Of a stretch of 64,000 nucleotides of DNA, positions 1 through 64,000 are shown one piece after another (position 1 is the stretch's first letter; every line of letters begins with the position of its first letter). Location: the NCBI GenBank assembly GCA_002428565.1, contig DIXA01000026.1, forward strand, positions 5,435-69,434, in the 5' to 3' direction. Origin of the DNA: Anaerolineales bacterium UBA6092. GTDB taxonomy: Bacteria > Chloroflexota > Anaerolineae > Anaerolineales > UBA4823. The notes under the pieces were generated by a model, which saw nothing but the letters and a program-made list of their open reading frames with translations, was not told where the DNA came from and ran no database searches. The position numbers were made by a program, and so were the translations under genes.

Positions 1-106
1 TTCCTCCGGCGTGAAGACGCGCTCCAGCAGGCGCGCCCCATGGCGCTGGATGGCCTGGCGCAGGCGCTCAATCTCTAATAAATCTACCCCAGTAGACAGG
101 TTCATA
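1..106 (-). CDS. acpS: holo-[acyl-carrier-protein] synthase, N-terminal part; the gene runs off the window start
   Basis: Reverse translation from ATG at 104-106 gives MNLSTGVDLLEIERLRQAIQRHGARLLERVFTPEE. This fits the GxDxxEIxRI...RVFTxxE N-terminus typical of AcpS. Too short for the ORF track. Confidence 0.5.
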
Positions 107-121
107 CTGCTATTGTATCCG

Positions 122-164
122 AAATTTGATCTGTGGGCAGCTTCGCTGCCCACAGATCAAATTT
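122..164. terminator. perfect 19-bp stem hairpin downstream of the M16 gene
   Basis: aaatttgatctgtgggcag / cttcg / ctgcccacagatcaaattt, immediately after the stop at 171. A/T runs on both sides. Confidence 0.5.
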
Positions 165-170
165 CGAGAT

Positions 171-1445
171 CTACGGCCCGGCCACGGCCACGGCCAGCCG
201 CTGAGGGTGGAGGAAGCGCCGGGCGGTCTCCAGCACCTGCGCCGGGGTGACGGCCTGCACCAGCGCCGGGTAACGCTGGTAGTAGTCCAGGCCCAGGTCG
301 TAGCGCTCCATGTTCAGCATCGCCCCCACCACGCCCGCATTTGACTCAAGCGAAAGCGGCAGGCGGCCCAGGTAATGCGCCTGGCTGTCGGAAAGCTCCT
401 CGGCAGAGACCGGCCTGGCCACAAAGCGAGCGATCTCCTGCTGCAGCAAGTCCACGGCCTGCTCCACGTTGGCAGGGTCAACCCCCGCAGAAGCATACCA
501 GGCGCCCGGGCCAGGCCCGCCGCTGAGGTTGGAAGAAGCGTAATACGCCAGCCCGGCGCGCTCGCGCAGGCTCTTGCCGATGCGCCCAAACATGCCAAAC
601 TGGCCCAAAACCGAGTTGCCCAGCGAGGCCGCCAGGAAACCTGCATCCCTGCGGGAGGGGCCGGGCGCGCCCAGGATAATATCTGCCTGCGATTTGCCAG
701 CGATCTCCACCTTGCGGCGGAGCATCCCGGCGAGGGGCGGCGCAGGCGGCAGGGACGGCATCCCGGCCTGGGCAGGGTGGATCCAATCGCCCAGGGCCTC
801 GCCCACCAATTCTACGGCGCGGGCAGGCTCCACCGCCCCGGCAATGCCCAGCACCAGGCCGCGCGGCCCGTAATGGGCGGCATGGAAAGCCGCCAGGTCG
901 AGGCGGGTAATGGCCTGCACCGTCTCGGGGTAGCCATCATCGGGGCGGCTGTAGGGATGGCCCGGATAGGCCAACTGATCGAAGGCCAGGGAGGCCATGC
1001 TTTCGGTATCCTGAGCGCGGATCGCCAGCCCGGTGAGCAGTTGGGCGCGCAGCTGCTCCACCGGCGCCTCCGTGAAGACCGGATAGCGCAGGGCCTCTGC
1101 CAGCAGGCCCAGCAGCAGGGGCAGGTCTTCGCTCAATGCCCGCCCGCCGAAGCCGGTGAAGTGCGTGCCGCCGTCGAAGCCCAGGCTGGCCCCAGCCGAT
1201 TCCAGGGTATCGTAGATCTGCTGGAAATCATGCTGGCGGGTGCCGCGCAGCAGCGCCGCAGCAGTGAAATCCGCCAGGCCCAGGCGCTCATCCGGCTCGC
1301 ACAGCGCACCGGCGGGCAGGTAGCCGCTGATAAAGACGGAGGGGCTGTTGAAGTTGGCGCGCGCCAACACCACGATGCCGTTGGGCAGGGTGGTGCGGGT
1401 GATATCCGCGGGGCTGAGCAGCGAGTGGGCAGAGGTCAGGGGCAT
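171..1445 (-). CDS. M16 family peptidase, non-catalytic type subunit (no HxxEH)
   Basis: 424-aa ORF with M16 N- and C-domain-like sequence (LPNGIVVL..., GGTHFTGFGG...). Lies 15 nt downstream of a catalytic M16 paralog. Confidence 0.8.
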   Translation of the reverse strand: MPLTSAHSLLSPADITRTTLPNGIVVLARANFNSPSVFISGYLPAGALCEPDERLGLADFTAAALLRGTRQHDFQQIYDTLESAGASLGFDGGTHFTGFGGRALSEDLPLLLGLLAEALRYPVFTEAPVEQLRAQLLTGLAIRAQDTESMASLAFDQLAYPGHPYSRPDDGYPETVQAITRLDLAAFHAAHYGPRGLVLGIAGAVEPARAVELVGEALGDWIHPAQAGMPSLPPAPPLAGMLRRKVEIAGKSQADIILGAPGPSRRDAGFLAASLGNSVLGQFGMFGRIGKSLRERAGLAYYASSNLSGGPGPGAWYASAGVDPANVEQAVDLLQQEIARFVARPVSAEELSDSQAHYLGRLPLSLESNAGVVGAMLNMERYDLGLDYYQRYPALVQAVTPAQVLETARRFLHPQRLAVAVAGP

Positions 1446-1460
1446 AGGCTAAGGCGGGGG

Positions 1461-2765
1461 TCAGGCGGGCGGCTGCCCGTTGGGTTGGTACACGCCCAGG
1501 GTGCGGTTCTGCGGGCGCAGGTAGGTCTGGGCGGCGCGCTGCACCTCTGCGGGGGTCACCGCGGCCAGCCGCTCCAGGTAGGTGGTGAACCAATCGTAAT
1601 CGGCGAACATTTCGGCAAAGCCCAGCCAGAAGGCCTGGTTGGTAATGCTCTCGCTGCCGTAGGCGAAGAGGGCGCGCGCCTGCTTCACCGCCCGGGCCAC
1701 CTCGGCGGCGGGGGGCGGGGCATCTTGCAGGCGGCGGATCTCGGCTTCCAGCACCGCCAGGCAGGCATCCGCGCTGCTCTGCGGGTGGACGGTGACCAAC
1801 AGGGTGTACAGGTACGGGTCGATGGTAGCGCTGAGGCTGCCCGCCACGCCCACTGCCAGCCCGGCATCCACCAGGGCGCAGTACAGGCGGCAGGTTTTGT
1901 TGGAGAGGCCGCTGCCAAACATGTTCAACCCGCTGGGGCCAGCCAGCAGCGAATCCAGCACCGCCAGGGGCAGGAAATCTGCCTCCACCGCCGCCGGGGC
2001 GTGGTACGAAGCCTGGATGTAGGTGGTATCGCCGGGGCCGTTCACCACCAGGCGGCGCTCGCTGGTCTGAGGCGGCTCGGCAGGGGCAGATTGGCCCGGC
2101 GCCGCCCCCGCGGGGATGGCCTCGTACAGCTCGCGGATGCGCCCCAGCATGGCCTCAGTCTCGAAATCGCCCGCCACCGCCAGCACGGCGTTATTGGGCA
2201 CGTAGTAAGTGCGGTAATGGCGGTAGAGGTGCCGGCGCTGCATGGATTGCAGGTCGGGCAGGTTGCCGATCACCTCATGGCGGTAGGGATGCACTGTAAA
2301 AGCCGCCGCCTGCACCGCCTCGCTCAGCAGGAAGAGCGGCTCGTTCTGGCTGCCCTGGCGCTCGGAGATGATCACCGTGCGCTCAGAGGCCACGCTTTTG
2401 TAGTTGAACAACCCGCTCACCATGCGGTCGGCTTCCAGGCGCAGGGCCAGGTCGATGGTCTCGGCGGGCATGGTCTCGAAATAGGTGGTCCAATCCAGGT
2501 AGGTGGAGGCATTCCACACCCCGCCATGACGCGCCACCAGGCGATCTGGCACCCCGGCGGGGAACTGCGGCGAGCCTTTGAAGAGCATATGCTCCACCCA
2601 ATGTGAAACGCCCGTGATGCCGGGCGTTTCATTGCGGGAACCCACGCGGTACCAAACCCAATGGCTGATCAGAGGCGCAGTATGGATCTCCTTGAGGAAG
2701 ACGCTCAGCCCGTTTGCAAGGGTCAGGCGGGTCAGCAGGCCCTCCATGCGCCTAGTGCGTCCCAA
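1461..2765 (-). CDS. M16 family zinc peptidase (pitrilysin-like), catalytic
   Basis: 434-aa ORF with the inverted zinc motif HWVEH (HxxEH) followed by MLFKGS. Confidence 0.85.
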   Translation of the reverse strand: MGRTRRMEGLLTRLTLANGLSVFLKEIHTAPLISHWVWYRVGSRNETPGITGVSHWVEHMLFKGSPQFPAGVPDRLVARHGGVWNASTYLDWTTYFETMPAETIDLALRLEADRMVSGLFNYKSVASERTVIISERQGSQNEPLFLLSEAVQAAAFTVHPYRHEVIGNLPDLQSMQRRHLYRHYRTYYVPNNAVLAVAGDFETEAMLGRIRELYEAIPAGAAPGQSAPAEPPQTSERRLVVNGPGDTTYIQASYHAPAAVEADFLPLAVLDSLLAGPSGLNMFGSGLSNKTCRLYCALVDAGLAVGVAGSLSATIDPYLYTLLVTVHPQSSADACLAVLEAEIRRLQDAPPPAAEVARAVKQARALFAYGSESITNQAFWLGFAEMFADYDWFTTYLERLAAVTPAEVQRAAQTYLRPQNRTLGVYQPNGQPPA

Positions 2766-3588
2766 AGAGCAGGTCGCACAGCCAGTTGGTCAGCGGGCCG
2801 CACATGGGCGTCTCTTCCCAGGCGTTGGGCAGGGTCGAGAGCATGCTCTGGTACGGAGAGACAACATCCTGCAAGCCGGTGAAGGGGCCGTGCAGCTCGG
2901 TCTCGTTGAGTGGGATATCGATCGGCACCGACAGGTTGACCGGCACATTCAGCACCACCGGCACGGTCTGGCTGACCGGCACCACCAAGTCCAGGCGGAT
3001 ATCCAGTTCCGTGCCCTCCGGCAGGGTGATATCGGCGGGAGAGTCAATATGAAGGTAGATGCCCGTGCCGGTGGCTTCCAGGTCCACCCAGGTGCCGGGC
3101 ATAAACGTATCTTCGGTGAGCACAACGGTGGTGGACTGGGACAGCGGCAGATCGAACACCACAGGGATCGTATCCACCACCTGGATGGTGGTGGCAATGT
3201 CAACAGTGGTGATAATATGCGCCTCGTCCATCAGGGCGAAGTTATCATTCAGGCCGCCGAGCAGATCTTGCTCGACGATGCCTTTGAGGGTGAACAACTG
3301 CCGCCCCACCAGGATCAGCGCCACGATCAGGATCAAGTTGATCACCAGCGAGAGGATGCTGGCAATGGTCCAGAAAGCCGGGGCGACCTTGCGCTGCCAC
3401 ATGAAGCGCTGCAGGCGCGGCGAACGGTCGTAATAGTTGCGGGCGCGGGAATACACACCTTTAACACTTTCTTTAACGCGCCCAAAGCGCCCACCGCTGG
3501 ATCCCTGCCCCTCGGCTTCGGGCTCCAGGTTGGGATCGGGTGTCGGCTCAACGACAGGCGGACGGGGTTGAATGGGTCTGCGCACCAT
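2752..3588 (-). CDS. hypothetical single-pass membrane protein
   Basis: 278-aa ORF. GGAGG lies 7 nt upstream of the ATG. One TM helix (FWTIASILSLVINLILIVALILV). Overlaps the M16 gene by 14 nt. No family recognised. Confidence 0.55.
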   Translation of the reverse strand: MVRRPIQPRPPVVEPTPDPNLEPEAEGQGSSGGRFGRVKESVKGVYSRARNYYDRSPRLQRFMWQRKVAPAFWTIASILSLVINLILIVALILVGRQLFTLKGIVEQDLLGGLNDNFALMDEAHIITTVDIATTIQVVDTIPVVFDLPLSQSTTVVLTEDTFMPGTWVDLEATGTGIYLHIDSPADITLPEGTELDIRLDLVVPVSQTVPVVLNVPVNLSVPIDIPLNETELHGPFTGLQDVVSPYQSMLSTLPNAWEETPMCGPLTNWLCDLLFGTH

Positions 3589-3687
3589 ACAAATACCTCC
3601 TGAACAAATGGTCGGGCAATGTTAAAAATATAGCATAGAGGGCGGTTTTCGGATAGCGATTTTCGATGCTTTTCTTTCGAAACCCCT

Positions 3688-6600
3688 GTGTTACAATTTA
3701 TGCACATGAGCCTCGCCATCCACATCTTCGGCAAGCCCAGCCTGTTGATTGATGCCACCCCGGTGCGCTTTGCCGCCCCTCCAAAAACCTTTCCTTTGCT
3801 GGCTTACTTGCTGCTGCACCGCTCGCAGCCGGTGGATCGACAGCAGATCGCTTTTGCCCTGTGGCCGGATGACCCTGAAGCCAGCGGGCGCTCCAATTTG
3901 CGCCGCCACCTGCACCACCTGCAGCGCGCCTTGCCGCCGCCCGCGCCCGGGCGCCCCTGGCTGCTGCTGGAGGGGGCAACCGTACAGTGGAATCCGCAGG
4001 CAGATTACTGGCTGGATGTAGCCGAGTTCGAGCAGGGCATTGCCCAGCCCGAAACCCTGGCCCAGGCCGTTCCGCTCTACCGCGGCGACCTGCTCGAAAC
4101 CGTGTATGATGACTGGGTTTTCTTTGAGCGCGAGCGCCTGCGCGAAGCCTGCTTGAATGCGCTTTACCAGTTGGCGGTGCAGTGCCGCGCCCGCTGCCAG
4201 TACAGCGAGGCCGCCGCCTACGCACAGCAGATCCTGAACCACGAGCCGTTCCGCGAGGATGCCCTGCGCCAGCTGATGGCGGCGCGCTACCAGGCAGGCG
4301 ATCGCGCCGGGGCGATGGCCGAATACGAGCGTTTTACCCGCCAACTGAGCGATGAGATGGATGCCGAACCCATGCCGGAAACACGCTCGCTGCATGAGAT
4401 CGTGCTCCACAACGGCCGCCTGATGGGAGAGACCACCCCGCCGCCGGTTGAAAACGCACCTGCCCAAACCCAGCCCGCGCCACCCGCTTTCGTGGGGCGG
4501 CAACCCGAGATGGCCCGGCTGGCCACATTGTGGAACCGGGCCGCCCGCGGGCGCGGCGGGCTGGTATTGTTGAGCGGAGAAGCCGGGGTAGGGAAATCGC
4601 GCCTGGTGAGCGAGATGGCCTTGTCGGTTGAAAGCCAGGGGGCGCGCCTGCTTTACGGGGCTACCCCCCCGGATGGCGAGCATCCTTACCAGGCGGTGAG
4701 CGAAGCGCTGCAGACGGTTCTGCCTATGCTGGCAGACCCCGGCGAAGACATGCAGCAATTGGCCGCCCTGGCCGCGCTGCTGCCCGAGCTGCGCCAACGC
4801 CTGCGCCTGCCCACGCTGCCCGATCTGGAGCCAGACCGGGAGAAGCTGCGCCTCTTCGACGCCATTGCCACCAGCCTGGAGAGTTTGGCCGCGCCCCGCC
4901 CACTGCTCATCGTCCTGGAAGACTTGCACTGGGCCGGGGCCTCTACCCTGGAGCTGGTGGAATTCCTGGCCCGCCGCGCCGCCAACGGCCCCCTGCTGCT
5001 GATCGCCACTTACCGCGAGGAGGAAATCCCGCGCAGCCACCCCTTGCGCGGCCTGCGCCAACGGCTGCGGGCCGAAAAGATTGCCGAACACATCGCTTTA
5101 CACTGCCTGGATGTGGCTGCCGTGAGAGCGCTGGCAGAAGATACCCACCTGCCGGGCGCTGCCGAGATGGCCCAACGCCTGCACACCGCCAGCGAGGGCA
5201 ATCCCTTATTCTTGAGCCTGCTCTTGCGGCACTGGCAAGAAACCGGCTCGTTGGCAGAGGCGCACCTGCCCCAGGATATCCGGGCAGCCATCTCGCAGCG
5301 CCTGACGCACCTCAGCCCGCTGGGACGCGCCTATGCCGAGGTGGCGGCCATCCTGGGCCTGACCTATGACGCCGAGGCCGTGCGCGAAATCGGCGGCTGG
5401 GAAGAATGCCAGGCCCTGGATGCCCTGGGCGAACTGCTGGACCGGCGCGTCTCACGCGATGTGGGGCGGCAGGATGAATATATCTTTGCCCATCACCTGG
5501 TGCAGGCCACCCTGTACCATGAGATCCCTGCCAAGAAGCGCCGCCAGCGCCACCGTCGCGCCGCCGAGGTATTGGAAGAACTGTATCCCGAGCGAGGCGA
5601 CGAGCTGGCTGGGGCTTTGGCAAAACACTACGACCTGGGCGGCGCGGCGCAGCGCGCCATCCCCTATTATCGGCGCGAGGCCCAAGGGCGCCTGGCGCTC
5701 TTTGCCGACCCCGAAGCGCTGGCCGCGCTGGACCGCGCCCTGGCATTGGCCAGCCAGGGGGCCTTCACATCGCCGCGTGACACCCTGGAGCTGCTCTTGC
5801 TGCGCGAGAGCATTTACCGCCGCCACGGCGAGCGGCCGCAGCAGAAGGCCGATCTTGAGCAGATGGAAGGGTTGGCAGCCACCCTGCAAGATCCTGCGCT
5901 TACCTGCGAGATCTTAAAGCGCCGCATCCTCTACTATCGAGGCATCGATGATTACCTCGCCGTGAAGCAGGCGGTGGATGAACTAAAGCACCAGGCGCAG
6001 GCCCTGGGCAGCCCGCTCTGGCAGACCGAAGCAGCTCTGGCAGAAGGCAATTATTACAAGCTGATCCACGATATGCCTCAAGCAATTGCCCGGCTGCAAG
6101 ATGTCTTGGCAAGCTACCAGGCGCTGCACAATTCCCCACAGCAGGTGCTATGCTGCTGCCAGCTGAGCGAGATTTATATCAACCAACGCCAGGTCGACGA
6201 AGCCGAACGCTGGGCGCAAAAAGCGCTGGCGCTTTGCAGCGGCGAAGCGCCAATCTATCACCTGCTGAATACGTTGTGGAACCTAAGCGCCAACGGGTTG
6301 ATCGCGAATGACCTGGAACGCTGCCTGGAATATGCCGGGCAACTGCTCAGCGCCGCAGAAAGGGCCAGCGACCGCACCTGGCAAGCCGCTGCCCACCGCC
6401 TGATGGGCATGGCTTACCAGCGCCAGTTCCGCATTGCCCAAGCGCGCCAGCACCTGGAAGAAGCCCTGCGCCTGTACAGCTTGATCCAAAAAACCAAGGG
6501 CCGCAGCCTGACCCTGCAAAGCCTGGGACACCTGGCCTTATCGCTGGGGCACTACCCTGCGGCAAACAGCCTTTACCAGCAGGCCCTGGAGATCGAGGAA

Positions 6601-7188
6601 CGGATGGGCTATGTGGAAAACATGGCCAACGAATGCATCAACCTGAGCTACGCGGCTTCTTTCCAGGCAGATTATGCCGCCGAGCAGAAATATGCCCAGC
6701 GGGGGGTCACGCTGGCACGGCAGGTTTCAAACCGCTACCTGGAGGCCATGGCCCTGCAAAACCTGGGGGAAGCCGAGCGCGAGCTGGGTGACCTGGCGGC
6801 AGCCCGCCGGGATTTGCACGCCGCGCTGAGCATCCTGGAAGAGCTTGCCCTTACCAAGGATCGCATCAGCGTGCTCAGCGACCTGGCGCTGGCTCACTGG
6901 CAAGCCGGCGACCTGCCCCAGGCCCTGCAATGCGCCGCAGAGATCCTCGCCTGCTATCCTGAGGTGGAGGGCCGCGATGACAACACCCAGCGCTATTTGT
7001 GGTCCGCGGCGCGCATCTGGCATGCCGCCGGGCAGGCAGAGCAGGCCGGGCAAGCCCTGGCCCAGGCCTATCACACTTACCAGCAGGCCCTGGCTGCCAT
7101 CCCCGATCCCGAATCGCGCCAGGCGTTTGCCCAAATGCTGCACAACTGCCAGATCGTCGCCGCCCAAGAACGCGGCGTGTGGGCCTAA
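3688..7188 (+). CDS. SARP/BTAD - AAA(NB-ARC-like) ATPase - TPR transcriptional regulator (AfsR-like architecture), reg1
   Basis: N-terminal winged-helix plus BTAD (FPLLAYLLLHRSQPVDRQQIAFALWPD...YRGDLL...DWVFFERERL). Walker A is LLSGEAGVGKSRL. Long TPR-like C-terminus. The real start may be ATG 3700 or 3706, because a TACAAT hexamer sits at 3692-3697. Confidence 0.85.
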   Translation: MLQFMHMSLAIHIFGKPSLLIDATPVRFAAPPKTFPLLAYLLLHRSQPVDRQQIAFALWPDDPEASGRSNLRRHLHHLQRALPPPAPGRPWLLLEGATVQWNPQADYWLDVAEFEQGIAQPETLAQAVPLYRGDLLETVYDDWVFFERERLREACLNALYQLAVQCRARCQYSEAAAYAQQILNHEPFREDALRQLMAARYQAGDRAGAMAEYERFTRQLSDEMDAEPMPETRSLHEIVLHNGRLMGETTPPPVENAPAQTQPAPPAFVGRQPEMARLATLWNRAARGRGGLVLLSGEAGVGKSRLVSEMALSVESQGARLLYGATPPDGEHPYQAVSEALQTVLPMLADPGEDMQQLAALAALLPELRQRLRLPTLPDLEPDREKLRLFDAIATSLESLAAPRPLLIVLEDLHWAGASTLELVEFLARRAANGPLLLIATYREEEIPRSHPLRGLRQRLRAEKIAEHIALHCLDVAAVRALAEDTHLPGAAEMAQRLHTASEGNPLFLSLLLRHWQETGSLAEAHLPQDIRAAISQRLTHLSPLGRAYAEVAAILGLTYDAEAVREIGGWEECQALDALGELLDRRVSRDVGRQDEYIFAHHLVQATLYHEIPAKKRRQRHRRAAEVLEELYPERGDELAGALAKHYDLGGAAQRAIPYYRREAQGRLALFADPEALAALDRALALASQGAFTSPRDTLELLLLRESIYRRHGERPQQKADLEQMEGLAATLQDPALTCEILKRRILYYRGIDDYLAVKQAVDELKHQAQALGSPLWQTEAALAEGNYYKLIHDMPQAIARLQDVLASYQALHNSPQQVLCCCQLSEIYINQRQVDEAERWAQKALALCSGEAPIYHLLNTLWNLSANGLIANDLERCLEYAGQLLSAAERASDRTWQAAAHRLMGMAYQRQFRIAQARQHLEEALRLYSLIQKTKGRSLTLQSLGHLALSLGHYPAANSLYQQALEIEERMGYVENMANECINLSYAASFQADYAAEQKYAQRGVTLARQVSNRYLEAMALQNLGEAERELGDLAAARRDLHAALSILEELALTKDRISVLSDLALAHWQAGDLPQALQCAAEILACYPEVEGRDDNTQRYLWSAARIWHAAGQAEQAGQALAQAYHTYQQALAAIPDPESRQAFAQMLHNCQIVAAQERGVWA

Positions 7189-7211
7189 GGTAGCCCCACA
7201 GTAAAAATTGT

Positions 7212-7269
7212 CGCCAAAAATGGGTTATGTGGGGGTTGCTTTGCACCCCCACATAACCCATTTTTGGCG
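7212..7269 (+). terminator. 24-bp perfect-stem hairpin after reg1
   Basis: cgccaaaaatgggttatgtggggg ... cccccacataacccatttttggcg followed by tttt. Lies 24 nt after the reg1 stop. Confidence 0.45.
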
Positions 7270-7340
7270 TTTTCTAAACAGGCTTTTTTGCGGCTTTCGC
7301 GAAAAAAGGCCAAACTTGAGGGGAAATCAATCCAAAATTG

Positions 7341-7370
7341 GACGCTTTCTGGACGCGCCATCCGTACAAT
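7341..7370 (+). promoter_or_regulatory. SARP-box-like promoter of small ORF sp1
   Basis: tGGACGC-tttc-tGGACGC-gccatccg-TACAAT. Two heptamer direct repeats at 11-bp periodicity, with the proximal repeat 8 bp from a -10 hexamer. The ATG at 7382 is only 11 nt after the -10, so the mRNA would be nearly leaderless. Confidence 0.5.
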
Positions 7371-7381
7371 AGGGGCAACGT

Positions 7382-7612
7382 ATGGATGGCGCAAACATTA
7401 CCTCCCCGCAACACACTTTCATCGTCCGCCTGTGGGCCAACGCCCCAGCGGCCAACGCGCGGCAGTGGCGCGGTTCGGTAGAGCACGTCGCTTCGGGGCA
7501 GCGGTTCTACTTTACCTCGCTAGGAGACCTGGAGGGTTTCATTGCGCGGCAGTTGAAGTCTTCATCCGCTCATGCCAAAGATCCATTCCCCGTCCAAGGA
7601 GGCAGCCCCTAA
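7382..7612 (+). CDS. small conserved hypothetical protein sp1 (FIVRLW...WRG...SGQ...L..FI motif)
   Basis: 76-aa ORF. Aligns by eye with the ORFs at 58623-58841 and 50570-50680, which occupy the same position after a regulator. Its own SARP-box promoter lies upstream. Confidence 0.6.
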   Translation: MDGANITSPQHTFIVRLWANAPAANARQWRGSVEHVASGQRFYFTSLGDLEGFIARQLKSSSAHAKDPFPVQGGSP

Positions 7613-7706
7613 ACAACACATCCCAGACCTGACCCATGCCGGCCTCACCCCCGGCGCCCCACCCACCAACCCATTCATTATTCAAAGAAAGAAAGGATCA
7701 AAAACC

Positions 7707-8777
7707 ATGCAGCATAAAAAAATCACCCTCATCAGCACCCTGATCATCATCCTCTTCCTGGGCGTCACCGCAGCCGCCGCCCAAACCGGCAGCCAGCCCA
7801 ACAACCCGCAGGGCGCCTTGCACACCAACTTCACCTACCAGGGCTATGTGACCGACCAGGCCGGCGCACCGCTCCACGACGAATGCGACATCCGATTTGG
7901 CCTGTGGGATGCCATCTCGGACGGCACCCAGATTGGCGCGTACGATGATAACAACAATGGCGTTCAAATCAGCGACGGCTACTTCACCGTCTCGGTCAAC
8001 GATGGCAACGAGTTCGGCAGCACAGCCTTCAATGGCGATGCGCGCTACTTGAGCGTTAGCTTTTCTTGCACCGATTTCCAAGAGACGCTTTCGCCGCGCC
8101 AGGCGCTCACCGCGGTGCCGTATGCGGTATATGCCCTGAACATCCCCGAGCACAACCACCTGGGCGAGGTGTGGCAGGGTGCCGCCCCCGGCCTCACCGG
8201 GCTGTCCATCATCAACGAGAGCATTGCCGGAGTGGGTCTGTTTGTAGCCGGCCCCGGCGGTGAAACCGGCCGCGCCATCGCCGCTTCGGGCGGCATCTAC
8301 AGCAACGCGGACTCTGAGCTGTATCTCAGCCCGCACACAGCCGTGCAAATGATGAACAATGATCTGACCTTTACATTCACTTCTTATGGCAGAGTCAAGG
8401 CTGTGCCCCCCAGCTCGGATGGAGCCTCCCGGTACATTTCCATCCCAGTGTCTACCTTTGGCACGCTATATGGGACGGACGTGTACGTCAAATCCATGGA
8501 GATCTGCTACCAGATCACCAATACAGGCCCGGCTTTCATCACCAGCGTGGGCATGTACCAGAACAACAATACAAACGCGATTACTCTCCTGGAAGACAAC
8601 ACCGACCGCAGCAGCACCACGCTGGAATGCTTCACCGTCACCGCGGCTGACCGCCTGCCAATCGAGAACTCGAGCTTTGTGCAGATCGTGCTCGACTCGG
8701 ACGGGGCCGATGCCGGCGAAGACGGCGTGGTCATCGCCACCGTCAAGCTGACCCTGACCAATGCTTCGGGCCATTAA
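7707..8777 (+). CDS. secreted tail-fibre-like or adhesin-like protein
   Basis: ATG at 7707 follows gaaagga. Signal peptide MQHKKITLISTLIIILFLGVTAAAAQ. Motifs FTYQGYVTD...FGLWDA...LSPRQALTAVPYAVYA and EHNHLGEVWQG, as seen in fibre-like surface proteins (from memory). Confidence 0.7.
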   Translation: MQHKKITLISTLIIILFLGVTAAAAQTGSQPNNPQGALHTNFTYQGYVTDQAGAPLHDECDIRFGLWDAISDGTQIGAYDDNNNGVQISDGYFTVSVNDGNEFGSTAFNGDARYLSVSFSCTDFQETLSPRQALTAVPYAVYALNIPEHNHLGEVWQGAAPGLTGLSIINESIAGVGLFVAGPGGETGRAIAASGGIYSNADSELYLSPHTAVQMMNNDLTFTFTSYGRVKAVPPSSDGASRYISIPVSTFGTLYGTDVYVKSMEICYQITNTGPAFITSVGMYQNNNTNAITLLEDNTDRSSTTLECFTVTAADRLPIENSSFVQIVLDSDGADAGEDGVVIATVKLTLTNASGH

Positions 8778-8793
8778 CCCAAAGGAGCCCACC

Positions 8794-9093
8794 ATGAAAC
8801 AATTTCCCAGGCGAACGCTCTTGCTCCTCCTGCTGTGCATCTTCTTGCTGCTGCTGGGAACCGGTGCAGCCTATGCCGGAGTGACCGCAGCCGAGATCCC
8901 CTGGTGGACGGTTGACGGCGGCGGCGGGCGCAGCACTTCCACCCACCTTGTGCTGAACGGCAGCATCGGCCAGTTTGATGCCGGAAGCATGTCCAGCAGC
9001 CACACCTATCTCTATGGCGGCTACTGGGTGCCGGGCGGCGAGCCAGGCGAAACAATCTACCGGGTGTTCCTGCCGCTGACCACCAAGCAGTAG
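8794..9093 (+). CDS. small secreted protein with duplicated Gly/Ser motif and C-terminal FLPLTTKQ tail
   Basis: Signal peptide MKQFPRRTLLLLLLCIFLLLLGTGAAYA. Half-repeats are GGGGRSTSTHLVLNGSIGQFDAG and SMSSSHTYLYGGYW. Ends in VFLPLTTKQ. Confidence 0.7.
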   Translation: MKQFPRRTLLLLLLCIFLLLLGTGAAYAGVTAAEIPWWTVDGGGGRSTSTHLVLNGSIGQFDAGSMSSSHTYLYGGYWVPGGEPGETIYRVFLPLTTKQ

Positions 9094-9113
9094 AAAGCCC
9101 TACCCCCCAACCC

Positions 9114-9156
9114 AGGAGTTTTGGGTGCACAAAGCGCACCCAAAACTCCTGTTTTT
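9114..9156 (+). terminator. Rho-independent terminator
   Basis: aggagttttgggtgc / acaaagc / gcacccaaaactcct followed by gttttt. Confidence 0.6.
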
Positions 9157-9283
9157 GACGTTAAAGGTGCGCCACATCGTCCAGGGGGACGATTTCATCT
9201 CGAAAATCCCCAAGACACGTCAATGATCTGGCTAAGATAGTGTGGTATATTAAGCGGAACTAGATTCTCGAGAAGTCTTTTTC

Positions 9284-10120
9284 TTGAGCGTTGATGTCAA
9301 AGGGCAAATAAGTATTTCAGGATCAATGATCTCCGTGTCCATTCGAAAATACCCATACTACCTTGCTTCTATCTTATCCTTACTGACCGGTATAGAAGCG
9401 CCCCTCATGGTTGTACGCGTCTTTCTGGGTCTATCCGCGCCCCCAAACCCTGTCATCCGCCTGCGCAAAAGCGGCCTGCGCTTTCAGGTGCGCGGCGCGA
9501 TGGATATTTGGAGCATTAAAGAAGCTCTGTTGGATCAATTCTACAGAAAATTTGGTACAGAAATTGGCGATGGCTGGTCGATTGTCGATATCGGAGCCGG
9601 CATCGGAGAATTCACGATCTATGCTGCCCATGGCCATGCCAATAATACGGTGTACGCTTTCGAGCCGTTCCCTGAGTCGTTCGCCATTTTGCAGAATAAC
9701 CTCAGCCGCAACCACCTGACCGGGGTACAGGTATTCAATGAGGCCATTGGGGCTGAAACGGGCACCTTGATCTTATCTTTATCGAATGACGAACCGCTGC
9801 AATTCAGCACCGCGGCGTCTGCTGCCTCGTCCATTTCTGTGCCTGCCCTGAGCCTCAGGGATGCCTTTCAACGCCTGGGATTGCAACGCTGCCATTTACT
9901 CAAGCTAGACTGCGAAGGGGCCGAGTATTCCATCTTATTCAACGCGCCAGATTCGGTTCTTGAATCCATCGATCATATTGTGATGGAATATCACGATGGC
10001 ATTACCCAGTACAACCACGGCGATCTGGCTAAATTTCTCATCAGCAAGGGGTTCCAGGTGAACGTGCAAGGCAACTACGTGCATGCTGACCTGGGATACT
10101 TGCATGCCTATCGAGGATAA
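9284..10120 (+). CDS. FkbM family methyltransferase
   Basis: DIGAGIGEFTIYAA...VYAFEPFPESFAILQNNL...LKLDCEGAEYSIL. The start codon is uncertain; the ORF opens on TTG. Confidence 0.75.
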   Translation: MSVDVKGQISISGSMISVSIRKYPYYLASILSLLTGIEAPLMVVRVFLGLSAPPNPVIRLRKSGLRFQVRGAMDIWSIKEALLDQFYRKFGTEIGDGWSIVDIGAGIGEFTIYAAHGHANNTVYAFEPFPESFAILQNNLSRNHLTGVQVFNEAIGAETGTLILSLSNDEPLQFSTAASAASSISVPALSLRDAFQRLGLQRCHLLKLDCEGAEYSILFNAPDSVLESIDHIVMEYHDGITQYNHGDLAKFLISKGFQVNVQGNYVHADLGYLHAYRG

Positions 10121-10128
10121 ACCCACCA

Positions 10129-10917
10129 GTGAGCAACGATTTTCTCTGGCCGCAGCTAAAGGAACTACCTGCTTTTCGCGCCCTCATCCGCGCCAGCGAG
10201 GCGCGTTTACTGGCAGAACTGGGCCCTTTGCCCCAGCCCATCTTAGACTTGGGTTGTGGTGATGGTCATTTTGCACAGGTCACTTTGGGCCAGGTTGGTG
10301 TCGGCATCGACCTGGACGCTGCCAATTTGCTTGAGGCGCGGGAACGTAAGGTGTACGCTTCGCTGAGCCGCGCCAGCGCGACTACCCTGCCATTCGCTAA
10401 TCATACGTTCGCTTGCATTATCAGCAATTGCGTCATTGAGCATATTCCTGATAATGATGCGGTGATGCACGAGGTGGCGCGCGTGCTGCGCCCGGGAGGC
10501 CGATTTATCTTTTCGGTTCCCACCGACCGCCTGAACGCCAGCCTGTTTGTGCCCGCGTTTTTGAAGCGCTTCGGTGCACATGGCCTGGCCCGTAAATACA
10601 TAGATTGGTTTACACGAATGCAGGTGCACTTTCATATGTATAGCCCGAACGAGTGGCAGCGGCGCGTGGAAGCGGTTGGGCTGCGTGTTGTTCAACAAAC
10701 GGGGTATATATCGCCGCGCGCAGCCAGGGTGATGGAATTTGGCCATTATTGGGGCTTAGGCAACCTGATCTCCCGTAAACTGACGCGTCGTTGGGTGTTA
10801 TGGCCCTGGCGCCCGCGCTTTGCATTGGAAGAGGCTGTGCTCGGACCGATGGTGATGGAAAATGACCCTCCCGGTGCAACCTGCGTTTTCTTTGTAGCGA
10901 TCAAAGATCAACCCTAG
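10129..10917 (+). CDS. class I SAM-dependent methyltransferase (Methyltransf_11-like)
   Basis: ILDLGCGDGHF...VGIDLD...IISNCVIEHIPDNDAVMHEVARVLRPGGRFIFSVP. Confidence 0.8.
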   Translation: MSNDFLWPQLKELPAFRALIRASEARLLAELGPLPQPILDLGCGDGHFAQVTLGQVGVGIDLDAANLLEARERKVYASLSRASATTLPFANHTFACIISNCVIEHIPDNDAVMHEVARVLRPGGRFIFSVPTDRLNASLFVPAFLKRFGAHGLARKYIDWFTRMQVHFHMYSPNEWQRRVEAVGLRVVQQTGYISPRAARVMEFGHYWGLGNLISRKLTRRWVLWPWRPRFALEEAVLGPMVMENDPPGATCVFFVAIKDQP

Positions 10918-10946
10918 ATAACCACATTATTTCTCCCGAGAACTAT

Positions 10947-13172
10947 ATGGCTAATGAATCACCAACCGTTCTTGACTATGTAAAGTCCCTCCTGAAGGGC
11001 AAACCCATCCATATACCCCCTTTGCCGAGTCAACTAGAGGCATACGTTTCTCAAGAGGGGGGGGCATCCCCAGAACAGACTTTTACCCCCATCGCACCTG
11101 AACTTGCGGTTGTGGAACCAAAAGCCGATTTGACTGGCGCTTCAATTTCTAACGATATCATCATTCCGCCTCCGCCTGCACAGCCAGTGGAATTTCCCTG
11201 GCGCGCCCTGGGGGCGTTGGGGCTGGCGTTGGCGGCGCAAATTTCTCTCGAACCGCGCCCAGATCGCGGCTGGGCCATCGGGGCAATCTTGTATTTCCTG
11301 GCCGCGGTGTGTGTCCTTTGGGCCAACGCCAGGCATGAGTGGAAGACGAGCGCCCTGCCTGCTCACACCGAAGGCAGCGCGGATTACCGGGTGCGCCCGA
11401 TCGCTATCTACATTGGCCTGCCGTTCGTGCTGCTGGCCTTCCTGTCATTTAGCGACAACCGTTTCACGGGCATCAATGTCACCCTGTGGCTGTTAGCCAT
11501 TGCCTGCTTCCTGTGGGCATTCTGGCAGCCCCGCCTTGCCGCGTCGGCAGGCACTTCCAGCTGGGCGTGGGTCAAGAGCCTGCCCAGCCAGTTGCGTTTG
11601 CCCTGGAAGATCTCCTTCTCGGGTTGGGCGCTGCTGATCCTGGCGGCGAGCGCGCTGGTGATCTTTTTCCGCATCTACCGCCTGAGCCAGGTGCCGCCCG
11701 AAATGGTCAGCGACCAGGCCGAGAAGTTGTTGGATGTGTGGGATGTGCTGAATGGCCAGGCGAGCATCTTTTTCTCACGCAATACAGGCCGCGAGGCCTT
11801 TCAAATGTATTTGACCGCAGCGGTTATCAAGGTCTTTGGCACAGGATACTCGTTCCTTAGCCTAAAGATTGGTACGGTTTTGTGCGGCCTTCTCACGCTG
11901 CCTTTCATTTACGGGTTGGGAAAAGAAGCAGGCAACCGCCGTGCAGGGCTGTTTGCGATGGTGTTGGCTGGGGTTGCGTATTGGCCAAATGTGGTCTCGC
12001 GGGCAGGGCTGCGGTATACGCTTTATCCATTCTTTGCCGCCGCTACGCTCTACTTCCTGGTGCGAGGGCTTCGCTCACGTAAGCCCAATGATTTTCTGTT
12101 AGCGGGGTTATTCTTGGGAGCCGGGTTGCATGGCTACAGTCCCTTTCGCATTGTGCCATTTGTGGTCATAGCGGCCATACTTTTGTATGTGCTGCATCGC
12201 CAGTCGCAGGGTGCCCGGTGGCAAGCGTTCTGGTGGCTGGGAATCGTGACGGTAGTGTCCCTGGTTGTTTTCCTGCCCTTGCTGCGTTATATGGTTGACG
12301 ACCCGAACATGGTTGCCTACCGCGCCCTCACGCGTATCGGTTCATTGGAACGACCACTTCCCGGCCCAGCCTGGCAGATCTTCCTAAAAAACCTATGGAA
12401 CGCGTTGACTATGTTTGCATGGGATAATGGCGAGGTTTGGGTAATTTCGATTCCACACCGTCCGGCGTTGGATATCGTCTCGGGGGCGCTCTTCCACCTG
12501 GGCGTAGTGCTGGTATTGGTGCGCTACCTGCGCCAGCGTCACTGGCTGGATATTTTCCTGTTGGTTTCGATACCGCTGCTATTGTTGTCCTCGATCCTTT
12601 CGCTGGCTTTCCCCTCTGAGAATCCTATCCTGAACCGCACAGGGGCCGCCTTTGTGCCTGCTTTTGTGATGATTGGCTTGGCACTGGACGGTTTGTTGAC
12701 GGGGATTGAGCAGAAAATGGCGACCTGGGGGAAGTCACTGGGTTGGGGGCTGGCGCTGGTGCTGATTGCCTGGTCTTCATTTAACAATTATGATCTGCTA
12801 TTTATCCAATATCAGAACCTTTACAAGCAATCGGCCTGGAATACAAGCGAAATGGGCCAGGTCGTTCACGATTTCGGTGAAATTTTTGGGTCTACCGAAA
12901 CGGTCTGGTTGGTTGGTTATCCCTATTGGGTAGATAGCCGCCTGGTAGGTATCAACGCGGGCGTGGTAACGCGCGACATGGCCATCTGGCCGGAGCAATT
13001 CTCAACCACTTTGAGCGAACCACGCGCCAAGATGTTCCTGATCAATCCGCAAGATGAAGCTTCGGCCAATCTCTTGCAGCAGGTCTACCCCCAGGGGGCG
13101 TTAATCCTGTACGACTCACGCGTGGACAAGGATTTTTATATCTACCTGGTTCCACCACAGATATCAAAGTAG
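10947..13172 (+). CDS. GT-C fold glycosyltransferase, ArnT/PMT (GT39/GT83)-like, polytopic membrane protein
   Basis: 741 aa with many TM helices. Contains LKIGTVLCGLLTLPFIYGLGKEAGNRRAGLFAMVLAGVAYW...YTLYPFF...LGAGLHGYSPFR, typical of PMT_2-type enzymes. Confidence 0.7.
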   Translation: MANESPTVLDYVKSLLKGKPIHIPPLPSQLEAYVSQEGGASPEQTFTPIAPELAVVEPKADLTGASISNDIIIPPPPAQPVEFPWRALGALGLALAAQISLEPRPDRGWAIGAILYFLAAVCVLWANARHEWKTSALPAHTEGSADYRVRPIAIYIGLPFVLLAFLSFSDNRFTGINVTLWLLAIACFLWAFWQPRLAASAGTSSWAWVKSLPSQLRLPWKISFSGWALLILAASALVIFFRIYRLSQVPPEMVSDQAEKLLDVWDVLNGQASIFFSRNTGREAFQMYLTAAVIKVFGTGYSFLSLKIGTVLCGLLTLPFIYGLGKEAGNRRAGLFAMVLAGVAYWPNVVSRAGLRYTLYPFFAAATLYFLVRGLRSRKPNDFLLAGLFLGAGLHGYSPFRIVPFVVIAAILLYVLHRQSQGARWQAFWWLGIVTVVSLVVFLPLLRYMVDDPNMVAYRALTRIGSLERPLPGPAWQIFLKNLWNALTMFAWDNGEVWVISIPHRPALDIVSGALFHLGVVLVLVRYLRQRHWLDIFLLVSIPLLLLSSILSLAFPSENPILNRTGAAFVPAFVMIGLALDGLLTGIEQKMATWGKSLGWGLALVLIAWSSFNNYDLLFIQYQNLYKQSAWNTSEMGQVVHDFGEIFGSTETVWLVGYPYWVDSRLVGINAGVVTRDMAIWPEQFSTTLSEPRAKMFLINPQDEASANLLQQVYPQGALILYDSRVDKDFYIYLVPPQISK

Positions 13173-13280
13173 ATCAATCTATGTATGAATGTAACACCGC
13201 TCCACTTATAGTGCCCTAACCCCATGCACACCGCTGCGGCCCAGGTGGGGATGCCTGGGGCGCAGCGATTGATTGTTTTG

Positions 13281-13321
13281 AACATCTGGAGCATCTCTGG
13301 TACCGGGATGCTCCAGATGTT
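13281..13321. terminator. 15-bp stem hairpin between convergent genes
   Basis: aacatctggagcatc ... gatgctccagatgtt, between the GT gene (+) and the rhomboid gene (-). Confidence 0.5.
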
Positions 13322-13337
13322 CGTAGATCGCAGAAAG

Positions 13338-13991
13338 TTAACCGGTAGTCAGTCGGGGCGACGAACCACCTCTCAACAAAAAGGTCAGTGCAAACCCTGC
13401 GATAAATCCGCCGATGTGGGCCATGTAAGCCACACCACCTGTCTGCGCTGGGCCGACAATCGAACCGATGCCGCTAAATAACTGCAGAACGATCCAGAAC
13501 CCAATCACGATCAGCGCGGGCACCGGGATGACTCGTTGTCCCTGCAATACTTTTACGCTTCCCTTAGGGAACAGTAAAATGTAAGCGCCAAGCACCCCCG
13601 CAACCGCCCCCGATGCTCCCAAATTGGGCACATCTGAGTTGAGGCTAAACGCCAACTGGGCAAAAGTTGCCGCAAGCCCACAGAGCAGGTAGAAGATGGT
13701 GAACTTAACATGCCCGAAACGATCTTCCACATTGTCGCCGAAGATCCATAAGTAGAGCATGTTGCCTCCCAGATGAACCAATCCGGCGTGCATGAACATG
13801 GACGTGAAAAGCGTGGGGAAATCACCGATGGGATTGGCAAGGAAGCGGCTGGGAACGAAAGCCCATTTCATAATAAAATCGTCACCGCCAGCCAGCTCCA
13901 CCAAGAAAAACAGGATGTTCAGAGCGATCAGCGCATACGTGACCAGCGGAATAGTTTTGCGAGAGCTATTATCATCACCAATTGGGAGCAT
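13338..13991 (-). CDS. rhomboid family intramembrane serine protease
   Basis: FMHAGLVHLGGNMLYLWIFG, GASGAVAGVLGAY (catalytic Ser) and HIGGFIAGF (catalytic His). Confidence 0.85.
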   Translation of the reverse strand: MLPIGDDNSSRKTIPLVTYALIALNILFFLVELAGGDDFIMKWAFVPSRFLANPIGDFPTLFTSMFMHAGLVHLGGNMLYLWIFGDNVEDRFGHVKFTIFYLLCGLAATFAQLAFSLNSDVPNLGASGAVAGVLGAYILLFPKGSVKVLQGQRVIPVPALIVIGFWIVLQLFSGIGSIVGPAQTGGVAYMAHIGGFIAGFALTFLLRGGSSPRLTTG

Positions 13992-14123
13992 AGGATTTAC
14001 CTCCTGATATGCTTGTGTGGATCATTTTTAAGCCAAAAAATGTTCTTGAACCTTCGCCGCAATCTGGCGATCGGTCATCTGTCAGCGGTTTCAACCCAAT
14101 TTCTTTTTTGATGATCAATCTCC

Positions 14124-15656
14124 TTATCGGTGTTGGGACGGGTTAACTTTCTTGAAGTCAATAAATCCCTGCTCAATATCTGTTTCGATCAACTGCACAC
14201 GCAGCCGGTCGCCAACATCCACGCCAGCGAACCCCTGCACCAATTTGCCTTCCACCGGCAAGCTGAGAATCCGGACCCAGGTGCCTTTCTCTGAAGCGCC
14301 CGTGACAATCGCATCGAACTGCTCCCCGATTCTCGATTCGAGCAGCAGCGCAGCCGCGGATTTTTCGACCTGACGTTCAACTTTGGTGGCGACATCTTCT
14401 GCTGCGGTGCAATGCGCTGCCAGCACATCCAACTCATCTTTGGTGTATGGCACTGGCTGACCTGCTATGGCTGCTTTCAGCAATCGTTGGGTGAGCAGGT
14501 CAGGATAGCGCCGATTAGGGGCTGTCGAGTGACTATAGTCTTTGACTGCCAGGCCAAAATGGCCGGGGGCATTCCCTTCAGGGAGTTCTGCCACATATTC
14601 GCCGTTTCCCAGAAGTTTGATCACTGCCAGGGATAAGTCGGGGAAACGCAGGGGATCAGCAGCTTTCTCCTGAATGAGAAACTTCTCCAGCGCTTTTGAA
14701 TCAGGGGTCCCGGGAAGCTTGATCCCATGCTCCCTGGCAATTTCAATAATCCGCTCCCAGCGTTTTGGCTTGCGTACCACGCGACGGATCGAGGGGAATT
14801 TCTTGGCGGAGAGATAGCGAGCAGTCACGCCGTTCGCCGCGATCATAATATCTTCGATAATCTCCTTGGCACGGTTCTTTTTCTCTATTTCCAGCGCGCG
14901 GATTTGGTCGCCATCAAATGCCGGCTTGGCCTGGATGGTCTCCAGGCTAAGCGCCCCGTGAATGTGCCGTACATTTTTCATCTTTTGGGTTGCCTGCTCT
15001 TGCAGGCGCAGATTCTCCTCCAGCCCAGTCACGGCTGCCACCGCCTCGGGAAGCGCTCCCCTCCCTTCCAGCCAGGCAGCCAGGCTGTTATAGGCCAGCC
15101 TGGCGTGGTTACAGACCCATGCCTGATAGATGTTCGAATCTTGCAAAGCTCCGTCCGCACCAATCACCATTTCGATCACAATGGCAAGGCGCTCCTGCTC
15201 AAAATTCAAGGATGTGATGTCCGTCGAAATTTTTTCGGGCAGCATCGGAAAAATCTCGGCCGCGGTATAAACTGAGGTGGTGTTCTGACGGGCGTGTTGG
15301 TCAATCGCGGAATTAGATTTCACCACCGCGTCCACATCCGCGATGGCGACTAAAATCTTCACCTGGCCTGCAGGCATGGCCTCGGCAACCGTCAATTGAT
15401 CCAGGTCACGCGAGTCATCGTTGTCGATGGAAGCCCATAAAAGGCTCCGCAGGTCACGAATCTGGCGCTCGGGCGGTTTCTGCCCGCCAGCACCGTCTGC
15501 CCCAACTCTCTTCATCGCGGGCGCCTGCATTCTATCTAGTTCAGCGAGTGCTGCGGCAGAAAAATCGGGGAGCAAACCGTGCTCAAGCATTGCCCGGCGG
15601 GCGATGCTCTGTAAAAGCGTGCGGTGCTGTCGATCATCGTGCGCTGTATATGTCAT
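14124..15656 (-). CDS. RNB domain ribonuclease (RNase II/R family) with C-terminal S1-like domain
   Basis: SIDNDDSRDLDQLTVAE...TSVYT...ERLAIV...HFGLAVKDYSHSTAPNRRYPDLLTQRLL. The ORF extends to 15701, but ATG 15656 (MTYTAHDD) is the more likely start. Confidence 0.8.
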   Translation of the reverse strand: MTYTAHDDRQHRTLLQSIARRAMLEHGLLPDFSAAALAELDRMQAPAMKRVGADGAGGQKPPERQIRDLRSLLWASIDNDDSRDLDQLTVAEAMPAGQVKILVAIADVDAVVKSNSAIDQHARQNTTSVYTAAEIFPMLPEKISTDITSLNFEQERLAIVIEMVIGADGALQDSNIYQAWVCNHARLAYNSLAAWLEGRGALPEAVAAVTGLEENLRLQEQATQKMKNVRHIHGALSLETIQAKPAFDGDQIRALEIEKKNRAKEIIEDIMIAANGVTARYLSAKKFPSIRRVVRKPKRWERIIEIAREHGIKLPGTPDSKALEKFLIQEKAADPLRFPDLSLAVIKLLGNGEYVAELPEGNAPGHFGLAVKDYSHSTAPNRRYPDLLTQRLLKAAIAGQPVPYTKDELDVLAAHCTAAEDVATKVERQVEKSAAALLLESRIGEQFDAIVTGASEKGTWVRILSLPVEGKLVQGFAGVDVGDRLRVQLIETDIEQGFIDFKKVNPSQHR

Positions 15657-15737
15657 AATAATATCTCCGATTAGGAACACTAAGCGAGCGCCGTGCGGCA
15701 AGAGAAGCCGGCTCGGTCACCGAACCGGAAGTATCCG

Positions 15738-15826
15738 TCCGAAAATTATGGGGGTGTGGGTGTTTGGCGGGGCGCAGCCCCGCCAAACACCCACCTCTCC
15801 CCCAATTTCCGGATAGGTTCTAAGGG
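15738..15826. repeat. about 85-bp quasi-palindromic repeat, copy 1
   Basis: tccgaaaattatgggggtgtgggtgtttggcggggcgcagccccgccaaacacccacctctcccccaatttccggataggttct. The inverted near-identical copy is at 16863-16951. Confidence 0.7.
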
Positions 15827-15839
15827 AAATCTGGTTCGG

Positions 15840-16094
15840 TTAGCGTCTGCGGCGGATCAGGCGGACGATCACCAGCAGGATGATGGCCCCAAGCAAAGTG
15901 ACCAGCATGGTTGGAATGGTGATCGCATCGTTGATCGTCCCAATATTGAACAGGGGGCTAAGCAAGAAGCCCGCCAGGAATGCGCCTACGATAGCCACAA
16001 CGATGTTGATCAGCAGGTTAGAGCGGTCGTGCATGATTTCGGTTGCAATCCAGCCGATTACTGCAGCAGCGATCAGGTAAATGATAATGTTCAT
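15840..16094 (-). CDS. GlsB/YeaQ/YmgE family (transglycosylase-associated) small membrane protein
   Basis: MNIIIYLIAAAVIGWIATEIM...IVVAIVGAFLAGFL. 84 aa. Confidence 0.8.
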   Translation of the reverse strand: MNIIIYLIAAAVIGWIATEIMHDRSNLLINIVVAIVGAFLAGFLLSPLFNIGTINDAITIPTMLVTLLGAIILLVIVRLIRRRR

Positions 16095-16159
16095 CTCTAT
16101 CTCCTATGTGAATGTTTGAATTACACGGAATACTGTTTGCCAAAGCAAAGACGGAAATT

Positions 16160-16801
16160 TTATAGATGCATCTCCTTCTCCAGGCGAAAGGCAGCTGGTA
16201 AAAGTTCACCATATCCCTGCAGACTTTCTCGCAGGCGCAGGCGGGCGCGAGCCAGGCGGCTCTTGACCGTGCCCAACGGCACGCGCACAACACTGGCCGC
16301 TTCACGGTAGTTCATGCCTAAAACATCCACCAGCACAACCATAGTGCGGAAGTCTATGGGCAGGGCGTTCAGGCAGCGCTGGATGGCGCGTTCGAGTTCA
16401 GCCGCCTCAAATTGATCTTCCGGCAATAAACCCGGATCGGCCAACCAGGGCGGAGTTTCTATTTCCTCGCCATCATCATTGGCAGGCTCAAGCGCCACCA
16501 TAGGATGGCGCTTTTGGCGGCGCAGTTCATCGTAACAGGCATTGGTAACAATGCGCATCAGCCAGGCTCTGAGGGAGCCGCCGCGAAAATGATGCATGCT
16601 GCGATAGGCCGAACAGAAAGCCTCTTGTGTGGCGTCGTCGGCAAGTTCATGGTTGCCGAGAATACGCAGGGCAACGTTGAAAAGAGAATCCTGATGGGTT
16701 AAGACAAGATGGTTGAAAGAGTCCAGGTCGCCGGGCTGGGCATCAAGGATAAGCATCGGATTTGTGGAGAGTACCTGTTCTTGATAGATTAACTGATCCA
16801 T
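16160..16801 (-). CDS. ECF-type RNA polymerase sigma-70 family factor
   Basis: Region 2 is FNHLVLTHQDSLFNVALRILGNHELADDATQEAF...LRAWLMRIVTNACYDELRR. Region 4 is NYREAASVVRVPLGTVKSRLARARLRL. ATG 16801 (MDQLIYQ) is preferred, because the upstream ORF extension runs through the palindromic repeat. Confidence 0.85.
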   Translation of the reverse strand: MDQLIYQEQVLSTNPMLILDAQPGDLDSFNHLVLTHQDSLFNVALRILGNHELADDATQEAFCSAYRSMHHFRGGSLRAWLMRIVTNACYDELRRQKRHPMVALEPANDDGEEIETPPWLADPGLLPEDQFEAAELERAIQRCLNALPIDFRTMVVLVDVLGMNYREAASVVRVPLGTVKSRLARARLRLRESLQGYGELLPAAFRLEKEMHL

Positions 16802-16862
16802 TTTGTGACCATTTTGCTGAGTCGATATGGAGTTCCTCACAACTGCAGCAGCACTTGTTGGA

Positions 16863-16951
16863 ACTTTAGAACCAATCCGGAAATTGAGGGAGAGGTGGGT
16901 GTTTGGCCGGGCGTAGCCCGGCCAAACACCCACACCCCCAGAATTTTCGGA
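16863..16951. repeat. about 85-bp quasi-palindromic repeat, copy 2 (inverted), in the sigma-gene leader
   Basis: By eye, the reverse complement matches 15738-15826 at most positions. Lies between the SARP-box promoter (16967-16996) and the sigma start codon. Confidence 0.7.
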
Positions 16952-16966
16952 TAGATACTTAGTTTA

Positions 16967-16996
16967 AGTATAAGGATCTAACGTCTCAAAAGCGTC
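16967..16996 (-). promoter_or_regulatory. SARP-box-like promoter upstream of the ECF sigma gene
   Basis: Minus strand reads GTGACGC-tttt-GAGACGT-tagatcct-TATACT. Spacing is the same as in the other four boxes. Confidence 0.45.
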
Positions 16997-17051
16997 ACAT
17001 ACGCCACAATACCGATTCTCGTCAGGGCAATTGCATCTTTTCGATCGTCTC

Positions 17052-18731
17052 TCACCGGAAAATCAAAGGCAAGAGAACAGTGTGGGTGTACACAGGTGGT
17101 TCAGTCTCTAGCGCCAGAATGCTGGCCGCCCATAAGATGCAATCGGGCGAGTTATTGTCTCCGAGCGGATCGTTGGAGATGGTGGTGGTAGCGTCGGGTT
17201 CGACAATCAAGCCGCTCACATCGAATCTCAATGTGGCCCAAAAATCGCCGTCCACCCCATTGAATACACCGTTGGCGATATTCTGACCCTCAAAGGAAAT
17301 GCTGCCATCGTCCCACTGCGTCTGCCCGTCTCCAATGAGATAAGTGATGTGGACCTGTGCAACAGGCTGATCGGCCGTAAAGGGGCCCAGGAGATCTGAA
17401 AAGGTACTGGTCACCAGGTCAAGGGTCACCGCGCCATCATGAATGATCACGGTGCGGAAAAGACCAGGAGCTCTGTAAATCACTACCAGTGATGCACCTT
17501 GCGAGTCGTTGCCACCCGCCAGGTAACTCGGCAGTCCGCTGATCGTGTAATCTCCATTGCCGTCTACCAGGCTGGTTACCTCAGCCCGGTAAACAAAGTT
17601 GGCTGGCGCACCCCAGCAGGTATCTCCTGAGGTGCCAATACGCTGCCCGCTCACGGTATTCCCATCGAACTGCACGTTGGTATACACGTCCGAGCCGCCC
17701 AGAGTGGCCCAGTAAAGGAAGGCTCGCTCCACTTTGCTGTTAACAGGGACACCCGAGAGGTTGATCGTCCCCTGCCCGATTCCGCGCAGGCCCACGCCGG
17801 CTGAGGTCACGTCTCCAAACAGTGTTTGATGGAAGGATTCGGACATCTGGTTGCTCGTTTGCGGGGCGGCAGCCGTTACGGAAAAAATAGTGGCGACCCA
17901 CAACAGGCAGTCTGTCTGGCTGGGGTCGCTCGGATCGCTGTTGCTCAACGTGGTCGCCGCGCTGCTGCCGCTCGTCAGGCTGGTCACATCAAATGTGGGC
18001 GAATCCCAATACAATCCATCTTCTTCGGAGAATGCCCCGCTCGCCAGTAGCGTTTCGTTGAAGGTGGCGTTGTCTCCATCCCACTCGGCCTGCCCATCGC
18101 CCACCAGATAGGTGACCTGCGCATTGTCTACGGGAGAACTGGCTGTAAACCCGCGGATGGTGTTGGTATAACTTGTGGGATCAAAATTGAGGGCCACCGC
18201 GCCATCATTGATCACAATGGTGGTCAGCGGGGCAGTGCTCTGACGGTAGACCACTACCAGGGATGCCCCCTGAGAGTCATTGCCTCCAGCCAGGTTGCCT
18301 GGCAGCCCGGCTATTGTATAGATTCCGTTACCGCCCACCAGATTGGTTACATTGGCGCGGTACACAAAATTATTCTGTACACCCCAACAAGTGTCACCCG
18401 TAGTGCCGATTAACTGTCCGGCAGCGGGCTGGCCGTTCAGGGTTGGCTGCATGTACGTGTTGGCGAAGCCCAGCGTTGCCCAATAAAGATAGGCCTGGTA
18501 AATGCTGGCTCCGATCGGAACGCCGGTCAGGTTGATCTGCCCGCTGCCAACCCCGCGCAGGCCCACCCCTGCATCCGTTACACCGCCATACAGGGTAAAT
18601 ACCTGAAACTGCCCCAGAGCGTTATTTCCGCTTGAAATCTGCTGTGCTGCTGCCAAAGGCGCATGCCCAAGCAGGGCAATCAACAGAGATAGCCCTGCAA
18701 CAATCGTTAGCCAATGATTTAATCGTTTCAT
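17052..18731 (-). CDS. secreted protein made of two tandem ~270-aa homologous modules (possibly DUF3344-like); C-terminal LLPLIFR tail
   Basis: Signal peptide MKRLNHWLTIVAGLSLLIALLGHAPLAAAQ. Both halves carry GVGLRG.G.G.INL.GVP...YLYWATLG...GDTCWG...NFVYRA.VT.LV.GNG.YTI.GLP..LAGGNDSQGASLVV.YR. Ends in VLLPLIFR. Confidence 0.75.
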   Translation of the reverse strand: MKRLNHWLTIVAGLSLLIALLGHAPLAAAQQISSGNNALGQFQVFTLYGGVTDAGVGLRGVGSGQINLTGVPIGASIYQAYLYWATLGFANTYMQPTLNGQPAAGQLIGTTGDTCWGVQNNFVYRANVTNLVGGNGIYTIAGLPGNLAGGNDSQGASLVVVYRQSTAPLTTIVINDGAVALNFDPTSYTNTIRGFTASSPVDNAQVTYLVGDGQAEWDGDNATFNETLLASGAFSEEDGLYWDSPTFDVTSLTSGSSAATTLSNSDPSDPSQTDCLLWVATIFSVTAAAPQTSNQMSESFHQTLFGDVTSAGVGLRGIGQGTINLSGVPVNSKVERAFLYWATLGGSDVYTNVQFDGNTVSGQRIGTSGDTCWGAPANFVYRAEVTSLVDGNGDYTISGLPSYLAGGNDSQGASLVVIYRAPGLFRTVIIHDGAVTLDLVTSTFSDLLGPFTADQPVAQVHITYLIGDGQTQWDDGSISFEGQNIANGVFNGVDGDFWATLRFDVSGLIVEPDATTTISNDPLGDNNSPDCILWAASILALETEPPVYTHTVLLPLIFR

Positions 18732-18783
18732 CTCATTTTCTCCTTATGCTTGGGGGTGCTGTTAGAGCCAGATAGATGTTTAT

Positions 18784-19620
18784 CTACTTATCAATGAGGG
18801 AAAGGTCAGGGGGTGATGAAGAAACAGGTCGGGCGATAATGATCAGGCGGTATGCATTGCCGTCCGGCGGCCAGCACGTTACCAGGGTTAACCGTTCGTC
18901 AGCCGTGGGGTAGATGTACTGTGCATTCGCCTGGCGGATCTCTACCGTTTGGCCGTAATCTTCCAGGATCAATTTTTGTTCCACGCGATAGACACGCTCT
19001 TGGCTGGCAGTATACAGCGTGATCAGATCCCCCACTGCAAGGTCGATTAGATTCTCAAATACTCTGCCACGGATATTATGATGACCATCCAGCACCGTGT
19101 TTCCCGCCACGCCCACAGGCGCCGAGGTCTTGAGCCAACCGGCGGCAAAATGATCGGGCACATCCCAGATGTTCACCGGCTGACCATTGCGGGTTTCGGT
19201 GTGCCAGCCCACTGTTTCTACCGGCGCATCCAGCCCGATCGCCTCGATCACCAGGCGCGTTGGCGTTCTGTCTTCATCGGGCTGGGCCGTCTCAACAGGT
19301 TCGCTGATCTGGCTGGTAGGGTTACTGCTGATAGCTGTGCTGGCGACCTCCAGGACAAAAGCGAGTGTCTCAGGTGTGCTGGTGGGTGATGGAACCACAA
19401 ATACCGTTGGAGCGGGTTCGAAACTATCAGAACCATCAGATTCTCCGGTAGCTAACAAAAATTCGACCATCTCGGGAGAAACGAGCAGGACAGGTTGCGT
19501 ACTTGCCGGTGTTTCACTGGGTTTAAGGCTGGCTGAAGAAACGTAGCTCACGATGGATATCGCCAGCAATAACCCAACCACCAGGGTTACGTTTGCAGCA
19601 TGGCGTAGATTCGTGTGCAT
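18784..19620 (-). CDS. sortase family transpeptidase (membrane-anchored)
   Basis: N-terminal TM helix. Sortase fold motifs are NTVLDGHHN (His), LTLVTCWP (TLxTC Cys) and YRLIIIARP (Arg). Confidence 0.8.
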   Translation of the reverse strand: MHTNLRHAANVTLVVGLLLAISIVSYVSSASLKPSETPASTQPVLLVSPEMVEFLLATGESDGSDSFEPAPTVFVVPSPTSTPETLAFVLEVASTAISSNPTSQISEPVETAQPDEDRTPTRLVIEAIGLDAPVETVGWHTETRNGQPVNIWDVPDHFAAGWLKTSAPVGVAGNTVLDGHHNIRGRVFENLIDLAVGDLITLYTASQERVYRVEQKLILEDYGQTVEIRQANAQYIYPTADERLTLVTCWPPDGNAYRLIIIARPVSSSPPDLSLIDK

Positions 19621-19626
19621 GCGGTA

Positions 19627-22578
19627 TCACCTTTCAGGTGTGTTCTGAATGACGATTGGCAGATAGATCTGGCTGGCCCACGGCAGGATGTTCCGGTTTA
19701 GCCTGAGGGCCGGGTCTCCTAAAAGCGTAAAGGTATCCAGCAAGTCGAGATGCTGGCCGGTAGCAGCCAGAGACAATTTGCCGCCCCAGGCAGCCTGCCC
19801 CACAGTGAGCGTCGTAGCACTCAGCGGGTCGCTGAAAACAACTTGAAAGAAACCCTCGTCTAAGCTGTTGTGACCGGTGCTGACTCCCAGGCCGGTTGCG
19901 CCCCAGGTAGCGACAGCGCCTGCGCCATCCAGGGTAAGCAATCCTTCATCCAGGGTAGGCTCAGGCCTGTGGAACGCGCTGGTAAAGCAAGTCATCTCGA
20001 TCACGATCGGCCAGCGGCGGTCATTGTGCAGCACGGGCAAATCGCCCAGGTCAAGAAATCGCTCCAGGGCCCATTGTTGCCACGATGAATGACCGGCATA
20101 GTGGATCAGCAATGCGCCGGTGTTCCAACTATTCAACACGGCCTGGCGGGTGGTCGTAATCGTTGTGGTGGATGGTGTGAAATAAATCCGCTGTGCTATG
20201 AAAGGCGGAGTCACATAAGCCGTAGCCAGCATCTCTGACGCAGCCGCAAAGTTACCCGCCTCATCGGCGTTGTCGGCCACAAAAGTCACCTTCTGGTTCC
20301 AACCACCCAGAACAGGATTGGTTTCATATTGCACAATTTTATCTACCACGGCTTGCGTCTCGGTCAATGTTTTGACCGGCAGGCGGCCGATCAGCATATC
20401 GGGCAGCGCGTCTTGCCCGTCCACCGTCACATAGCGATTATCGGCAGCCGTTTCGCCTGCCCATGGATCTACGTTGGCCAGGTAAGGCGGGATGAGCGTG
20501 GGCGGCGATTCGATGCGGTATTGCCTGGGGTCAAAGCTCCCATCGCCGACCAGCACCACATAGACGGGAGGTAAAGTCCAGGCGGCGTAAGCATACGCCA
20601 GGTAAGCGCGGATGGCTGCCGGGTCAGGCCGCCCATCGCCGTAGGCAGCATAGATGGCTTGTACATCTTCAACCGCCACGGTCAGCCCTTGCGCCTGGCG
20701 CAGACTGATCAAACTGTCCAGTGCAGGCATGAAATCTGCCGGTGCGATCAAAACATAGTCAGCGCCGGCAAAGTCGCCGCCCGTTTGCAACGCTTGCGCC
20801 GGGCGCATTGCAACCGGGTACAGCAATCCACTTTCCGTTGTCAGCATGTAGCGATGGGACCGGCCATCCCACTCGCCCCCCAATGGATCGCCGAATGTAA
20901 TCGTGTTCTCGGTCGTAACCACGCCGGTCAGGCGCAGTGGAAGACCAGGGTCCGTGATGTCGTAAACGCGCAGTCCAATGGTGGAACTGAATGCCAGCGT
21001 ATACGCGTGCGGCGCCGGCTGACCGCTGAAGGTGACCGAGTGACCAAAAGGAGCACTTCCACGCGCCGCGCGGATTGAAAAGGCATCCAGCCAGGCGCCC
21101 TCAATGCTCACACCCGGTATGCCGGGCAGCGTCAGGGTGAGGGTGTTGGCGCCACCGTGCAAGGTACCGGGGAGGATGGGCAGCGTGGCTGTGGTCGGTT
21201 GCTTACCATCCCAAACCAGGCTGCCTACCGACACGCCGTTGAGATCTACGTCCACTCGATGGTCGGGGGCAGCGGCGAGGTCGGTGTAGCCAATCAGCCA
21301 CACGGTCAGGGTAGCCGGCTGCGTCGCCTCCAGCGGGGGCAGGTTGATCGAATAGGAGGCGGTTGAGTGGCCAGGGCGTTTCAGATCATCCCATGTCCAG
21401 TGGTCGCCATCGCGCCCTGGAGGAATGAACCCACAAAAACAATCCGGGGTATACCACCGATTTTCCTCGGCCGTCTCTTCGATCCAGGCAATCCCGGCCG
21501 GTAGACCGAGCGGGGCGGCCGGGCGGTCTTGGATACGCAGGCCGGGCGTATCACCTTGCCAAAGGAAGTAGATGTCGGTAGACGTCCACCGGCTGAAGCG
21601 CGGTTCGGCATAAAAAAGCAGGCGTTCACCCGGCTCAAAGCGGTTATCCTCATCGCCGTCCCATTCGGTCGCTATCTCGGTTCCGGCGCGAGATAGATGT
21701 AAAGCGTGCGGGTCGGTACTCGCCACAGGAAAACCCATCTCCGTCAGGGCTGCATACGTGATCGCAGTTAAGCCAGGCGAAGCGACCTCAATGATCCAGG
21801 CCGATCCGACCTCGTTAGGATTTGATGTTGGGATTATGGGCCTTACAGGCCGAACTTGCTCTGGGTTGATGACCATCGAGCGCAGCACGGTTAACATTGG
21901 GTCGGTCGACACAGCCCAAGGCTGGCTGGCAACCTCTCCTGCAAAAGTCAGCGCCACGCGCACATAGGTCGTCAGGCGCAGGTGAGTCTGGGGAGAGTCG
22001 CCGACCAGGCGGGCCGGGTAGAACACCAACCGTGCCAGGGTTACGCCGCGCACCACGCCAGCAGGCTCAAGTCTGACAGGACTATCTACGCTGCTTTGAG
22101 CCAGTTGAACCGAGGCGGTGGCTGAAAGGTCGCCCGCTGCCGAAAAGGCGCCTCCCACGGGAAGGCCGGACGAATCCCGTTGGATGCCTTCAGGGAACGG
22201 TGCAAGCGCCAACGGGCCGGGCACAGATCGATCTGTCTCTTCGACCAAAACCACATGCAGGGTTGGAAGCGCCCCAGGCGGCACAGCCACCAACACGGAA
22301 GTGAACGGCAGCCGCGGCGCGCCAGGCTGGGCGGTTTGCGAAGTACCGGGCAGCCGCACATCCGTGCTCCCATCAGAGAGCAGCACCATGTTCGCCTCAG
22401 GGACGCGCCAATCTACCAGCAGGCCATCGGGTGTGACGACCACAACCGGGTCCACAGAGAGTGCTGGCGGCAAAGCCGATGCTTTGCCGCCAGCGATACC
22501 AGTAAGCGCGCTTCCCAAAACGATCAGGCAGGCTAACAACCGGTTCAGGGTTGAGCGCGTCCTCTTTTGCTTGGCCAT
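19627..22578 (-). CDS. peptidase C25 (gingipain-like) family protein; secreted; C-terminal IYLPIVIQNTPER tail
   Basis: ADYVLIAP..F...L..L...R..QGLTV..V....IY...GDGRPD..AIR.YL, LLIHYAGHSSWQQW (His) and IVIEMTCFTSAF (Cys). Has a signal peptide. Confidence 0.8.
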   Translation of the reverse strand: MAKQKRTRSTLNRLLACLIVLGSALTGIAGGKASALPPALSVDPVVVVTPDGLLVDWRVPEANMVLLSDGSTDVRLPGTSQTAQPGAPRLPFTSVLVAVPPGALPTLHVVLVEETDRSVPGPLALAPFPEGIQRDSSGLPVGGAFSAAGDLSATASVQLAQSSVDSPVRLEPAGVVRGVTLARLVFYPARLVGDSPQTHLRLTTYVRVALTFAGEVASQPWAVSTDPMLTVLRSMVINPEQVRPVRPIIPTSNPNEVGSAWIIEVASPGLTAITYAALTEMGFPVASTDPHALHLSRAGTEIATEWDGDEDNRFEPGERLLFYAEPRFSRWTSTDIYFLWQGDTPGLRIQDRPAAPLGLPAGIAWIEETAEENRWYTPDCFCGFIPPGRDGDHWTWDDLKRPGHSTASYSINLPPLEATQPATLTVWLIGYTDLAAAPDHRVDVDLNGVSVGSLVWDGKQPTTATLPILPGTLHGGANTLTLTLPGIPGVSIEGAWLDAFSIRAARGSAPFGHSVTFSGQPAPHAYTLAFSSTIGLRVYDITDPGLPLRLTGVVTTENTITFGDPLGGEWDGRSHRYMLTTESGLLYPVAMRPAQALQTGGDFAGADYVLIAPADFMPALDSLISLRQAQGLTVAVEDVQAIYAAYGDGRPDPAAIRAYLAYAYAAWTLPPVYVVLVGDGSFDPRQYRIESPPTLIPPYLANVDPWAGETAADNRYVTVDGQDALPDMLIGRLPVKTLTETQAVVDKIVQYETNPVLGGWNQKVTFVADNADEAGNFAAASEMLATAYVTPPFIAQRIYFTPSTTTITTTRQAVLNSWNTGALLIHYAGHSSWQQWALERFLDLGDLPVLHNDRRWPIVIEMTCFTSAFHRPEPTLDEGLLTLDGAGAVATWGATGLGVSTGHNSLDEGFFQVVFSDPLSATTLTVGQAAWGGKLSLAATGQHLDLLDTFTLLGDPALRLNRNILPWASQIYLPIVIQNTPER

Positions 22579-22640
22579 TCAGCACACACTTTTCATAAGC
22601 TATCCAACTGCCCAAAGCCTGCCCGACATTGACTGAACCT

Positions 22641-23753
22641 TTACTTTCCCAAGAGGGGAAGATAAAGCTGGTACAGGTAAGGTTGCATCAGAGCAGTAAC
22701 CGACACATTGTGAATCTGTTCCTGCCCTTGGGTATCCACATCGACCAGCCAGTAATACCATGAACCAGGGTACGGCACGGTGTCCATGTAGGCGTAAGTC
22801 GCGCCCGTGCTGCCCTGAGGGGCTGCCGGCTCAAAGTGGATCAGGCTGGCCTGCCCCAGATCATCCACACTGGCGCGGTAGAGGTTGAAGCCAAAGTTAT
22901 CCACCTCTAGCGCAGTGGCCCACTCTAAGTTCACCTGTGGGTTGATCCAGCGGACGGCCCGGAAGTAAAGCAATTCCACCGCGGTGGGGATGCAGATGGG
23001 ACGGGTGATAGTGTTTTGGTCCATCGTCACGGCAGCATCTTGCACCAGGGCCCGGCCAGTCAAGTTTGCACCGGTCGCCAGGCTGATGCTCGTCTGCGCC
23101 AGAATATTGCCTGCAAACAAACTGTTCGTGGCAAGAGTCGCAGAGCTGCCAACCCGCCACCACACATAGCAGGGTTCACCACCACTGGAAAGAACGACAT
23201 TGGCACCGCCTGTGGTGATGAGTGTGCCCGCCGATTTGAAAATCCACACATCTTCGGCGGCGCCATTGAGGGTGAGTACTCCCGACAACTCAAAGTTATC
23301 TGCACAATAGACGCCTGGCACGAGGGTTAAGGTTGCCAGATCCTGAGTCCCGATATAGGTCGTAGTGCACGCCTGGCTGCTAAGCACACCGAACGCGCCG
23401 ACCAGGTCGGTTTTCGCTGTGGTCAGCAGGGTGGGTGAAACTACTGAACCGGCTGGCCCGGTCGCATCCACGGCGTAGATCGTGCCCGTGACGATATCGG
23501 TGAGCCCTAAACCGGTGTAGTTGCTGCCGGCGGCTGGACTCAAGCCAACATCCCCGCTGATGGCAGAAGGATTGAGGTTTGTGATGGCCGTTGCGGCTAG
23601 AATCGCAAAGCTATCTGCCTTACCGAGCGGCGGCGAGAAGGCTGCAGGTGCGGCTGTTGCAGGAACGGGTCCAGAAAACAAGGCGATGATGATGAGTAGG
23701 CTGGCAAGTCGAGTGACATGCCGGGGAAGGATCGTATTAAGCATGCGGAACAT
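22641..23753 (-). CDS. DUF3494 (ice-binding-like fold) secreted protein with a C-terminal beta-sandwich-like domain and LYLPLLGK tail
   Basis: FAILAATAITNLNPSAISGDVGLSP...LVPGVYCADNFELSGVLTLNGAAEDVWIFKSAGTLITT...VWWRVGSSATLATNSLFAGNILAQTSISLATGANLTGRAL. This is the classic DUF3494 pattern, recalled from memory. Confidence 0.75.
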   Translation of the reverse strand: MFRMLNTILPRHVTRLASLLIIIALFSGPVPATAAPAAFSPPLGKADSFAILAATAITNLNPSAISGDVGLSPAAGSNYTGLGLTDIVTGTIYAVDATGPAGSVVSPTLLTTAKTDLVGAFGVLSSQACTTTYIGTQDLATLTLVPGVYCADNFELSGVLTLNGAAEDVWIFKSAGTLITTGGANVVLSSGGEPCYVWWRVGSSATLATNSLFAGNILAQTSISLATGANLTGRALVQDAAVTMDQNTITRPICIPTAVELLYFRAVRWINPQVNLEWATALEVDNFGFNLYRASVDDLGQASLIHFEPAAPQGSTGATYAYMDTVPYPGSWYYWLVDVDTQGQEQIHNVSVTALMQPYLYQLYLPLLGK

Positions 23754-23764
23754 GAGACACCTCC

Positions 23765-24208
23765 TTATACTTTCGTTTTTGTTTTGTCCACCTGGTAGGT
23801 GACCAAGATGGTGACGAGGATCAAAAGAGCCATCGCTCCCAAGAGCAATACAGTGCCCATTCCATTGCTCAAACCACTTGCCTGCCCGCCGGTGACCGGC
23901 ATTTCAGGCGTGTTTTCGGGCGTTGACTGCGTTGGTTGCGTGGGCGCTGCCGTAGCCGTGGTGGTAGGCAGCCCAGCCGTGGCGGTAGAAGTGGCTGTAG
24001 CCGTAGCAACGACCGCAGCCGTAGAAGTGGCTGTAGCCGTAGGCGGTACAGCGGTGGCGGTGGCAGTAGACGTGGCCGTAGGCAGCTCAACAGTAGGCGT
24101 CGGCGTAAAACCGGCTAATGCTGGCGAAACCTGCCAGGCCATGGTGACTAAGACCACAAGCAAAGTCCAGACACCCAATATTTTGATAGCGATCCGTTTT
24201 GGTAACAT
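23765..24208 (-). CDS. small Thr/Ala/Pro-rich surface protein with an LPXTG-like sorting signal (MPVTG + TM + basic tail)
   Basis: Signal peptide, then a low-complexity TATATS region, then EMPVTGG (23888-23902), the hydrophobic stretch GTVLLLGAMALLILVTILV and KTKTKV. Confidence 0.75.
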   Translation of the reverse strand: MLPKRIAIKILGVWTLLVVLVTMAWQVSPALAGFTPTPTVELPTATSTATATAVPPTATATSTAAVVATATATSTATAGLPTTTATAAPTQPTQSTPENTPEMPVTGGQASGLSNGMGTVLLLGAMALLILVTILVTYQVDKTKTKV

Positions 24209-24436
24209 AGAGAACCTCCTTTTACTTCTTACTTCCTATTGTGATGGGCAGGGGTAATTACCTGCCCAGGATCAGTTGATTTGACCTTGGTTGTTATGCA
24301 ATCGGCTGAAAGCAACTTTACAAAAAAGAGCTATATCTCAGCCGATTGCTTCAGGGATTAGCCGATGTTCGCCATCATGTTCAGTTAAAACACTTTCGGC
24401 CAATCACATATTGCCTTCTCAATTGACTCTAACTTA

Positions 24437-24466
24437 AGTATAGTAAGCAAGCGTCTCAAAAGCGTC
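24437..24466 (-). promoter_or_regulatory. SARP-box-like promoter of the sortase/C25 operon
   Basis: Minus strand reads GAGACGC-tttt-GAGACGC-ttgcttac-TATACT, about 229 nt upstream of the start codon at 24208. Confidence 0.45.
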
Positions 24467-24498
24467 TCAAACACCCCAGGCTGTATTTGGCAGATCAG

Positions 24499-25293
24499 CT
24501 ACCCGCTTCCGTTCAGCACATACCCATCCACCAGTGCCGCGAGCAGTCCCCAGGCGCTGCCCAGGATCGCCCCCGCCAATACATCGCGCGGGTAGTGCGC
24601 TCCGACATACATGCGCGTGATGCCAACCAACAAAGCAATAACATACAGCAAAAACACCACCCAGATACCGACCTGGAAATGTGAGGCCAGCAGCGTCGCC
24701 ATGAAGAAGGCCTGACTGGTATGCCCGCTCGGAAAAGATCGCCCCGCTGCCCGGTAGCCGACAATGCGCGCCTGCGTCACCCGGATGAAAGGTCGTGAGC
24801 GCCGCACGAGGGCTTTCACCAATTCCACCACGATCCACAATGTTAGCGTCCCCAGGATGAATTCATTTGCCGCCAGGCGATGACCGGCTAAAAACAAAAT
24901 CAACCCAAGCGCCAGGGCAGCAATCCCGCTGCCGATCTGGGTGAAACCCAACATCACTCTATCCAACCAAAGCGGGCGTGGCCCGCGCAGGTTAAAGAAC
25001 AGGAAGGCCCACACGTCCAGGCGCTGGCCAGCAGACCACACCAGCGAGAGCGCCAAGATGATAAACACCAGCAGCATACCCGATAGCATGCCCCGGGCCG
25101 CCAGGCCGCGCCAAATCATCATCCGCATCTGAACCGGCATCCATGCCAGGAACAAAACCAGGCTGGCAATAAGGAACACCAGCCAGGCAGCCGGGCGAAC
25201 CTTCTTGGTTGCCTGGGCCAGGCGTGCCCAGATGTCGGGAACGGTCGCTTCAGGCAAGCCATTGCCGTTGTGTGGGTCCACCGGTTGGCTCAT
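24499..25293 (-). CDS. PAP2 family phosphatase (membrane)
   Basis: KALVRRSRPF, SFPSGHTS and TRMYVGAHYPRDVLAG, i.e. the three PAP2 motifs. Confidence 0.85.
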   Translation of the reverse strand: MSQPVDPHNGNGLPEATVPDIWARLAQATKKVRPAAWLVFLIASLVLFLAWMPVQMRMMIWRGLAARGMLSGMLLVFIILALSLVWSAGQRLDVWAFLFFNLRGPRPLWLDRVMLGFTQIGSGIAALALGLILFLAGHRLAANEFILGTLTLWIVVELVKALVRRSRPFIRVTQARIVGYRAAGRSFPSGHTSQAFFMATLLASHFQVGIWVVFLLYVIALLVGITRMYVGAHYPRDVLAGAILGSAWGLLAALVDGYVLNGSG

Positions 25294-25299
25294 TCAGGA

Positions 25300-26262
25300 T
25301 CATCCCGGGGCAGGCAGCGCCTCTGCCGCCTGCTCGCCGACCATCACAGCCAGGGCATGCTTCCGCACTTCGATACGCACCCGCCCTTCTCCTAACGCGT
25401 CCCCATCTGCCATCACCGGCATAGCCGGTTGGGTCTCAATTTCCACCCGGCGCACGTGGAAGTGCTGGATGCGCGGGTCTTCCGGCTTATCTAAACCTAC
25501 CCCCTGGAGAACGTAACCCACCAGGTCCAGCTTGGACAGGTCGGCAAAGAACAGCACATCCAACAAACCATCTTTGAACGAGGCTGCCGCGCCAACCTGG
25601 TAATGGATGCCGATAAAGGGCATATTGGAAACCAGCACCACGTGACCCAGGTTGCGGATCTCCTGCTTGTCATCCAGAGTCAGGTGGATCTCGGCTGGCG
25701 GAGTAGCAGCCAATGCCGTCACGAAATCGCCAACCCGCGCCAGGTTGCCGTGCTGGATATCGTCGGCAAACGGGAACAGAGTCGAGACCAGGCCTACCGA
25801 GCAAACCTCCAAAAAAGGTGTGCTGCGATTACCGCAGGTAGCCATGCCAACATCCACTTTGATGCGCCGGCCGTTGCGCAGGATGGCAATGGCAGCCGGA
25901 ATATCGTTAGGAATACCCAGGCTGAGAGCGGTGTTATTCTGCGTGCCGATGGGGACGATCCCCAGGGTGGCGCGTGTGCCAGCCAGGCTTCTGGCCACAG
26001 CCGAAATGGTGCCGTCGCCGCCGCAGACCACGAACATACGGATCCCCTGCGCAATGGCCTCTTGAATTACCTCTGGCAGGTTGCAGCCCGGCTCGATCAA
26101 GTAGGCTTCTGGCACGAGCTTCCAGGCTTGCATCTCATGGATCACATCCACGATTTCTATAGGCCATGTTCTGGCGGCCCCAGCACTGGGGTTGAAGATC
26201 AACTTAACCCGCATGCGGCGTTTGTTGGTAGTGCGAGGTTTCTTACCAGGGGATTCTTCCAT
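25300..26262 (-). CDS. diacylglycerol/lipid kinase family protein (YegS/BmrU-like)
   Basis: LIFNPSAG...VVCGGDGTISAV...LGIVPIGTQNNTA. Confidence 0.85.
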   Translation of the reverse strand: MEESPGKKPRTTNKRRMRVKLIFNPSAGAARTWPIEIVDVIHEMQAWKLVPEAYLIEPGCNLPEVIQEAIAQGIRMFVVCGGDGTISAVARSLAGTRATLGIVPIGTQNNTALSLGIPNDIPAAIAILRNGRRIKVDVGMATCGNRSTPFLEVCSVGLVSTLFPFADDIQHGNLARVGDFVTALAATPPAEIHLTLDDKQEIRNLGHVVLVSNMPFIGIHYQVGAAASFKDGLLDVLFFADLSKLDLVGYVLQGVGLDKPEDPRIQHFHVRRVEIETQPAMPVMADGDALGEGRVRIEVRKHALAVMVGEQAAEALPAPG

Positions 26263-26291
26263 ACAACTCTACCCTTTTAATTTCTGATCGA

Positions 26292-26897
26292 TCATTGAAT
26301 CTCTAAAAATCGCTGAAGGGGGTGTGCATCCGATTCATGTAAAGGAACGAAAATACCCTCTGTGTTGAACAAGTACTCAGTTCCAATCTCGGGCACGTCC
26401 CAGCCTCGATTGATGCAATATGCAGTAACCGTATCTTGCCCGTCGGAGCGCGTAAATGTTGCTAAGTCGTAGTACTGACCATCCAATTCGTACCCCAAAC
26501 GGACAATATTGGTTACCTCCCAGATCTGCTCGGATACGGACTCAGACAGATCGGGGGCGGCAACAGACACGGGCAGGTCAGGTGCGGGAACGGACACAGG
26601 CAGGTCAGGTGCGATAACAGGTCCAGGCAGGCCAGGTAAAGTAACAGAAACAGACCGGGACAGGAAAGGTAAATGCACCCCAAAAAGGTTGGCTGGGATT
26701 GCCGACGGCACAAATATAGTCGATCGATTTTGCAGCGGTGTGGATTGGGCTTCCTTCTTTTGGGTCAGCGAGAGCACACCCCAGATACAGAGCGACCCAA
26801 GAATAGCCACAATCAATACCACGCCCAGGATTAGAACTGCCCCTTTTCTCATGCGGATCGATTTCTCTTCGTTTTCGCTTAACATCGCTGCCTCCAT
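26292..26897 (-). CDS. hypothetical membrane-anchored protein with APDLPVSV tandem repeats
   Basis: 201-aa ORF with an N-terminal TM helix and three octapeptide repeats. No family recognised. Confidence 0.5.
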   Translation of the reverse strand: MEAAMLSENEEKSIRMRKGAVLILGVVLIVAILGSLCIWGVLSLTQKKEAQSTPLQNRSTIFVPSAIPANLFGVHLPFLSRSVSVTLPGLPGPVIAPDLPVSVPAPDLPVSVAAPDLSESVSEQIWEVTNIVRLGYELDGQYYDLATFTRSDGQDTVTAYCINRGWDVPEIGTEYLFNTEGIFVPLHESDAHPLQRFLEIQ

Positions 26898-26913
26898 TTC
26901 ATTTTTAGGAACT

Positions 26914-27834
26914 TCACTGCTGCGCTTGGCCTGCCGCCTCTTTTTGCTGCTGCTTTAACTGGTAATAAGAGACGCTCAAAAAAGCGCCAAAGAGAAAGAT
27001 GAGCCCGCTCAGATAGGCCCAGGCCAGGAAGGCGATGATGGCTGCCACGGAACCATAGACCAGGTTCGAGACGGAGATGTAGGTGGTAACGAAAAGCAAA
27101 AAGGCTTTCTTGGCCAGCTCCCAAAGCAGGCCGGCCCCCACCGCACCGGGTAAAATCTCGCGCCAGGTAGCTGCTCCGTGTGGAAGCAGGGTGTAGAGCA
27201 CCATGAACAAGGCCACATCGATCAGGATTGCCAACAGAAAACTGACCCCGTTCCCAATCGGAATGGCCTGGTCGGGCAGCCAGGAATTCAAATTAGCAAT
27301 CGAACTGCTGGCAAATGAAGCCAGGAAGAGAGCCGGGCCAACCAGCGCCAGAACAAACAGGATGGACAGGCCGCGCCGTTTCCAAACCGGGCGATGTCGC
27401 TTATGGCCCCAAATCTTGTTCAGGGTTTGGGTCAGGGCGTAAAAAATGGTTGAAGCAGACCAAACCAGACCAACAAAAGCAACACCGGTAATCGGCCCGC
27501 GCGCCCGGATGATCTCATCAATGTTTTGGCCCAACAACTGGCCCAGGGCCGGTGCAATGAACTCCAGCTTTTGTACGATCGCCTGCTGCTCCGCCAACGG
27601 GCCAAGGGTAAAGCTGGCAATGGAAATACTCAAAAGGATCAAGGGAAACAGGGAAAAGAGGGCAAAGTAAGCAATTGCGGCAGCCGGGATCGATGAGTCG
27701 GGCTTGAAGGTTTCCCCGGCTGCACCCGCCAACACCCCCAGCCAGCCGTGTGAACGCTGGTTCAGCCCATTCGCTCTGAGGGCGCCCCGCTGCCGAAGCA
27801 GGGCGATCTTTCTATTAATTTTCGGTACGAGCAT
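26914..27834 (-). CDS. YihY/BrkB family membrane protein
   Basis: IPAAAIAYFALFSLFPLILL plus multiple TM helices. ATG 27834 follows GGAGGA. The ORF as tracked runs on to 28050. Confidence 0.75.
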   Translation of the reverse strand: MLVPKINRKIALLRQRGALRANGLNQRSHGWLGVLAGAAGETFKPDSSIPAAAIAYFALFSLFPLILLSISIASFTLGPLAEQQAIVQKLEFIAPALGQLLGQNIDEIIRARGPITGVAFVGLVWSASTIFYALTQTLNKIWGHKRHRPVWKRRGLSILFVLALVGPALFLASFASSSIANLNSWLPDQAIPIGNGVSFLLAILIDVALFMVLYTLLPHGAATWREILPGAVGAGLLWELAKKAFLLFVTTYISVSNLVYGSVAAIIAFLAWAYLSGLIFLFGAFLSVSYYQLKQQQKEAAGQAQQ

Positions 27835-28145
27835 GGTCGGTTTCCTCCGGGCTTGTGGATCCAGGTGGTTCATCTTCAGTGCTGGCGGGCTTGGGCCAGC
27901 GGAACGGGTCGGCAGGCTCAGCCGGCAGATCGGCCCCCAGCAAACTGGGCAGCAGACCGGGCGACTCCACAAGATTTGGCCTACCACGGATAGAGACGCT
28001 GCGATGATGATGCCCACCAGGCCAAAAGCATCTGCCAGGACAAATGACAAGTGCCCAGAACTGGTCGTTGCTTGCCACGATTACTTTCAGTGTAATGATG
28101 AAGAGTCTCAACAGCGTCACAAGGGAACAAGCGATGGTTGCTCAA

Positions 28146-28396
28146 ATGCTGCCTTTGCGGCTCTCTGCACTGGGCCTCCTGAAGTGCGCCTGAGAGGTAA
28201 ACCGCCAGCGTTCCCGACGCGCAAAATATTAGCGCCGCTGATCGACCTGGCCACCTTGCTGTGGCCGGAAGCCAGCCCCGAGCGCAGCTATGCCAGCCTG
28301 GGCAACACGCTTAACCGCCTGCAAACAGCCCTACGCCAGACAAGCGACCAGGCCCCCTGCCTCACCACCCTCACAGAGCGGGCGCGGATCGTATGA
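28146..28396 (+). pseudogene. decayed N-terminal fragment of a SARP/BTAD regulator paralog
   Basis: MLPLRLSALG (one frame), then PEVRLRGKPPAFPTRKILAPL...LLWPEASPERSYASLGNTLNRLQTAL. This resembles the winged-helix N-termini of reg1 and reg2. It is frameshifted and truncated. Confidence 0.45.
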
Positions 28397-28427
28397 AACA
28401 TACAGGAATAAATTTAGGCCAGCAGGC

Positions 28428-28592
28428 TACGAGCGCTACACCACCCCCCTCAGCGCCTCCTTCAACCGCCCCACCTCCTCCAACGTATTGTAATGCACCG
28501 GCCCCACGCGCACCATGCCGCCGGATTCCTCCAGCCCCAGGCGCTCGGTGACGCTGATGGCATAGTAGTTGCCGTCCCACAGGTTGATGTTC
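28428..28592 (-). pseudogene. class V aminotransferase (cysteine-desulfurase-like) 3'-end fragment, copy A
   Basis: Encodes ...NINLWDGNYYAISVTERLGLEESGGMVRVGPVHYNTLEEVGRLKEALRGVV*. DNA is near-identical to 63165-63320. No N-terminal part is present. Confidence 0.75.
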
Positions 28593-28711
28593 AAGAAATC
28601 AACGATGCCAGATGACATTACCTGTCCAACTGGCCAAGTACAAACTCTCCTTTCAACGGGGAAGTTTTTTGTTCTCACAGACTATACTGACTATTGAAAG
28701 GAACTTCTACC

Positions 28712-29653
28712 ATGAAAAAAACCATCCTGCTGTTCACCTTGTTCGTCCTGCTCACCTCGGCCTGCGATCCCATCGTATCGGTCGAGCCAACCATCGTTGC
28801 GGAGGCCACAGCCACCAACGCCGCGCCCCCCGCAACGGACATCCCCTCCCCAACCCCAGAACCAGCCACCCCCACCCCAGAGATTTTTATTTCCCTGACC
28901 CAGGCTGTTCCGGGCGAACTCCAGCCTACTCAGGCCCCTGTCGGAACAACCGCCACCTACTCTCCCCTGACCCTGACCATCCCACAGGCCATCGCCAACG
29001 GGGCCAGTGGCAGTAACATGCCTCGCCTGGATGGAGATGATGCCGCCTGGTGGGAAAAGACCCCGGGGCACCTTGAAGTTAGCCTGGCTGATTACTATGT
29101 TTTGCTGGGCAAAACCCACCAACCGGTCATCTACATTTACCCCGCTTCAGCGTACGTTGAACTCTCTTCTTCGGCCTTCGAGAGCATCCACCGTCTGAAC
29201 AACTACCTGTATGCCCCCAACAACATCCCGGCGCTTGCCGAACTACCTGGGGTACCGTTCCTCAATGCCCAAATCCAGTTCGCGGCGCAAATCCAACAGG
29301 TATCGTTCCAGAATGGCAGCGGCATTCGCTACATCACTCAGTATGATCAATACGCCGCCCCGGTCAACAACGCCGACCTATTCTACAACTACATCGGCAT
29401 CACCAATGATGGTGCGTATTATGTGGTAGCAATTTTCCCGCTCACCAATTCCCGGTTGGCCGAAACCAGCGATGCCAACGCCCCCCTGCCTTCGGGTGGC
29501 ATCCCCTACCCAGGCATGGGCTCACCCCAGAATCAAATGGAGCCTTACTACATCGCTGTGACCGAAATGCTCAATGTTCAACTGCCCGCCAGCTTTTTCC
29601 CCGGCCTCGCAGAACTGGATAGTCTCATCCAGTCCATGCAGATCAGCCAGTAA
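28712..29653 (+). CDS. putative lipoprotein, function unknown
   Basis: MKKTILLFTLFVLLTSAC (lipobox-like LTSAC), then a Pro/Thr-rich linker. GAAAGGA lies upstream of ATG 28712. Confidence 0.65.
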   Translation: MKKTILLFTLFVLLTSACDPIVSVEPTIVAEATATNAAPPATDIPSPTPEPATPTPEIFISLTQAVPGELQPTQAPVGTTATYSPLTLTIPQAIANGASGSNMPRLDGDDAAWWEKTPGHLEVSLADYYVLLGKTHQPVIYIYPASAYVELSSSAFESIHRLNNYLYAPNNIPALAELPGVPFLNAQIQFAAQIQQVSFQNGSGIRYITQYDQYAAPVNNADLFYNYIGITNDGAYYVVAIFPLTNSRLAETSDANAPLPSGGIPYPGMGSPQNQMEPYYIAVTEMLNVQLPASFFPGLAELDSLIQSMQISQ

Positions 29654-29661
29654 TTTCCTTG

Positions 29662-29696
29662 CCTGGGAGACCGTCTTTGAAAGACGGTCTCCCAGG
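29662..29696 (+). terminator. 17-bp stem hairpin
   Basis: cctgggagaccgtcttt g aaagacggtctcccagg, 9 nt after the stop at 29653. No T-run. Confidence 0.4.
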
Positions 29697-29734
29697 CCAC
29701 TTTGCAATTTCAAACCCTGATAAGGAAAACTTCG

Positions 29735-30577
29735 ATGCACACGAAACTCAAACGCTTTTTCTCTGGGGCCGCGATTGCCCTGCTGACGCTGACGATTGGT
29801 TACAGCCTGCTGCGCCCGCTGCACCTGCGCTGGGGCGCCAGTGAAGCCGACCTGCAGCGTGCCATGCCGGGCGACCTGGGCGGTTCTCGTTGGACACGCG
29901 CCATCCTGATCGAGGCCGTGCCGGAGCAAATCTGGCCTTGGCTGGTGCAGTTTGGGCAAGGACGCGGCGGATGGTACAGTTACGACTGGCTGGAAAACCT
30001 GCTGGGCTTCGACATTCACACCGCTGATCAGATATCACCCGAATACCAGAACCCGCAAATTGGCACACCGATTTGCATGTCGGGCAGTTTTTGCCCCAGC
30101 AAAGTGCATGTGATGGAACCCTACCAGTGGTTTGGCTGGCAAGCCACCGATGAAAGCGGCCAACCGGTCTGGACTTTTGTGTTCGGTTTGTTTCCCGAGG
30201 GTGCAAACCAAACACGGCTGGTGGTGCGCGAGAGTTTCGACCCGGCCTTTATGCCCCCGGCAGCGGTACTCGCCCTGGAAATCCCGGATGTGGTCATGGA
30301 ATTGAAAATGCTGGATACGCTCAAGGCTCGCGCCGAAGGCCGCTCCGCATCCGGGCTGGTCACAGCCGCCGAAATCAGCCTTTGGTTGGCAGCCCTGGTC
30401 GCCAGCCTGTGGGCTGGCTGGCTGTTTCTCACTCGCCCCGCATGGCAACGCCCACTGGCTTTTTTCGCGGCCGGGCTGGTTGTGATCCTGCTCATCACCT
30501 TCATCTTCCTGCCCTTATGGCTGCGCGGATTACTGGTCGCGCCGCTGTTTGCAGGACTCGCCTGGAGAAAGTTATGA
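29735..30577 (+). CDS. SRPBCC-superfamily-like protein with N- and C-terminal TM segments
   Basis: WGASEADLQRAMPGD...AVPEQIWPWLVQFGQGRGGWYSYDWLEN. This pattern is common in proteins annotated SRPBCC (from memory). Confidence 0.6.
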   Translation: MHTKLKRFFSGAAIALLTLTIGYSLLRPLHLRWGASEADLQRAMPGDLGGSRWTRAILIEAVPEQIWPWLVQFGQGRGGWYSYDWLENLLGFDIHTADQISPEYQNPQIGTPICMSGSFCPSKVHVMEPYQWFGWQATDESGQPVWTFVFGLFPEGANQTRLVVRESFDPAFMPPAAVLALEIPDVVMELKMLDTLKARAEGRSASGLVTAAEISLWLAALVASLWAGWLFLTRPAWQRPLAFFAAGLVVILLITFIFLPLWLRGLLVAPLFAGLAWRKL

Positions 30578-31371
30578 ATATCCCCCTGCCCAACTTCCCC
30601 GAAAGCCTGGCGGCAAAAGTCGCCAACGGACAAATCCCCCTGCGCCGCGCCTGGGTGATGCTCGTGCTGCGCTCGTCCGTTAGTTTTGCACTACTGCTGA
30701 TGGTGACAGTGATTTACCAACTCGCCGGCAGCGCCTCACCCATCGCAGACTCGGCGGCCTGGTGGCTGTGGTTTGTCACTGCCGCAAATATTGTCTGCAT
30801 TGGCCTGCTGGTTTATTTTGGTCGGCTTGAAGGCTTGCGCCTGCGCGAAATTTATTTCGCCAACCGCGCTACCTGGAAAGGCGACCTGGCCTGGTTCTTG
30901 CTGGCAGGGGTTGTTTCGGTTTTCGTCGCCATGCCGCCCGGCACGCTGCTCGCCCAGGCGTTGTGGGGCAACGCCAATTTCCCCAACGATCTACTCTTCC
31001 AGCCGCTGCCGCTATGGGCCGTTTACCCACTGTTCCTGCTCATGCCCACCACCCAGGCTCTTGCCGAACTACCCACCTATTGGGGCTATGTTGCGCCGCG
31101 CCTGCGCGCCGCCGGTATAAACCGCTGGCTGGTGATTGGCATTGTCGGTTTCTGGCTGTCCATCCAGCATATGTTCTTCTCGTTTCAATTGGATTGGCGG
31201 TACAATTTGTGGTTGGCAGTCAAATTCTTCCCTTTTGCGCTATGGACAGGCTTTCTCATGGATCGCCGCCCCACCACCCTGCCCTACCTGATGATCCTGC
31301 ACTTCCTGCTGGATGCCACTCTGCCGCTCCTGACACTAATGGTCTCGCAGGGGATGGCCATTACGCCGTAA
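30574..31371 (+). CDS. polytopic membrane protein, possibly CPBP (CAAX protease-like) family
   Basis: ATGA start/stop overlap with the upstream gene. Has 6-8 TM helices. Weak CPBP-like motifs are AELPTYWGYVAPR, SIQHMFF and ILHFLLD. Confidence 0.4.
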   Translation: MNIPLPNFPESLAAKVANGQIPLRRAWVMLVLRSSVSFALLLMVTVIYQLAGSASPIADSAAWWLWFVTAANIVCIGLLVYFGRLEGLRLREIYFANRATWKGDLAWFLLAGVVSVFVAMPPGTLLAQALWGNANFPNDLLFQPLPLWAVYPLFLLMPTTQALAELPTYWGYVAPRLRAAGINRWLVIGIVGFWLSIQHMFFSFQLDWRYNLWLAVKFFPFALWTGFLMDRRPTTLPYLMILHFLLDATLPLLTLMVSQGMAITP

Positions 31372-31487
31372 TCTCGTGCTGATGACATACACCGGCAACC
31401 TGTCCACTTGAACAGCCCAAGACTCCCTCAGCGGCGGGGGCGCTTTGGTTTCGTTGCTGTATAATCAACCCATCAGGAGCAACAAAC

Positions 31488-32054
31488 ATGTCCGCACAAC
31501 AAGAAATTCACACCCTGCTGCAAACCTTCCAAAGCGGTTACACTCGCCGAGACTTGAGCCAGGTGGATGCTTTCATGGCATTGTTCACCCCCGAAGCCGA
31601 AGTCATTGGCACCAACGGCGTCAAACCGGGTGCGGGCGAGTGGTATCAGAACCGCGCCGCCGCCCGCGAACTGGTTCATGGCGACTGGGAAGGCTGGGGC
31701 GATTTCTGCCTCAACCTGGATTCTGCCTCCATACATGTTATCGGTGAGGTCGGTTGGGTGGCCGCTACCGCCACCGTCACCCAGACCATTGGCGAAGAGA
31801 ACTACGCGTCGTATTTGAACTTCGTCAAGGAGTATCTCGACCAGCCCGGCATCAGCGCGGAGCAAAAACTGCATTCCATCTTGCGTGGCGGGACGAACAC
31901 GGTTTACGAACTGCGGCGCGGCGAAAAATTTATCTGGCCGCTGCGTTTCACCGCCGTCGTGGTGTACACGCCCGAGGGCTGGAAATTCGCCCAGATGAAC
32001 TTCTCCTTCCCCACCATCTACTTTCCTGATGTGCGCATCATTGAAGAGGTTTGA
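31488..32054 (+). CDS. NTF2-like (SnoaL/DUF4440-like) protein
   Basis: IHTLLQTFQSGYTRRDLSQVDAFMALFTPEAEVIGT...ASIHVIGEVGWVAATATV. Confidence 0.6.
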   Translation: MSAQQEIHTLLQTFQSGYTRRDLSQVDAFMALFTPEAEVIGTNGVKPGAGEWYQNRAAARELVHGDWEGWGDFCLNLDSASIHVIGEVGWVAATATVTQTIGEENYASYLNFVKEYLDQPGISAEQKLHSILRGGTNTVYELRRGEKFIWPLRFTAVVVYTPEGWKFAQMNFSFPTIYFPDVRIIEEV

Positions 32055-32211
32055 TCGCTGTGCTGAATACACGCTTGATCCTGGTTGAAGGGTCTCCCGC
32101 TTCCGGCAAAACCACCACCGCCGGAAAATTGGCCGAAAATATCGCCCGCGCCGGGCTGGACTGCCGGCGCTTATCGAACTGCCAGCACAACTGGACTGAC
32201 CTGCCCACTTG
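32050..32211 (+). pseudogene. truncated P-loop kinase-like ORF (53 aa)
   Basis: VLNTRLILVEGSPASGKTTTAGKLAENIARAGLDCRRL... It has a Walker A but stops after about 50 residues. Below the ORF-track threshold. Confidence 0.3.
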
Positions 32212-32220
32212 ACCAGGGCA

Positions 32221-32249
32221 AACCTCCCCCACCGACGGGGGAGGTTTTG
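32221..32249 (+). terminator. Rho-independent-like terminator
   Basis: aacctccccc accgac gggggaggtt ttgg. Confidence 0.5.
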
Positions 32250-32258
32250 GTTACCGCG

Positions 32259-33203
32259 ATGTATGATTTAGTTATGAAACTCATCCTGCGCAAATATCGC
32301 ACCGAGTCCGATGGCGAAAAAATCCGCCAGTTCCTGCGCGAAGTCTTCCTGGCGAACGACCGCCGCGAAATCAGTTGGCCGCTTTACCGCTGGGATTACT
32401 GGCGTTGGCACGTCAACGAGAATATCTTCAAATTTGATCTTTCGGCTGCGATTTTCCTGTGGGAAACGCCAGATGGCCGCCTGGCCGCTGTGCTTAACCC
32501 CGATGGGCCAGGTGAAGCCTTTTTGCAGGTGCATCCTGAATTTCACACCCCAGAACTCGAAGTGGAAATGCTTTCAACAGCAGAAACACAATTCGCGACC
32601 ACCCAGGCGGAGGGACGCCAACGCCTGGTGGTTTGGGCGCACGAGAACGACCTGCTGCGGCAAGATGTGCTGAAGCGGCGCGGTTACGCAAAGAGTCAGT
32701 GGCTTCCCGAACACCAGCGCCGCCGAGCGATGAGCCAGCCCATCCCCGAAATCCCCACGCCTGATGGTTACATCCTGCGCACCCTGGGCGGTGTGGACGA
32801 GCATCCTGCGCGCAGTTGGGTCTCGTGGAAAGCCTTCCATCCAGACGAACCAGACGAGAAATATGAGGGCTGGGACTGGTACGCCAACGTCCAGCGCGCC
32901 CCGCTCTACCGCCGCGACCTGGATCTGGTGGCTGCCGCCCCCAACGGTGAGTTTGCCGCCTTTGGCACGCTCTGGTTCGACGAGGTCACCCGCGCCGCCG
33001 CCTTTGAGCCGGTTGGCACGCACCCCAACCACCAGCGCAAGGGGTTGGGCAAAGCCCTTATGGCAGAGGGGCTGCGCCGTGTGCGCGATCTGGGGGCGAC
33101 ACTCTGCACGGTTGTTTCCTATTCCCAGGCCGCCGGGGCGCTCTACGCTTCACTCGGTTTTACTAAATATGACTTATCCGAACCCTGGGTCAAAGAGTGG
33201 TAA
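32259..33203 (+). CDS. GNAT family N-acetyltransferase
   Basis: HPNHQRKGLGKALMAEGLRRVRDLGATLCTVVSYSQAAGALYASLGF (acetyl-CoA binding motif A). The upstream ORF extension is Pro-rich and non-coding in appearance. Confidence 0.75.
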   Translation: MYDLVMKLILRKYRTESDGEKIRQFLREVFLANDRREISWPLYRWDYWRWHVNENIFKFDLSAAIFLWETPDGRLAAVLNPDGPGEAFLQVHPEFHTPELEVEMLSTAETQFATTQAEGRQRLVVWAHENDLLRQDVLKRRGYAKSQWLPEHQRRRAMSQPIPEIPTPDGYILRTLGGVDEHPARSWVSWKAFHPDEPDEKYEGWDWYANVQRAPLYRRDLDLVAAAPNGEFAAFGTLWFDEVTRAAAFEPVGTHPNHQRKGLGKALMAEGLRRVRDLGATLCTVVSYSQAAGALYASLGFTKYDLSEPWVKEW

Positions 33204-33225
33204 GATTAGAACCTTGAGGCCCACC

Positions 33226-36200
33226 ATGCGCCGGACCCTATCCCTGATTGTTCTCAGCCTGCTGTTTTTCGCCACCTTCTACCCCGCTGCCGCCCAAAGC
33301 GCTGGCCCCACCTTCGCCCCCGGCGCCCACCTGCGTTTTGAACACATCACCATTGATGATGGTCTCTCGCAAAACGCCGGGCTGGCTCTGCTGCAAGACC
33401 GCCAGGGTTACCTGTGGATTGGCACACAAGACGGCCTGAACCGCTACAACGGCTATACCCTCACTCAGTTCAAACACGATCCCGACAACCCCACCAGCCT
33501 CAGCCACAGCAGCATCATCGCTCTCTACGAGGACCGCGCTGGCTTCTTGTGGATTGGCACCTGGGGCGGCGGCCTGAACCGCTACGATCCTGCCAGCGGA
33601 CAATTCACCCGCTACACCCCCGACCCCGCCAGCATCAGCCACCCCATCGTTACCGATATTGTCCAGGATGGGCAGGGCGTGTACTGGGTTGCCACGCTCG
33701 GCGGACTGGAACGCTTCGACCCGACCACCAACGTGTTCACCCATTTCCGCCACAGCCCTGATAATATCACCAGCCTGAGCAGCGACGTCATCTCGGTCCT
33801 GCTGCCTGCCCCCGGCGGCAAATTATGGGTCGGTACGGGCGCCTTCAGCGCCCCCGGCGCGGGGCTGAACCTGTTCGACCCAACCACCGGTAACGCTCAG
33901 CGCCTTGCCCAAACCGGCGACTGCCTGGCCTCTGCGAACATCGCCGATCTCCTGCCCGCCCCGGACGGCGGCCTGTGGATCGCCTACGGCGGCTACGGTG
34001 TTGCCGGCGGCGGCATCGATCACTACAACCCCCAAACCGGCGCCTGTTCCCACTTCGACAACGCGCAGGCCTTCGGCAACCAGATTGCCGACAACAACTT
34101 CACCGACCTGGCCTTTGACCGCGACGGCGCGCTCTGGATGGCCGGTTGGTCGGGTGGTTTGTGGCGTATGGCCCCCGATGGACAGTTCACCGGCATCCAC
34201 CACAACCCTGCCGACCCCGAAAGCCTGTCCAGCGACAACACCTTCACCGTGCTGCCCGACCGCTCCGGCGTCATCTGGATTGGCACGCTCAGCGCGGGGA
34301 TCAACAAACTCAACCTCGACACCCTGCAATTTCGCACCTACCGCCACGACGCATCGAACCCCAAAAGCCTGCCCAGCAACCATGTCAGCGCCTTTGCCGA
34401 AACCAGCGATGGCATGATCTGGCTGGGGAGCATCGAAAACGGCCTGGTGCGCTTCGACCCGGCCAGCGGCGAATTCAGCGCCTACCGTTCTGACCCGGCC
34501 AACCCGGCCAGTATTTCCGGCGACATGGTGCTGACCATCTACGCGGACTCCGGCGATACACTCTGGGTAGGCACCCTCGGCAGCGGACTGAACCACTTTG
34601 ACCCACGCACCCAAACTTTCACCCGTTACCAGAACGACCCCGCCGACCCCCAGAGTCTGCTCGAAAACCAGGTAACGAACCTGATCCGCGACCGGGCCGG
34701 GCGGCTGTGGGTGGGCACTTTTGCTGGTCTCTCGCGCCTCGATCCCGGCGCGACGGGTTTTATCAACTACCCCATGCCCGCGCCGCCCGTCTCTTTTGGC
34801 CTGGTGGGGGATGAACTGTGGGCGGGAACCTGGGGCGGCGGCATCTACCGCCTTGACCTTGTCGACCCTGCCAGCCTGGACCCTGCCACAGCGGTATTTT
34901 CCTCCCTTAAAAACGACCCTGCTAACCCCAACTCGCTCAGCAATGACGGCGTCTGGACAATTCTGCAAACCCCGGATGGCATGGTTTGGCTGGGCACCCA
35001 GGCCGGGCTCAATCGCTACGACCCCCAAACCGGTCAGTTCAAAATCTATACCGAGAAAACCGGCCTGCCCAACACCTCCATCATGGGTATTTTGCGCGAT
35101 GCGCAGGGCTTCCTCTGGCTAACCACCAATCATGGCGTGGCGCGCTTCGACCCGCAGGCCGAGACCTTCCAGGTCTACGAGAAAAGCGACGGCTTGCAGG
35201 GCAACGAGTTCAACTCCAATGCCTACTTCCAGGCCAGGAATGGCAATTTTTACGTTGGCGGCGTGAATGGGTTCAGTATTTTTGATCCGCTCAACCTGCG
35301 CCAGAACGAACTCCCGCCTCCGGTGGTGATTACCGATTTCTCGGTTTTCAACACGCCCCAGCCCTTCAACCCGACTGAATCCATCCGCCTGAACTACGAC
35401 CAAAACTTTATCTCGTTTGAGTTCGCCGCCCTCGATTTCCACGACCCACACCGCAATCAGTACGCCTACAAGCTGGAAGGTTTCGACAAAGATTGGGTGC
35501 AGGCCGGCACGCGCAACTACGTCAGCTACACCAACCTGCCCGGCGGCGACTACACCTTCCGCGTGCGCGCCGCCAACAGCGATGGAATCTGGAATGAAAG
35601 CGGGGCCACTCTCAATCTGACGGTCACGCCCCCCCTCTGGCAAACCAGGCCTTTTCAGTTGGGCCTGCTCTTGGGCGTGGTCGCCCTCGTCACCGTGGCA
35701 TTCCAGTGGCGGGTGCGGGCGGTGCGCCAGCAAAATGCCCATCTGCAAAAAATGGTGGGTGAGCAGCGGCGGGTTGAGGCCGAGTTGCGCCAATCCGAAG
35801 CGCGTTTCAAAGCCATGTTTGATAATGCCGCTGTCGGCGTGACGCTCATGTCACTTGACCGGCGCATCGTCCAAATCAACCCAAAAGTAACTGAAATCAC
35901 TGGTTATTCTGCTGAGGAAATGTACACCATCAACCCATCGGATATGGTACTGGAGCCCGATCGCTATCTCGATCGCGATTTGTTCCTGGAATTGGCGGCT
36001 GGCAAACGTGACCAATACCTGATGGAAAAGCGTTATGTTCGTAAAGATGGCTCCATTTTCTGGGGAAGGGTTAACTTTGCGCTGGTGCGCGGCGAAAATG
36101 AACAGCCGCTCTACATCGTCGGCATTATCGAGGATATTACAGATGAGAAAGAATCCGCCCGCATCCTGGCCGAATCGGAGGAGCGATTCCGCACCCTTTA

Positions 36201-37347
36201 TAACTCGGCCGAGATGGGCATTGTGCTGGTCGACCTGGGTAGCGACGGTTACCAACTTTTAGATGAAAACCGTTTTAACCGGCTGGTGGAAAACCAACAG
36301 CTCAACCCTGCCATGCAACACATGTTCGGGTATTCGGCTGAAGAATTGCAGCAGATCTCCATCACCGATCTGATTTATCCCGATGATCAAGGCATAGACC
36401 GCCAGGAGTTTCGCCAAGTCCTGACCGGCGAAATCGATTCGTTTCACAGTGAAAAACGCTTCGTGCGCAAGGATGGCAGTGTTTTCTGGGGCCGCCTGAC
36501 TGATTCGCTGGCGCGCACCGTGGATGGCACACCACGCATGGTGATTGGGATTATCGAAGATATTACAGAGGAAAGGCTTTCTGCCGAGCGTTTGGCCGCT
36601 CAGGAAGCCGAACACCGCAAGCAACTGGAACAGCGCATTGCCGAGCGTACCGATGATTTGAATCTCGCTAACGAACGCCTGCGTGAAAAAGCCGCCCAGG
36701 ATGCTGTGACCGCTGAGCGCACCCGCCTGGCGCGCGACCTGCACGACGCCGTGACGCAGACCCTGTTCTCGACCACCCTGATTGCCGATGTACTGCCCGA
36801 TATTTGGGCGATGAACCCCGACGAAGGCCGCCGCCGCCTGGAAGAAGTGCGCCAACTGACGCGCGGCGCCCTGGCCGAAATGCGCACCCTGCTGGTCGAA
36901 CTGCGCCCCAATGCCCTGGTGGAAGTGCCACTGCCGACCCTTTTACGCCAACTGACCGAAGCCCTGGCCGGGCGCTCACGCATAAACATCCAACTCAGCG
37001 CTGAGGGCGACGCTGGCAGTGCCAGCGCACGCAAACTCCCCCCCGATGTGCAGGTGGGCCTGTACCGCCTGGCGCAAGAAGCGCTGAACAATATCGTCAA
37101 ACACGCCAAAGCTAGCCAGGCTGTCGTTACCCTGCGCTACAACCCAGAATCCGTGCGTCTGACGGTAATCGACAACGGCACTGGCTTCGACCCATCCACC
37201 GTCACCGCCGACCACCTCGGCCTGAAAATCATGCGCGAGCGCGCCGAAACGATTGGCGCGAAATTGAACATTTACAGCGAACCCGGCGAGGGAACACAAA
37301 TCTCGGTCATTTGGGAACACAAACCTTCTGACCGGCAAGGTTCTTAG
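33226..37347 (+). CDS. hybrid-architecture sensor histidine kinase: signal peptide, Reg_prop beta-propeller repeats, Y_Y_Y domain, TM, 2 PAS, HisKA_3, HATPase_c
   Basis: Many G.LWIGT..GLNRYD repeats. Y_Y_Y-like YAYKLEGFDKDWV...YTNLPGGDYTFRVRA. HisKA_3 box ERTRLARDLHDAVTQTLF. ATPase region NIVKHAKAS...DNGTGF...GLKIMRERA. Confidence 0.85.
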   Translation: MRRTLSLIVLSLLFFATFYPAAAQSAGPTFAPGAHLRFEHITIDDGLSQNAGLALLQDRQGYLWIGTQDGLNRYNGYTLTQFKHDPDNPTSLSHSSIIALYEDRAGFLWIGTWGGGLNRYDPASGQFTRYTPDPASISHPIVTDIVQDGQGVYWVATLGGLERFDPTTNVFTHFRHSPDNITSLSSDVISVLLPAPGGKLWVGTGAFSAPGAGLNLFDPTTGNAQRLAQTGDCLASANIADLLPAPDGGLWIAYGGYGVAGGGIDHYNPQTGACSHFDNAQAFGNQIADNNFTDLAFDRDGALWMAGWSGGLWRMAPDGQFTGIHHNPADPESLSSDNTFTVLPDRSGVIWIGTLSAGINKLNLDTLQFRTYRHDASNPKSLPSNHVSAFAETSDGMIWLGSIENGLVRFDPASGEFSAYRSDPANPASISGDMVLTIYADSGDTLWVGTLGSGLNHFDPRTQTFTRYQNDPADPQSLLENQVTNLIRDRAGRLWVGTFAGLSRLDPGATGFINYPMPAPPVSFGLVGDELWAGTWGGGIYRLDLVDPASLDPATAVFSSLKNDPANPNSLSNDGVWTILQTPDGMVWLGTQAGLNRYDPQTGQFKIYTEKTGLPNTSIMGILRDAQGFLWLTTNHGVARFDPQAETFQVYEKSDGLQGNEFNSNAYFQARNGNFYVGGVNGFSIFDPLNLRQNELPPPVVITDFSVFNTPQPFNPTESIRLNYDQNFISFEFAALDFHDPHRNQYAYKLEGFDKDWVQAGTRNYVSYTNLPGGDYTFRVRAANSDGIWNESGATLNLTVTPPLWQTRPFQLGLLLGVVALVTVAFQWRVRAVRQQNAHLQKMVGEQRRVEAELRQSEARFKAMFDNAAVGVTLMSLDRRIVQINPKVTEITGYSAEEMYTINPSDMVLEPDRYLDRDLFLELAAGKRDQYLMEKRYVRKDGSIFWGRVNFALVRGENEQPLYIVGIIEDITDEKESARILAESEERFRTLYNSAEMGIVLVDLGSDGYQLLDENRFNRLVENQQLNPAMQHMFGYSAEELQQISITDLIYPDDQGIDRQEFRQVLTGEIDSFHSEKRFVRKDGSVFWGRLTDSLARTVDGTPRMVIGIIEDITEERLSAERLAAQEAEHRKQLEQRIAERTDDLNLANERLREKAAQDAVTAERTRLARDLHDAVTQTLFSTTLIADVLPDIWAMNPDEGRRRLEEVRQLTRGALAEMRTLLVELRPNALVEVPLPTLLRQLTEALAGRSRINIQLSAEGDAGSASARKLPPDVQVGLYRLAQEALNNIVKHAKASQAVVTLRYNPESVRLTVIDNGTGFDPSTVTADHLGLKIMRERAETIGAKLNIYSEPGEGTQISVIWEHKPSDRQGS

Positions 37348-37388
37348 CAGCCTGCCGCACTTTGTAGAGACAATATTGGAGAACGATT

Positions 37389-38018
37389 ATGGATAACAAA
37401 ATCCGCATCATGCTCGTAGATGATCATGCCGTCGTACGCTCAGGCCTGGGCGCGTTCCTGAGCGTCAACCCCGATTTGGAACTGGTGGGCGAGGCCGAAA
37501 ACGGGGAGCAAGCCGTTGTGCGCGCCGGGATTCTTCAGCCGGATGTCATTCTGATGGATTTGATGATGCCGGTGATGGACGGGGTGGCTGCCACCGCCGC
37601 CATTAAAAAGCAGCATCCGGGCATCCAAATTATTGCCTTGACCAGTTTTCAGGAAGATGAACTGGTGCAGAACGTGCTCAAAGCCGGAGCAATTGGCTAC
37701 TTGATGAAGAATGTCAGCGCCCGCGAACTTTCGGCAGCTATCAAAGCCGCCCGGGAGGGCAAGATGACGCTTTCTCCTGAAGCGGCTCAAGCGCTGGTCC
37801 ATGCCAGCCAGCAAGCCCAGGAAACCGAAACCCTGACCGAGCGCGAGCGTGATGTGCTGAAGCTGATGGTGGAGGGATTAAATAACGCTGAGATTGCCGA
37901 GCGGCTGGTGGTCAGTCTGTCTACCGTGAAATACCATATCAGTAACATATTAATGAAGCTGGGCGTGGATAACCGCGTGGCAGCCGTGACAACGGCCATC
38001 CAAAAACGCTTAGTCTGA
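37389..38018 (+). CDS. NarL/LuxR family response regulator
   Basis: REC domain (IRIMLVDDH...DVILMDLMMP...ALTS) plus LuxR HTH (LTERERDVLKLMVEGLNNAEIAERLVVSLSTVKYHISNILMKLG). Confidence 0.9.
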   Translation: MDNKIRIMLVDDHAVVRSGLGAFLSVNPDLELVGEAENGEQAVVRAGILQPDVILMDLMMPVMDGVAATAAIKKQHPGIQIIALTSFQEDELVQNVLKAGAIGYLMKNVSARELSAAIKAAREGKMTLSPEAAQALVHASQQAQETETLTERERDVLKLMVEGLNNAEIAERLVVSLSTVKYHISNILMKLGVDNRVAAVTTAIQKRLV

Positions 38019-38040
38019 ACATTCCTGTTAAATCCTATTC

Positions 38041-38085
38041 AACCATAACACACCCCGAAAATGAGATTCGGGGTGTGTTATGGTT
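38041..38085 (+). terminator. 19-bp perfect-stem hairpin
   Basis: aaccataacacaccccgaa / aatgaga / ttcggggtgtgttatggtt. Confidence 0.45.
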
Positions 38086-38321
38086 AAAAACGCCCCCACC
38101 CCCGGCCCCGCCCCCCAGGCGGCGGGGAGAAAGCGCAAAAATGGGTTCCGTGAGGGGGATGGGAGAAATGGATTAAAGCACACGCCTCGCCCCAGCAGGT
38201 GCGATTGCTCCAGTTTTCATTCGAACCTATCCTTTCAGCCAGTGCAATACTCCCCTGATGGTTGGGGCGGGCAAAGGGCAGGCGGCGTAAACTAAGAGCA
38301 GAAAGAGAGGAAATTTCAGCC

Positions 38322-38885
38322 ATGTTTGAGATCCATTCCACCTTTTCCTTTTGCGGTTACAATGGTCATCCCGTTCCTGTTGTTTCTCGTCACGCTCAAT
38401 TGTTTGATCAGGCCATCAGCCTGTTCAACAAGGCGCGGCGTAACAGCATATTCGTACGCATCCGGGCGGCCTTGCTGCGCCGGACCACAGCACTGCTCGA
38501 CCTCTCCATCTTGCCGCAGAATCGCGTGCTTAACCAATGCTACGGCGGCACTAAGACCGTCAATCTCGACCAGATCATCGGCACACTGGGGCGCGTGGGT
38601 GATTTCGATAACCATTTTTACCCGCTCTCTCTACGCACCCAGAGCCGCTGGATCAGTGTGGCGATGGCGCGCAGCCTGTGCCTTCCGCTGGAACCGGTCA
38701 AATTGATACAAGTGGGTGAACACTACTTTGTAGAAGATGGGCACCATCGTATTTCGGTTGCCCGGACGCGCGGCGAAACCGCTATCGATGCAGAAATCAT
38801 CATTTGGAAAGTGAGCGGCTCACTCCCGTGGGAAACTCGGCCCGCTTCCGATGCTCACCCTGTATTAGAACACCTGTCCATCTGA
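38322..38885 (+). CDS. ParB/sulfiredoxin-like domain protein
   Basis: IQVGEHYFVEDGHHRISVARTRGETAIDAEI (DGHHR-type motif). Confidence 0.55.
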   Translation: MFEIHSTFSFCGYNGHPVPVVSRHAQLFDQAISLFNKARRNSIFVRIRAALLRRTTALLDLSILPQNRVLNQCYGGTKTVNLDQIIGTLGRVGDFDNHFYPLSLRTQSRWISVAMARSLCLPLEPVKLIQVGEHYFVEDGHHRISVARTRGETAIDAEIIIWKVSGSLPWETRPASDAHPVLEHLSI

Positions 38886-38894
38886 CCAGTCTCT

Positions 38895-38926
38895 AACTCC
38901 CCTCCAGAGGGGGGAGTTTTTGTTTT
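38895..38926 (+). terminator. Rho-independent terminator
   Basis: aactcccc tccagagg ggggagtt followed by tttgtttt. Confidence 0.6.
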
Positions 38927-38979
38927 CTGCCTGGTATCCTGACTTCATCAGCTACTCAATTTTTTCAGAAAGGTGCGCC

Positions 38980-40422
38980 ATGAAAACCAGCTTGCCATGC
39001 TTCATCCTTGTCCTTTGCCTGCTCACCGCCCTTACCCCCGCTGCTGCCGCGCCGGCCATCTCTGGCGAAATCAATTTTGCCGCCCTCGATGATTTCATCA
39101 GTGCCCAAATGTCTAAACACGGCCTGCCTGGCGTCGCCATCGCCGTCATCGAAGATGATAAGATTGCCTACCTCAACGGCTATGGTGTGGATGGCGCCGG
39201 CCGGCCCATGACCGCCCAGACGCAAATGCTGATTGGTTCGCAGAGCAAATCGTTCACCGCCCTGGCGATTGCTCAATTGGTCGAGCAAGGCCAACTCAAC
39301 CTGAATGATCCTGTCCAGGTTTATATTCCCGAGTTTCGGGTGGCCGACGAAAGCGCCTCGGCGCAGATCACCATCAACCATCTGCTGCACCACACCAGTG
39401 GCCTGTCCGATTCTGGTTTTGGCGTTGTGATCCCGCTCGATGCCACCCCGGAGCAAGTCGTCCGAGCACTGGCCCAGGCCCGACTGACTGCCCCCGTCGG
39501 TTCCAGTCACCAATATTTCAACCTGGGCTACAGCATGCTGGCGTATATTGTTGAACTCGTCAGCGGCCAGACCTATGCCGAATATATCCAGGAACACATC
39601 CTGATTCCGCTCGACATGGGCGCATCCACCGCCGACCCCTTCCATGCGGCCGATTTGGCGCCGGGTTACACCCGCTTGTTTGGTTTTCCCGTTCGCATGC
39701 GCGAGGAAATCCCGGCTTATGGCGTGGGTGAAGGCTTCATCGTCTCCACGGCTGAGGACATGGCGCGCTATGCCATTGCCTTTCAAACCGGCGGAGCGGG
39801 CCTGGTATCGCCCGAAATGCTCAAACGCATCCTCACCCCTGGCATCGGTTCCTATGGGATGGGTTGGTATATTTACGATGGCGGCGCAAAAATCGTGCAT
39901 GGCGGCGCCAACCAGACCTTCCGCACCAAGGTCAACCTCTACCCACGCCAAAATCGCGCTTTCGTTCTGCTCACCAACCAGGGCTATCAGGTGGATCATT
40001 TCATCTCCGCCGGACAGCTCACTGCCGGCGTCGAAGCCATCGTCCTCGGGCGCACCCCGCCGCCGGTAAGCCAGGGCTGGTCGGTGCAGCAGATGGGTTG
40101 GGGGCTGGGAGTTTTCGTGCTGGCCCTGACCGCTCTGCACACCCGCAATTTCATCTCCCTGCGGGGCTGGAGCGAACGCAGCCGACAGTGGACCCTTAGC
40201 AAACGAGCCTGGGATGTAGCGATCAGTTTCCTTATCCCTACCTTGATCCTGACGATCGTTTTGTGGCAGGTCAGCAACTTCTATGGCAACCGCTTCAACT
40301 TATGGACGAGTCTGGTTTATATGCGCCTGGGTTTGTCGGATATCTTTATCTTGATGCTGGTGGGCTCGCTGCCCGATTACATCCAGGGTCTGATCAAGAT
40401 TTTCCTGTGGCGGCACAACTAA
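38980..40422 (+). CDS. serine hydrolase (beta-lactamase/transpeptidase-like) with C-terminal TM region
   Basis: Signal peptide. SxxK motif is IGSQSKSFTALAI. Also HLLHHTSGL. Two or three TM helices at the C-terminus. Confidence 0.75.
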   Translation: MKTSLPCFILVLCLLTALTPAAAAPAISGEINFAALDDFISAQMSKHGLPGVAIAVIEDDKIAYLNGYGVDGAGRPMTAQTQMLIGSQSKSFTALAIAQLVEQGQLNLNDPVQVYIPEFRVADESASAQITINHLLHHTSGLSDSGFGVVIPLDATPEQVVRALAQARLTAPVGSSHQYFNLGYSMLAYIVELVSGQTYAEYIQEHILIPLDMGASTADPFHAADLAPGYTRLFGFPVRMREEIPAYGVGEGFIVSTAEDMARYAIAFQTGGAGLVSPEMLKRILTPGIGSYGMGWYIYDGGAKIVHGGANQTFRTKVNLYPRQNRAFVLLTNQGYQVDHFISAGQLTAGVEAIVLGRTPPPVSQGWSVQQMGWGLGVFVLALTALHTRNFISLRGWSERSRQWTLSKRAWDVAISFLIPTLILTIVLWQVSNFYGNRFNLWTSLVYMRLGLSDIFILMLVGSLPDYIQGLIKIFLWRHN

Positions 40423-40436
40423 CCGCTCCACCTGCC

Positions 40437-40658
40437 AGCCCCAACCGCTCGGTGACGCTGATGGCATAGTAATTGCCGTCCCACAGGTTGATGTTCTGCG
40501 CGGCCAGCACACCCGCCAGGGCCTCGTGGTTCTGCGTGCCGGTCTCGAAGCGCCCCGGCAGCGAGTCTGGTGCGGGGCGCACTTTGTAGGCGAAGAGGTC
40601 GTCCAGCAGGTCATAGCGGCCGTAGAGGATGCCGCAATGAGGACCGAAAAATTTGTGT
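40437..40658 (-). pseudogene. class V aminotransferase 3'-end fragment, copy B (internally deleted)
   Basis: HKFFGPHCGILYGRYDLLDDLFAYKVRPAPDSLPGRFETGTQNHEALAGVL joined directly to AAQNINLWDGNYYAISVTERLGL. Its 5' breakpoint is the same as copy D's. Confidence 0.7.
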
Positions 40659-40754
40659 TGTAAGACACATTACACAAACCGGCCTGAGGCTGACCGCCCG
40701 GCTGGTGGTGGGGGTGTAGGCGAGGTGCGATGACGTAAGAACCCAACGGATATT

Positions 40755-40784
40755 AAAAGAACCTGTCAGGCGGCAGGCTCTTTT
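40755..40784 (-). terminator. hairpin with flanking A/T runs downstream of kdpE
   Basis: aaaagaacctg tcaggcgg caggctctttt. Confidence 0.45.
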
Positions 40785-40883
40785 AATTGACAACCTGTAA
40801 GTATAGAATACACCCTCCAAGTCAGTTTGGCCCGGAGGGTGCGCTTTGCTAAAACGACTCCATCTCCCGATTCCCGAGGCTGG

Positions 40884-41579
40884 CTACAATTGTATGCGCA
40901 GGCGGTAACCTACACCCGGCTCAGTGATGATCAGCTCGGGGCGACCGGGGTCAGCCTCGATCTTGCGCCGCAGGTTGCTGATGTTGACCCGCAACAGGTG
41001 CGCCTCTTCAGCGTATCCGCCCCCCCATACCTTGAGGATGATATGCTGATGGGTCAGCACCTTCCCAGCATTCTGCACCAGGATTTTTAAGATGTCGTAT
41101 TCGGTGGGGGTCAGGTTGATCTCCTGGCCATCTTTGGTCACCTGGCGGCAAGCCAGGTCAACCGTCAGGCTGCCAGCGGTGAATACCGGCTCGCCGGTGC
41201 CACTTTGCAGGCTGCGCCGCAGCACGCCGCGCAAGCGCGCCATCAGTTCGCCCATGCCAAAGGGCTTGGTGAGGTAATCATCGGCCCCGGCATCCAGCGC
41301 CTGAATCTTATCCGATTCGCGGTCGCGCACCGACAGGATGATGATGGGGGTATCCGTCCATTCGCGCAGCTGCTGCGTGACCTGGATGCCGTCCATATCC
41401 GGCAGCCCCAGGTCCAGGAAGATAATATCGGGGCGCTGCTCGGCGGTGATGGCCAGCGCTTCGCTGCCGTTAGCCGCCTCCAGCACGGTATAGCCATGGG
41501 TAGAGAGCGAGGCGCGCAAAAAGCGTCGAATGGCGCGCTCATCATCCACCACTAATATCCGCAAACCATCTTCTGTCAT
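40884..41579 (-). CDS. kdpE: OmpR-family response regulator, KdpE-like
   Basis: ILVVDDE...LDLGLPDMDG...IIILSVRDRESDKIQALDAGADDYLTKPFGMGELMARLR plus a winged-helix C-terminus. Overlaps the kinase gene by 4 nt. Confidence 0.8.
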   Translation of the reverse strand: MTEDGLRILVVDDERAIRRFLRASLSTHGYTVLEAANGSEALAITAEQRPDIIFLDLGLPDMDGIQVTQQLREWTDTPIIILSVRDRESDKIQALDAGADDYLTKPFGMGELMARLRGVLRRSLQSGTGEPVFTAGSLTVDLACRQVTKDGQEINLTPTEYDILKILVQNAGKVLTHQHIILKVWGGGYAEEAHLLRVNISNLRRKIEADPGRPELIITEPGVGYRLRIQL

Positions 41580-43114
41580 GTTCCATTCACTCCCTGCCTG
41601 GCAGGCAGGCAAATGCTAATCGTCAGGCCGCCTGCGGGGCGGTTGTGGGCCTGGATATGCCCGCCATGGGCTTCCACAATGCCCTTGCTGATGGATAACC
41701 CCAGCCCCAGCCCAGCCACATGCTGCATGTGCGGCGAGCGGTAGAACTTGTTAAAAACGCGCTCCAAATCTTCTGCTGGGATGCCTGGGCCTTGATCGCT
41801 GACCTCAATGCAGGCCGATTCACCAGCCATGCTGCAGGCGATCTCAATGGTGCTGGCCTCAGGGGAGTACTTGGCGGCATTTTCCAGCAGGTTCACCAAC
41901 ACTTCCACCATCAGGTTCACATCCATCTCAATCAGAGGCAGGTCGGGGGCAAAGCTGGTCTGCACGGTGCGGTTATGGCGGCGCTCACCGAAGCGCGCAA
42001 TGGCGATGCCAGCCAGGTCTTCCAGGTCGCAAGGCTCAAGCGAAAGGCGCAGCGCGCCCGATTCCAGGCGGCTCATATCCAGCAGGTTGCCCACCAGCAG
42101 GTTCATGTGCCGGGCTTCTTCGTAGGCGGTTTCCACCAGTTCCTCTCGAGCCGATTGCTGATCTGGAGAGTTGATCGCGCCGGTCTCCAGCAAGGTGCTC
42201 AACGCGCCGGTGATGGAAACCAACGGCGTGCGCAGCTCGTGCGAGATGCTGCTGAGCAGGGCGTGCTGCAGGCGCTCTGTGTTTTGCAGCACCTGGGCCT
42301 GGCTGGCCTGCTCTGCCAGGCGGGCGCGCTCGATGGCCAGGGCAGCCAGGTTGGCAAAGCCGCGCAGCAGGCTGCGCTGGGTCGTACTGACCAGCGCCTT
42401 TTTTTCCTCTCCGGGGTCAATCCCCAAGATGCCCACCAACCCGTAACTGGTGCGCAACGGCAGGTATTCCAACTGGCCTGGCTCGCCTGGATCGGAGGTG
42501 CCGGGCAGACTATGGAACATGTCTTCGGCCCTGGAGAGGTCAACCGGGCGCAGCGCATCGTCCGGGCTGGAATCGGCTGCCAGGCTCAGGCCTTCTTGAT
42601 CAGGCAAGAACACCACCACGCGGGTACTGAAAGATTGGTGGATGTGCTGCACCACCGAGCGCAGCATATCGCTGAGCAATACAGCGCTGGTGAGATCCTG
42701 GCTGAGCGAATTCAGGGCCGCGGTGTGCGCCTCGCGCTGGCGCACGATCTCCACCTGGGTGCGCAGTTGGGTCACGGTGGTGCTGATCACCAGCCCCACT
42801 GCCAGCAGACCAAAGAAGGTCAGCAGGTATTGGGTATCGGCCACGCTCAGGCTCAGGCGCGGCTCTACCAGGAAAAAGTCGAAGGTCAGCACGCTGAGCA
42901 ATGAGGCCAGGATAGCCGGGCCGCGTCCCAGGAAGACCGCCGCCAGCACCACAGCCGCCAGGTACAGCATCACCAGGTTCTCTGCGGCAATGACAAAATG
43001 CAGCGGGAAGCTGATGGCTGAGGCCAGCAAGACCAGCAGGAGGCTCCAGGTATAGCGCCACAGGGCATTCCAGCGCTGGCTGCGAAAAGGCGAGGACAGG
43101 TCGATGGCATTCAT
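41576..43114 (-). CDS. KdpD-type sensor histidine kinase lacking the N-terminal KdpD/Usp domains (DUF4118 TM, GAF-like, HisKA, HATPase_c)
   Basis: DUF4118-like TM block (LYLAAVVLAAVFLGRGPAILASLLSVLTFDFFLVEP). H-box is SISHELRTPL. ATPase region NLLENAAKYSP...DQGPGIP...GLGLSI. Confidence 0.8.
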   Translation of the reverse strand: MNAIDLSSPFRSQRWNALWRYTWSLLLVLLASAISFPLHFVIAAENLVMLYLAAVVLAAVFLGRGPAILASLLSVLTFDFFLVEPRLSLSVADTQYLLTFFGLLAVGLVISTTVTQLRTQVEIVRQREAHTAALNSLSQDLTSAVLLSDMLRSVVQHIHQSFSTRVVVFLPDQEGLSLAADSSPDDALRPVDLSRAEDMFHSLPGTSDPGEPGQLEYLPLRTSYGLVGILGIDPGEEKKALVSTTQRSLLRGFANLAALAIERARLAEQASQAQVLQNTERLQHALLSSISHELRTPLVSITGALSTLLETGAINSPDQQSAREELVETAYEEARHMNLLVGNLLDMSRLESGALRLSLEPCDLEDLAGIAIARFGERRHNRTVQTSFAPDLPLIEMDVNLMVEVLVNLLENAAKYSPEASTIEIACSMAGESACIEVSDQGPGIPAEDLERVFNKFYRSPHMQHVAGLGLGLSISKGIVEAHGGHIQAHNRPAGGLTISICLPARQGVNGT

Positions 43115-43125
43115 CCTACCTGATT

Positions 43126-45075
43126 CTAATGCACTTGGTAGGGAACTTCAATGATCACCAGGTTTTCTTTGCGGCGCAGCACTTTCTGCAAGGTTTGGGC
43201 CGTGCGCATGTGCAACAGGTTGGCCATCCCCGACTCGGGGACGAAGGTGGGCACGATGATCGTGATGATCTCGTTCTCTTTCTTGTGCGCTTCCACGTAA
43301 GCCAGGTATTCGAGCAGCGGCTCGATCATCAGGCGGTAGGGTGACTGTAAGATGACCAGGCGGTGGCCCTCCCCGTAGATCTGCCATTTCTTTTCCAGTT
43401 TCTCCGCCTCGGTTGGCTCAATGGAGACATGCACGGCGGTGATATCGTGCGACAGGCGTTTGGCGTAGTGCAGGGCAGCCAGCGAACCCTGATGCAGCCC
43501 GCTGACGAGCAGGATAACCCGGTTGCGTTGGATGGCGAGCGGGGCAAGCTGGGTATCGAGCGAGAGTTGGCGGGCCAGGTTCTTATAATGGCGGTGGATG
43601 AGAAAGAAGATTGTTACCAGCACAGGCAAAATGAACACAATGATCCATGCGCCTTCGGTGAACTTGGTCATGCCAAAGACACCCATCACGATGACAGTAC
43701 ACACCGCGCCAAAGCCGTTGACAACCATCTTGAACGTCCAGTTGCGGTCGTGCTTTAATACAGAGCCTGGCTCTTTGACCTCCAAACCTGGTTGGAGATG
43801 CCCGGATTTCCACCAGCGGCGGGCCATGCCGGCCTGTGACAGGGTGAAGGACAAGAACACACCGATGGCATACAGCGGGATCAGGCGGCTGACGCTGGCC
43901 TGGAACAGGACGATGAGCAGACAGGCGATGAAGGCCAGCAAGACGATGCCATTGGAATACACCAGGCGGCTGCCGCGGTAGGTCAGTTGGCGGGGCAGGT
44001 AGCCATCCCCGGCTTGCAGCGCTCCCAGGCGGGGAAAATCGGCAAAGGCGGTGTTGGCTGCCAGAACCAGGATCAAGGCGGTTCCCGCAATAATGGCCAG
44101 GTAAAAGATATTTTGCCCGCCGTAGATGGTACGGGCAAGCTGCGAGATCACCGTTTCCGTTTCGGAGGGTACAGCCTGGATGCGGTTGGCCAGGATGGTG
44201 ATGCTCAGGAACAGGGTACCTAAAATGGAGGACATCCAGATCAGGGTGATGCCCGCATTGCGGCTGCGCGGCTCTTTGAAAGCCGTGATGCCGTTGGAGA
44301 TGGCCTCGATGCCGGTGAGGGCGGCGGTACCATTGGCAAAGGCGTGCAGCAGCAGGAAGGGGGTCACAGCAGCCAGCGCCTCCCCAGCGTGCATTTCCAG
44401 TTCGGGCGGGTTCACCACGGCGCCCAAGCTCCCAGTCAGGTAGCGGAACAGACCAACTCCTACCGTGATGAACATGGTGGCGACAAAGAAGTAGGTGGGG
44501 ATGGCAAAGGTAACCCCCGATTCTTTGACCCCGCGCAGGTTAATCAGCATCACAAACGCCACCAGACACACTGCGATCCAGACCCGATACTCATACAGCG
44601 CAGGAAATGCAGAGGTGATTTGTGCTACACCTGATGAGACCGACACCGCCACGGTCAGGATATAATCCGTCAGCAGGGCCGCCCCAGCAGCCTGGGCAGG
44701 CAGCTCGCCCAGGTTATCGCGGGCTACGATGTAGGCGCCGCCGCCGCCCGGGTAAGCATGGATGGTTTGCTCATACGAGATGGTGACGATCAGCATTAAC
44801 ACAGTAATGGCGATGGCGATGGGGATGGAGTACTTAAAAGCGCCTGCCCCAGCGATGGCCAGCACCATTAAGATTTCCTGCGTGGCATAAGCCGTGGAGG
44901 ATAAGGCATCCGAAGCAAAAACGGCCAGGCCCACCATCTTACCAATGGTCTGGTGCGGCGCATCGGCGGTGGCCAGGGGGCGGCCGATGAGGGCAGAGCG
45001 CCAGGAGCGCGGCGTCTTGGCGTCAGTTTCAATTTCAAAGATATTGGTTTGCTCTTCATGAGCGACAACATTCAT
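43126..45075 (-). CDS. kimA: APC-superfamily K+ transporter, KimA(YdaO)-like, with C-terminal cytoplasmic domain
   Basis: LAVFASDALSSTAYATQEIL...AYPGGGGAYIVARDNLGE...LTDYILTVAVS...AANTAFADFP...IPLYAIGVF.SFTLSQ.GM closely follows my recollection of B. subtilis KimA. The ORF extends to 45111. Confidence 0.65.
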   Translation of the reverse strand: MNVVAHEEQTNIFEIETDAKTPRSWRSALIGRPLATADAPHQTIGKMVGLAVFASDALSSTAYATQEILMVLAIAGAGAFKYSIPIAIAITVLMLIVTISYEQTIHAYPGGGGAYIVARDNLGELPAQAAGAALLTDYILTVAVSVSSGVAQITSAFPALYEYRVWIAVCLVAFVMLINLRGVKESGVTFAIPTYFFVATMFITVGVGLFRYLTGSLGAVVNPPELEMHAGEALAAVTPFLLLHAFANGTAALTGIEAISNGITAFKEPRSRNAGITLIWMSSILGTLFLSITILANRIQAVPSETETVISQLARTIYGGQNIFYLAIIAGTALILVLAANTAFADFPRLGALQAGDGYLPRQLTYRGSRLVYSNGIVLLAFIACLLIVLFQASVSRLIPLYAIGVFLSFTLSQAGMARRWWKSGHLQPGLEVKEPGSVLKHDRNWTFKMVVNGFGAVCTVIVMGVFGMTKFTEGAWIIVFILPVLVTIFFLIHRHYKNLARQLSLDTQLAPLAIQRNRVILLVSGLHQGSLAALHYAKRLSHDITAVHVSIEPTEAEKLEKKWQIYGEGHRLVILQSPYRLMIEPLLEYLAYVEAHKKENEIITIIVPTFVPESGMANLLHMRTAQTLQKVLRRKENLVIIEVPYQVH

Positions 45076-45163
45076 AAAATAAAAATCCTTCCGTTGGTAG
45101 ATCAGTGACAAAACGACCTGATCTTACCCCCTTTCGGGTCAAAATCCGGTCAATAATCCACCT

Positions 45164-45195
45164 GGCGGTGTCAAGAAAGCGTCAAGACGAAGACC
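45164..45195 (-). promoter_or_regulatory. weak SARP-box-like candidate upstream of kimA
   Basis: Minus strand reads TTGACGC-tttc-TTGACAC-cgccaggt-GGATTA. Repeat spacing is correct but the -10 is poor. Confidence 0.2.
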
Positions 45196-45479
45196 CTGTT
45201 CCCCTGCCTGAAACCATGGATAAACTTTCCACCCATCCTCCCAAACGCTGCGCCCCTCCCTCCATGAACACCGCCACAGGCGTGGGCGATCATATCCCAA
45301 GCGAACACGAACTATGGCGTCGGCAAGACTAAAACTGGCGCATGCCCCCATCTGCGAGGGTGCGTGGGTGGTTGGCGTGGCGGTGGAGAGGGGAGAGGGT
45401 AGCCCTGGTTGTATGCTCCTACCCTTCCACCCACACCCTGAGCGCGCGGTGTGAGTTGATGCAGCCCCCGTATAACAAA

Positions 45480-45508
45480 GAAAACTCGGATGTAAGCTCC
45501 GAGTTTTC
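45480..45508. terminator. hairpin with A-run and T-run (bidirectional terminator-like)
   Basis: gaaaactcgga tgtaagc tccgagttttc, immediately 3' of fragment copy C on the minus strand. Confidence 0.5.
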
Positions 45509-45520
45509 AAATACAGTAAG

Positions 45521-45751
45521 CGCTACGAGCGCTACACCAACCCCCTCAACGCCTCCCGCAACCGCCCCGCCTCCTCCAGCGTGTTGTAATGCACGGGACC
45601 CACGCGCAGCATGCCGCCGGATTCTTCCAGCCCCAACCGCTCGGTGACGCTGATGGCATAGTAATTGCCGTCCCACAGGTTGATGTTCTGCGCGGCCATC
45701 TTCTCCGCCACAGCACGCGGATGCCAGCCTTCCAGCGTGAAGGCGAAGGTA
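45521..45751 (-). pseudogene. class V aminotransferase 3'-end fragment, copy C
   Basis: ...TFAFTLEGWHPRAVAEKMAAQNINLWDGNYYAISVTERLGLEESGGMLRVGPVHYNTLEEAGRLREALRGLV*. Shares about 15 nt beyond the stop codon with copy A. Confidence 0.75.
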
Positions 45752-45782
45752 CGACACAATGATATTGCGGCAAACCAAACCT

Positions 45783-45819
45783 TTGCCGGTCTGCACCCTG
45801 GTGGCGCAGACCGGCAAAA
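45783..45819 (-). terminator. 13-bp stem hairpin downstream of the PbH1 gene
   Basis: tttgccggtctgc ... gcagaccggcaaa, with flanking A/T runs. Confidence 0.5.
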
Positions 45820-45836
45820 ATATTCTCCTGTTTCGG

Positions 45837-47291
45837 CTACTTTTTCACCATCATCGGCAGATAAATAATCTCCACCGGTATCTGCGGCCCAAAGGTACAA
45901 GGCAGCGAGAATTCGGAAGTGTTGCCGCCTGCGTCAATGGTGATAGCCGTCACTTTGGGACCAGTGATATCACCATAATAATTCCAATTACCATCGCCAT
46001 CCGCAGAGGTGAAACCGTGATAGGTTTGGCCCTGATTGCTAGAGTCTGAGAACACCTCTACGGTGCAAAAAGCACAGGCGGTACCCCATGCGCCAGCGGT
46101 GTCAGCAGCAAAGATGTCCGGTGCAGCCCGATTGGCATTTCCTCCATCCCTCAGATCAATACCGCCCAAGCTATTGCCGTAGATACTGTTCTTACTGATT
46201 ACGTTGCCCGTAGCACTCGTTCCGGAAATAGTAATCCCCTTACGAACATTCTCTGCAATCGTGTTCGACAGGATGGTGTTCCCGCTTCCGTCCAGGATAT
46301 AGATACCGTCATCTCCATTCTGGCGGATGGTGTTCGCTTCCACAATGTTATTGTGGCTATTATTGATGGATATGCCTCGCAGACCGTTCATAGAAATGGT
46401 GTTGCCCGCCAATACGTCCCCGCCCACGCGATTGCTCTGTGCGCCACTTGCAATCATGATCCCGTGCTCACCATTACCGATCTTCTGCGAACCCACGGCA
46501 GGCGGGCCAATGAAGTTGCCTCCCAGCAGGTTGCCATTTGAGCCGCTGCCCGCAATGTAAACGCCAGCGTTCGTATTGCCCGAGATGTAGTTCCCCTGCC
46601 AGGACTGGTAGCCGCCGATGATGTTGTCATGGGCGCCAGCGACAATATAAATGCCAATTTTATTTGGAACTGCGTCGCTCCCAGCAATGCCTAAGCCAAT
46701 CCAATTGCACTGAATCAGGTTATGATGTGCATCGGCATTGCCAATGTAGATACCATAGTCCGCATTGTTGGAAATCACATTACGAGCGCCCACTGGCTGA
46801 TCGCCGATGATGCTATAAGAAGAGTATATCGTGATCGCTGTATCACAATTGTAAATGTAAAACCCATAGATATGGGCGTAGTCCGCTAGGATTGTAAAAC
46901 AGGATATGCTCTGGTCCACACCATTGATATTGACACCAGGTCGATCCTCAGCGTCATTCCAAACCCCGCTGGCATTCAAGATCGTTGCAGCTTCGATGGT
47001 CAGGGTTCCTTCCCCAGAATCCAGGTAGATGGTCATGGGAGAGGCAAAGGTGATCGTGTTTTCGCCGCCTAACGCATTGGTTTCTTCAATCGCTGCCCGC
47101 AGGGTACACTCATCCAGCGTGCTTAAGCAGTTGCCATCGCCAGGGTTTTTATCGTGCGCCGAGCTATCATCCAAACTGCTGTCCACCACGAAGGAGACCG
47201 TTTGCCGGGCGGCCGCGGGCTGAAAGTTTGCCAGGGAGACCAGCATGGCCAGGAGTAAAAAGAGAACCATGAATTTATGGTAGGTTTTCAT
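45837..47291 (-). CDS. secreted right-handed parallel beta-helix (PbH1) repeat protein; C-terminal IYLPMMVKK tail
   Basis: ATG 47291 follows GAAAGGTG. Has a signal peptide. Motifs CTLRAAIEETN...NTITFA. Many NN.I.GN-type helix turns. Paralog of 47413-49188. Confidence 0.8.
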   Translation of the reverse strand: MKTYHKFMVLFLLLAMLVSLANFQPAAARQTVSFVVDSSLDDSSAHDKNPGDGNCLSTLDECTLRAAIEETNALGGENTITFASPMTIYLDSGEGTLTIEAATILNASGVWNDAEDRPGVNINGVDQSISCFTILADYAHIYGFYIYNCDTAITIYSSYSIIGDQPVGARNVISNNADYGIYIGNADAHHNLIQCNWIGLGIAGSDAVPNKIGIYIVAGAHDNIIGGYQSWQGNYISGNTNAGVYIAGSGSNGNLLGGNFIGPPAVGSQKIGNGEHGIMIASGAQSNRVGGDVLAGNTISMNGLRGISINNSHNNIVEANTIRQNGDDGIYILDGSGNTILSNTIAENVRKGITISGTSATGNVISKNSIYGNSLGGIDLRDGGNANRAAPDIFAADTAGAWGTACAFCTVEVFSDSSNQGQTYHGFTSADGDGNWNYYGDITGPKVTAITIDAGGNTSEFSLPCTFGPQIPVEIIYLPMMVKK

Positions 47292-47357
47292 CTCATTCAC
47301 CTTTCTCATTGCTGATTTTTGGGGTTGATAGGCAGATACCGTGGCAGCCTGTAAATT

Positions 47358-47394
47358 GGGGGTATTTTTCGGGCAAAGCCCGAAAAATACCCCC
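47358..47394 (-). terminator. 17-bp perfect-stem hairpin between the two PbH1 genes
   Basis: gggggtatttttcgggc aaa gcccgaaaaataccccc. Confidence 0.4.
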
Positions 47395-47412
47395 ACAGAA
47401 CTCTCATAGAGC

Positions 47413-49188
47413 CTATTTTTTGACCGTCATCGGCAGGTAAATTGCATAACCGCTGAAGGTATCGCCGGTGGTGAAGCGCCACACCGGACCACTGGTCACA
47501 CCGCCATTGCCGTCATCGGCGGTTACCTGCCACTCGTAAGTGGTAAAAGTCTGCAAACGCCCCAACTGACAGTAGGTGTTGGTTGTGCTGCACCACTGTA
47601 TCCAGGTAGATGATCCCTGTACCCGGCCATACACCTTGTAGGTTACCGTATCGCCGTCTGGGTCGTCACCGCACCAACTGACCATGGGATTGATGAAAAT
47701 TTGCGTGTCGTTGTCAATGGGGCTGGGGCAACCAGGGGCATTCGGCGCCTGGTTGCCGCCGCCGCCCAGGGTGTACGGCGCAGAGAACTCAGAGGTGCTC
47801 AAAACGCTGTTTGTGGCGGTGGCAGTGATCTTTGGCCCCGCCAGCGCACCGATATAAGACCAGTTGCCGCTGGCATCGGCATTGACCATACCATGATAGG
47901 TTTCGCCCTCATCAACATCATCGGAGAAGATTTGAACGATGCAGTTGGCGCAAGCAGTTCCCGAAGCGCCGCCAATCGTGGCGCTGGTGATCGTGGGCGC
48001 GGCAAGCTCGCTATTGCCGCCATCTGTCAGGTCGATGCCCTGATCCAAGTTGTTATAAATGCTGTTCTGCGAAATCCAGTTGCCCAGCGAGGCGGCACCA
48101 CCCACCCGAACCCCATCTGTAACGTTGGAGGCAATGGTATTATCAATAATGGAGTTTTCGGCGCCGTCCTGGATATAAACGCCAAAGTTATTGTCGCTAA
48201 TGGTATTGCGCTCCATGTTGGTGAAATTTGCGCCCAAAACGACGATCCCGGGTCCGGTATGGTAGCGGATGGTATTGGCCTCTAACGCTCCCCCGCCGCC
48301 AATATAGTTATATTGAGCCCCATCAGTCAGCTGCACCCCTCCTGCACCATTTGGCAGGGCCGCACCGACAATGGTTGTGCCAATCAGATTGCCGCCCAGG
48401 GCATTGCCATCAGAGCCAGCGCCGAAGATCACCACGCCGTAATTGGTGTTGCCAGAGATGAGGTTGCCCTCAGCAGCCGTGCTGCCTCCGATCGTGTTGT
48501 AAGATGCATGGTCCGTGATCATGATGCCACTCTCATTGGAGTGTGCCAATGTCCCCGATGGATTGGTGCCAATGTAATTGTTCTGCACCAGGTTGTATTG
48601 TGCCGTGCTGCCAAAGATTAGAATGCCACAATTCGCGTTGCCAGAGATCACGTTTCTGTGACCTTGGGTTGTACCGCCGATCTGGTTGTTGGCAGACGAG
48701 ATAACAAGCCCATTGAAGCCAAAGTTGTCGATATGCAAACCTCGAATCACGCATCCACCGGCAAAGAGCTGCAAACCACTGAAACTGCCGCCGCCCCCAT
48801 TCAGGATCACCCCTGGCTTGTTGTTGGTGGTATCCCATACGCTGCTGGCATCGATGGTCACCGGGTTAGAGATGGCAGGCAAGTATCCTTCGCCGACATC
48901 AATCTGGATGGTCATGGCAGAGGCAAAGGTGATCGTATCGGAATCGGAGGAGGAATTGGCCTCTTCAATAGCGGCGCGCAGCGTGCAGCGCATGCCGTTA
49001 TCCATGCAGGTTCCATCGCCCAGCATGTTATCGTGCGCGCTGGCATCATCGGCATCGCTTGTGACTACCAGAGAATCTTTGGTTGGCTGCGCAGCCGCAT
49101 CTCGCGCCGGGGCAAATACGCCCATCCAGCCGCTTGCAAGCAAGGCCGCCACAAGAAACAGGTTCAAGAAATTTCGTCGAGTTTTCAT
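47413..49188 (-). CDS. secreted PbH1 repeat protein with an extra C-terminal domain; C-terminal IYLPMTVKK tail
   Basis: ATG 49188 (MKTRRNFLNLFLVAALLASGW...). Motifs CTLRAAIEEAN...DTITFA and beta-helix repeats. The C-terminal ~90 aa include NQAPNAPGCPSP...YEWQVTADDGNGG. Confidence 0.8.
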   Translation of the reverse strand: MKTRRNFLNLFLVAALLASGWMGVFAPARDAAAQPTKDSLVVTSDADDASAHDNMLGDGTCMDNGMRCTLRAAIEEANSSSDSDTITFASAMTIQIDVGEGYLPAISNPVTIDASSVWDTTNNKPGVILNGGGGSFSGLQLFAGGCVIRGLHIDNFGFNGLVISSANNQIGGTTQGHRNVISGNANCGILIFGSTAQYNLVQNNYIGTNPSGTLAHSNESGIMITDHASYNTIGGSTAAEGNLISGNTNYGVVIFGAGSDGNALGGNLIGTTIVGAALPNGAGGVQLTDGAQYNYIGGGGALEANTIRYHTGPGIVVLGANFTNMERNTISDNNFGVYIQDGAENSIIDNTIASNVTDGVRVGGAASLGNWISQNSIYNNLDQGIDLTDGGNSELAAPTITSATIGGASGTACANCIVQIFSDDVDEGETYHGMVNADASGNWSYIGALAGPKITATATNSVLSTSEFSAPYTLGGGGNQAPNAPGCPSPIDNDTQIFINPMVSWCGDDPDGDTVTYKVYGRVQGSSTWIQWCSTTNTYCQLGRLQTFTTYEWQVTADDGNGGVTSGPVWRFTTGDTFSGYAIYLPMTVKK

Positions 49189-49274
49189 TTGATTTTCTCC
49201 TTGGTTTGTTTTTGAGATAGTTTTTTTGTACGCACTCTGTGCGAAGAACCGCCAACTTGCTCGCAAAACCTGCC

Positions 49275-50513
49275 TCAGCGCCTGCCCACATACGGGATCC
49301 AAACCCGGAGGTAAGCCGGGCTGCCGGTCACAGGCTGGTCACTTTTGGCGTAGCAGATATCCATATCTGTACCGTCGTCATCGTAGTAAACCACATGCAC
49401 ATATCCGGCCCCATCCAGCGCAACGGCAGCATCGTTCCATGCCAGCAGCGCTTCCTGATTCGTGGCCGAAGCAACCATATGCTGGCTCCATGATCCGCCC
49501 AGATTATTGGCGTAATAGATGTAGTACTTCGAATCAAAATATTCATAGACGATGTGCGCCTTACCGCTGCGATCGACCAGGATGGATGGATTGGAATTGA
49601 TCATATCGCTCGCCACCACAGTAAACGCCCACGCGCCGCTCGCATTTGTGGCATAACCGATCCGGTAACCTTCCATACTCGTGATGCCCATGGCAATATG
49701 CGCCTTGCCGTTCTCATCCAGGGCCAGCGAGGGGTGTTCGTGGCTGGCGCTCATATCGGCAGCCACCTGGCTGAAATACCAGTTGCCGCCGCTGTACAAC
49801 GCGATCCAAACGTCTTCCACATACGTGGATGCGTTGCTGCGCTGAAAAGCAACCTGGATCTGCCCGGCTTTGCTGATCTGCAACGAGGGATAACGATCAT
49901 AGGTAGCATCATCGTCTGCTACAATCAGAGTGACCCAACCACCGCTGATCGACTGGGTAAGGCTGCCCTCCTGGTAACGGATCTGGAGATCATAATCCCC
50001 GCCGCCATCCAAAGTGTCATGGTAAGTGTGGTAAGCGATGTACGCATGACCGGTGCCATCCAGTGCCATACTGAGGTGCAAAGCCCAGGTAGCAGGGATG
50101 TACCCATTCCCCGCCAACTCACCCACCCACGCGCCGCTGGCATTGGTTGCGTAGTAGATATTCATCGTCAGAGGAGGGGTTGAAGAGTCGGGCACATGCA
50201 AATACGCCACATGCGCCGCACCGCTGCTATCCACCAGAATGGTGGGGCGGTAGTTATCATCTGCAGGAATGGAAATCAACGTTGCAGACCAGGAGCCGCT
50301 GGCGTTGGTGGTATAGTAGATATCGCCGCCACTCTCGTAAGCCACATGCGCATGGCCAGCGTTGTCTACGGCGATCGTGGGCGATGTGTCATCGATAAGA
50401 TTGTTCGTCACCCGCACCGGCAAGAACGATACGCCATTTTGCGCCCAAGCCTCTGGTAAGGTTGGCACCAGGGTCAATACAAGAATACATGCCATGATCA
50501 CAATCGATTTCAT
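49275..50513 (-). CDS. secreted beta-propeller-like repeat protein; C-terminal VWIPYVGRR tail
   Basis: Signal peptide. About 7-8 repeats of the form P.i.vD..G.AHvaY......iyYATNASG.W. Confidence 0.75.
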   Translation of the reverse strand: MKSIVIMACILVLTLVPTLPEAWAQNGVSFLPVRVTNNLIDDTSPTIAVDNAGHAHVAYESGGDIYYTTNASGSWSATLISIPADDNYRPTILVDSSGAAHVAYLHVPDSSTPPLTMNIYYATNASGAWVGELAGNGYIPATWALHLSMALDGTGHAYIAYHTYHDTLDGGGDYDLQIRYQEGSLTQSISGGWVTLIVADDDATYDRYPSLQISKAGQIQVAFQRSNASTYVEDVWIALYSGGNWYFSQVAADMSASHEHPSLALDENGKAHIAMGITSMEGYRIGYATNASGAWAFTVVASDMINSNPSILVDRSGKAHIVYEYFDSKYYIYYANNLGGSWSQHMVASATNQEALLAWNDAAVALDGAGYVHVVYYDDDGTDMDICYAKSDQPVTGSPAYLRVWIPYVGRR

Positions 50514-50569
50514 CAGTTTCTCTCCCTTTATATTTTTATTTCAGCACCCAAACATCGGGTTACTCTAAA

Positions 50570-50680
50570 CCGTCTGTCCACTTCTCCATAAACGCCAGCA
50601 GTTCATCCACCCGCCGCACCCAGATCATCTCTCCACTGCTGGCATGCTGCACCCATCCCTGCCATCCAATCTAGATAGCA
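50570..50680 (-). pseudogene. 5'-truncated third copy of the small conserved ORF (sp3)
   Basis: Reads WQGWVQHASSGEMIWVRRVDELLAFMEKWTDGLE*, which aligns with WRGSVEHVASGQRFYFTSLGDLEGFIARQL of sp1. The FIVRLW N-terminal part is missing. An in-frame TAG lies at 50681-50683. Confidence 0.55.
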
Positions 50681-50689
50681 GTTTATCAA

Positions 50690-50721
50690 AGGCCTGTCTC
50701 TCAAATGTCTCAACGGATAAG
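50690..50721 (-). promoter_or_regulatory. SARP-box-like promoter retained in front of truncated sp3
   Basis: Minus strand reads GAGACAT-ttga-GAGACAG-gcctttga-TAAACT. Spacing and -10 are the same as the sp2 box. Confidence 0.45.
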
Positions 50722-50751
50722 TGGAAATCGCTACCTTGGGCTCATTTTCTG

Positions 50752-50835
50752 CTCTCGCGCGCGTGTACATCAGAAACGACTTCCTGCAGCGCCGCCAGGT
50801 CGCACTTGACCGTTGCCCGAGAGAAAATCGATGAA
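50752..50835 (-). pseudogene. remnant homologous to the 3' end (DeoR-like HTH) of reg2
   Basis: Reads ...SRATVKCDLAALQEVVS..., compared with reg2 ...SQATVKRDLAALRAAG. The DNA stretch gccaggtcgcacttgaccgttgcc matches gccaggtcgcgtttgaccgttgcc at about 58994-59017. Confidence 0.5.
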
Positions 50836-50840
50836 TCACC

Positions 50841-50871
50841 ACGCATCCCGAATCTAATGTTCGGGATGCGT
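50841..50871 (-). terminator. 12-bp stem hairpin downstream of the giant gene
   Basis: acgcatcccgaa tctaatg ttcgggatgcgt. Confidence 0.4.
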
Positions 50872-50933
50872 TTGTGTGAAACCGATCCCCTGCCCCCTTC
50901 CTGCAGTGATGAAAAGGGTAGGGGAAAGGTATC

Positions 50934-53900
50934 TTATCCGCGCTGTTTGGCCCGCCTCCGCCACAGTAGCCCGGCCCCTGCCAGGGCAGCCACGCAGATC
51001 GCTGCCAGTCCATACGACGGGAGAGGCGCAGCGCTGGCCCGGAATGCCACCAATGTCACCGCCGTCGGAACAGAGGTTGCAATGCCCCACTCCGAGAAGG
51101 CCGTCACATTGCCGGCACACACCAGGTTGTCTGTGGTCGAGCTGCTGGCTGAGCGCTCCAGGCATTCCCATTGCGTGCCCGTCCAGCGGCACAGGCGCAA
51201 TTCGCTCTCGTTCAGGCTACCCACCTGTCTCTGGTCGTAGTACAGGCACATCTCGCTCAGCGTCCAACCTGTTCCCACCGCCTCCAACTCGTAGTAACGG
51301 CCCAGCATCGTGCTGGGGGCGTTGGGGTGCGGGGCGTTGGGATGCCCGGTGATCCAGATCTCGCTCAAGCTGCCCCGCGTTCCCACGTTGCCCTTATTAG
51401 CCGATTCGCCCAGTTGGTGCCAGCCCAGCCCAGGGATGGGCTGGCGGGCCTGGCTGGCTGCGCGCAGATCGTTCTCGCTGCGTGCGTTGAAGGGCGGCGA
51501 GAACCAGCGGCCCGTCCAGGGCAGCGGGTCGCGGCCCACCAGGCGCACGCGCCAGTGATAGACCTGCCCCAGGTCCAGGCGGATCGGCTGGGCGAACATC
51601 TCAGCCCCGTTGAGCGTGGTATCCCCCCACACCGCGCTGGTTACCAACCCCGTGCCATCGAAAGGCTGGTAGAAAGGCTTGATCTCCCATTGCAGCATCA
51701 CCTGGCCGCGCCCAAAAGGCGACCGCCCCAGCAGATTGATACGGAAGGCCCCAGCAGGCGGAGTGGTCATTCCCATCGGGCCGATCGGCTCGCTGCCATC
51801 GTAGGTATACTGGCGTGGCTTCACATCGGGATGCTCACCGCCGTTGCCGTAATACAGGTAAATGGCTCCCTGGTCTGTTCCCTCGCCGTCCCATAGCGGC
51901 ACCGCTGCCAGCACATCGCTGTAGCCATCGCCGTTCACATCCCCCGCGCTGCCCACGCTGAAGCCGTATTGCGCATTGGTCTCACCGCCGCTGCCGGCCT
52001 GCCAGTCGGGCTGGATCTGCCCGTACCCCAGCCCGGCGCCTTTGAGGCCCTTGGCCGAGCCGTAGTACACGTAGGCCTGACCGCTGTCGTTATAGCCTGC
52101 ATCATCATAGAGCCGCGCCCCGATGAGCACGTCTGAGAACCCGTCCCCGTTCACATCCCCGGCGCTGCTCACCGCATTGCCCAGTTTGGCATTCACCTGG
52201 TCGGCGGGGTCGGCGTACCAGTTGGCGCTGGCTGCCAGCCCACTGGCCGAGCCGTGGAAGACATACGCCCGGCCTTCGTCGGCCCCCAGCCCGGTATCAT
52301 AGTCTGGTGCGCCAACGATCACGTCCGAGTAACCGTCCCCGTTCACATCCCCCGCTGTGTCCACCGACCAACCGGTGTGAGCGTGATCCTGATCGGCCGT
52401 AGCCCCCCAGTTCGGGCTGGTCCAGGCGCTCAGCCCCATGGAGCTGCCATAGTACGCCAGTACGGCTCCCGCATCGGTGGCTGCCGGGCTGGTATTGTCG
52501 GCATAGGGGATGCCGACGAGGATGTCTGCATAGCTATCGCCGTTGACATCGCCGGCGCTGCCCACTGCATAACCGTAAGCGGCACCGGCCTGGGTGTAGA
52601 GGCCAAACCAATCGGCGCCGCTGGCTTGCGGGGTCAGGCCGGTGGCCGAACCGTGGTACACAACCGCTGCGCCGCTGTCTGCCAGGCTCATATCCACGAA
52701 ATCGTAGTAAGGTGCCCCGATGATCACCTCGCTGTACCCGTCGCCGTTGACATCCCCCGCGCTGCCCACCGACCAGCCCCATTGTGCATTCGTCTGGTCA
52801 GGCGAGGCCGGGTCGAGCATCCAATCGGCGCTTGTGCTCAGCCCACTGGCTGAGCCGTGATAGACGTAGACGCGGCCGGTTTGGTTGCCAGCTGACCCGT
52901 AGCCCGGTGCCCCAATGATCACATCGCTGTACCCGTCGCCGTTCACATCCCCCGCTGTACCCACCGACCAGCCCAATTTGGCGCCGTTATTGTTGATGGG
53001 CGCGGTCTCCCAATCAGGCGTTGCGCTCAACCCGCTGTCTGAGCCGTGGAAAACGTAGGCCTTGCCCTCCGGCTCGATGCCGGGGTTGTAATTGTATGCC
53101 CCGATGATCACATCCGAGTAGCCGTCGCCGTTCACATCCCCTGCGCTGGCGACCGAGAAGCCAAAGTAAGCAAAATTTTGGAAATCGGGATTGAAGAGCA
53201 GCTCGGAGGTGGTGGAAAGCCCCCCCGGCGCCCCGTAGAACAGGTAGGCGCGGCCATCATAATCAAACTCAGCATGGTAATCGGGCGCGCCTGCGATCAC
53301 ATCCGAGAATCCGTCGCCATTCACATCGCCCGCAAAGCCCACTGCCACGCCAAAGTGCGCATTGTCTTGCTCGGCGGGGTCAGCGATCCAATCCGGGTGA
53401 GCCCCCAGCCCGCTGGATGAGCCGTAGTAGAGATACGCCCGGCCCTCATCGGGGTGCTGGAGGTCCAACCAGGGCGCGCTGATGAGCACATCGGCATAAC
53501 CATCGCCGTTGACATCCCCGGCTGTGCTGCTCGACCAGCCGAAGTTAGCGCCGTAAACCCCGGATTCCGTTGTGGGGTGGGCAAACCAGCTGGGCGAGCC
53601 AAAGGAGGCTGGCCCACTGGCCGAGCCGTGAAAAACATAGGCGATTCCCTCGCCGCCGAACATGCCCGGCGAGCCGATCAGCACATCACTGTAGCCGTCG
53701 CCGTTCACATCGCCGGCTGTGCCCACGCTCAGCTCGCGGCTGCCCGTCGGTGAGCCATACCAGCCCCACAGCGCCGTGTAAACCAATCCGCTGGCCGAGC
53801 CCTGGTAGAGGATCGCCGCGCTGGTATAGGTAGAAAAGCCGCCTCCCGGTGCACTGGCGATCACATCGGCGTAACCGTCACCGTTCACATCGCCCGCGCC

Positions 53901-56900
53901 GCCCACGGCTCTGCCTAGCGCGGCGCTGCTCTTGTTGTAAGGGTCATCGAAAGAGGGCTGCGATTCAAAGCCTGTGGCGTTGCCGTAGAAGATATAGATG
54001 CGCCCTTCCTCGTAGTATCCCCCGCCCGAATAAGCCGGCGCGCCCACAATGATATCGCCATACCCGTCGCCATCCACATCGCCCGCTCCGCTCACTGCAT
54101 AGCCAAATTGCGCCCGCGCCCCCGGCCCGGCCGGGTCGGTCTTGACCCAATTCGGCGTGGCGGAGAGGCCGCTGGCTGAACCAAAGTACACGTACACGGC
54201 CCCATCTCCCAGGGAATCTCCGTTATCATCATAGTTGAGCGCGCCCACCACCAGATCACTATAACCGTCGCCGTTCACGTCTCCGGCGGTGCTGGCCGAA
54301 TGCCCGAAGCATTCACTGTCATATTCGGGTGAGCCTGTGCCGTGCCAGGCGGGGATCAGGCCAGGCCCGCCTGCCCCACCATGATAGACGTATACTCCCA
54401 CGCCGCAGGTGACGTGATATTGGTTCCATGCACTCACAAACACATCCGCGTAACCGTCGCCGTTCACATCGCCTGCTGTGCCCACCGCATAACCGTTGCC
54501 CGAGAGATCGCCGTTGGCCGGGTCACCAACCCATACCGGTGATGCCTCTGCGGTCAGGCCGTTGGGAGCGCCGTAGTACAGGTAAATGCGCCCCTCATTG
54601 CCATAGCCTGAGCCAACCCGATCGAAATAGGGCGCGCCGATAAGCACATCTGTGTACCCATCTGCGTTGAGATCCCCCGCCATGGACACCCCCATGCCAA
54701 ATGCAGCCAGGTTCTGGTTGGTTGGGTCGGCCTGCCACGCTGGAGTGACCGAAAGCCCTCCCGGCGCGCCCATGTAGACGTAAGCCCGCCCCTCATAGAC
54801 ATCGCCGCTTTCGTCTCGGTAACCGTAAGCATCTGAAGAGCCCACGATGACATCGTCATACCCATCGCCGTTCACATCGCCGGCCCCGTCGATGGAAAAA
54901 CCCACATGTGCGTAGTTCTGCGGCTCGGGTGAGACAGCCCAGGCTGGCATGGTGGGGGCGCTGCTGCCGCCATGGAAGACGAAGACCCGCCCCATTTCCG
55001 TGTGGCTGCCACCATAATACGGTGCGCTGACGATCACATCCGCGTAGGAGTCGCCGTTCACATCTCCCGCGGAGGCCACCACATAGCCAAAGTTGGCATG
55101 CGCCTGTTGCGGGTTGGCCACCAGGATCACCCATTGGCTGTTGGCGGGGCCAGAGGCTGAGCCGCGATAGATATAGCCTGCTCCCTGCAAGATTTGCCCG
55201 GCCAGATCCTTATAAGGCGCACTCACGATGATATCATCATAGCCATCGTGATCCATATCTCCTGCGTTGCTCACCGACCAGCCAAAGCGCGCCCCGGCCT
55301 GGTCAGTAGGGTCGAGTTCCCAATTGGGAACAACGGATAAACCCAGCGCCGAGCCAAAATAGACCAGCGCTTTGCCTTCGGTCGCCGCGGCATCGCTGTA
55401 ACCCGGCGCGCCGATGAGGATATCCGCAAAGCCATCGTCGTTCACATCCCCGGCTGTGCTGGCTGAGCGCCCAAACTCAAGCAGATCCTGGTCGATGGGG
55501 CTGTTTCCCCAGGCCGGCTTCCAGGTCAGGCCGCTGGGCGAGCCATAATACACCATCGCCATGCCCTGGTCCGTGTGCAAGGCGGTATCAAAGCCCGGCG
55601 CGCCCACGATCAGGTCGTCATAGCCGTCGCCGTTCACATCCCCGGCGCTTTCCGCCGCGCCCCCAAAGTAGGCGTAATCCTGGTCGCTGGGGTCCACATA
55701 CCAGGTTTCGCCGGCTGGAGGAAGCAGGCCGTGGGGTGAGCCATAGTATGCGAAGACGCGCCCCTCATCGCTGACGCTGGCATCGTAGCTGTAAGCGCCG
55801 CCCACCACATCAACATAGCCATCGCCGTTGAAGTCGCCGGCGGAGGCCGACAAGCCAAAGCCAGAATCATCCTGATCGCTGGGGTGGAGTTGGGCCTCGG
55901 CGGTTAGCTCGCACCACGGCCCGTGGGTATAGATCGTGACCTCCAGCACAGACAAGAAACCCTCCTGAGGCATGAAACCGGCCAGGTTTGTGCGGTAACC
56001 GCCCACTAAGATTTCGCCATCCCCGTCGCCATCAGTATCGCCTGCCGGAGAGACCCACTGCCCCATCTGGCTGCCGGCCTGTTCGTAGGGGTTCAGCGCG
56101 CAGAACTGCACTTCGTCGAGACCTCCCAGGGAGGGGAACACATAAAGGCGGCCTTCATCCCAGTAAATGCTGTCATCATATTTGGGCGCGCCAACCACCA
56201 CGCCTAAGTGGGTTGCCGGATCGATGGCGCTAACCGTCGCGCCGAACTGCGCATCGTCCTGATTGGTGGGGTCTGCCCACCAGTAAGGCGTTGTTTCCAG
56301 GCCGCTGTTGCTCCCGCTGTACACATACACCCGGCCTTCGCCGCTGTTTTCGCCCGAGTAGCCCGGCGCGCCGATGATCACATCCGGGCGCCCTGCATCT
56401 GGGGCTGCTGTCTGGCCGTACACGCGGATATCGTCCAGGCCAAAACTGTCTCCATCCAGGCCGTGGTACTCCCAGGCCAGGCGGATGGATTGGCCCGCGT
56501 AGGCCGAGAGATCGACGGATACCATGCGATACGCAAAGGAGGACCAATTTTCATCCGCAATCATATCCCACAGCGTATCGGTGTAAGCCTCACTGGCCTC
56601 GATCGCATAGAGCGTCACCGTCGCGCCAGGGTATAGCGTATCGCCTTTCGCCCAAAATTCGAGCGTGGTGGATAGAACGTCCGTTGTTACGGTAAAAGCC
56701 GGGCTGAGCAGCCATTCACTTTGCGTAATGACCGCGTCATAGTTCACCCAACCGGCAAAACTACCCGAATGGGCATCTCCTGCACCAGCAAGCATCCACT
56801 TTTTCAGTGAGGCGCTGAAGCTGCGCGTTTCCCATGCGCTGGGGGGCATCAGCCCTGCCTCGAAGCCCTGCTCCCACAGCGCAATGGTGCGGGGGAGGTC

Positions 56901-58601
56901 CTGGTCTGCGTTCCCCGCCGCCGCCAGCGAGGCGCCAAAGGCCGCGTTCGCCTGGTCGGTGGGGTCGGCTTGCCAATCTGGCGCGGCGTCTGGCGCGCCC
57001 AGCCCGCCCAGGAACAGGTAAGCCGCCCCTTCCCCGGTGTAATACGGCCCATAACCCGGCGCGCCGACCATGAAGTCGTCGAATGTGTCGCCATCCACAT
57101 CGCCCACCCCGGCTACCGCCTCGCCAAAATGCCCATCCGACTGATCGGTTGGGTGCGCCGGCCACCCAGAGGCGAGGCTTGGCCCAGTCGAGCTGCCAAG
57201 ATAAAGATACGCTGCTCCTTCTCCAATAGAGGTATCGCTGAACCCCGGCGCGCCGACCAGAAAATCGGCAAAGCCATCCTTGTTGGTGTCGCCGGCTCCG
57301 GCCACCGCCCAGCCAAACTGTGCCCCGTCCTGGTCGGTGGGGTCGAGTTCCTGGTAAGGCGGCGAGACAATGCCGGTCGCGCCGCCCCGGTACAGGAAAA
57401 CGCGCCCTTCTACAATGGCTCCTGTATCAAATAAGGGCGCCCCCACGAGCACATCATCGTAGCCATCCCCGTCCACATCGCCGGCGCTGGCGACCGAGGC
57501 GCCAAACCAGGCGCCAGAATGGCCGTAACCATCCACCTGCCAGTCATGGCTTTGATTGAGCGCTGGCGTAGGCCCGCTGGCCGAGCCGTGGTAGACGTAA
57601 ACCCGCCCCTCATCGACATGGCCGTTATCGTAACCGGATGCGCTGACGGTCATATCATCGTAGCCATCGCCGTTGACATCTCCGGCCCTGTTGACCACCA
57701 TCCCAAAATAGGCATCGGTCTGCTCGGTGGGATCGATCGCCCAGGGCCAGGTGAAAATGGGATCGACGGTGATCGGCAGGCTGGCTGATGCGGTCTCGAC
57801 CGTGATGCGCAGGATGTAACCTCCGCCTTCTGCCTCGAGTTCCAGCCAGGCAGGCAGCGTCATCCCATTGGCGTCGAAAGCCTGCAAGCCCTCGTAACGG
57901 ATGGGGATGGCGCTTTCTGGCGCATAGAATTCCAGTATCTGGCTGCTCGCCAACCGCGGGCTCAGTGCGGTGGTCAGCGCCAATTCCAACGTGAGCGCCG
58001 TTGCCTCGGCTGTGGCACCCTGGGGCAGCTCACTGATCGTAAAACCTTGCTCCAGCCCTGCCGCATCGTTGATATACCACTCACTGATCCCAGCCGGGTA
58101 GGTGTATTCGATGCGGTTCTCGTTCACGATCGTATGCGTTGGCTTTCCGATGGGCTGGATTGCCCCCTGCAAGCCAAAACCTGCCAGCGCAAGGTTGACT
58201 TCCCAGGCGTTCGCATGTATTTCCGCAACGCGCGGGGTCAGCCGCAGGCCCTGCGGCCCGAAAGTTGCGCGCAGGTTCTGCGCCCGATTGGGCGCGGCAT
58301 AGCTGCTCGGCTCGATTTGCGTAAAGCGATATTCAGAGGCCTCGATATACGCTGTGGCTTGGGCATACCAATCCGATTGTTCGAGCGCAGCCGGGTCAAG
58401 GACACCATCTCCAGCCACGGCTGGGGTGGCTGGAGCAGCCTTGACCAGCCTGCCCGGCTTGTATGCGCTGCTTTGCCACCGCGCGGGTGCGGCCCCCGCC
58501 AGGCCAGCCGGAACCAGGCTGGTCAGCACCAGCGCCAATAGCACGGCTGCTCGGATCACAAAGGCAATAGCTTGTTGATAACGTCGAATCGATGTATACA
58601 T
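50934..58601 (-). CDS. giant (2555 aa) FG-GAP/integrin-alpha-like repeat surface protein with an inserted lectin-like (choice-of-anchor-J-like) domain and a C-terminal LPSYG + TM + RRR anchor
   Basis: Signal peptide. Roughly 30 repeats (hand count) of AGDVNGDGY.DV..GAP......G.ayv..Gs..Gl. The insert is WEQGFE...SEWLLSPAF...VDLSAYAGQSIRLAWEYHG...LDDIRVYG. C-terminus is PLPSYGLAAICVAALAGAGLLWRRRAKQRG. Confidence 0.9.
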   Translation of the reverse strand: MYTSIRRYQQAIAFVIRAAVLLALVLTSLVPAGLAGAAPARWQSSAYKPGRLVKAAPATPAVAGDGVLDPAALEQSDWYAQATAYIEASEYRFTQIEPSSYAAPNRAQNLRATFGPQGLRLTPRVAEIHANAWEVNLALAGFGLQGAIQPIGKPTHTIVNENRIEYTYPAGISEWYINDAAGLEQGFTISELPQGATAEATALTLELALTTALSPRLASSQILEFYAPESAIPIRYEGLQAFDANGMTLPAWLELEAEGGGYILRITVETASASLPITVDPIFTWPWAIDPTEQTDAYFGMVVNRAGDVNGDGYDDMTVSASGYDNGHVDEGRVYVYHGSASGPTPALNQSHDWQVDGYGHSGAWFGASVASAGDVDGDGYDDVLVGAPLFDTGAIVEGRVFLYRGGATGIVSPPYQELDPTDQDGAQFGWAVAGAGDTNKDGFADFLVGAPGFSDTSIGEGAAYLYLGSSTGPSLASGWPAHPTDQSDGHFGEAVAGVGDVDGDTFDDFMVGAPGYGPYYTGEGAAYLFLGGLGAPDAAPDWQADPTDQANAAFGASLAAAGNADQDLPRTIALWEQGFEAGLMPPSAWETRSFSASLKKWMLAGAGDAHSGSFAGWVNYDAVITQSEWLLSPAFTVTTDVLSTTLEFWAKGDTLYPGATVTLYAIEASEAYTDTLWDMIADENWSSFAYRMVSVDLSAYAGQSIRLAWEYHGLDGDSFGLDDIRVYGQTAAPDAGRPDVIIGAPGYSGENSGEGRVYVYSGSNSGLETTPYWWADPTNQDDAQFGATVSAIDPATHLGVVVGAPKYDDSIYWDEGRLYVFPSLGGLDEVQFCALNPYEQAGSQMGQWVSPAGDTDGDGDGEILVGGYRTNLAGFMPQEGFLSVLEVTIYTHGPWCELTAEAQLHPSDQDDSGFGLSASAGDFNGDGYVDVVGGAYSYDASVSDEGRVFAYYGSPHGLLPPAGETWYVDPSDQDYAYFGGAAESAGDVNGDGYDDLIVGAPGFDTALHTDQGMAMVYYGSPSGLTWKPAWGNSPIDQDLLEFGRSASTAGDVNDDGFADILIGAPGYSDAAATEGKALVYFGSALGLSVVPNWELDPTDQAGARFGWSVSNAGDMDHDGYDDIIVSAPYKDLAGQILQGAGYIYRGSASGPANSQWVILVANPQQAHANFGYVVASAGDVNGDSYADVIVSAPYYGGSHTEMGRVFVFHGGSSAPTMPAWAVSPEPQNYAHVGFSIDGAGDVNGDGYDDVIVGSSDAYGYRDESGDVYEGRAYVYMGAPGGLSVTPAWQADPTNQNLAAFGMGVSMAGDLNADGYTDVLIGAPYFDRVGSGYGNEGRIYLYYGAPNGLTAEASPVWVGDPANGDLSGNGYAVGTAGDVNGDGYADVFVSAWNQYHVTCGVGVYVYHGGAGGPGLIPAWHGTGSPEYDSECFGHSASTAGDVNGDGYSDLVVGALNYDDNGDSLGDGAVYVYFGSASGLSATPNWVKTDPAGPGARAQFGYAVSGAGDVDGDGYGDIIVGAPAYSGGGYYEEGRIYIFYGNATGFESQPSFDDPYNKSSAALGRAVGGAGDVNGDGYADVIASAPGGGFSTYTSAAILYQGSASGLVYTALWGWYGSPTGSRELSVGTAGDVNGDGYSDVLIGSPGMFGGEGIAYVFHGSASGPASFGSPSWFAHPTTESGVYGANFGWSSSTAGDVNGDGYADVLISAPWLDLQHPDEGRAYLYYGSSSGLGAHPDWIADPAEQDNAHFGVAVGFAGDVNGDGFSDVIAGAPDYHAEFDYDGRAYLFYGAPGGLSTTSELLFNPDFQNFAYFGFSVASAGDVNGDGYSDVIIGAYNYNPGIEPEGKAYVFHGSDSGLSATPDWETAPINNNGAKLGWSVGTAGDVNGDGYSDVIIGAPGYGSAGNQTGRVYVYHGSASGLSTSADWMLDPASPDQTNAQWGWSVGSAGDVNGDGYSEVIIGAPYYDFVDMSLADSGAAVVYHGSATGLTPQASGADWFGLYTQAGAAYGYAVGSAGDVNGDSYADILVGIPYADNTSPAATDAGAVLAYYGSSMGLSAWTSPNWGATADQDHAHTGWSVDTAGDVNGDGYSDVIVGAPDYDTGLGADEGRAYVFHGSASGLAASANWYADPADQVNAKLGNAVSSAGDVNGDGFSDVLIGARLYDDAGYNDSGQAYVYYGSAKGLKGAGLGYGQIQPDWQAGSGGETNAQYGFSVGSAGDVNGDGYSDVLAAVPLWDGEGTDQGAIYLYYGNGGEHPDVKPRQYTYDGSEPIGPMGMTTPPAGAFRINLLGRSPFGRGQVMLQWEIKPFYQPFDGTGLVTSAVWGDTTLNGAEMFAQPIRLDLGQVYHWRVRLVGRDPLPWTGRWFSPPFNARSENDLRAASQARQPIPGLGWHQLGESANKGNVGTRGSLSEIWITGHPNAPHPNAPSTMLGRYYELEAVGTGWTLSEMCLYYDQRQVGSLNESELRLCRWTGTQWECLERSASSSTTDNLVCAGNVTAFSEWGIATSVPTAVTLVAFRASAAPLPSYGLAAICVAALAGAGLLWRRRAKQRG

Positions 58602-58622
58602 CTTATCCTCCGAATGATGGTT

Positions 58623-58841
58623 TTACTTCAATCCCGGGCGTTTTTCCCCGGACGGATTGTCTCGCTGGCTTTGATTTTGAATGTATTCCAATAATTCCGC
58701 GGCATCCAGGATGGCCACGGTTTGCCCGTTAAGCACATCCTGGATCTGGCCGCGCCACTCGGTGCCGCCCGGCCTTTCTTGCCACACCCGTAAGATAAAA
58801 ACCCTGCGCTCTGGCGTCACTTGAGTCAATGAACCGGTCAA
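58623..58841 (-). CDS. small conserved hypothetical protein sp2 (FILRVW...WRG motif)
   Basis: TTG at 58841 lies 5 nt after GGAGG. Reads LTGSLTQVTPERRVFILRVWQERPGGTEWRGQIQDVLNGQTVAILDAAELLEYIQNQ... It is 21 nt upstream of the giant gene. The 251-aa tracked ORF upstream of this point overlaps reg2 out of frame. Confidence 0.6.
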   Translation of the reverse strand: MTGSLTQVTPERRVFILRVWQERPGGTEWRGQIQDVLNGQTVAILDAAELLEYIQNQSQRDNPSGEKRPGLK

Positions 58842-58882
58842 ATTGGCCTCCAATAAACAAAAACTGGTACCGTATCGATACC

Positions 58883-58914
58883 AGTTTAGCAAATGGCTGT
58901 CTTTGGATTGTCTC
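58883..58914 (-). promoter_or_regulatory. SARP-box-like promoter of the sp2 / giant-gene operon
   Basis: Minus strand reads GAGACAA-tcca-AAGACAG-ccatttgc-TAAACT, between the reg2 stop (58945) and the sp2 start. Confidence 0.45.
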
Positions 58915-58944
58915 AGAATGGCCTGCGCCGGGCGAACCCGCGGC

Positions 58945-61900
58945 TCAACTGCTGCCTCGTGTTTTGGTGGCCTGGCCGGCCGCCCTGAGCGCTGCCAGGT
59001 CGCGTTTGACCGTTGCCTGGCTGCTGGCGGTCGCATTTGCCAGGTCTGCAATGGTTGGCGCTGCGCCTTGCGCCTCTGCCTCCTGCAGAAGGCGCTGCAG
59101 GCAGTGCTGGCGGCGTGCGGCTGCTCCGGCGATCTCCTCATCTTCTGGGTCGGACACCGTCCACGTGACTTGCACCCACTCATCCTCCCGCAAGGCGCGG
59201 CCACCGGGCGCCGTGCGGCCTGGCAGGCGCAAGGTGATCTGGCGGGGGCCCTGTGCTGCCCAGGCCGCCAGGATTTCCTTGTGCAGTGGGATGCCCTGGC
59301 GGATATTGTCGCGGCAATCTTCATCCGGAGCAACGCGCAGGCGCTCCTGGATGAGATCGACAGACTTTTTGAACGCATGGCGGGCTGCTTGCGCTTCTCC
59401 AGCCGCGCACATGATCTGGTAATGGTAGAAGCATACCTCCAGCACCGATTCGCCCAGCCCCTCTATGGCGGCCTTGGAGAGTTGCATAGCTTCCGTCAAA
59501 TCCCCTTGCTTGAGGTGGCCGACGGCTGCGAACGATTCCATCAGGTGGATATAATCGGGCCAGCCTGCCTCGCCGTACATTTCTTTAGCCTTTTCGAACT
59601 GCGCCAGCGCCGCGGGCAGGTCTGCTCTGGCTAAGTCTAATTGTCCTTGCCGGTAAGCCAGGTTTGCGTACAGCGCCGGGTATTTGAGCTGCTCGGCGAT
59701 GGCCGCCGCCTGCTGGAGATGCTCCTGGGCCTGGTCGAATTTCTTCCCCCAGGTCAGCAGCTCAGCATAGCTCAGGTGCATGCGGGCGGCTTCATCGGCA
59801 AAGCTCATTGCTCCAGCCACTGCCAACCCATCTTTGAGCACGCCTTCCGCCTGGGCAAAGCGCCCGGTTTCCTTGTAACGCGAGCTCAGGTTGAGCAGTT
59901 GGATGGTTTGCCCACGCTTATGCTCCAGATTGCAAAAAACGCTCAGCGCCTTTTCGGAAGCCTGGATGGCACGCTCATAATCAGCCAGAGCGCTGTGGGC
60001 CAGGCTGAGGTTGTTCAGCGCCACCCCCTCGTAATAGAGATAGCCGATGGTATGCATTTGTTCGTACATCGCCTGGCAGTGTTCAGCTTCTTCCTGGTGT
60101 TTTCCCTGGCTGCGGCTGATCCAGGCCAGGGCGTTGTGCGCCATTGCCAGATTCAAGATATCGCCGTCTTGGCGAGATAGCTCAAGCGCCTCTTCGGCAT
60201 TTGCCCTGGCTTTGTCCATATTCCCCAGGTCACGGTAGACGAACACCAGGCGCAGCAGGATATCGACAATGACCTGCCTCTCGCAGCCCGTCTCGCGGTA
60301 CAACGCCAACGCTTTGAGCAGCGCTGTTTCGGCGGCCAGGTTTTGCATTTGTTCTTTGCGGATCAGGCCAGTTCGCCACCAGGCTTCTGCCTCGAAGCAC
60401 GCCAATCGGTGTGCTTGTGCCAGGGAAACAGCTTTCTGGGCCGCCTCATGCCCCGCCTCATCCTGGCTGGCGATCTCGAACAAATAAGCGGCTTGTTGGA
60501 GCAGGGCTTTTGCCTGATATTCTGGCTTGCCCAGCCAGTCGGCGAGCTTCAGCATTGCCGCCACAGCCTGAGCGCAACCATCGGGCTCGCCGCGCATCTT
60601 CAGACAGGGATAGCTGGCTGCCCAGGTATCGAAGATCAAAGCCTGGTTTTGCGCTTCGTCGAAGGGTTGCTGCTGCTCGAGGATTTGCCTGGCCTGGCGA
60701 TAGGCGCTCAATGCCGCCTCTGCCAGGTACTGCCCGGCTGCTTTTTCCCCTTGCGCCATGAGCGCCTGCACCGCTCGATCCCACACCTCGCCTCGCACCA
60801 GGTGATGCGCCAGCAAGTCGACCCGCTCTGGATCGCGTGTTTCGAGCGCTGCCCCCGCCTGGCGATGCAACCTGACGCGTTCGTTGGGGTCAAGGTTGTC
60901 ATAAACCACCTGGCGGATCTTATCGTGGCTGAAGCAGTATGCCTGTGCTGTCTCTTGCAAGAAGTGCCGTTGCCTCAGTTCTTGGATGGATTTCAACACC
61001 GCAGGGCTTTCCAGGCCGCTGCTGCTGTTCAGCAAAGCCAAATCGAAATCGCTGCCCAGCACCGCGGCGCTGTTCAACACAGCCCTCAGAGGGGGTATTA
61101 GCCGCGCCAGGCGGCGCTTGATCACCTGCTCAACTGCTGGCGGAACCGGCAGCTCGGCATAGTCATCGGTCAATTCATCCCAGGGTGTGCTCCACTGCCC
61201 GCTTTCATTGCAGTTCAGCAAGCCTTCATCGTAGAGCACTTGCAGGGTTTCCAACACGAACAAGGGGTTGCCCTCGGTCTCTTGGTAAAGCCGTGCTTCG
61301 AAGAGCGGCGCAGCCTGTTTCGTTCCCAAAGAGCTACGGATCAGTTCGCCGGTAGCCCGCTGGTTCAGCCTCTCCAGCTTCATTCGCCCGCGCAGGCCAG
61401 CTCGATCGATGGCTTGCAGCTTCTCCCACAGCGCCGGATAACTGCGCGCCTCTTCGCTGCGCTGCGTGCCGATGACCACCACCGCCAGATCTTCAAGCCG
61501 GCGCGGCAGTGCCGCCAGCAAGTCCAGGGTCTGGCTGTCGGCCCATTGCAGATCTTCCAGGATGAGGGCGCATGGGCTGATCTGCGCCCAGCCCCGCAAC
61601 GCCTGTACAAACGCCTCGACCAGGCGGATTTGCTCCTGCTCGGACTTCAATGCCGGTGCGGGCGGCAGGTCTGGTTTTAAGGCCGCCAGTTCGAGGATGA
61701 ACGGTTTCAAAACTTGCATCCAGATGGGCTCGATCACCTGCGCCAGTTGGTTCATTCGTAAGGGCGTCAAGCTGCTGCCCAGAGCTTGGGCCAGCGGCCC
61801 GTAAGGTGGGGTGATCTCCATTGGGCTGGCGCTTCCCCAGAGCACCTGTGCGCCGCGCCATTCCAGGTCACGCGCCACCTCTTGCACCAGGCGCGTTTTT

Positions 61901-62817
61901 CCTACCCCAGCTTCCCCCTCCACCAGGATCACCCCACCCAGATCATCAAAAATGCCCTCAACTGAGGCGAGCAGCTCGCTGCGCTCGCTGGCGCGCCCCA
62001 CCAGGCTGAGCAGCCTGGTGCGCTCGCTGCTGATGGCTGGCCGCGTGGGCTGCAAAGTCTGCGGCAGGTAGGGGGCCGCTTCTGGCGTGTTGCTGCGGGT
62101 GATTTCATTGGCCAGGGCCTGGATTTCTGGCCCCGGTGTGGTACCCAGTTCGTTTTGCAAGATCTGCCGACAGGTTTCATATTGTCGCCGCGCCGCCTCG
62201 GGACGGTCAAGGATGAAATAAAGCCGCATCACCTCGCAGTGGACGGCCTCCCGCAACGGGTCGGCCCCCACCAGCGCCAGCGCCAGATCCAGAGCCTGGT
62301 GGTAGCGCCCGGCTGCTTTTTCCAGCACCAATAAGCTCTCAAGCGCGCTGAAGTAGTTTTCTCGCAGCCGTTCGCGTTCTTGCAACGCCCAATCTTCGTA
62401 AAAACCCTCCATCAAGTCACCCTTGTAGAGTTGGACAGCCCGCCAGAGCGCCTCGCGCCGCTCTGGGGCTGGTCTTTCTGCTGCCAGGCCGGCTGCCAGC
62501 CCTGCGCGGAAGACTTCTACATCAATACATAGCAGAAGGTTATTTGCAATATAAATGCTCTCAGCCTCTGTCTCGATCCATCCGGGCAGGCTCTGGCGCA
62601 GTTGCCACAGGGCCTGCGTCAGATAGCGGCGGGCGCGTGGCTCCGGATAATCCGGCCACAGTACCCCCACCAGCACTGCGCGCGGCTGCGGCTGTTCTCG
62701 GTGTAGCAAGAGATAGGCTAACAAAGCCCGGGCGTTTGCCGTTGGCGGCAGTGACAGCGATTCGTCCCCCTCCCAAAGCCTCATATTACCGAATAATGTG
62801 GCGCGCAGGTTCAACAT
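58945..62817 (-). CDS. SARP/BTAD - AAA ATPase - TPR regulator with an extra C-terminal DeoR-like HTH, reg2
   Basis: ARALLAYLLLHREQPQPRAVLVGVLWPD...YKGDLMEGFYEDWALQERERL. Walker A is LVEGEAGVGKTRL. Long TPR region. C-terminus is TIADLANATASSQATVKRDLAALRAAG. Confidence 0.85.
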   Translation of the reverse strand: MLNLRATLFGNMRLWEGDESLSLPPTANARALLAYLLLHREQPQPRAVLVGVLWPDYPEPRARRYLTQALWQLRQSLPGWIETEAESIYIANNLLLCIDVEVFRAGLAAGLAAERPAPERREALWRAVQLYKGDLMEGFYEDWALQERERLRENYFSALESLLVLEKAAGRYHQALDLALALVGADPLREAVHCEVMRLYFILDRPEAARRQYETCRQILQNELGTTPGPEIQALANEITRSNTPEAAPYLPQTLQPTRPAISSERTRLLSLVGRASERSELLASVEGIFDDLGGVILVEGEAGVGKTRLVQEVARDLEWRGAQVLWGSASPMEITPPYGPLAQALGSSLTPLRMNQLAQVIEPIWMQVLKPFILELAALKPDLPPAPALKSEQEQIRLVEAFVQALRGWAQISPCALILEDLQWADSQTLDLLAALPRRLEDLAVVVIGTQRSEEARSYPALWEKLQAIDRAGLRGRMKLERLNQRATGELIRSSLGTKQAAPLFEARLYQETEGNPLFVLETLQVLYDEGLLNCNESGQWSTPWDELTDDYAELPVPPAVEQVIKRRLARLIPPLRAVLNSAAVLGSDFDLALLNSSSGLESPAVLKSIQELRQRHFLQETAQAYCFSHDKIRQVVYDNLDPNERVRLHRQAGAALETRDPERVDLLAHHLVRGEVWDRAVQALMAQGEKAAGQYLAEAALSAYRQARQILEQQQPFDEAQNQALIFDTWAASYPCLKMRGEPDGCAQAVAAMLKLADWLGKPEYQAKALLQQAAYLFEIASQDEAGHEAAQKAVSLAQAHRLACFEAEAWWRTGLIRKEQMQNLAAETALLKALALYRETGCERQVIVDILLRLVFVYRDLGNMDKARANAEEALELSRQDGDILNLAMAHNALAWISRSQGKHQEEAEHCQAMYEQMHTIGYLYYEGVALNNLSLAHSALADYERAIQASEKALSVFCNLEHKRGQTIQLLNLSSRYKETGRFAQAEGVLKDGLAVAGAMSFADEAARMHLSYAELLTWGKKFDQAQEHLQQAAAIAEQLKYPALYANLAYRQGQLDLARADLPAALAQFEKAKEMYGEAGWPDYIHLMESFAAVGHLKQGDLTEAMQLSKAAIEGLGESVLEVCFYHYQIMCAAGEAQAARHAFKKSVDLIQERLRVAPDEDCRDNIRQGIPLHKEILAAWAAQGPRQITLRLPGRTAPGGRALREDEWVQVTWTVSDPEDEEIAGAAARRQHCLQRLLQEAEAQGAAPTIADLANATASSQATVKRDLAALRAAGQATKTRGSS

Positions 62818-63164
62818 TCTTGGTCGCTCCCTACCCCAGCACCATCCTTGGACGGTACCGCAAGGCCTCCGCCAGGTGACCGGGGCCCATCAGAACACAC
62901 CAGACATACCACTTTTGGGCGGATCACTTTACAGAAATGAGTTTACACTAACTTCTCTGCAAACGCCATCGCTTTTCCCGTCTTAAGTGTAAGGATACCA
63001 CTTCATGGAAGAATAGTTGGAAAGGCTCATCGCCCAAGCCAGAATCACCTGGCGCAAATCACCCAAGAATCGGTCACCGCCAAACAAATCGCTGCTAACA
63101 GCCCGGCAACCTTGTCAGATGAACTTGGATATCCCGTCCCTACCTCACCACCCTCATGCAGACG

Positions 63165-63764
63165 CTACACCAACCCCCTCAGCGCCTCCTTCAACCGCCC
63201 CACCTCCTCCAGCGTATTGTAATGCACCGGACCCACGCGCACCATGCCGCCGCTCTCCTCCAACCCCAACCCCTCGGTGACGCTGATGGCATAATAGTTG
63301 CCGTCCCACAGGTTGATATTCTGCTCGGCCATTTTTTCGGCCACCTGGCGGGGATGCCAGCCCTTTAGCGTGAAGGCGAAGGTGGGTACGCGCTCTTCCA
63401 GGCGGCGCGGGTCGTCCAGCCCGTACAGGCGCAGGCCGGGCACATCGCCCAGCGCGGCCAGCACGGCGCGGCTGATCTCGAACTCGTAGGCGCGCACGGC
63501 TGCCAACGCCTGCTTGAGGTGCAGCCTGCGCCCGCTGAAGCGCTCGGCATACTTCTCCTGGTAGGTCTGCCCAAAGGTCTGCCCCAACCAATCGAAGTAC
63601 TCCACCGCGCCCAGCACACCCGCCAGGCCTTCGTGATTCTGCGTGCCGGTCTCGAAGCGGCCCGGCAGGGCGTCCGGCGCGGGGCGCACTTTGTAGGCGA
63701 AGAGCTCGTTGAGGAGGTCATAGCGGCCGTAGAGGATGCCGCAATGAGGGCCAAAAATTTTGTG
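63165..63764 (-). pseudogene. class V aminotransferase (cysteine-desulfurase-like) 3' half, copy D (longest, 5'-truncated)
   Basis: HKIFGPHCGILYGRYDLLNELFAYKVRPAPDALPGRFETGTQNHEGLAGVLGAVEYF...NINLWDGNYYAISVTEGLGLEESGGMVRVGPVHYNTLEEVGRLKEALRGLV*. Homology ends at the HK codons, 9 nt from the stop of the neighbouring ABC gene. No N-terminal half is present. Confidence 0.7.
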
Positions 63765-63772
63765 CGGAGGGG

Positions 63773-64000
63773 TTACAGCCCCAACTGAAACAGCCGCTCT
63801 ACCGTTTGCTGCATATCAGGGGCACCTTCCAGGTGCGTCTCACCGCGGAGGCGCCCGTCGCGCAGCAATATCACCCGGTCGGCGTAACTGGCGGCGCGGA
63901 AGTCATGCGTCACCATCACCACGGTCTGACCACCCTCGGCGATGACGCGCAGCATCTTCATGATGTCGGTGCCGTTCTGCGAGTCAAGGTTGCCAGTAGG
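63773..64000 (-). CDS. ABC transporter ATP-binding protein, C-terminal part; the gene runs off the window end
   Basis: PTGNLDSQNGTDIMKMLRVIAEGGQTVVMVTHDFRAASYADRVILLRDGRL (D-loop and H-loop region). Confidence 0.8.
   Translation of the reverse strand, partial: PTGNLDSQNGTDIMKMLRVIAEGGQTVVMVTHDFRAASYADRVILLRDGRLRGETHLEGAPDMQQTVERLFQLGL

Follow-up and report, generated by a model that had tools for sequence, protein, structure and literature searches.

A candidate cell-surface protein-sorting module of Anaerolineae built around a PorU-like C25 peptidase and a short C-terminal tail

What function might unite a sortase, a C25-family cysteine peptidase and a DUF3494 protein that are encoded side by side on one strand? 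The question is raised by a 64,000-nucleotide stretch of DNA from Anaerolineales bacterium UBA6092 (the window), in which an initial annotation had described a five-gene operon with two different C-terminal processing enzymes, possibly for the assembly of a surface fibre or sheath. The five minus-strand open reading frames and the intergenic gaps of 11, 62, 6 and 52 nt were confirmed, and profile searches upheld the domain calls Ice_binding/DUF3494, Peptidase_C25, Sortase and DUF3344. From its sequence, the module looks like an uncharacterised cell-surface protein-sorting system, and the window appears to hold a lineage-specific, expanded form of a module with a wide distribution in the class Anaerolineae (Chloroflexota).

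Protein display on prokaryotic surfaces is determined by sortase, exosortase, archaeosortase, rhombosortase, myxosortase and PorU/T9SS, and each of these discoveries opened a field. PorU-type sorting is not known outside the T9SS of Bacteroidota; we know of no T9SS in Chloroflexota, whose envelope architecture is, as far as we are aware, still debated.

Proteins encoded at the locus

The largest of the five genes (19627..22578, minus strand) encodes a PorU-like C25 cysteine peptidase of 983 aa, which consists of a signal peptide, a gingipain-type pro-domain (approximately residues 40-215), beta-sandwich middle domains and a catalytic domain (residues 606-962). The Pfam profile Peptidase_C25 (PF01364) is covered completely by residues 608-960 (288 bits vs a cut-off of 23, E 1.6e-85). 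His830 (nt 20089-20091, minus strand) and Cys864 (nt 19987-19989, minus strand) align with the dyad of RgpB/PorU (RgpB His211/Cys244) and are invariant in 185/185 homologues. By sequence and by fold the nearest relative is PorU (PDB 6za2; E 1e-20 for sequence, 9e-24 over 684 columns with Foldseek), and the NCBIfam model T9SS_sortase matches residues 299-962 with 3.4e-72. The protein stays under the cut-off of the PorU equivalog (NCBIfam NF033707; 243.5 bits vs 420), covers only positions 62-734 of the 1095 of that model and lacks the C-terminal third of PorU. Instead of a T9SS-type C-terminal domain (CTD) it ends in a tail of 12 aa, YLPIVIQNTPER-COOH (19630..19665, minus strand), which is disordered in the AF2 model (pLDDT <50) with no hint of docking in the active site. 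The gingipain-type pro-domain would fit an ordinary secreted protease equally well.

Directly upstream, a cargo protein of 370 aa (22641..23753, minus strand) carries a signal peptide, an Ice_binding/DUF3494 passenger (Pfam PF11999; residues 51-250, 165.5 bits vs gathering 28.7, E 1.7e-48) and a C-terminal module. The score of 124.8 against the NCBIfam ice-binding-protein equivalog is under its cut-off of 400, and an ice-binding function is therefore not implied. The module comprises an FnIII-like CTD of about 100 aa (22689..22988, minus strand), which begins at residue 256 with PTAVELLYF, and a flexible tail ending in YLPLLGK-COOH (22644..22664, minus strand). The CTD is modelled as a confident 7-strand beta-sandwich (AF2 pLDDT 88) and resembles generic FnIII domains in Foldseek; no Pfam or NCBIfam family, including Por_Secre_tail, matched it even at E<=1-10.

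The sortase (278 aa; 18784..19620, minus strand) has an N-terminal membrane anchor, His180 (LDGHHN), Cys249 (LVTCW) and Arg258 (YRLIII), and matches Pfam PF04203 with 75.4 bits vs gathering 26.6 (E 4e-21). The NCBIfam subfamily models for sortase classes A-F all remained under cut-off, the best being class E (53.4 bits vs 160). Among the C25-linked sortases, His180 and Cys249 are invariant (24/24), and Arg258 lies within a conserved Y-x-x-R-L. A predicted substrate of this enzyme is the product of the first gene, a stalk protein of 147 aa (23765..24208, minus strand), in which a signal peptide is followed by a Thr/Ala-rich spacer, the motif MPVTG (residues 103-107, nt 23888-23902), an 18-aa hydrophobic transmembrane segment (23795-23848) and the basic tail KTKTKV, i.e., the three elements of an LPXTG-type signal. 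Relatives bear LPETG, LPATG or LPQTG in place of MPVTG. Sequence inspection places the signal-peptidase site at A-L-A↓G, and the protein bears a tip motif, GFTPTPT (nt 24092-24112, minus strand). The stalk belongs to no Pfam family and its sorting signal was not matched by any profile HMM.

The fifth protein (559 aa; 17052..18731, minus strand) is secreted and consists of two modules that are 49 % identical over 245 columns; DUF3344 (Pfam PF11824) matches in two stretches with 70.4 bits vs 27.2. It ends in LLPLIFR (nt 17055-17075), so that YLP-type tails are found on three of the five products (YLPLLGK, YLPIVIQNTPER and LLPLIFR), as the initial annotation had noted. The LPSYG motif that it had listed among the peptides to be assayed lies outside the operon: the DUF3344 protein has an internal GLPSYLAGG, and LPSYG with transmembrane segment and basic anchor is a property of an FG-GAP giant encoded at 50934-58601.

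An ECF sigma gene does lie downstream of the operon (16160-16933), and the five-gene order recurs unchanged on contigs of two other samples. The proposed "SARP box" in the upstream intergenic region (24209..24498, minus strand) turned out to be no more than a two-copy 11-nt direct repeat (24449-24470), which relatives do not conserve. A 12-nt inverted repeat (24298-24309 / 24338-24349) lies in the same region. The repeats are at most putative regulatory elements, and promoter and terminator scans of the operon gave matches at chance level.

Conservation of the module and of the YLP tail

The C25 family was found in 292 genomic stretches of a species-representative collection, and the best 80 of these carry Chloroflexota-type names or belong to uncultured bacteria. 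These 80 related loci formed the comparison set, 44 of which are flanked well enough for strict counts. A cargo with CTD and tail is encoded directly upstream of the peptidase on the same strand in 52/60 loci, or in 38/44 by the stricter flank criterion; the six well-flanked loci without an adjoining CTD cargo (6/44) count against a sorting function. The adjacency holds down to 37 % C25 identity, with shuffled gene orders. The passengers differ wholly between loci (340 to 3300 aa) and include 3000-aa SdrD_B/SpaA/DUF11 adhesins, which makes an assembly of sheaths or fibres possible, while the C-terminal module alone is conserved. It is thus the CTD with its tail, and not the DUF3494 beta-helix (only 14 of approximately 60 loci), that is the conserved partner of the peptidase. 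In an exhaustive HMMER search, proteins of 126-5710 aa carried CTD and tail exactly at their C-terminus, with the strict tail in 95 of the 146 top representatives. Moreover, homologues made of internal CTD repeats finish in canonical T9SS CTDs or in transmembrane segments with basic anchors.

The pairing of sortase and C25, for which the initial annotation had suggested a gene-neighbourhood test, is recurrent as well. A sortase with intact His/Cys is encoded beside C25 on the same strand in 14/44 well-flanked loci from several Anaerolineae orders and in three gene orders; a looser downstream criterion yields 21/70, and in 3 loci a second sortase type lies directly upstream. A Thr/Pro-rich LPXTG stalk with the conserved N-terminal tip motif is present in 23/44. 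The tip motif is nearly confined to C25 neighbourhoods (27/29 occurrences after a signal peptide), and two loci encode it as a fusion with the sortase. All four components (stalk, sortase, cargo and C25) are present in 10/44 loci, again in three different gene orders. Promineifilaceae-type loci, which have neither stalk nor sortase nearby, likewise count against a sorting function. Besides cargo, stalk and sortase, no recurrent neighbours and no recurring T9SS genes were found among the 80 loci.

As a conserved unit, the five-gene operon did not hold up: it is lineage-specific, the DUF3344 gene is missing from all 80 other C25 loci, and neither the ECF sigma gene nor the "SARP box" is conserved at related loci. 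In relatives an RNB gene directly follows C25, and sortase, DUF3344, ECF sigma and Transgly_assoc therefore look like an insertion in the window.

The tail has the consensus [YF]-L-P-Φ-Φ-x-[RK] (Φ, hydrophobic) and ends 57/79 C25 homologues (72 %) and 42/63 upstream proteins (67 %), compared to 15/602 other ORFs and 0.53 % of internal 12-aa windows. It is 100-fold enriched at C-termini and concentrated at C25 loci, and it is also found on dispersed genes; its co-occurrence with C25 is documented for the C25 loci, the window and one 1.9-Mb contig. Among 185 C25 homologues the proline is conserved in 180, the leucine in 170 and Y/F in 165. On the peptidase and on the dispersed secreted proteins the tail comes without the FnIII-like domain. 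After its proline come just 2-3 hydrophobic residues and, as a rule, one R/K, with no transmembrane segment, and we know of no established small C-terminal sorting signal that is devoid of one. No model of Pfam or NCBIfam, no sequence in the PDB and no paper covers the tail; both CTD and YLP tail are previously undescribed.

A possible sorting mechanism and its alternatives

We give about even chances to a reading in which the peptidase acts as a PorU-type sorting enzyme on a new C-terminal signal, alongside a sortase-anchored stalk. The invariant core would consist of the secreted PorU-like C25 and the immediately upstream cargo, built from passenger, FnIII-like domain, short flexible linker and tail; the sortase and the small Thr/Pro-rich LPXTG stalk would be frequent accessories. 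All components are probably exported by Sec, as suggested by their signal peptides. The sortase would then cut MPVTG and anchor the stalk to the cell wall, which is in agreement with its family membership and the canonical tripartite signal of the substrate. C25 would recognise and process the YLP tail as a sorting signal, as PorU does with T9SS CTDs, and the cargo would be fixed or matured on the cell surface; gene linkage, tail conservation and homologues in which a different known sorting signal occupies this position point to this step. Finally, the enzyme might be held at the surface by its own tail, in analogy to PorU, which acts as signal peptidase and sortase and whose own CTD remains uncleaved (PMC11285876, PMC4560394). 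The score below the PorU cut-off, the missing C-terminal third and the disordered tail in the AF2 model weigh against this mechanism. The notion of two different C-terminal processing enzymes stays the best reading of the sequence, and the pairing of C25 and sortase is recurrent.

The tail could instead be an uncleaved binding motif, given that it lacks a transmembrane segment, the usual means of presenting a signal to a sorting enzyme. CTD and tail would then form a retention module on wall, S-layer or sheath, and C25 would mature or release the cargo with no processing of the tail. The model for this is LapG-LapA, in which a giant repetitive adhesin is encoded beside a dedicated cysteine protease, the BTLCP-family LapG, that acts on an N-terminal retention module. 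The giant SdrD_B/SpaA/DUF11 adhesins next to C25 reproduce this arrangement, the gingipain-type pro-domain is typical of secreted proteases, and two C25-cargo pairs in one MAG (L003 and L067) suggest cognate pairs of protease and substrate. The enzyme differs from LapG in belonging to C25, a family unrelated to BTLCP, and the conserved module is C-terminal and not N-terminal. Against a retention function, the best relative by sequence and fold is PorU and not the gingipains, and passengers vary freely while only the C-terminal module is conserved. Moreover, the peptidase and many unlinked CTD-less proteins bear the tail as well, for which a general signal is the better fit. We regard a retention function as somewhat doubtful, though it deserves to be taken seriously.

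A more specific version of the sorting mechanism, which we consider unlikely, would be a relay of two transpeptidases without a T9SS: the sortase would attach the stalk to the wall by way of its LPXTG signal, and C25 would then cleave the YLP tail and ligate the cargo C-terminus to the amine of the N-terminal stalk tip. The putative acceptor would be the tip [G/A]-Φ-T-x-T-P-T, which stalks of the type found in the window would expose exactly at the A-x-A↓G cleavage. If the relay were true, Anaerolineae would build covalent wall-stalk-cargo surface fibres, a PorU-type enzyme would ligate protein to protein, and thousands of proteins would use, in the YLP tail, a new class of sorting signal without transmembrane segment. 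A C25 transpeptidase with such a short recognition tag might also serve as a protein-ligation tool.

Alternatively, the sortase might handle both signals, the YLP tail being a degenerate LP-type signal for the linked or a housekeeping sortase and C25 a mere cargo, e.g., a nutritional protease. The L-P dipeptide is common to tail and LPXTG, the sortase fits no established class, and about one locus in three pairs it with C25. However, C25 is present at every C25/cargo locus and a nearby sortase is missing from two thirds of them, and the sortase-linked loci bring their own canonical substrates with LPXTG, transmembrane segment and basic tail, i.e., the stalks. Sortase substrates require a transmembrane and a charged retention segment (bioRxiv 10.1101/2023.06.07.544157), both of which the tail lacks. 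Furthermore, the invariance of His/Cys in the 185 C25 homologues argues for a conserved enzymatic role in this context. We regard this explanation as quite improbable.

That unrelated genes for secreted proteins are adjacent by chance, and that a quirk of composition at Anaerolineae C-termini accounts for a tail that no dedicated machinery serves, fits the lineage-specific addition of the DUF3344 and ECF sigma genes but is highly improbable and largely refuted by the neighbourhood data (CTD-cargo/C25 adjacency in distant and shuffled loci), the C-terminal enrichment of the tail and its concentration at C25 loci, the conserved C-terminal module, and tail residues that are conserved as strongly as the catalytic ones.

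Relation to known systems and further tail-bearing proteins

With PorU/T9SS the module shares a C25-family cysteine peptidase with His/Cys dyad that carries the signal itself, unrelated passengers with a common C-terminal 7-strand beta-sandwich (approximately 70-110 aa) and conserved extreme C-terminal residues (hydrophobic plus Lys/Arg); in addition, in other phyla the FnIII-like domain has homologues with genuine T9SS CTDs at their ends. PorU itself works with PorV/PorZ/PorQ and a T9SS translocon in a diderm cell, where it cleaves the C-terminal signal and hands the cargo to an amine acceptor. However, the host belongs to Chloroflexota and T9SS genes do not recur near C25, the enzyme is below the PorU cut-off and without the C-terminal third and CTD, and the cargo domain resembles generic FnIII and not Por_Secre_tail. 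The module moreover adds a flexible linker and an invariant [YF]-L-P motif that is absent from T9SS CTDs, and it is associated with a sortase and an LPXTG stalk, neither of which is known from the T9SS.

Gram-positive sortase/LPXTG systems and two-sortase pili have in common with the module the His-Cys-Arg triad and membrane anchor, the canonical signal of the stalk, the clustering with adhesin-type cargo (SpaA/Cna-B, SdrD_B, DUF11) and the concept of two cooperating transpeptidases. In contrast to them, the second enzyme is C25 and not a second sortase, the sortase fits no defined class, the adhesin-like cargoes bear the YLP tail and not LPXTG, and the stalk is a Thr/Pro-rich spacer with a tip, devoid of pilin domain and pilin-motif lysine.

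As in PEP-CTERM/exosortase, PGF-CTERM/archaeosortase, GlyGly-CTERM/rhombosortase and MYXO-CTERM/myxosortase, a short C-terminal motif is found on many unrelated secreted proteins of one lineage, paired many-to-one with an endopeptidase family, and a client is often encoded beside the enzyme. Tripartite sorting domains are composed of a motif, a transmembrane helix and an Arg-rich cluster (bioRxiv 10.1101/2023.06.07.544157), whereas the YLP tail has no such helix and one basic residue in place of the cluster, and its candidate enzyme, a cysteine peptidase, is secreted and soluble and not an intramembrane protease.

A PorU-like enzyme and a very short new signal without transmembrane segment appear to form a pair here, and their repeated association with a sortase and a minimal stalk protein hints at anchoring by a composite mechanism. 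Anaerolineae are filamentous and abundant in activated sludge, anaerobic digesters and sediments, where flocculation and bulking are influenced by the properties of surface and sheath. The YLP signal, borne by proteins that range from small beta-solenoids to adhesins of 5000 aa, offers a handle for predicting the surface proteome of these bacteria.

Such proteins are also encoded apart from C25. In approximately 70 two-module DUF3344 homologues, with identities as low as 40 %, the tail is retained, but it is missing from distant DUF3344 proteins; outside the window the gene is stand-alone and >1 Mb from C25, with one tail-bearing copy 1.1 Mb from a C25 locus on the same contig. The DUF3344 protein thus seems to be a tail-bearing client that is unlinked to C25 in other genomes. 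Within the window, a second group of tail-bearing secreted proteins (45837..50513, minus strand) comprises two beta-helix/NosD proteins with the C-termini IYLPMMVKK and IYLPMTVKK and one BNR_4/Big_13 protein with the C-terminus VWIPYVGRR, all of which are likely to be further clients of the same tail system.

The operon of the window and the conserved partner of the C25 peptidase

The ORF listing returns the five minus-strand genes that an initial annotation had described, with gaps of 11, 62, 6 and 52 nt, and Pfam bears out the sortase, C25 and DUF3494 identities proposed there. The first gene (24208-23765), to which Pfam assigns no family, encodes the stalk, a small protein with the expected LPXTG-like make-up of signal peptide, Thr/Ala-rich spacer, MPVTG, TM segment and KTKTKV. 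It is followed by the gene of the cargo (Ice_binding/DUF3494; 23753-22641, Pfam E 1.7e-48), the Peptidase_C25 gene (22578-19627, E 1.6e-85), the sortase gene (19620-18784, E 4.2e-21) and a gene matched by Pfam to DUF3344 in two stretches (18731-17052), whose product is indeed internally duplicated with 49 % identity between the halves. YLP-type tails, i.e., C-terminal [YF]-L-P-Φ-Φ-x-[RK] or close variants, were likewise confirmed on three of the five products (YLPLLGK, YLPIVIQNTPER and LLPLIFR), as was by Pfam the ECF sigma gene downstream of the operon. For the C25 protein the JGI call (P0001) is 920 aa long and starts 63 codons downstream of the start of the 983-aa ORF; the signal peptide is present only in the 983-aa form, and another source also uses that start.

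The window is matched by a 109.9-kb metagenome contig of JGI, and its five-gene order recurs in two other samples. The grouping of sortase, C25, stalk and cargo recurs in other lineages; DUF3344 occurs in none of the other C25 loci, stands alone elsewhere and is no part of the module. The operon of the window is an expanded local version of the system, which also took in a tail-bearing DUF3344 client and the ECF sigma gene.

An initial search with the proteins of the window, which placed DUF3494 upstream in most loci and the sortase in the closest relatives only, was superseded by unbiased clustering of all ORFs flanking C25 and by splitting of the DUF3494 protein of the window. After splitting, 46 loci have only the C-terminal part of the cargo and 14 have both parts, so that DUF3494 can no longer be regarded as the conserved partner of C25. 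The C-terminal ~115 aa of the window cargo recur in ~60 loci, where they form the very end of the protein encoded upstream of C25, and the Ice_binding half recurs in only 14. Passenger sizes run from ~340 to 3300 aa, the largest being built of SdrD_B, SpaA/Cna-B, DUF11 and GEVED domains. Since only the C-terminal part of the cargo recurs widely, the conserved pair consists of C25 and a variable passenger with a conserved C-terminal module.

The alignment of this C-terminal domain (CTD) reads PTAVELLYF...V.L.W.T..E.DNFGF.LYR...ATY.Y.D...WWYWL.DVD...HGP; after it come 8-20 aa of variable linker and then an invariant L-P. The domain is modelled by AF2 as a seven-strand beta-sandwich (pLDDT 88), and both linker and tail as flexible. 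The CTD has no match in Pfam, NCBIfam or PDB sequences, and its fold neighbours in Foldseek are generic FnIII domains; the idea of a specific relative of T9SS CTDs was dropped on this result and on a PDB profile search that returned nothing. A CTD-profile search of a word-indexed database gave mainly short fragments and was replaced by an exhaustive HMMER search, in which 19,085 representative clusters match the CTD+tail profile at E≤1e-10. The strict tail is present in 95 of the 146 top representatives, and the module forms the C-terminal end of proteins of 126-5710 aa. Homologues with internal CTD repeats have other ends, either canonical T9SS type-A CTDs (GIYFYRL...KKMVLIK) or anchors of the TM+basic kind, showing that the tail sits where homologous proteins have known sorting signals. 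Eight listed homologues from other organisms (P0161, P0194, P0210, P0228, P0235, P0241, P0269 and P0300) carry 3-14 tandem FnIII-like domains and canonical T9SS type-A CTD ends; because such tandem-copy proteins end in T9SS CTDs, the FnIII-like domain family is common to T9SS-bearing bacteria and Anaerolineae.

The YLP tail and its putative dispersed clients

Scored on the last 12 residues of each protein, the tail pattern is present in 57 of 79 homologues of C25 and in 42 of 63 proteins encoded upstream; among other ORFs it is found in only 15 of 602, and the rate for internal windows is 0.53 %. The tail of the C25 proteins has the form P-W-A-x-x-[VTI]-[YF]-L-P-[LI]-[VI]-x-R-COOH, and among 185 C25 homologues the Pro is conserved in 180, the Leu in 170 and the Tyr/Phe in 165. 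Neither a model or entry for the tail nor a model specific for this C25 family was found in Pfam (2025), NCBIfam release 20 or PDB sequences.

Tails also occur away from the enzyme. Three consecutive minus-strand genes at 45837-50513 encode secreted proteins that end in tail variants, two of beta-helix/NosD type (IYLPMMVKK and IYLPMTVKK) and one BNR_4/Big_13 protein (VWIPYVGRR); they form a second cluster of putative clients, at a distance of 23 kb from C25. In the two-module DUF3344 family the tail is kept in ~70 homologues, down to 40 % identity, and distant DUF3344 proteins are without it. One tail-bearing DUF3344 gene lies at 0.36 Mb of a 1.9-Mb contig whose C25 locus lies at 1.49 Mb, and another has transporter genes as neighbours. 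Dispersed clients with one beside the enzyme are the pattern of sorting systems of the exosortase and myxosortase types (bioRxiv 10.1101/2023.06.07.544157), and the YLP-tail clients, dispersed with one adjoining C25, follow it.

Furthermore, a 2555-aa FG-GAP repeat protein (50934-58601, minus strand) ends in PTAVTLVAFRA...PLPSYG, a TM segment and RRRAKQRG. This end consists of the first strand of the FnIII-like CTD of the cargo and, after it, an LPxxG-type wall anchor, and it appears that either anchor can be used after the same CTD element within one lineage. The LPSYG motif, which the initial annotation had named alongside MPVTG, probably stems from this protein.

The C25 enzyme and its kinship to PorU

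More than 310 full-length relatives of the C25 protein were collected, with source annotations of Anaerolineae or Thermoflexales. A profile scan with one genome per species gave 292 C25-related stretches, of which the best 80 have identities to the window protein from 81 % down to 37 % and come from Anaerolineales, Thermoflexales, Caldilineales, Ardenticatenaceae/Promineifilaceae, Ca. Amarolinea, Ca. Leptofilum, Litorilinea and Thermoflexus. All 185 homologues keep the catalytic residues His830 and Cys864. In NCBIfam the nearest model is the T9SS sortase PorU (3.4e-72, residues 299-962), with a score below the cut-off, and the closest solved structure by sequence is latent PorU (6za2, E 1e-20), with RgpB and Kgp next; the N-terminal domain matches gingipain pro-domains. 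When folds are compared instead, the AF2 model (pLDDT 72) leads to the same order of relatives, with PorU first (E 9e-24 over 684 columns), and superposes on gingipains with TM 0.58 for the catalytic and 0.62 for the pro-domains. RgpB Asp163, the S1 specificity position, aligns to a gap, and the tail is disordered in the model (pLDDT <50) and given no placement.

The T9SS CTD, a seven-strand sandwich of 67-108 residues whose C-terminal motif is critical, is cut off by PorU, which can also act as a sortase-type transpeptidase that passes the cargo on to anionic LPS and which retains its own CTD (PMC11285876; PMC4560394). The module described here resembles this system in its C25 enzyme, in a cargo with a beta-sandwich and a terminal motif and in the presence of the signal on the enzyme itself. 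It differs in phylum, in neighbourhoods without T9SS genes, in the new motif, in the absence of the C-terminal third of PorU from the C25 protein and in the association with sortase and stalk. We favour, with moderate confidence, a PorU-type C-terminal sorting/processing system with a new signal, joined in many lineages by sortase anchoring of a minimal stalk; the cleavage, transfer and anchoring steps of such a system are inferred. Full-text searches of the literature found no description of it. Alternatively, CTD and tail might act as a retention module that stays uncleaved, with C25 as the protease that releases or matures the cargo, an explanation that we consider possible and rather unlikely.

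One genome (MAG CAZHFU01) holds two C25 loci, L003 and L067. One is window-like, with an Ice_binding cargo, stalk and sortase; in the other, with a 3284-aa cargo, a TP-rich protein (ORF cluster c82) bearing the N-terminal tip motif of the stalks replaces the LPXTG stalk. This suggests paralogous enzyme-cargo pairs.

Stalk, sortase and variable neighbours

The pairing of sortase and C25, for which neighbourhood conservation had been the proposed check, is borne out: considering loci with ≥1.5 kb of downstream flank, a sortase lies downstream on the same strand in 21 of 70, distant lineages included, and TLxTC is intact in all of these sortases. The window sortase is nearest to class E in NCBIfam, below the cut-off, and three Caldilineales-type loci have a second sortase type directly upstream of C25. 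In other lineages the small genes between C25 and sortase encode classical sortase substrates with a signal peptide, a Thr/Pro-rich spacer (DUF11 in some), LP[AEQS]TG, a TM segment and a basic tail. By a pattern scan, 38 of 81 loci encode a stalk-type protein in the cluster and on the same strand; 18 of these loci have no adjacent sortase.

Common to all stalks is the tip motif [G/A]-[ILVFM]-T-x-T-P-[TSPAM] just after the signal peptide. Six-frame ORF translation, 1.15 million residues in all, contains it only 36 times; 29 occurrences follow a signal-peptide-like segment, 27 of these within ~1.5 kb of C25, and in L041 and L066 it stands at the head of small proteins of non-LPXTG type encoded next to C25. 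In two further loci (L049:12772-14055 and L061:12737-13690) signal peptide, tip motif and Thr/Pro-rich spacer are fused to the N-terminus of a sortase, a gene fusion joining stalk element and sortase. Ligation of the cargo to the N-terminal tip of the stalk by C25 is conceivable and, in our judgement, doubtful. That the sortase processes both the LPXTG-type and the YLP signal is improbable.

Of the 44 loci in which C25 is flanked by ≥3 kb in each direction, 38 have the cargo CTD, 23 a stalk, 14 a sortase and 10 all four components, the latter in three orders, namely cargo-C25-stalk-sortase, stalk-cargo-C25-sortase (as in the window) and cargo-stalk-sortase-C25. This co-localisation outlasts gene shuffling, which argues for functional coupling of the components; coincidental clustering is very improbable. 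Export, domain identities, conservation and linkage are established by the tools used.

Other neighbours vary. The RNB gene directly follows C25 in L009, L013 and L078, and in the window the two are separated by the genes for sortase, DUF3344, ECF sigma and Transgly_assoc. In loci of the Promineifilaceae type the downstream neighbours of C25 are housekeeping genes, and the recurrent neighbours there (MFS transporter, Ser/Thr kinase, CocE-like hydrolase, prephenate dehydrogenase, cation exchanger) were set aside as housekeeping synteny; the LLLPLT end of the CocE-like hydrolase is probably coincidental.

The SARP-box promoter proposed upstream of the operon comes down to a two-copy 11-nt direct repeat (24449-24470), absent upstream of the orthologues in L003, L005, L006 and L016. 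The 5' leader of the stalk gene contains a perfect 12-nt inverted repeat, GCAATCGGCTGA / TCAGCCGATTGC, with 28 nt in between (24298-24349), and its ribosome-binding site is closely preceded by a second short hairpin. Direct and inverted repeats are window-specific among the loci compared. Rfam gave no leader RNA or riboswitch match anywhere in the window, and the scans for promoters and terminators gave no more matches than chance would. The window encodes two large SARP/AfsR-type regulators, one with BTAD, AAA_16 and TPR (58945-62817, minus strand) and one with Trans_reg_C in addition (3688-7188, plus strand); the region upstream of the operon showed no conserved binding site. In the close relatives L001 and L007, homologues of the regulators (cluster c20) are encoded a few kb away from the sortase.

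Just beyond the RNB gene lie a PMT_2 gene for a protein O-mannosyltransferase-like enzyme (10947-13172, plus strand) and a rhomboid protease gene (13338-13991, minus strand); it is a speculation that the Thr-rich stalk might be glycosylated by a Pmt-type enzyme. The rhomboid (cluster c22) is also found near C25 in L006, L013 and L078.

What the first reader, a model, noticed from the sequence alone, without database searches (positions are those of the whole stretch)
28428..63764. Four same-orientation partial copies of the 3' end of a cysteine-desulfurase-like gene partition 35 kb into blocks
The copies are A (28428-28592), B (40437-40658), C (45521-45751) and D (63165-63764). All lie on the minus strand and in intergenic positions, and they are near-identical where they overlap.
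- D is the longest, at about 600 bp. It starts abruptly at the HK(F/I)FGPH codons.
- B starts at the same breakpoint but has an internal deletion and a truncated 3' end.
- A and C keep only the last ~165 and ~230 bp, plus about 15 nt beyond the stop codon.
No copy has the N-terminal half, so none can encode an enzyme. The copies delimit three functionally distinct blocks: 28.6-40.4 kb (mixed sensory and accessory genes), 40.7-45.5 kb (K+ module) and 45.8-63.1 kb (surface proteins plus reg2). This is the pattern expected from serial site-specific integration into the 3' end of a gene, with attL/attR-like duplications, or from repeated recombination at a ~0.6-kb repeat. However, I see no integrase, transposase or other mobility gene.
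Basis: partly seen in the sequence, partly recalled or inferred. Interest (0 to 1): 0.65.

Follow-up and report, generated by a model that had tools for sequence, protein, structure and literature searches.

The report
Gene-tail repeats marking swapped-in gene cassettes
An Anaerolineales bacterium keeps at least seven displaced back halves of one enzyme gene strung over about 67 kb, each marking a block of accessory genes inserted at that gene; the layout recurs across this class, never with an integrase nearby, so it looks like an undescribed gene-capture hotspot.

Summary
The four minus-strand copies exist at the stated coordinates. They are 87-95% identical to each other, not near-identical.

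**What the array is**
- The window is part of a 109.9-kb metagenome contig from an Anaerolineales bacterium.
- The intact 419-aa parent gene is a TIGR01976-type cysteine-desulfurase-like gene. It lies about 30 kb beyond the window end, in the same orientation.
- At least seven fragments follow it over about 67 kb.

**Recurrence and properties**
- Extra 3' fragments occur in 10 of 78 genome loci and 19 of 70 metagenome loci.
- About half of the 55 fragments start at the codon of the PLP-binding lysine.
- Most of these are preceded by a conserved non-coding leader.
- Full-length fragments are open, with dN/dS of 0.04-0.19, so they are former working halves of the gene.
- The copies are mosaics.
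- Two different species share a 5.75-kb multi-cassette block at 99.8% identity. It ends exactly at the leader/lysine-codon junction.

**Recombinase search**
- No recurrent integrase or transposase family was found in or near any array.

**Reading**
- Cassettes carrying a replacement 3' half insert serially at the lysine codon, and homologous recombination then reshuffles them.
- Whether the joining step needs a site-specific recombinase acting in trans is unresolved. I put that at about 0.5, against about 0.3-0.35 for homologous recombination alone.

The parts
63165..63764 (-). Fragment D: a complete, open 3' half (residues ~219-419 plus stop) of the cysteine-desulfurase-like gene. It has no leader and starts 9 nt after the stop of the upstream ABC-ATPase ORF.
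   Evidence: No in-frame stop; dN/dS 0.13 against the intact copy.
45527..45750 (-). Fragment C: a truncated copy (residues 347-414 plus stop and ~10 nt).
45751..45821 (-). Sequence 5' of fragment C. A leader-like core (…CAATATCATTGTGTCGT) abuts the truncated copy directly, preceded by a 19-bp-stem hairpin (45780-45821) of bidirectional-terminator type.
   Evidence: Hairpin -40.8 kcal/mol, z = -6.5.
40432..40658 (-). Fragment B. The 5' piece is 40499-40658 (residues 219-~272) and the 3' piece is 40432-40518 (residues ~360-388). It has an internal deletion and has lost its 3' end.
40659..40750 (-). Leader of fragment B. This non-coding element ends at the lysine-codon junction. The motif match GGTTTGTGTAATGTGTCTTACAACAC at 40655-40680 runs 4 nt into fragment B, and there is a small terminator-like hairpin plus T-run at 40680-40696. 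The same leader precedes the two off-window fragments E and F.
28438..28592 (-). Fragment A: the most distal copy and the shortest in the window (residues 369-414 plus stop and ~10 nt).
28593..40431 (+). Cassette block between A and B. It contains three unannotated membrane or lipoprotein-like ORFs, a SnoaL-like protein, a GNAT, a large Reg_prop/PAS histidine kinase with a LuxR-type response regulator, a 207-aa ORF and a beta-lactamase-fold protein. The genes are on the opposite strand to the fragments.
40751..45526 (-). Cassette block between B and C: an OmpR-type response regulator, a KdpD-like (DUF4118-GAF-HisKA) kinase, a 661-aa APC-family permease and a 123-aa ORF.
45822..63164 (-). Cassette block between C and D: two beta-helix proteins, a BNR protein, a 2,555-aa FG-GAP repeat protein and a 1,290-aa BTAD-AAA-TPR regulator.
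63765..64000 (-). End of the next cassette (PadR, two MacB/FtsX permeases, an ABC ATPase). It continues off the window to fragment E.

Best explanation
The four copies are the window's share of a longer array on one contig. The intact TIGR01976-type cysteine-desulfurase-like gene sits at window-equivalent ~94.5-95.7 kb. Seven promoterless 3' fragments follow it on the same strand, with blocks of accessory genes between them.

**Proposed mechanism**
- New DNA enters at the codon of the PLP-binding lysine (Tyr219/Lys220 of the S-x-Y-K-F-F-G-P-H motif) in the expressed gene.
- The incoming piece supplies a working replacement 3' half, then its cargo, then a non-coding leader.
- The previous 3' half is pushed downstream and silenced, now preceded by that leader.
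- Repetition builds the array. Homologous recombination between the ~0.6-kb copies then deletes, exchanges and, in other genomes, inverts cassettes and makes the copies mosaic.
- The cassettes encode no recombinase. I infer that joining at the lysine codon is done by a site-specific recombinase encoded elsewhere in the genome, as an integron integrase serves cassettes that lack one.

**Shown:** the array and its parent gene; recurrence of the same junction; purifying selection on the fragments; recombination among the copies; cassette-wise differences and recent transfer between species; no recurrent integrase or transposase family in the arrays.

**Inferred:** the direction of growth (newest cassette next to the intact gene), the circular or incoming intermediate, and the trans-acting recombinase.
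For: **Parent gene and extra copies**
- Both are on the same contig and strand.
- The window is identical to that contig over the 15,056 bp it shares with locus L002.

**Recurrence**
- An intact gene followed by same-strand 3' fragments appears in L035, L037, L040, L045+L066, L070, L090, L139, L143, L165 and others.
- 10 of 78 genome loci and 19 of 70 metagenome loci carry extra fragments.
- 27 of 55 fragments start at residues 206-224.

**Junction and leader**
- The junction falls at the same codon in several sequence lineages of the gene, each with a related leader.
- The leader is more conserved than four-fold degenerate sites of the adjoining coding half: 74% against 38%, and 87% against 60%.
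- Leader and coding half also have separate histories. Fragment E and the L004 fragment are 85% identical at four-fold sites but have unrelated leaders apart from the last ~25 nt.

**The fragments were recently functional**
- dN/dS is 0.04-0.19 with dS 0.27-1.8.
- 21 of 23 full-length fragments have no in-frame stop, and the K-F-F-G-P-H motif next to the junction is no more often damaged than motifs further in.

**Cassette mobility**
- L037 and L045+L066 come from different species: 76% identity in the core flank and 81% in the intact gene.
- They share 5,750 nt of cassettes with 11 mismatches and one gap.
- In one genome the block follows the intact gene. In the other it follows a fragment, with two extra cassettes in between.
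- The block ends exactly at the leader/codon-219 junction, and the neighbouring 3' halves are only 75-78% identical.

**No self-encoded recombinase**
- Pfam on about 50 window ORFs.
- Pfam on 20 ORFs of other arrays.
- Pfam on 83 cluster representatives from 44 loci.
- Precomputed Pfam annotation of L084, L002 and L165.
- A tyrosine-recombinase motif scan over all loci.
Against: - **No recombinase, circular intermediate or empty site was observed.** The public runs holding this organism are kept only as contigs, which break at the repeats.
- **Homologous recombination inside the 3' half is demonstrated.** The contig's own copies are mosaic (p<1e-4). One pair of intact genes switches from ~93-100% to ~70% identity about 170-210 nt 3' of the lysine codon. 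Homologous recombination could therefore account for insertion as well.
- **The shared block fits the simple model imperfectly.** Its left edge lies in the last ~25 nt of the upstream 3' half, not at that copy's lysine codon. The 3' half that the model links to the cargo is not shared, which needs an extra homologous-recombination step.
- **The leader may be a decayed relic.** Its last ~25 nt resemble the gene's own codons ~210-218, so the common junction could reflect one ancient truncated copy rather than a recombination core.
- **Coverage gaps.** The Pfam screen of 83 representatives shows only the 25 commonest families, so a single integrase could have been missed. A 3.9-kb stretch of the contig (window-equivalent 72818-76744) was not sampled.
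- **One apparent polymorphism is weak evidence.** The L129/L130 difference at the junction rests on a short contig that starts 52 nt upstream and may be chimeric.
Confidence: 0.55

Rival explanations
1. Homologous recombination alone. An ancient truncated copy (leader plus 3' half) arose once. Since then the 0.6-kb copies have served as portable homology. RecA excises circles between direct copies, inserts them Campbell-style into the resident gene of the same or another cell, and swaps cassettes by double crossover. No dedicated recombinase exists.
For: - The repeat is far longer than a site-specific system needs.
- The copies are mosaic.
- A breakpoint lies inside the 3' half of one pair of intact genes.
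- Cassette left edges fall in the conserved 3'-terminal stretch.
- Truncated copies have heterogeneous ends.
- Reversed N-terminal stubs would allow the divergent arrangements by recombination.
- No recurrent recombinase family was found in or near the arrays.
- The end of the leader looks like decayed gene sequence.
Against: - A 99.8%-identical block stops at the junction to within 2 nt, next to copies that are only 75% identical.
- Leader and coding half have separate histories across the junction, and the non-coding leader is conserved well beyond synonymous sites.
- Fragment D has no leader yet begins at the same codon.
- The motif right at the junction shows no relaxed selection, although recombination-only crossovers should rarely carry it into the expressed gene.
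- Copies within one genome are as divergent as copies between genomes (73-89%), a poor substrate for RecA.
Confidence: 0.3
2. Ordinary integrase-carrying islands (prophage, ICE or tycheposon-like elements) integrated in tandem, and every integrase has since been lost.
For: - The architecture matches known cases.
- e14 sits between icd and the icdC C-terminal pseudogene.
- Tandem elements and degraded remnants with partial tRNAs occur in Prochlorococcus islands.
- There are eleven ssrA repeats downstream of ssrA in Dehalococcoides strain VS.
Against: - In those systems, integrases or their fragments are found in the elements nearest the target.
- Here I saw none in about 29 array-bearing loci, including cassettes adjacent to the intact gene and cassettes transferred recently at 99.8% identity.
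- No phage or conjugation genes were found, and no viral contig carries the module.
Confidence: 0.08
3. A programmed switching system. The silent 3' halves are kept as a reservoir so that the enzyme's C-terminal half can be exchanged, in the manner of silent-cassette gene conversion or a shufflon. The cargo genes are incidental.
For: - The fragments are open and evolved under purifying selection.
- The copies are mosaic.
- In other genomes a reversed fragment lies ~150-220 bp upstream of the intact gene. This forms inverted repeats around the promoter and N-terminal half, as in invertible switches.
Against: - A, B, C and many other copies are truncated or internally deleted, so they are not maintained in place.
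- Several reversed copies are frameshifted.
- The protein is a cytoplasmic PLP enzyme in a conserved neighbourhood with radical-SAM and MobA-like genes, with no evident reason to vary.
- Low dN/dS is equally expected if each copy was simply the working half until it was displaced.
Confidence: 0.05
4. Assembly artefact, or a dispersed repeat family unrelated to block boundaries.
For: Short-read contigs of the source run do break at the copies.
Against: - Two independent JGI assemblies give the same order.
- The copies differ by 5-13%, so they are resolvable.
- They are coding-derived with dN/dS ~0.1.
- The same layout occurs on contigs of 250-680 kb whose names suggest long-read assembly.
Confidence: 0.02

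Closest known systems
e14 / phage 21 integration into icd of E. coli (icd … prophage … icdC pseudogene)
   Same: - The target is a protein-coding housekeeping gene.
- The inserted DNA carries a substitute 3' end, so the gene stays intact.
- The displaced original 3' end remains as a C-terminal pseudogene at the far end.
- Recombination between the two ends gives a chimeric but functional gene (PMC13626634, which cites Hill et al. 1989).
   Different: - By my recollection of Hill et al. 1989, e14 replaces only about 50 codons; I did not check this here. This system replaces about 200 codons, starting at the catalytic lysine.
- e14 is a single prophage with site-specific excision. Here there are at least seven successive copies, cargo-only cassettes, no integrase and no phage genes.
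Tycheposon-built genomic islands of Prochlorococcus
   Same: - Repeated integration at one site, with new elements pushing older ones further in.
- The islands are littered with partial copies of the target and with degraded elements.
- The cargo is niche-adaptive (bioRxiv 10.1101/2020.12.28.424599).
   Different: - Tycheposons target seven tRNA genes and carry a tyrosine recombinase (474 of 501) and often replication genes.
- Here the target is an enzyme gene, no tRNA is present, and no cassette carries a recombinase.
ssrA-specific genomic islands in Dehalococcoides (same phylum, Chloroflexota)
   Same: Tandem islands lie downstream of a single-copy essential gene, with up to 11 direct repeats of its 3' end interspersed among accessory genes (PMC2764846).
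   Different: The repeats there are 19-20 bp of a tmRNA gene, and a recombinase-containing gene cluster sits next to ssrA. Here the repeats are up to 600 bp of coding sequence and no recombinase is nearby.
Integrons
   Same: - Cassettes lack their own recombinase.
- In the proposed model, insertion occurs at one fixed site at the head of the array, giving a one-directional array.
- Each cassette ends in a conserved non-coding element.
- Toxin-antitoxin cassettes are present.
   Different: - No intI-like gene lies next to the insertion site.
- No attC-type R''/L''-L'/R' site was recognised by eye.
- Cassettes are multi-gene, carry their own regulators and lie on either strand.
- The repeat between cassettes is half a protein-coding gene.

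Membership tests
Integrative element that replaces the 3' end of its target gene (e14/phage 21-icd type) | Direct repeats of the target gene's 3' part flank the inserted DNA, with an intact gene at one end | tested here: met
   The intact 419-aa gene and at least seven same-strand 3' fragments are on one contig.
Integrative element that replaces the 3' end of its target gene (e14/phage 21-icd type) | The element encodes its own integrase next to an attachment site | tested here: not met
   No integrase, resolvase or transposase domain in window ORFs, in the L084/L002 annotation or in other arrays. Caveats: a 3.9-kb gap, and singleton families are not visible.
Integrative element that replaces the 3' end of its target gene (e14/phage 21-icd type) | Excision and integration through a circular intermediate | not testable with these tools
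   Only assembled contigs of the source runs are available, and they break at the repeats.
Tycheposon / tRNA-targeting island | Target is a tRNA or tmRNA gene, with partial tRNA copies as attachment scars | tested here: not met
   ARAGORN finds no tRNA or tmRNA in the window or in seven array loci. There are no Rfam matches in the window.
Tycheposon / tRNA-targeting island | Arrays from successive integrations at one site, with degraded remnants | tested here: met
   Full-length and truncated copies alternate with cassettes.
Integron | An integron-integrase gene adjacent to the insertion site (attI) | tested here: not met
   The genes upstream of the intact gene are rubrerythrin and an M3 peptidase here, and radical-SAM and MobA-like genes in other lineages.
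Integron | attC sites (imperfect palindromes with RYYYAAC … GTTRRRY cores) at cassette ends | tested here: inconclusive
   I saw no GTTRRRY core at the junction by eye. The leaders hold only short hairpins with energies no better than shuffled sequence. No attC covariance model was available.
Silent-cassette gene-conversion / shufflon-type variation systems | Promoterless partial copies recombine with one expression site, giving mosaics | tested here: met
   The copies lack the N-terminal half and are mosaic.
Silent-cassette gene-conversion / shufflon-type variation systems | The silent copies are maintained, and the varied product is under diversifying pressure (surface or specificity protein) | tested here: not met
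   Many copies are truncated or deleted. dN/dS is 0.04-0.19, which is purifying rather than diversifying selection. The product is a PLP enzyme.
Class-V aminotransferase, TIGR01976 cysteine-desulfurase-like (identity of the repeated gene) | Full-length Aminotran_5 fold with the PLP-lysine motif | tested here: met
   Met for the parent gene only: L084:1648-2907 is 419 aa with Aminotran_5, and source annotations name relatives TIGR01976. The window copies carry only the part from the lysine onward.

The most novel reading that the evidence does not exclude
Anaerolineae possess an undescribed gene-capture platform. Multi-gene cassettes lack any recombinase of their own. A trans-acting site-specific recombinase inserts them at a single codon, that of the catalytic lysine, in a conserved PLP-enzyme gene. 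Each cassette brings a functional replacement for the back half of the enzyme, which is kept in working order by selection, and a conserved non-coding leader that serves as its recombination arm. In function this would be an integron analogue, built on half a housekeeping gene instead of attI/attC.
Probability: 0.35. Interest if true: 0.85.

Novelty: new variant of a known kind. Interest (0 to 1): 0.68.

Why it matters
Anaerolineae are abundant in digesters, sediments and hydrocarbon-degrading consortia, yet little is known about how they exchange genes.

This locus looks like a dedicated docking site. Sensory systems, transporters, surface proteins and toxin-antitoxin pairs accumulate there, and at least one block was exchanged between species very recently.

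If a trans-acting recombinase exists, the system would be a new cassette-capture mechanism with a simple, portable target: one conserved codon context plus a leader of about 60-90 nt. If homologous recombination alone suffices, it shows how a duplicated half-gene can become a self-perpetuating hotspot for island assembly.

Either way, the fragments give a practical marker for finding accessory-gene islands in Chloroflexota MAGs. They also explain why assemblies break there.

Tried and rejected
**Searches that came back negative**
- Rfam over the whole window: no match.
- tRNA and tmRNA scans: none.
- IMG/VR scans with fragment D and with a profile of eleven 3' halves: one irrelevant 45% hit. 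No phage-borne copy was found.
- Search for orphan leaders without a 3' half: none. Every leader motif abuts a fragment.
- Literature search for a described cysteine-desulfurase integration site in Chloroflexi: nothing relevant.

**Attempts that did not work**
- Laying public runs on the window to see excision or circle joints failed. Only Logan contigs are held, they end at the repeats, and the 'goes back' joints are repeat mapping.
- I tried to fill the 3.9-kb gap by searching the FtsX permease. The exact protein was not returned (best hit 88%), so the contig could not be re-fetched.
- Two apparent 'fragments' on long contigs (P0057, P0109) proved to be full genes split into two overlapping ORFs, probably by a frameshift, and were dropped.

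**Ideas tested and set aside**
- Synteny of the genes beyond fragment A, or upstream of the intact gene, in relatives: nothing conserved within 10 kb, so no empty site could be defined.
- A stable leader structure: only the hairpin before fragment C is significant. The other leaders fold no better than shuffled sequence. No sigma-70 consensus promoter was called.
- A systematic breakpoint at the lysine codon in intact genes: not seen. The one clearly discordant pair breaks inside the 3' half.
- Further pairs sharing cassettes with edges at the junction: none beyond L037 with L045/L066, and L129 with L130.

Full report
**1. The observation**

An alignment of the four stretches and a repeat search confirm four minus-strand copies at the stated places.

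- **D (63165-63764)** is the longest copy. It begins CAC AAA ATT TTT GGC CCT CAT (H-K-I-F-G-P-H), 9 nt after the TAA of an ABC-ATPase ORF.
- D's translation matches only profile positions 270-371 of 371 of Pfam Aminotran_5.
- Against a 420-aa full-length relative, the copies cover these residues:
  - D: 215-414
  - B: 219-282 and 360-399
  - C: 347-414
  - A: 369-414
- Homology ends 2-10 nt after the stop codon.
- The copies are 87-95% identical, not near-identical.
- About 50 window ORFs show no integrase, resolvase or transposase domain.

**2. The array is larger than the window, and the parent gene is at its head**

The window is identical over the shared 15,056 bp to locus L002 of JGI contig TOLCLC_10005968 (109,872 bp). 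That contig comes from a hydrocarbon metagenome, and a second independent assembly carries the same DNA.

The closest genome hit is an Anaerolineales MAG.

Reading on beyond coordinate 64000, in window-equivalent coordinates:

| Feature | Position | Locus coordinates |
|---|---|---|
| Fragment E, full length | ~67.6-68.2 kb | L002:4619-5212 |
| Unsampled gap | 72.8-76.7 kb | none |
| Fragment F, full length (= P0001) | ~86.7-87.3 kb | L084:10016-10621 |
| Short fragment f1 (residues 330-414) | ~91.5-91.8 kb | L084:5572-5841 |
| Intact 419-aa gene | ~94.5-95.7 kb | L084:1648-2907 |

- The full order is: intact gene, f1, F, gap, E, D, C, B, A. All are on one strand and span ~67 kb.
- The three most distal copies (C, B, A) are all damaged. 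Of the four proximal copies, three are complete.
- The blocks between copies encode accessory functions:
  - a GH99-like enzyme, a RelE/HTH toxin-antitoxin pair and a cadherin/FG-GAP protein
  - a MalT/LuxR-type regulator, an MFS transporter, an ABC-2 transporter and CAAX-protease-like proteins
  - an FtsX/ABC transporter and an MFS transporter
  - PadR with MacB-type transporters
  - the window's own surface-protein, K+-type and sensory blocks
- GC content differs between and within blocks, from 0.51 to 0.65.

**3. The layout recurs across Anaerolineae, with a common junction**

- A protein search with D returned many C-terminal-only ORFs of ~190-240 aa from Anaerolineales and Chloroflexi.
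- I mapped a full-length protein onto 79 genome loci and 80 metagenome loci.
  - Most loci have a single intact gene.
  - After merging redundant loci, 10 of 78 genome loci and 19 of 70 metagenome loci carry extra 3' fragments.
  - These usually lie downstream of the intact gene and on the same strand.
  - One 680-kb contig has about nine fragments in 21 kb.
- Of 55 fragments, 27 begin at residues 206-224. This is the Tyr219/Lys220 codons of the PLP-lysine motif. The rest begin at scattered points between residues 243 and 399.
- Fragments of the lysine-codon type are usually preceded by a non-coding leader:
  - a small terminator-like hairpin with a T-run
  - a ~25-nt core (YTTGTGNATTG…) at a fixed distance from the junction
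- In one large lineage the leader continues into the reverse complement of a TATAAT box, an AAGGAG ribosome-binding site, an ATG and the first 40-67 codons of the same gene.
- In several genomes a reversed fragment sits 150-220 bp upstream of an intact gene. This is the same junction seen from the other side.
- Fragment D has no leader but starts at the same codon.

**4. The fragments are former working halves, and they recombine**

- Among the intact 3' half and fragments F, E and D, dN/dS is 0.12-0.19 with dS 0.27-0.37.
- Among copies of the other lineage, dN/dS is 0.04-0.11 with dS up to 1.8.
- 21 of 23 full-length fragments have no in-frame stop. The K-F-F-G-P-H motif at the junction is no more often damaged than motifs further in.
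- The sequences therefore diverged while being translated. The truncated copies (A, B, C, f1) show that they are not maintained once silent.
- Copies within one genome are as different from each other (73-89%) as from copies in other genomes. They therefore stem from different lineages.
- The four long copies on this contig are mosaics. All three possible 2:2 groupings occur, and they are clustered along the sequence (25 informative sites, permutation p<1e-4).
- One pair of intact genes is ~93-100% identical up to about 170-210 nt past the lysine codon and ~70% after it. Both contigs are short, so a chimeric assembly is possible.

**5. Cassettes behave as units and have moved recently**

Contigs L037 and L045+L066 belong to two MAGs from the same sample. 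They are 76% identical in the upstream core gene and 81% in the intact gene.

They nevertheless share a block of several cassettes at 99.8% identity: 11 mismatches and one gap in 5,750 nt. The block holds a 339-aa protein, a PIN/RHH pair, an aldo-keto reductase and a sigma factor with its partner. An IS insertion interrupts it in L037.

- In L037 the block directly follows the intact gene.
- In the other genome it follows a fragment, with two more cassettes between that fragment and the intact gene.
- Its right edge is the leader/codon-219 junction, to within 2 nt.
- Its left edge is 24 nt before the stop codon of the upstream copy.
- The flanking 3' halves are 75-78% identical.

A second case is the aldo-keto-reductase cassette of L139. 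It matches L037 at 92.5% from about 75 nt before the stop of the upstream copy.

Leader and coding half also have separate histories:

| Pair | Leader identity | Four-fold-site identity in the 3' half |
|---|---|---|
| E and L005 | 74% | 38% |
| E and L004 | unrelated except the last ~25 nt | 85% |

**6. No recombinase was found in cis**

- Pfam on 20 ORFs from five other arrays found cargo only.
- Pfam on 83 cluster representatives from 44 array loci found no recombinase family with two or more members. Singletons below the 25 families listed were not visible.
- Precomputed Pfam annotation of three further contexts shows none.
- A box-II tyrosine-recombinase motif scan over all loci found none.
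- The only mobility-related hits were a weak sub-threshold DUF772 transposase-domain hit (E = 0.0073) on the 453-aa ORF of the L037 insertion, and IS110-type genes beside an unrelated split gene.
- No viral contig carries the module.

**7. Mechanism**

The data fit serial insertion at the lysine codon of the expressed gene. The incoming DNA would carry a replacement 3' half, cargo and a leader. Each insertion displaces the previous half, and homologous recombination among the copies follows.

Homologous recombination is directly shown. It explains three things:
- cassette loss
- cassette left edges falling in the conserved 3'-terminal stretch
- the inverted arrangements, through the reversed N-terminal stubs

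The joining step itself is not resolved.

For a site-specific recombinase acting in trans:
- the same junction occurs in several lineages
- the leader is conserved beyond synonymous sites
- leader and coding half are uncoupled
- the shared block ends exactly at the junction
- D has the junction without a leader
- selection is intact right at the junction

For homologous recombination alone:
- the repeat is long
- no recombinase was found
- breakpoints occur inside the copy
- the leader's last ~25 nt resemble decayed codons 210-218 of the gene itself, so the common junction may be inherited from one old truncated copy

I put the site-specific-in-trans version at about 0.5 and recombination alone at about 0.3-0.35.

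**8. Comparison with known systems**

- **e14/phage 21 at icd:** the closest single-element analogue. The prophage supplies a substitute 3' end and leaves the icdC pseudogene, and recombination yields a functional chimera.
- **Tycheposon islands and Dehalococcoides ssrA islands:** the closest array analogues.
- **Integrons:** share recombinase-less cassettes and, in the proposed model, a fixed entry point.

This system differs from all of these in four ways:
- it targets the catalytic-lysine codon of an enzyme gene
- it duplicates half the gene (~600 bp)
- it lacks any integrase in cis across many genomes
- it carries a conserved leader

I rate it a new variant of a known kind.

**9. Limits**

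- No whole genome of the source organism was available.
- 3.9 kb of the contig is unsampled.
- There are no raw reads.
- The L129/L130 and L104/L102 comparisons rest on short contigs.
- The recombinase screen is domain-based.

Noticed in passing
window 15729-15823 and 16866-16960: Two copies (89% match) of a ~95-nt element flank an ECF sigma-factor gene. The element is itself a long palindrome (GGTGTGGGTGTTTGGCGGGGC…GCCCCGCCAAACACCCACC). It looks like a REP/MITE-type intergenic hairpin rather than an invertible-segment boundary.
   Followed up: partly
window 50934-58601: A 2,555-aa FG-GAP repeat protein with 25 Pfam FG-GAP matches. Its DNA has about 20 copies of an ~81-nt core spaced 189-216 nt apart, at 60-88% identity.
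   Followed up: partly
window 3688-7188 and 58945-62817: Two large BTAD-AAA_16-TPR (SARP/AfsR-like) regulators lie in one window. The second is inside the C-D cassette, next to the giant surface protein.
   Followed up: no
window 17052-23753: A cluster of a DUF3344 protein, a sortase, a 983-aa peptidase C25 and an ice-binding-like protein. This is a likely sortase-dependent surface module outside the fragment array.
   Followed up: no
L002:23-2071 (window-equivalent ~70.7-72.8 kb): The FtsX-type permease of the cassette beyond fragment E has relatives at 83-88% identity in MAGs labelled Chloroploca, Planctomycetes and Anaerolineae, and at 78% in one labelled Spirochaetia. This suggests widely exchanged cargo.
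   Followed up: partly
L045:~14470 and L111:~2090: Two unrelated fragments carry a similar ~14-nt insertion (CCTCAAAACCGGTGGTT / CCACAAAACTGGTGGTC) immediately before the TACAA of the V-H-Y-N-T codons. A 10-nt insert also precedes the TACAA of the Tyr-Lys codons at the main junction. Unexplained.
   Followed up: partly
L100:~2324 and L161:~1015: In two fragments the first codons after the junction read N-Q-C-G-P-H and N-H-C-E-P-H instead of K-F-F-G-P-H. This is a small local replacement right at the junction.
   Followed up: no
L037:3841-5705: A 1.9-kb insertion interrupts the 99.8% shared cassette block in one genome only. It holds a 151-aa ORF and a 453-aa ORF with a weak DUF772 transposase hit, so it looks like a recent IS insertion.
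   Followed up: partly
L122:461-1064: A reversed gene copy has residues 1-32 joined directly to residues 211-417, so most of the N-terminal half is deleted. It lies divergent to a normal lysine-codon fragment.
   Followed up: no
L005, L040, L045, L070, L127, L165 (upstream of the intact gene): A radical-SAM protein and a MobA-like nucleotidyltransferase are recurrent neighbours of the intact gene. This hints that the enzyme works in cofactor (possibly molybdenum-cofactor) metabolism.
   Followed up: no
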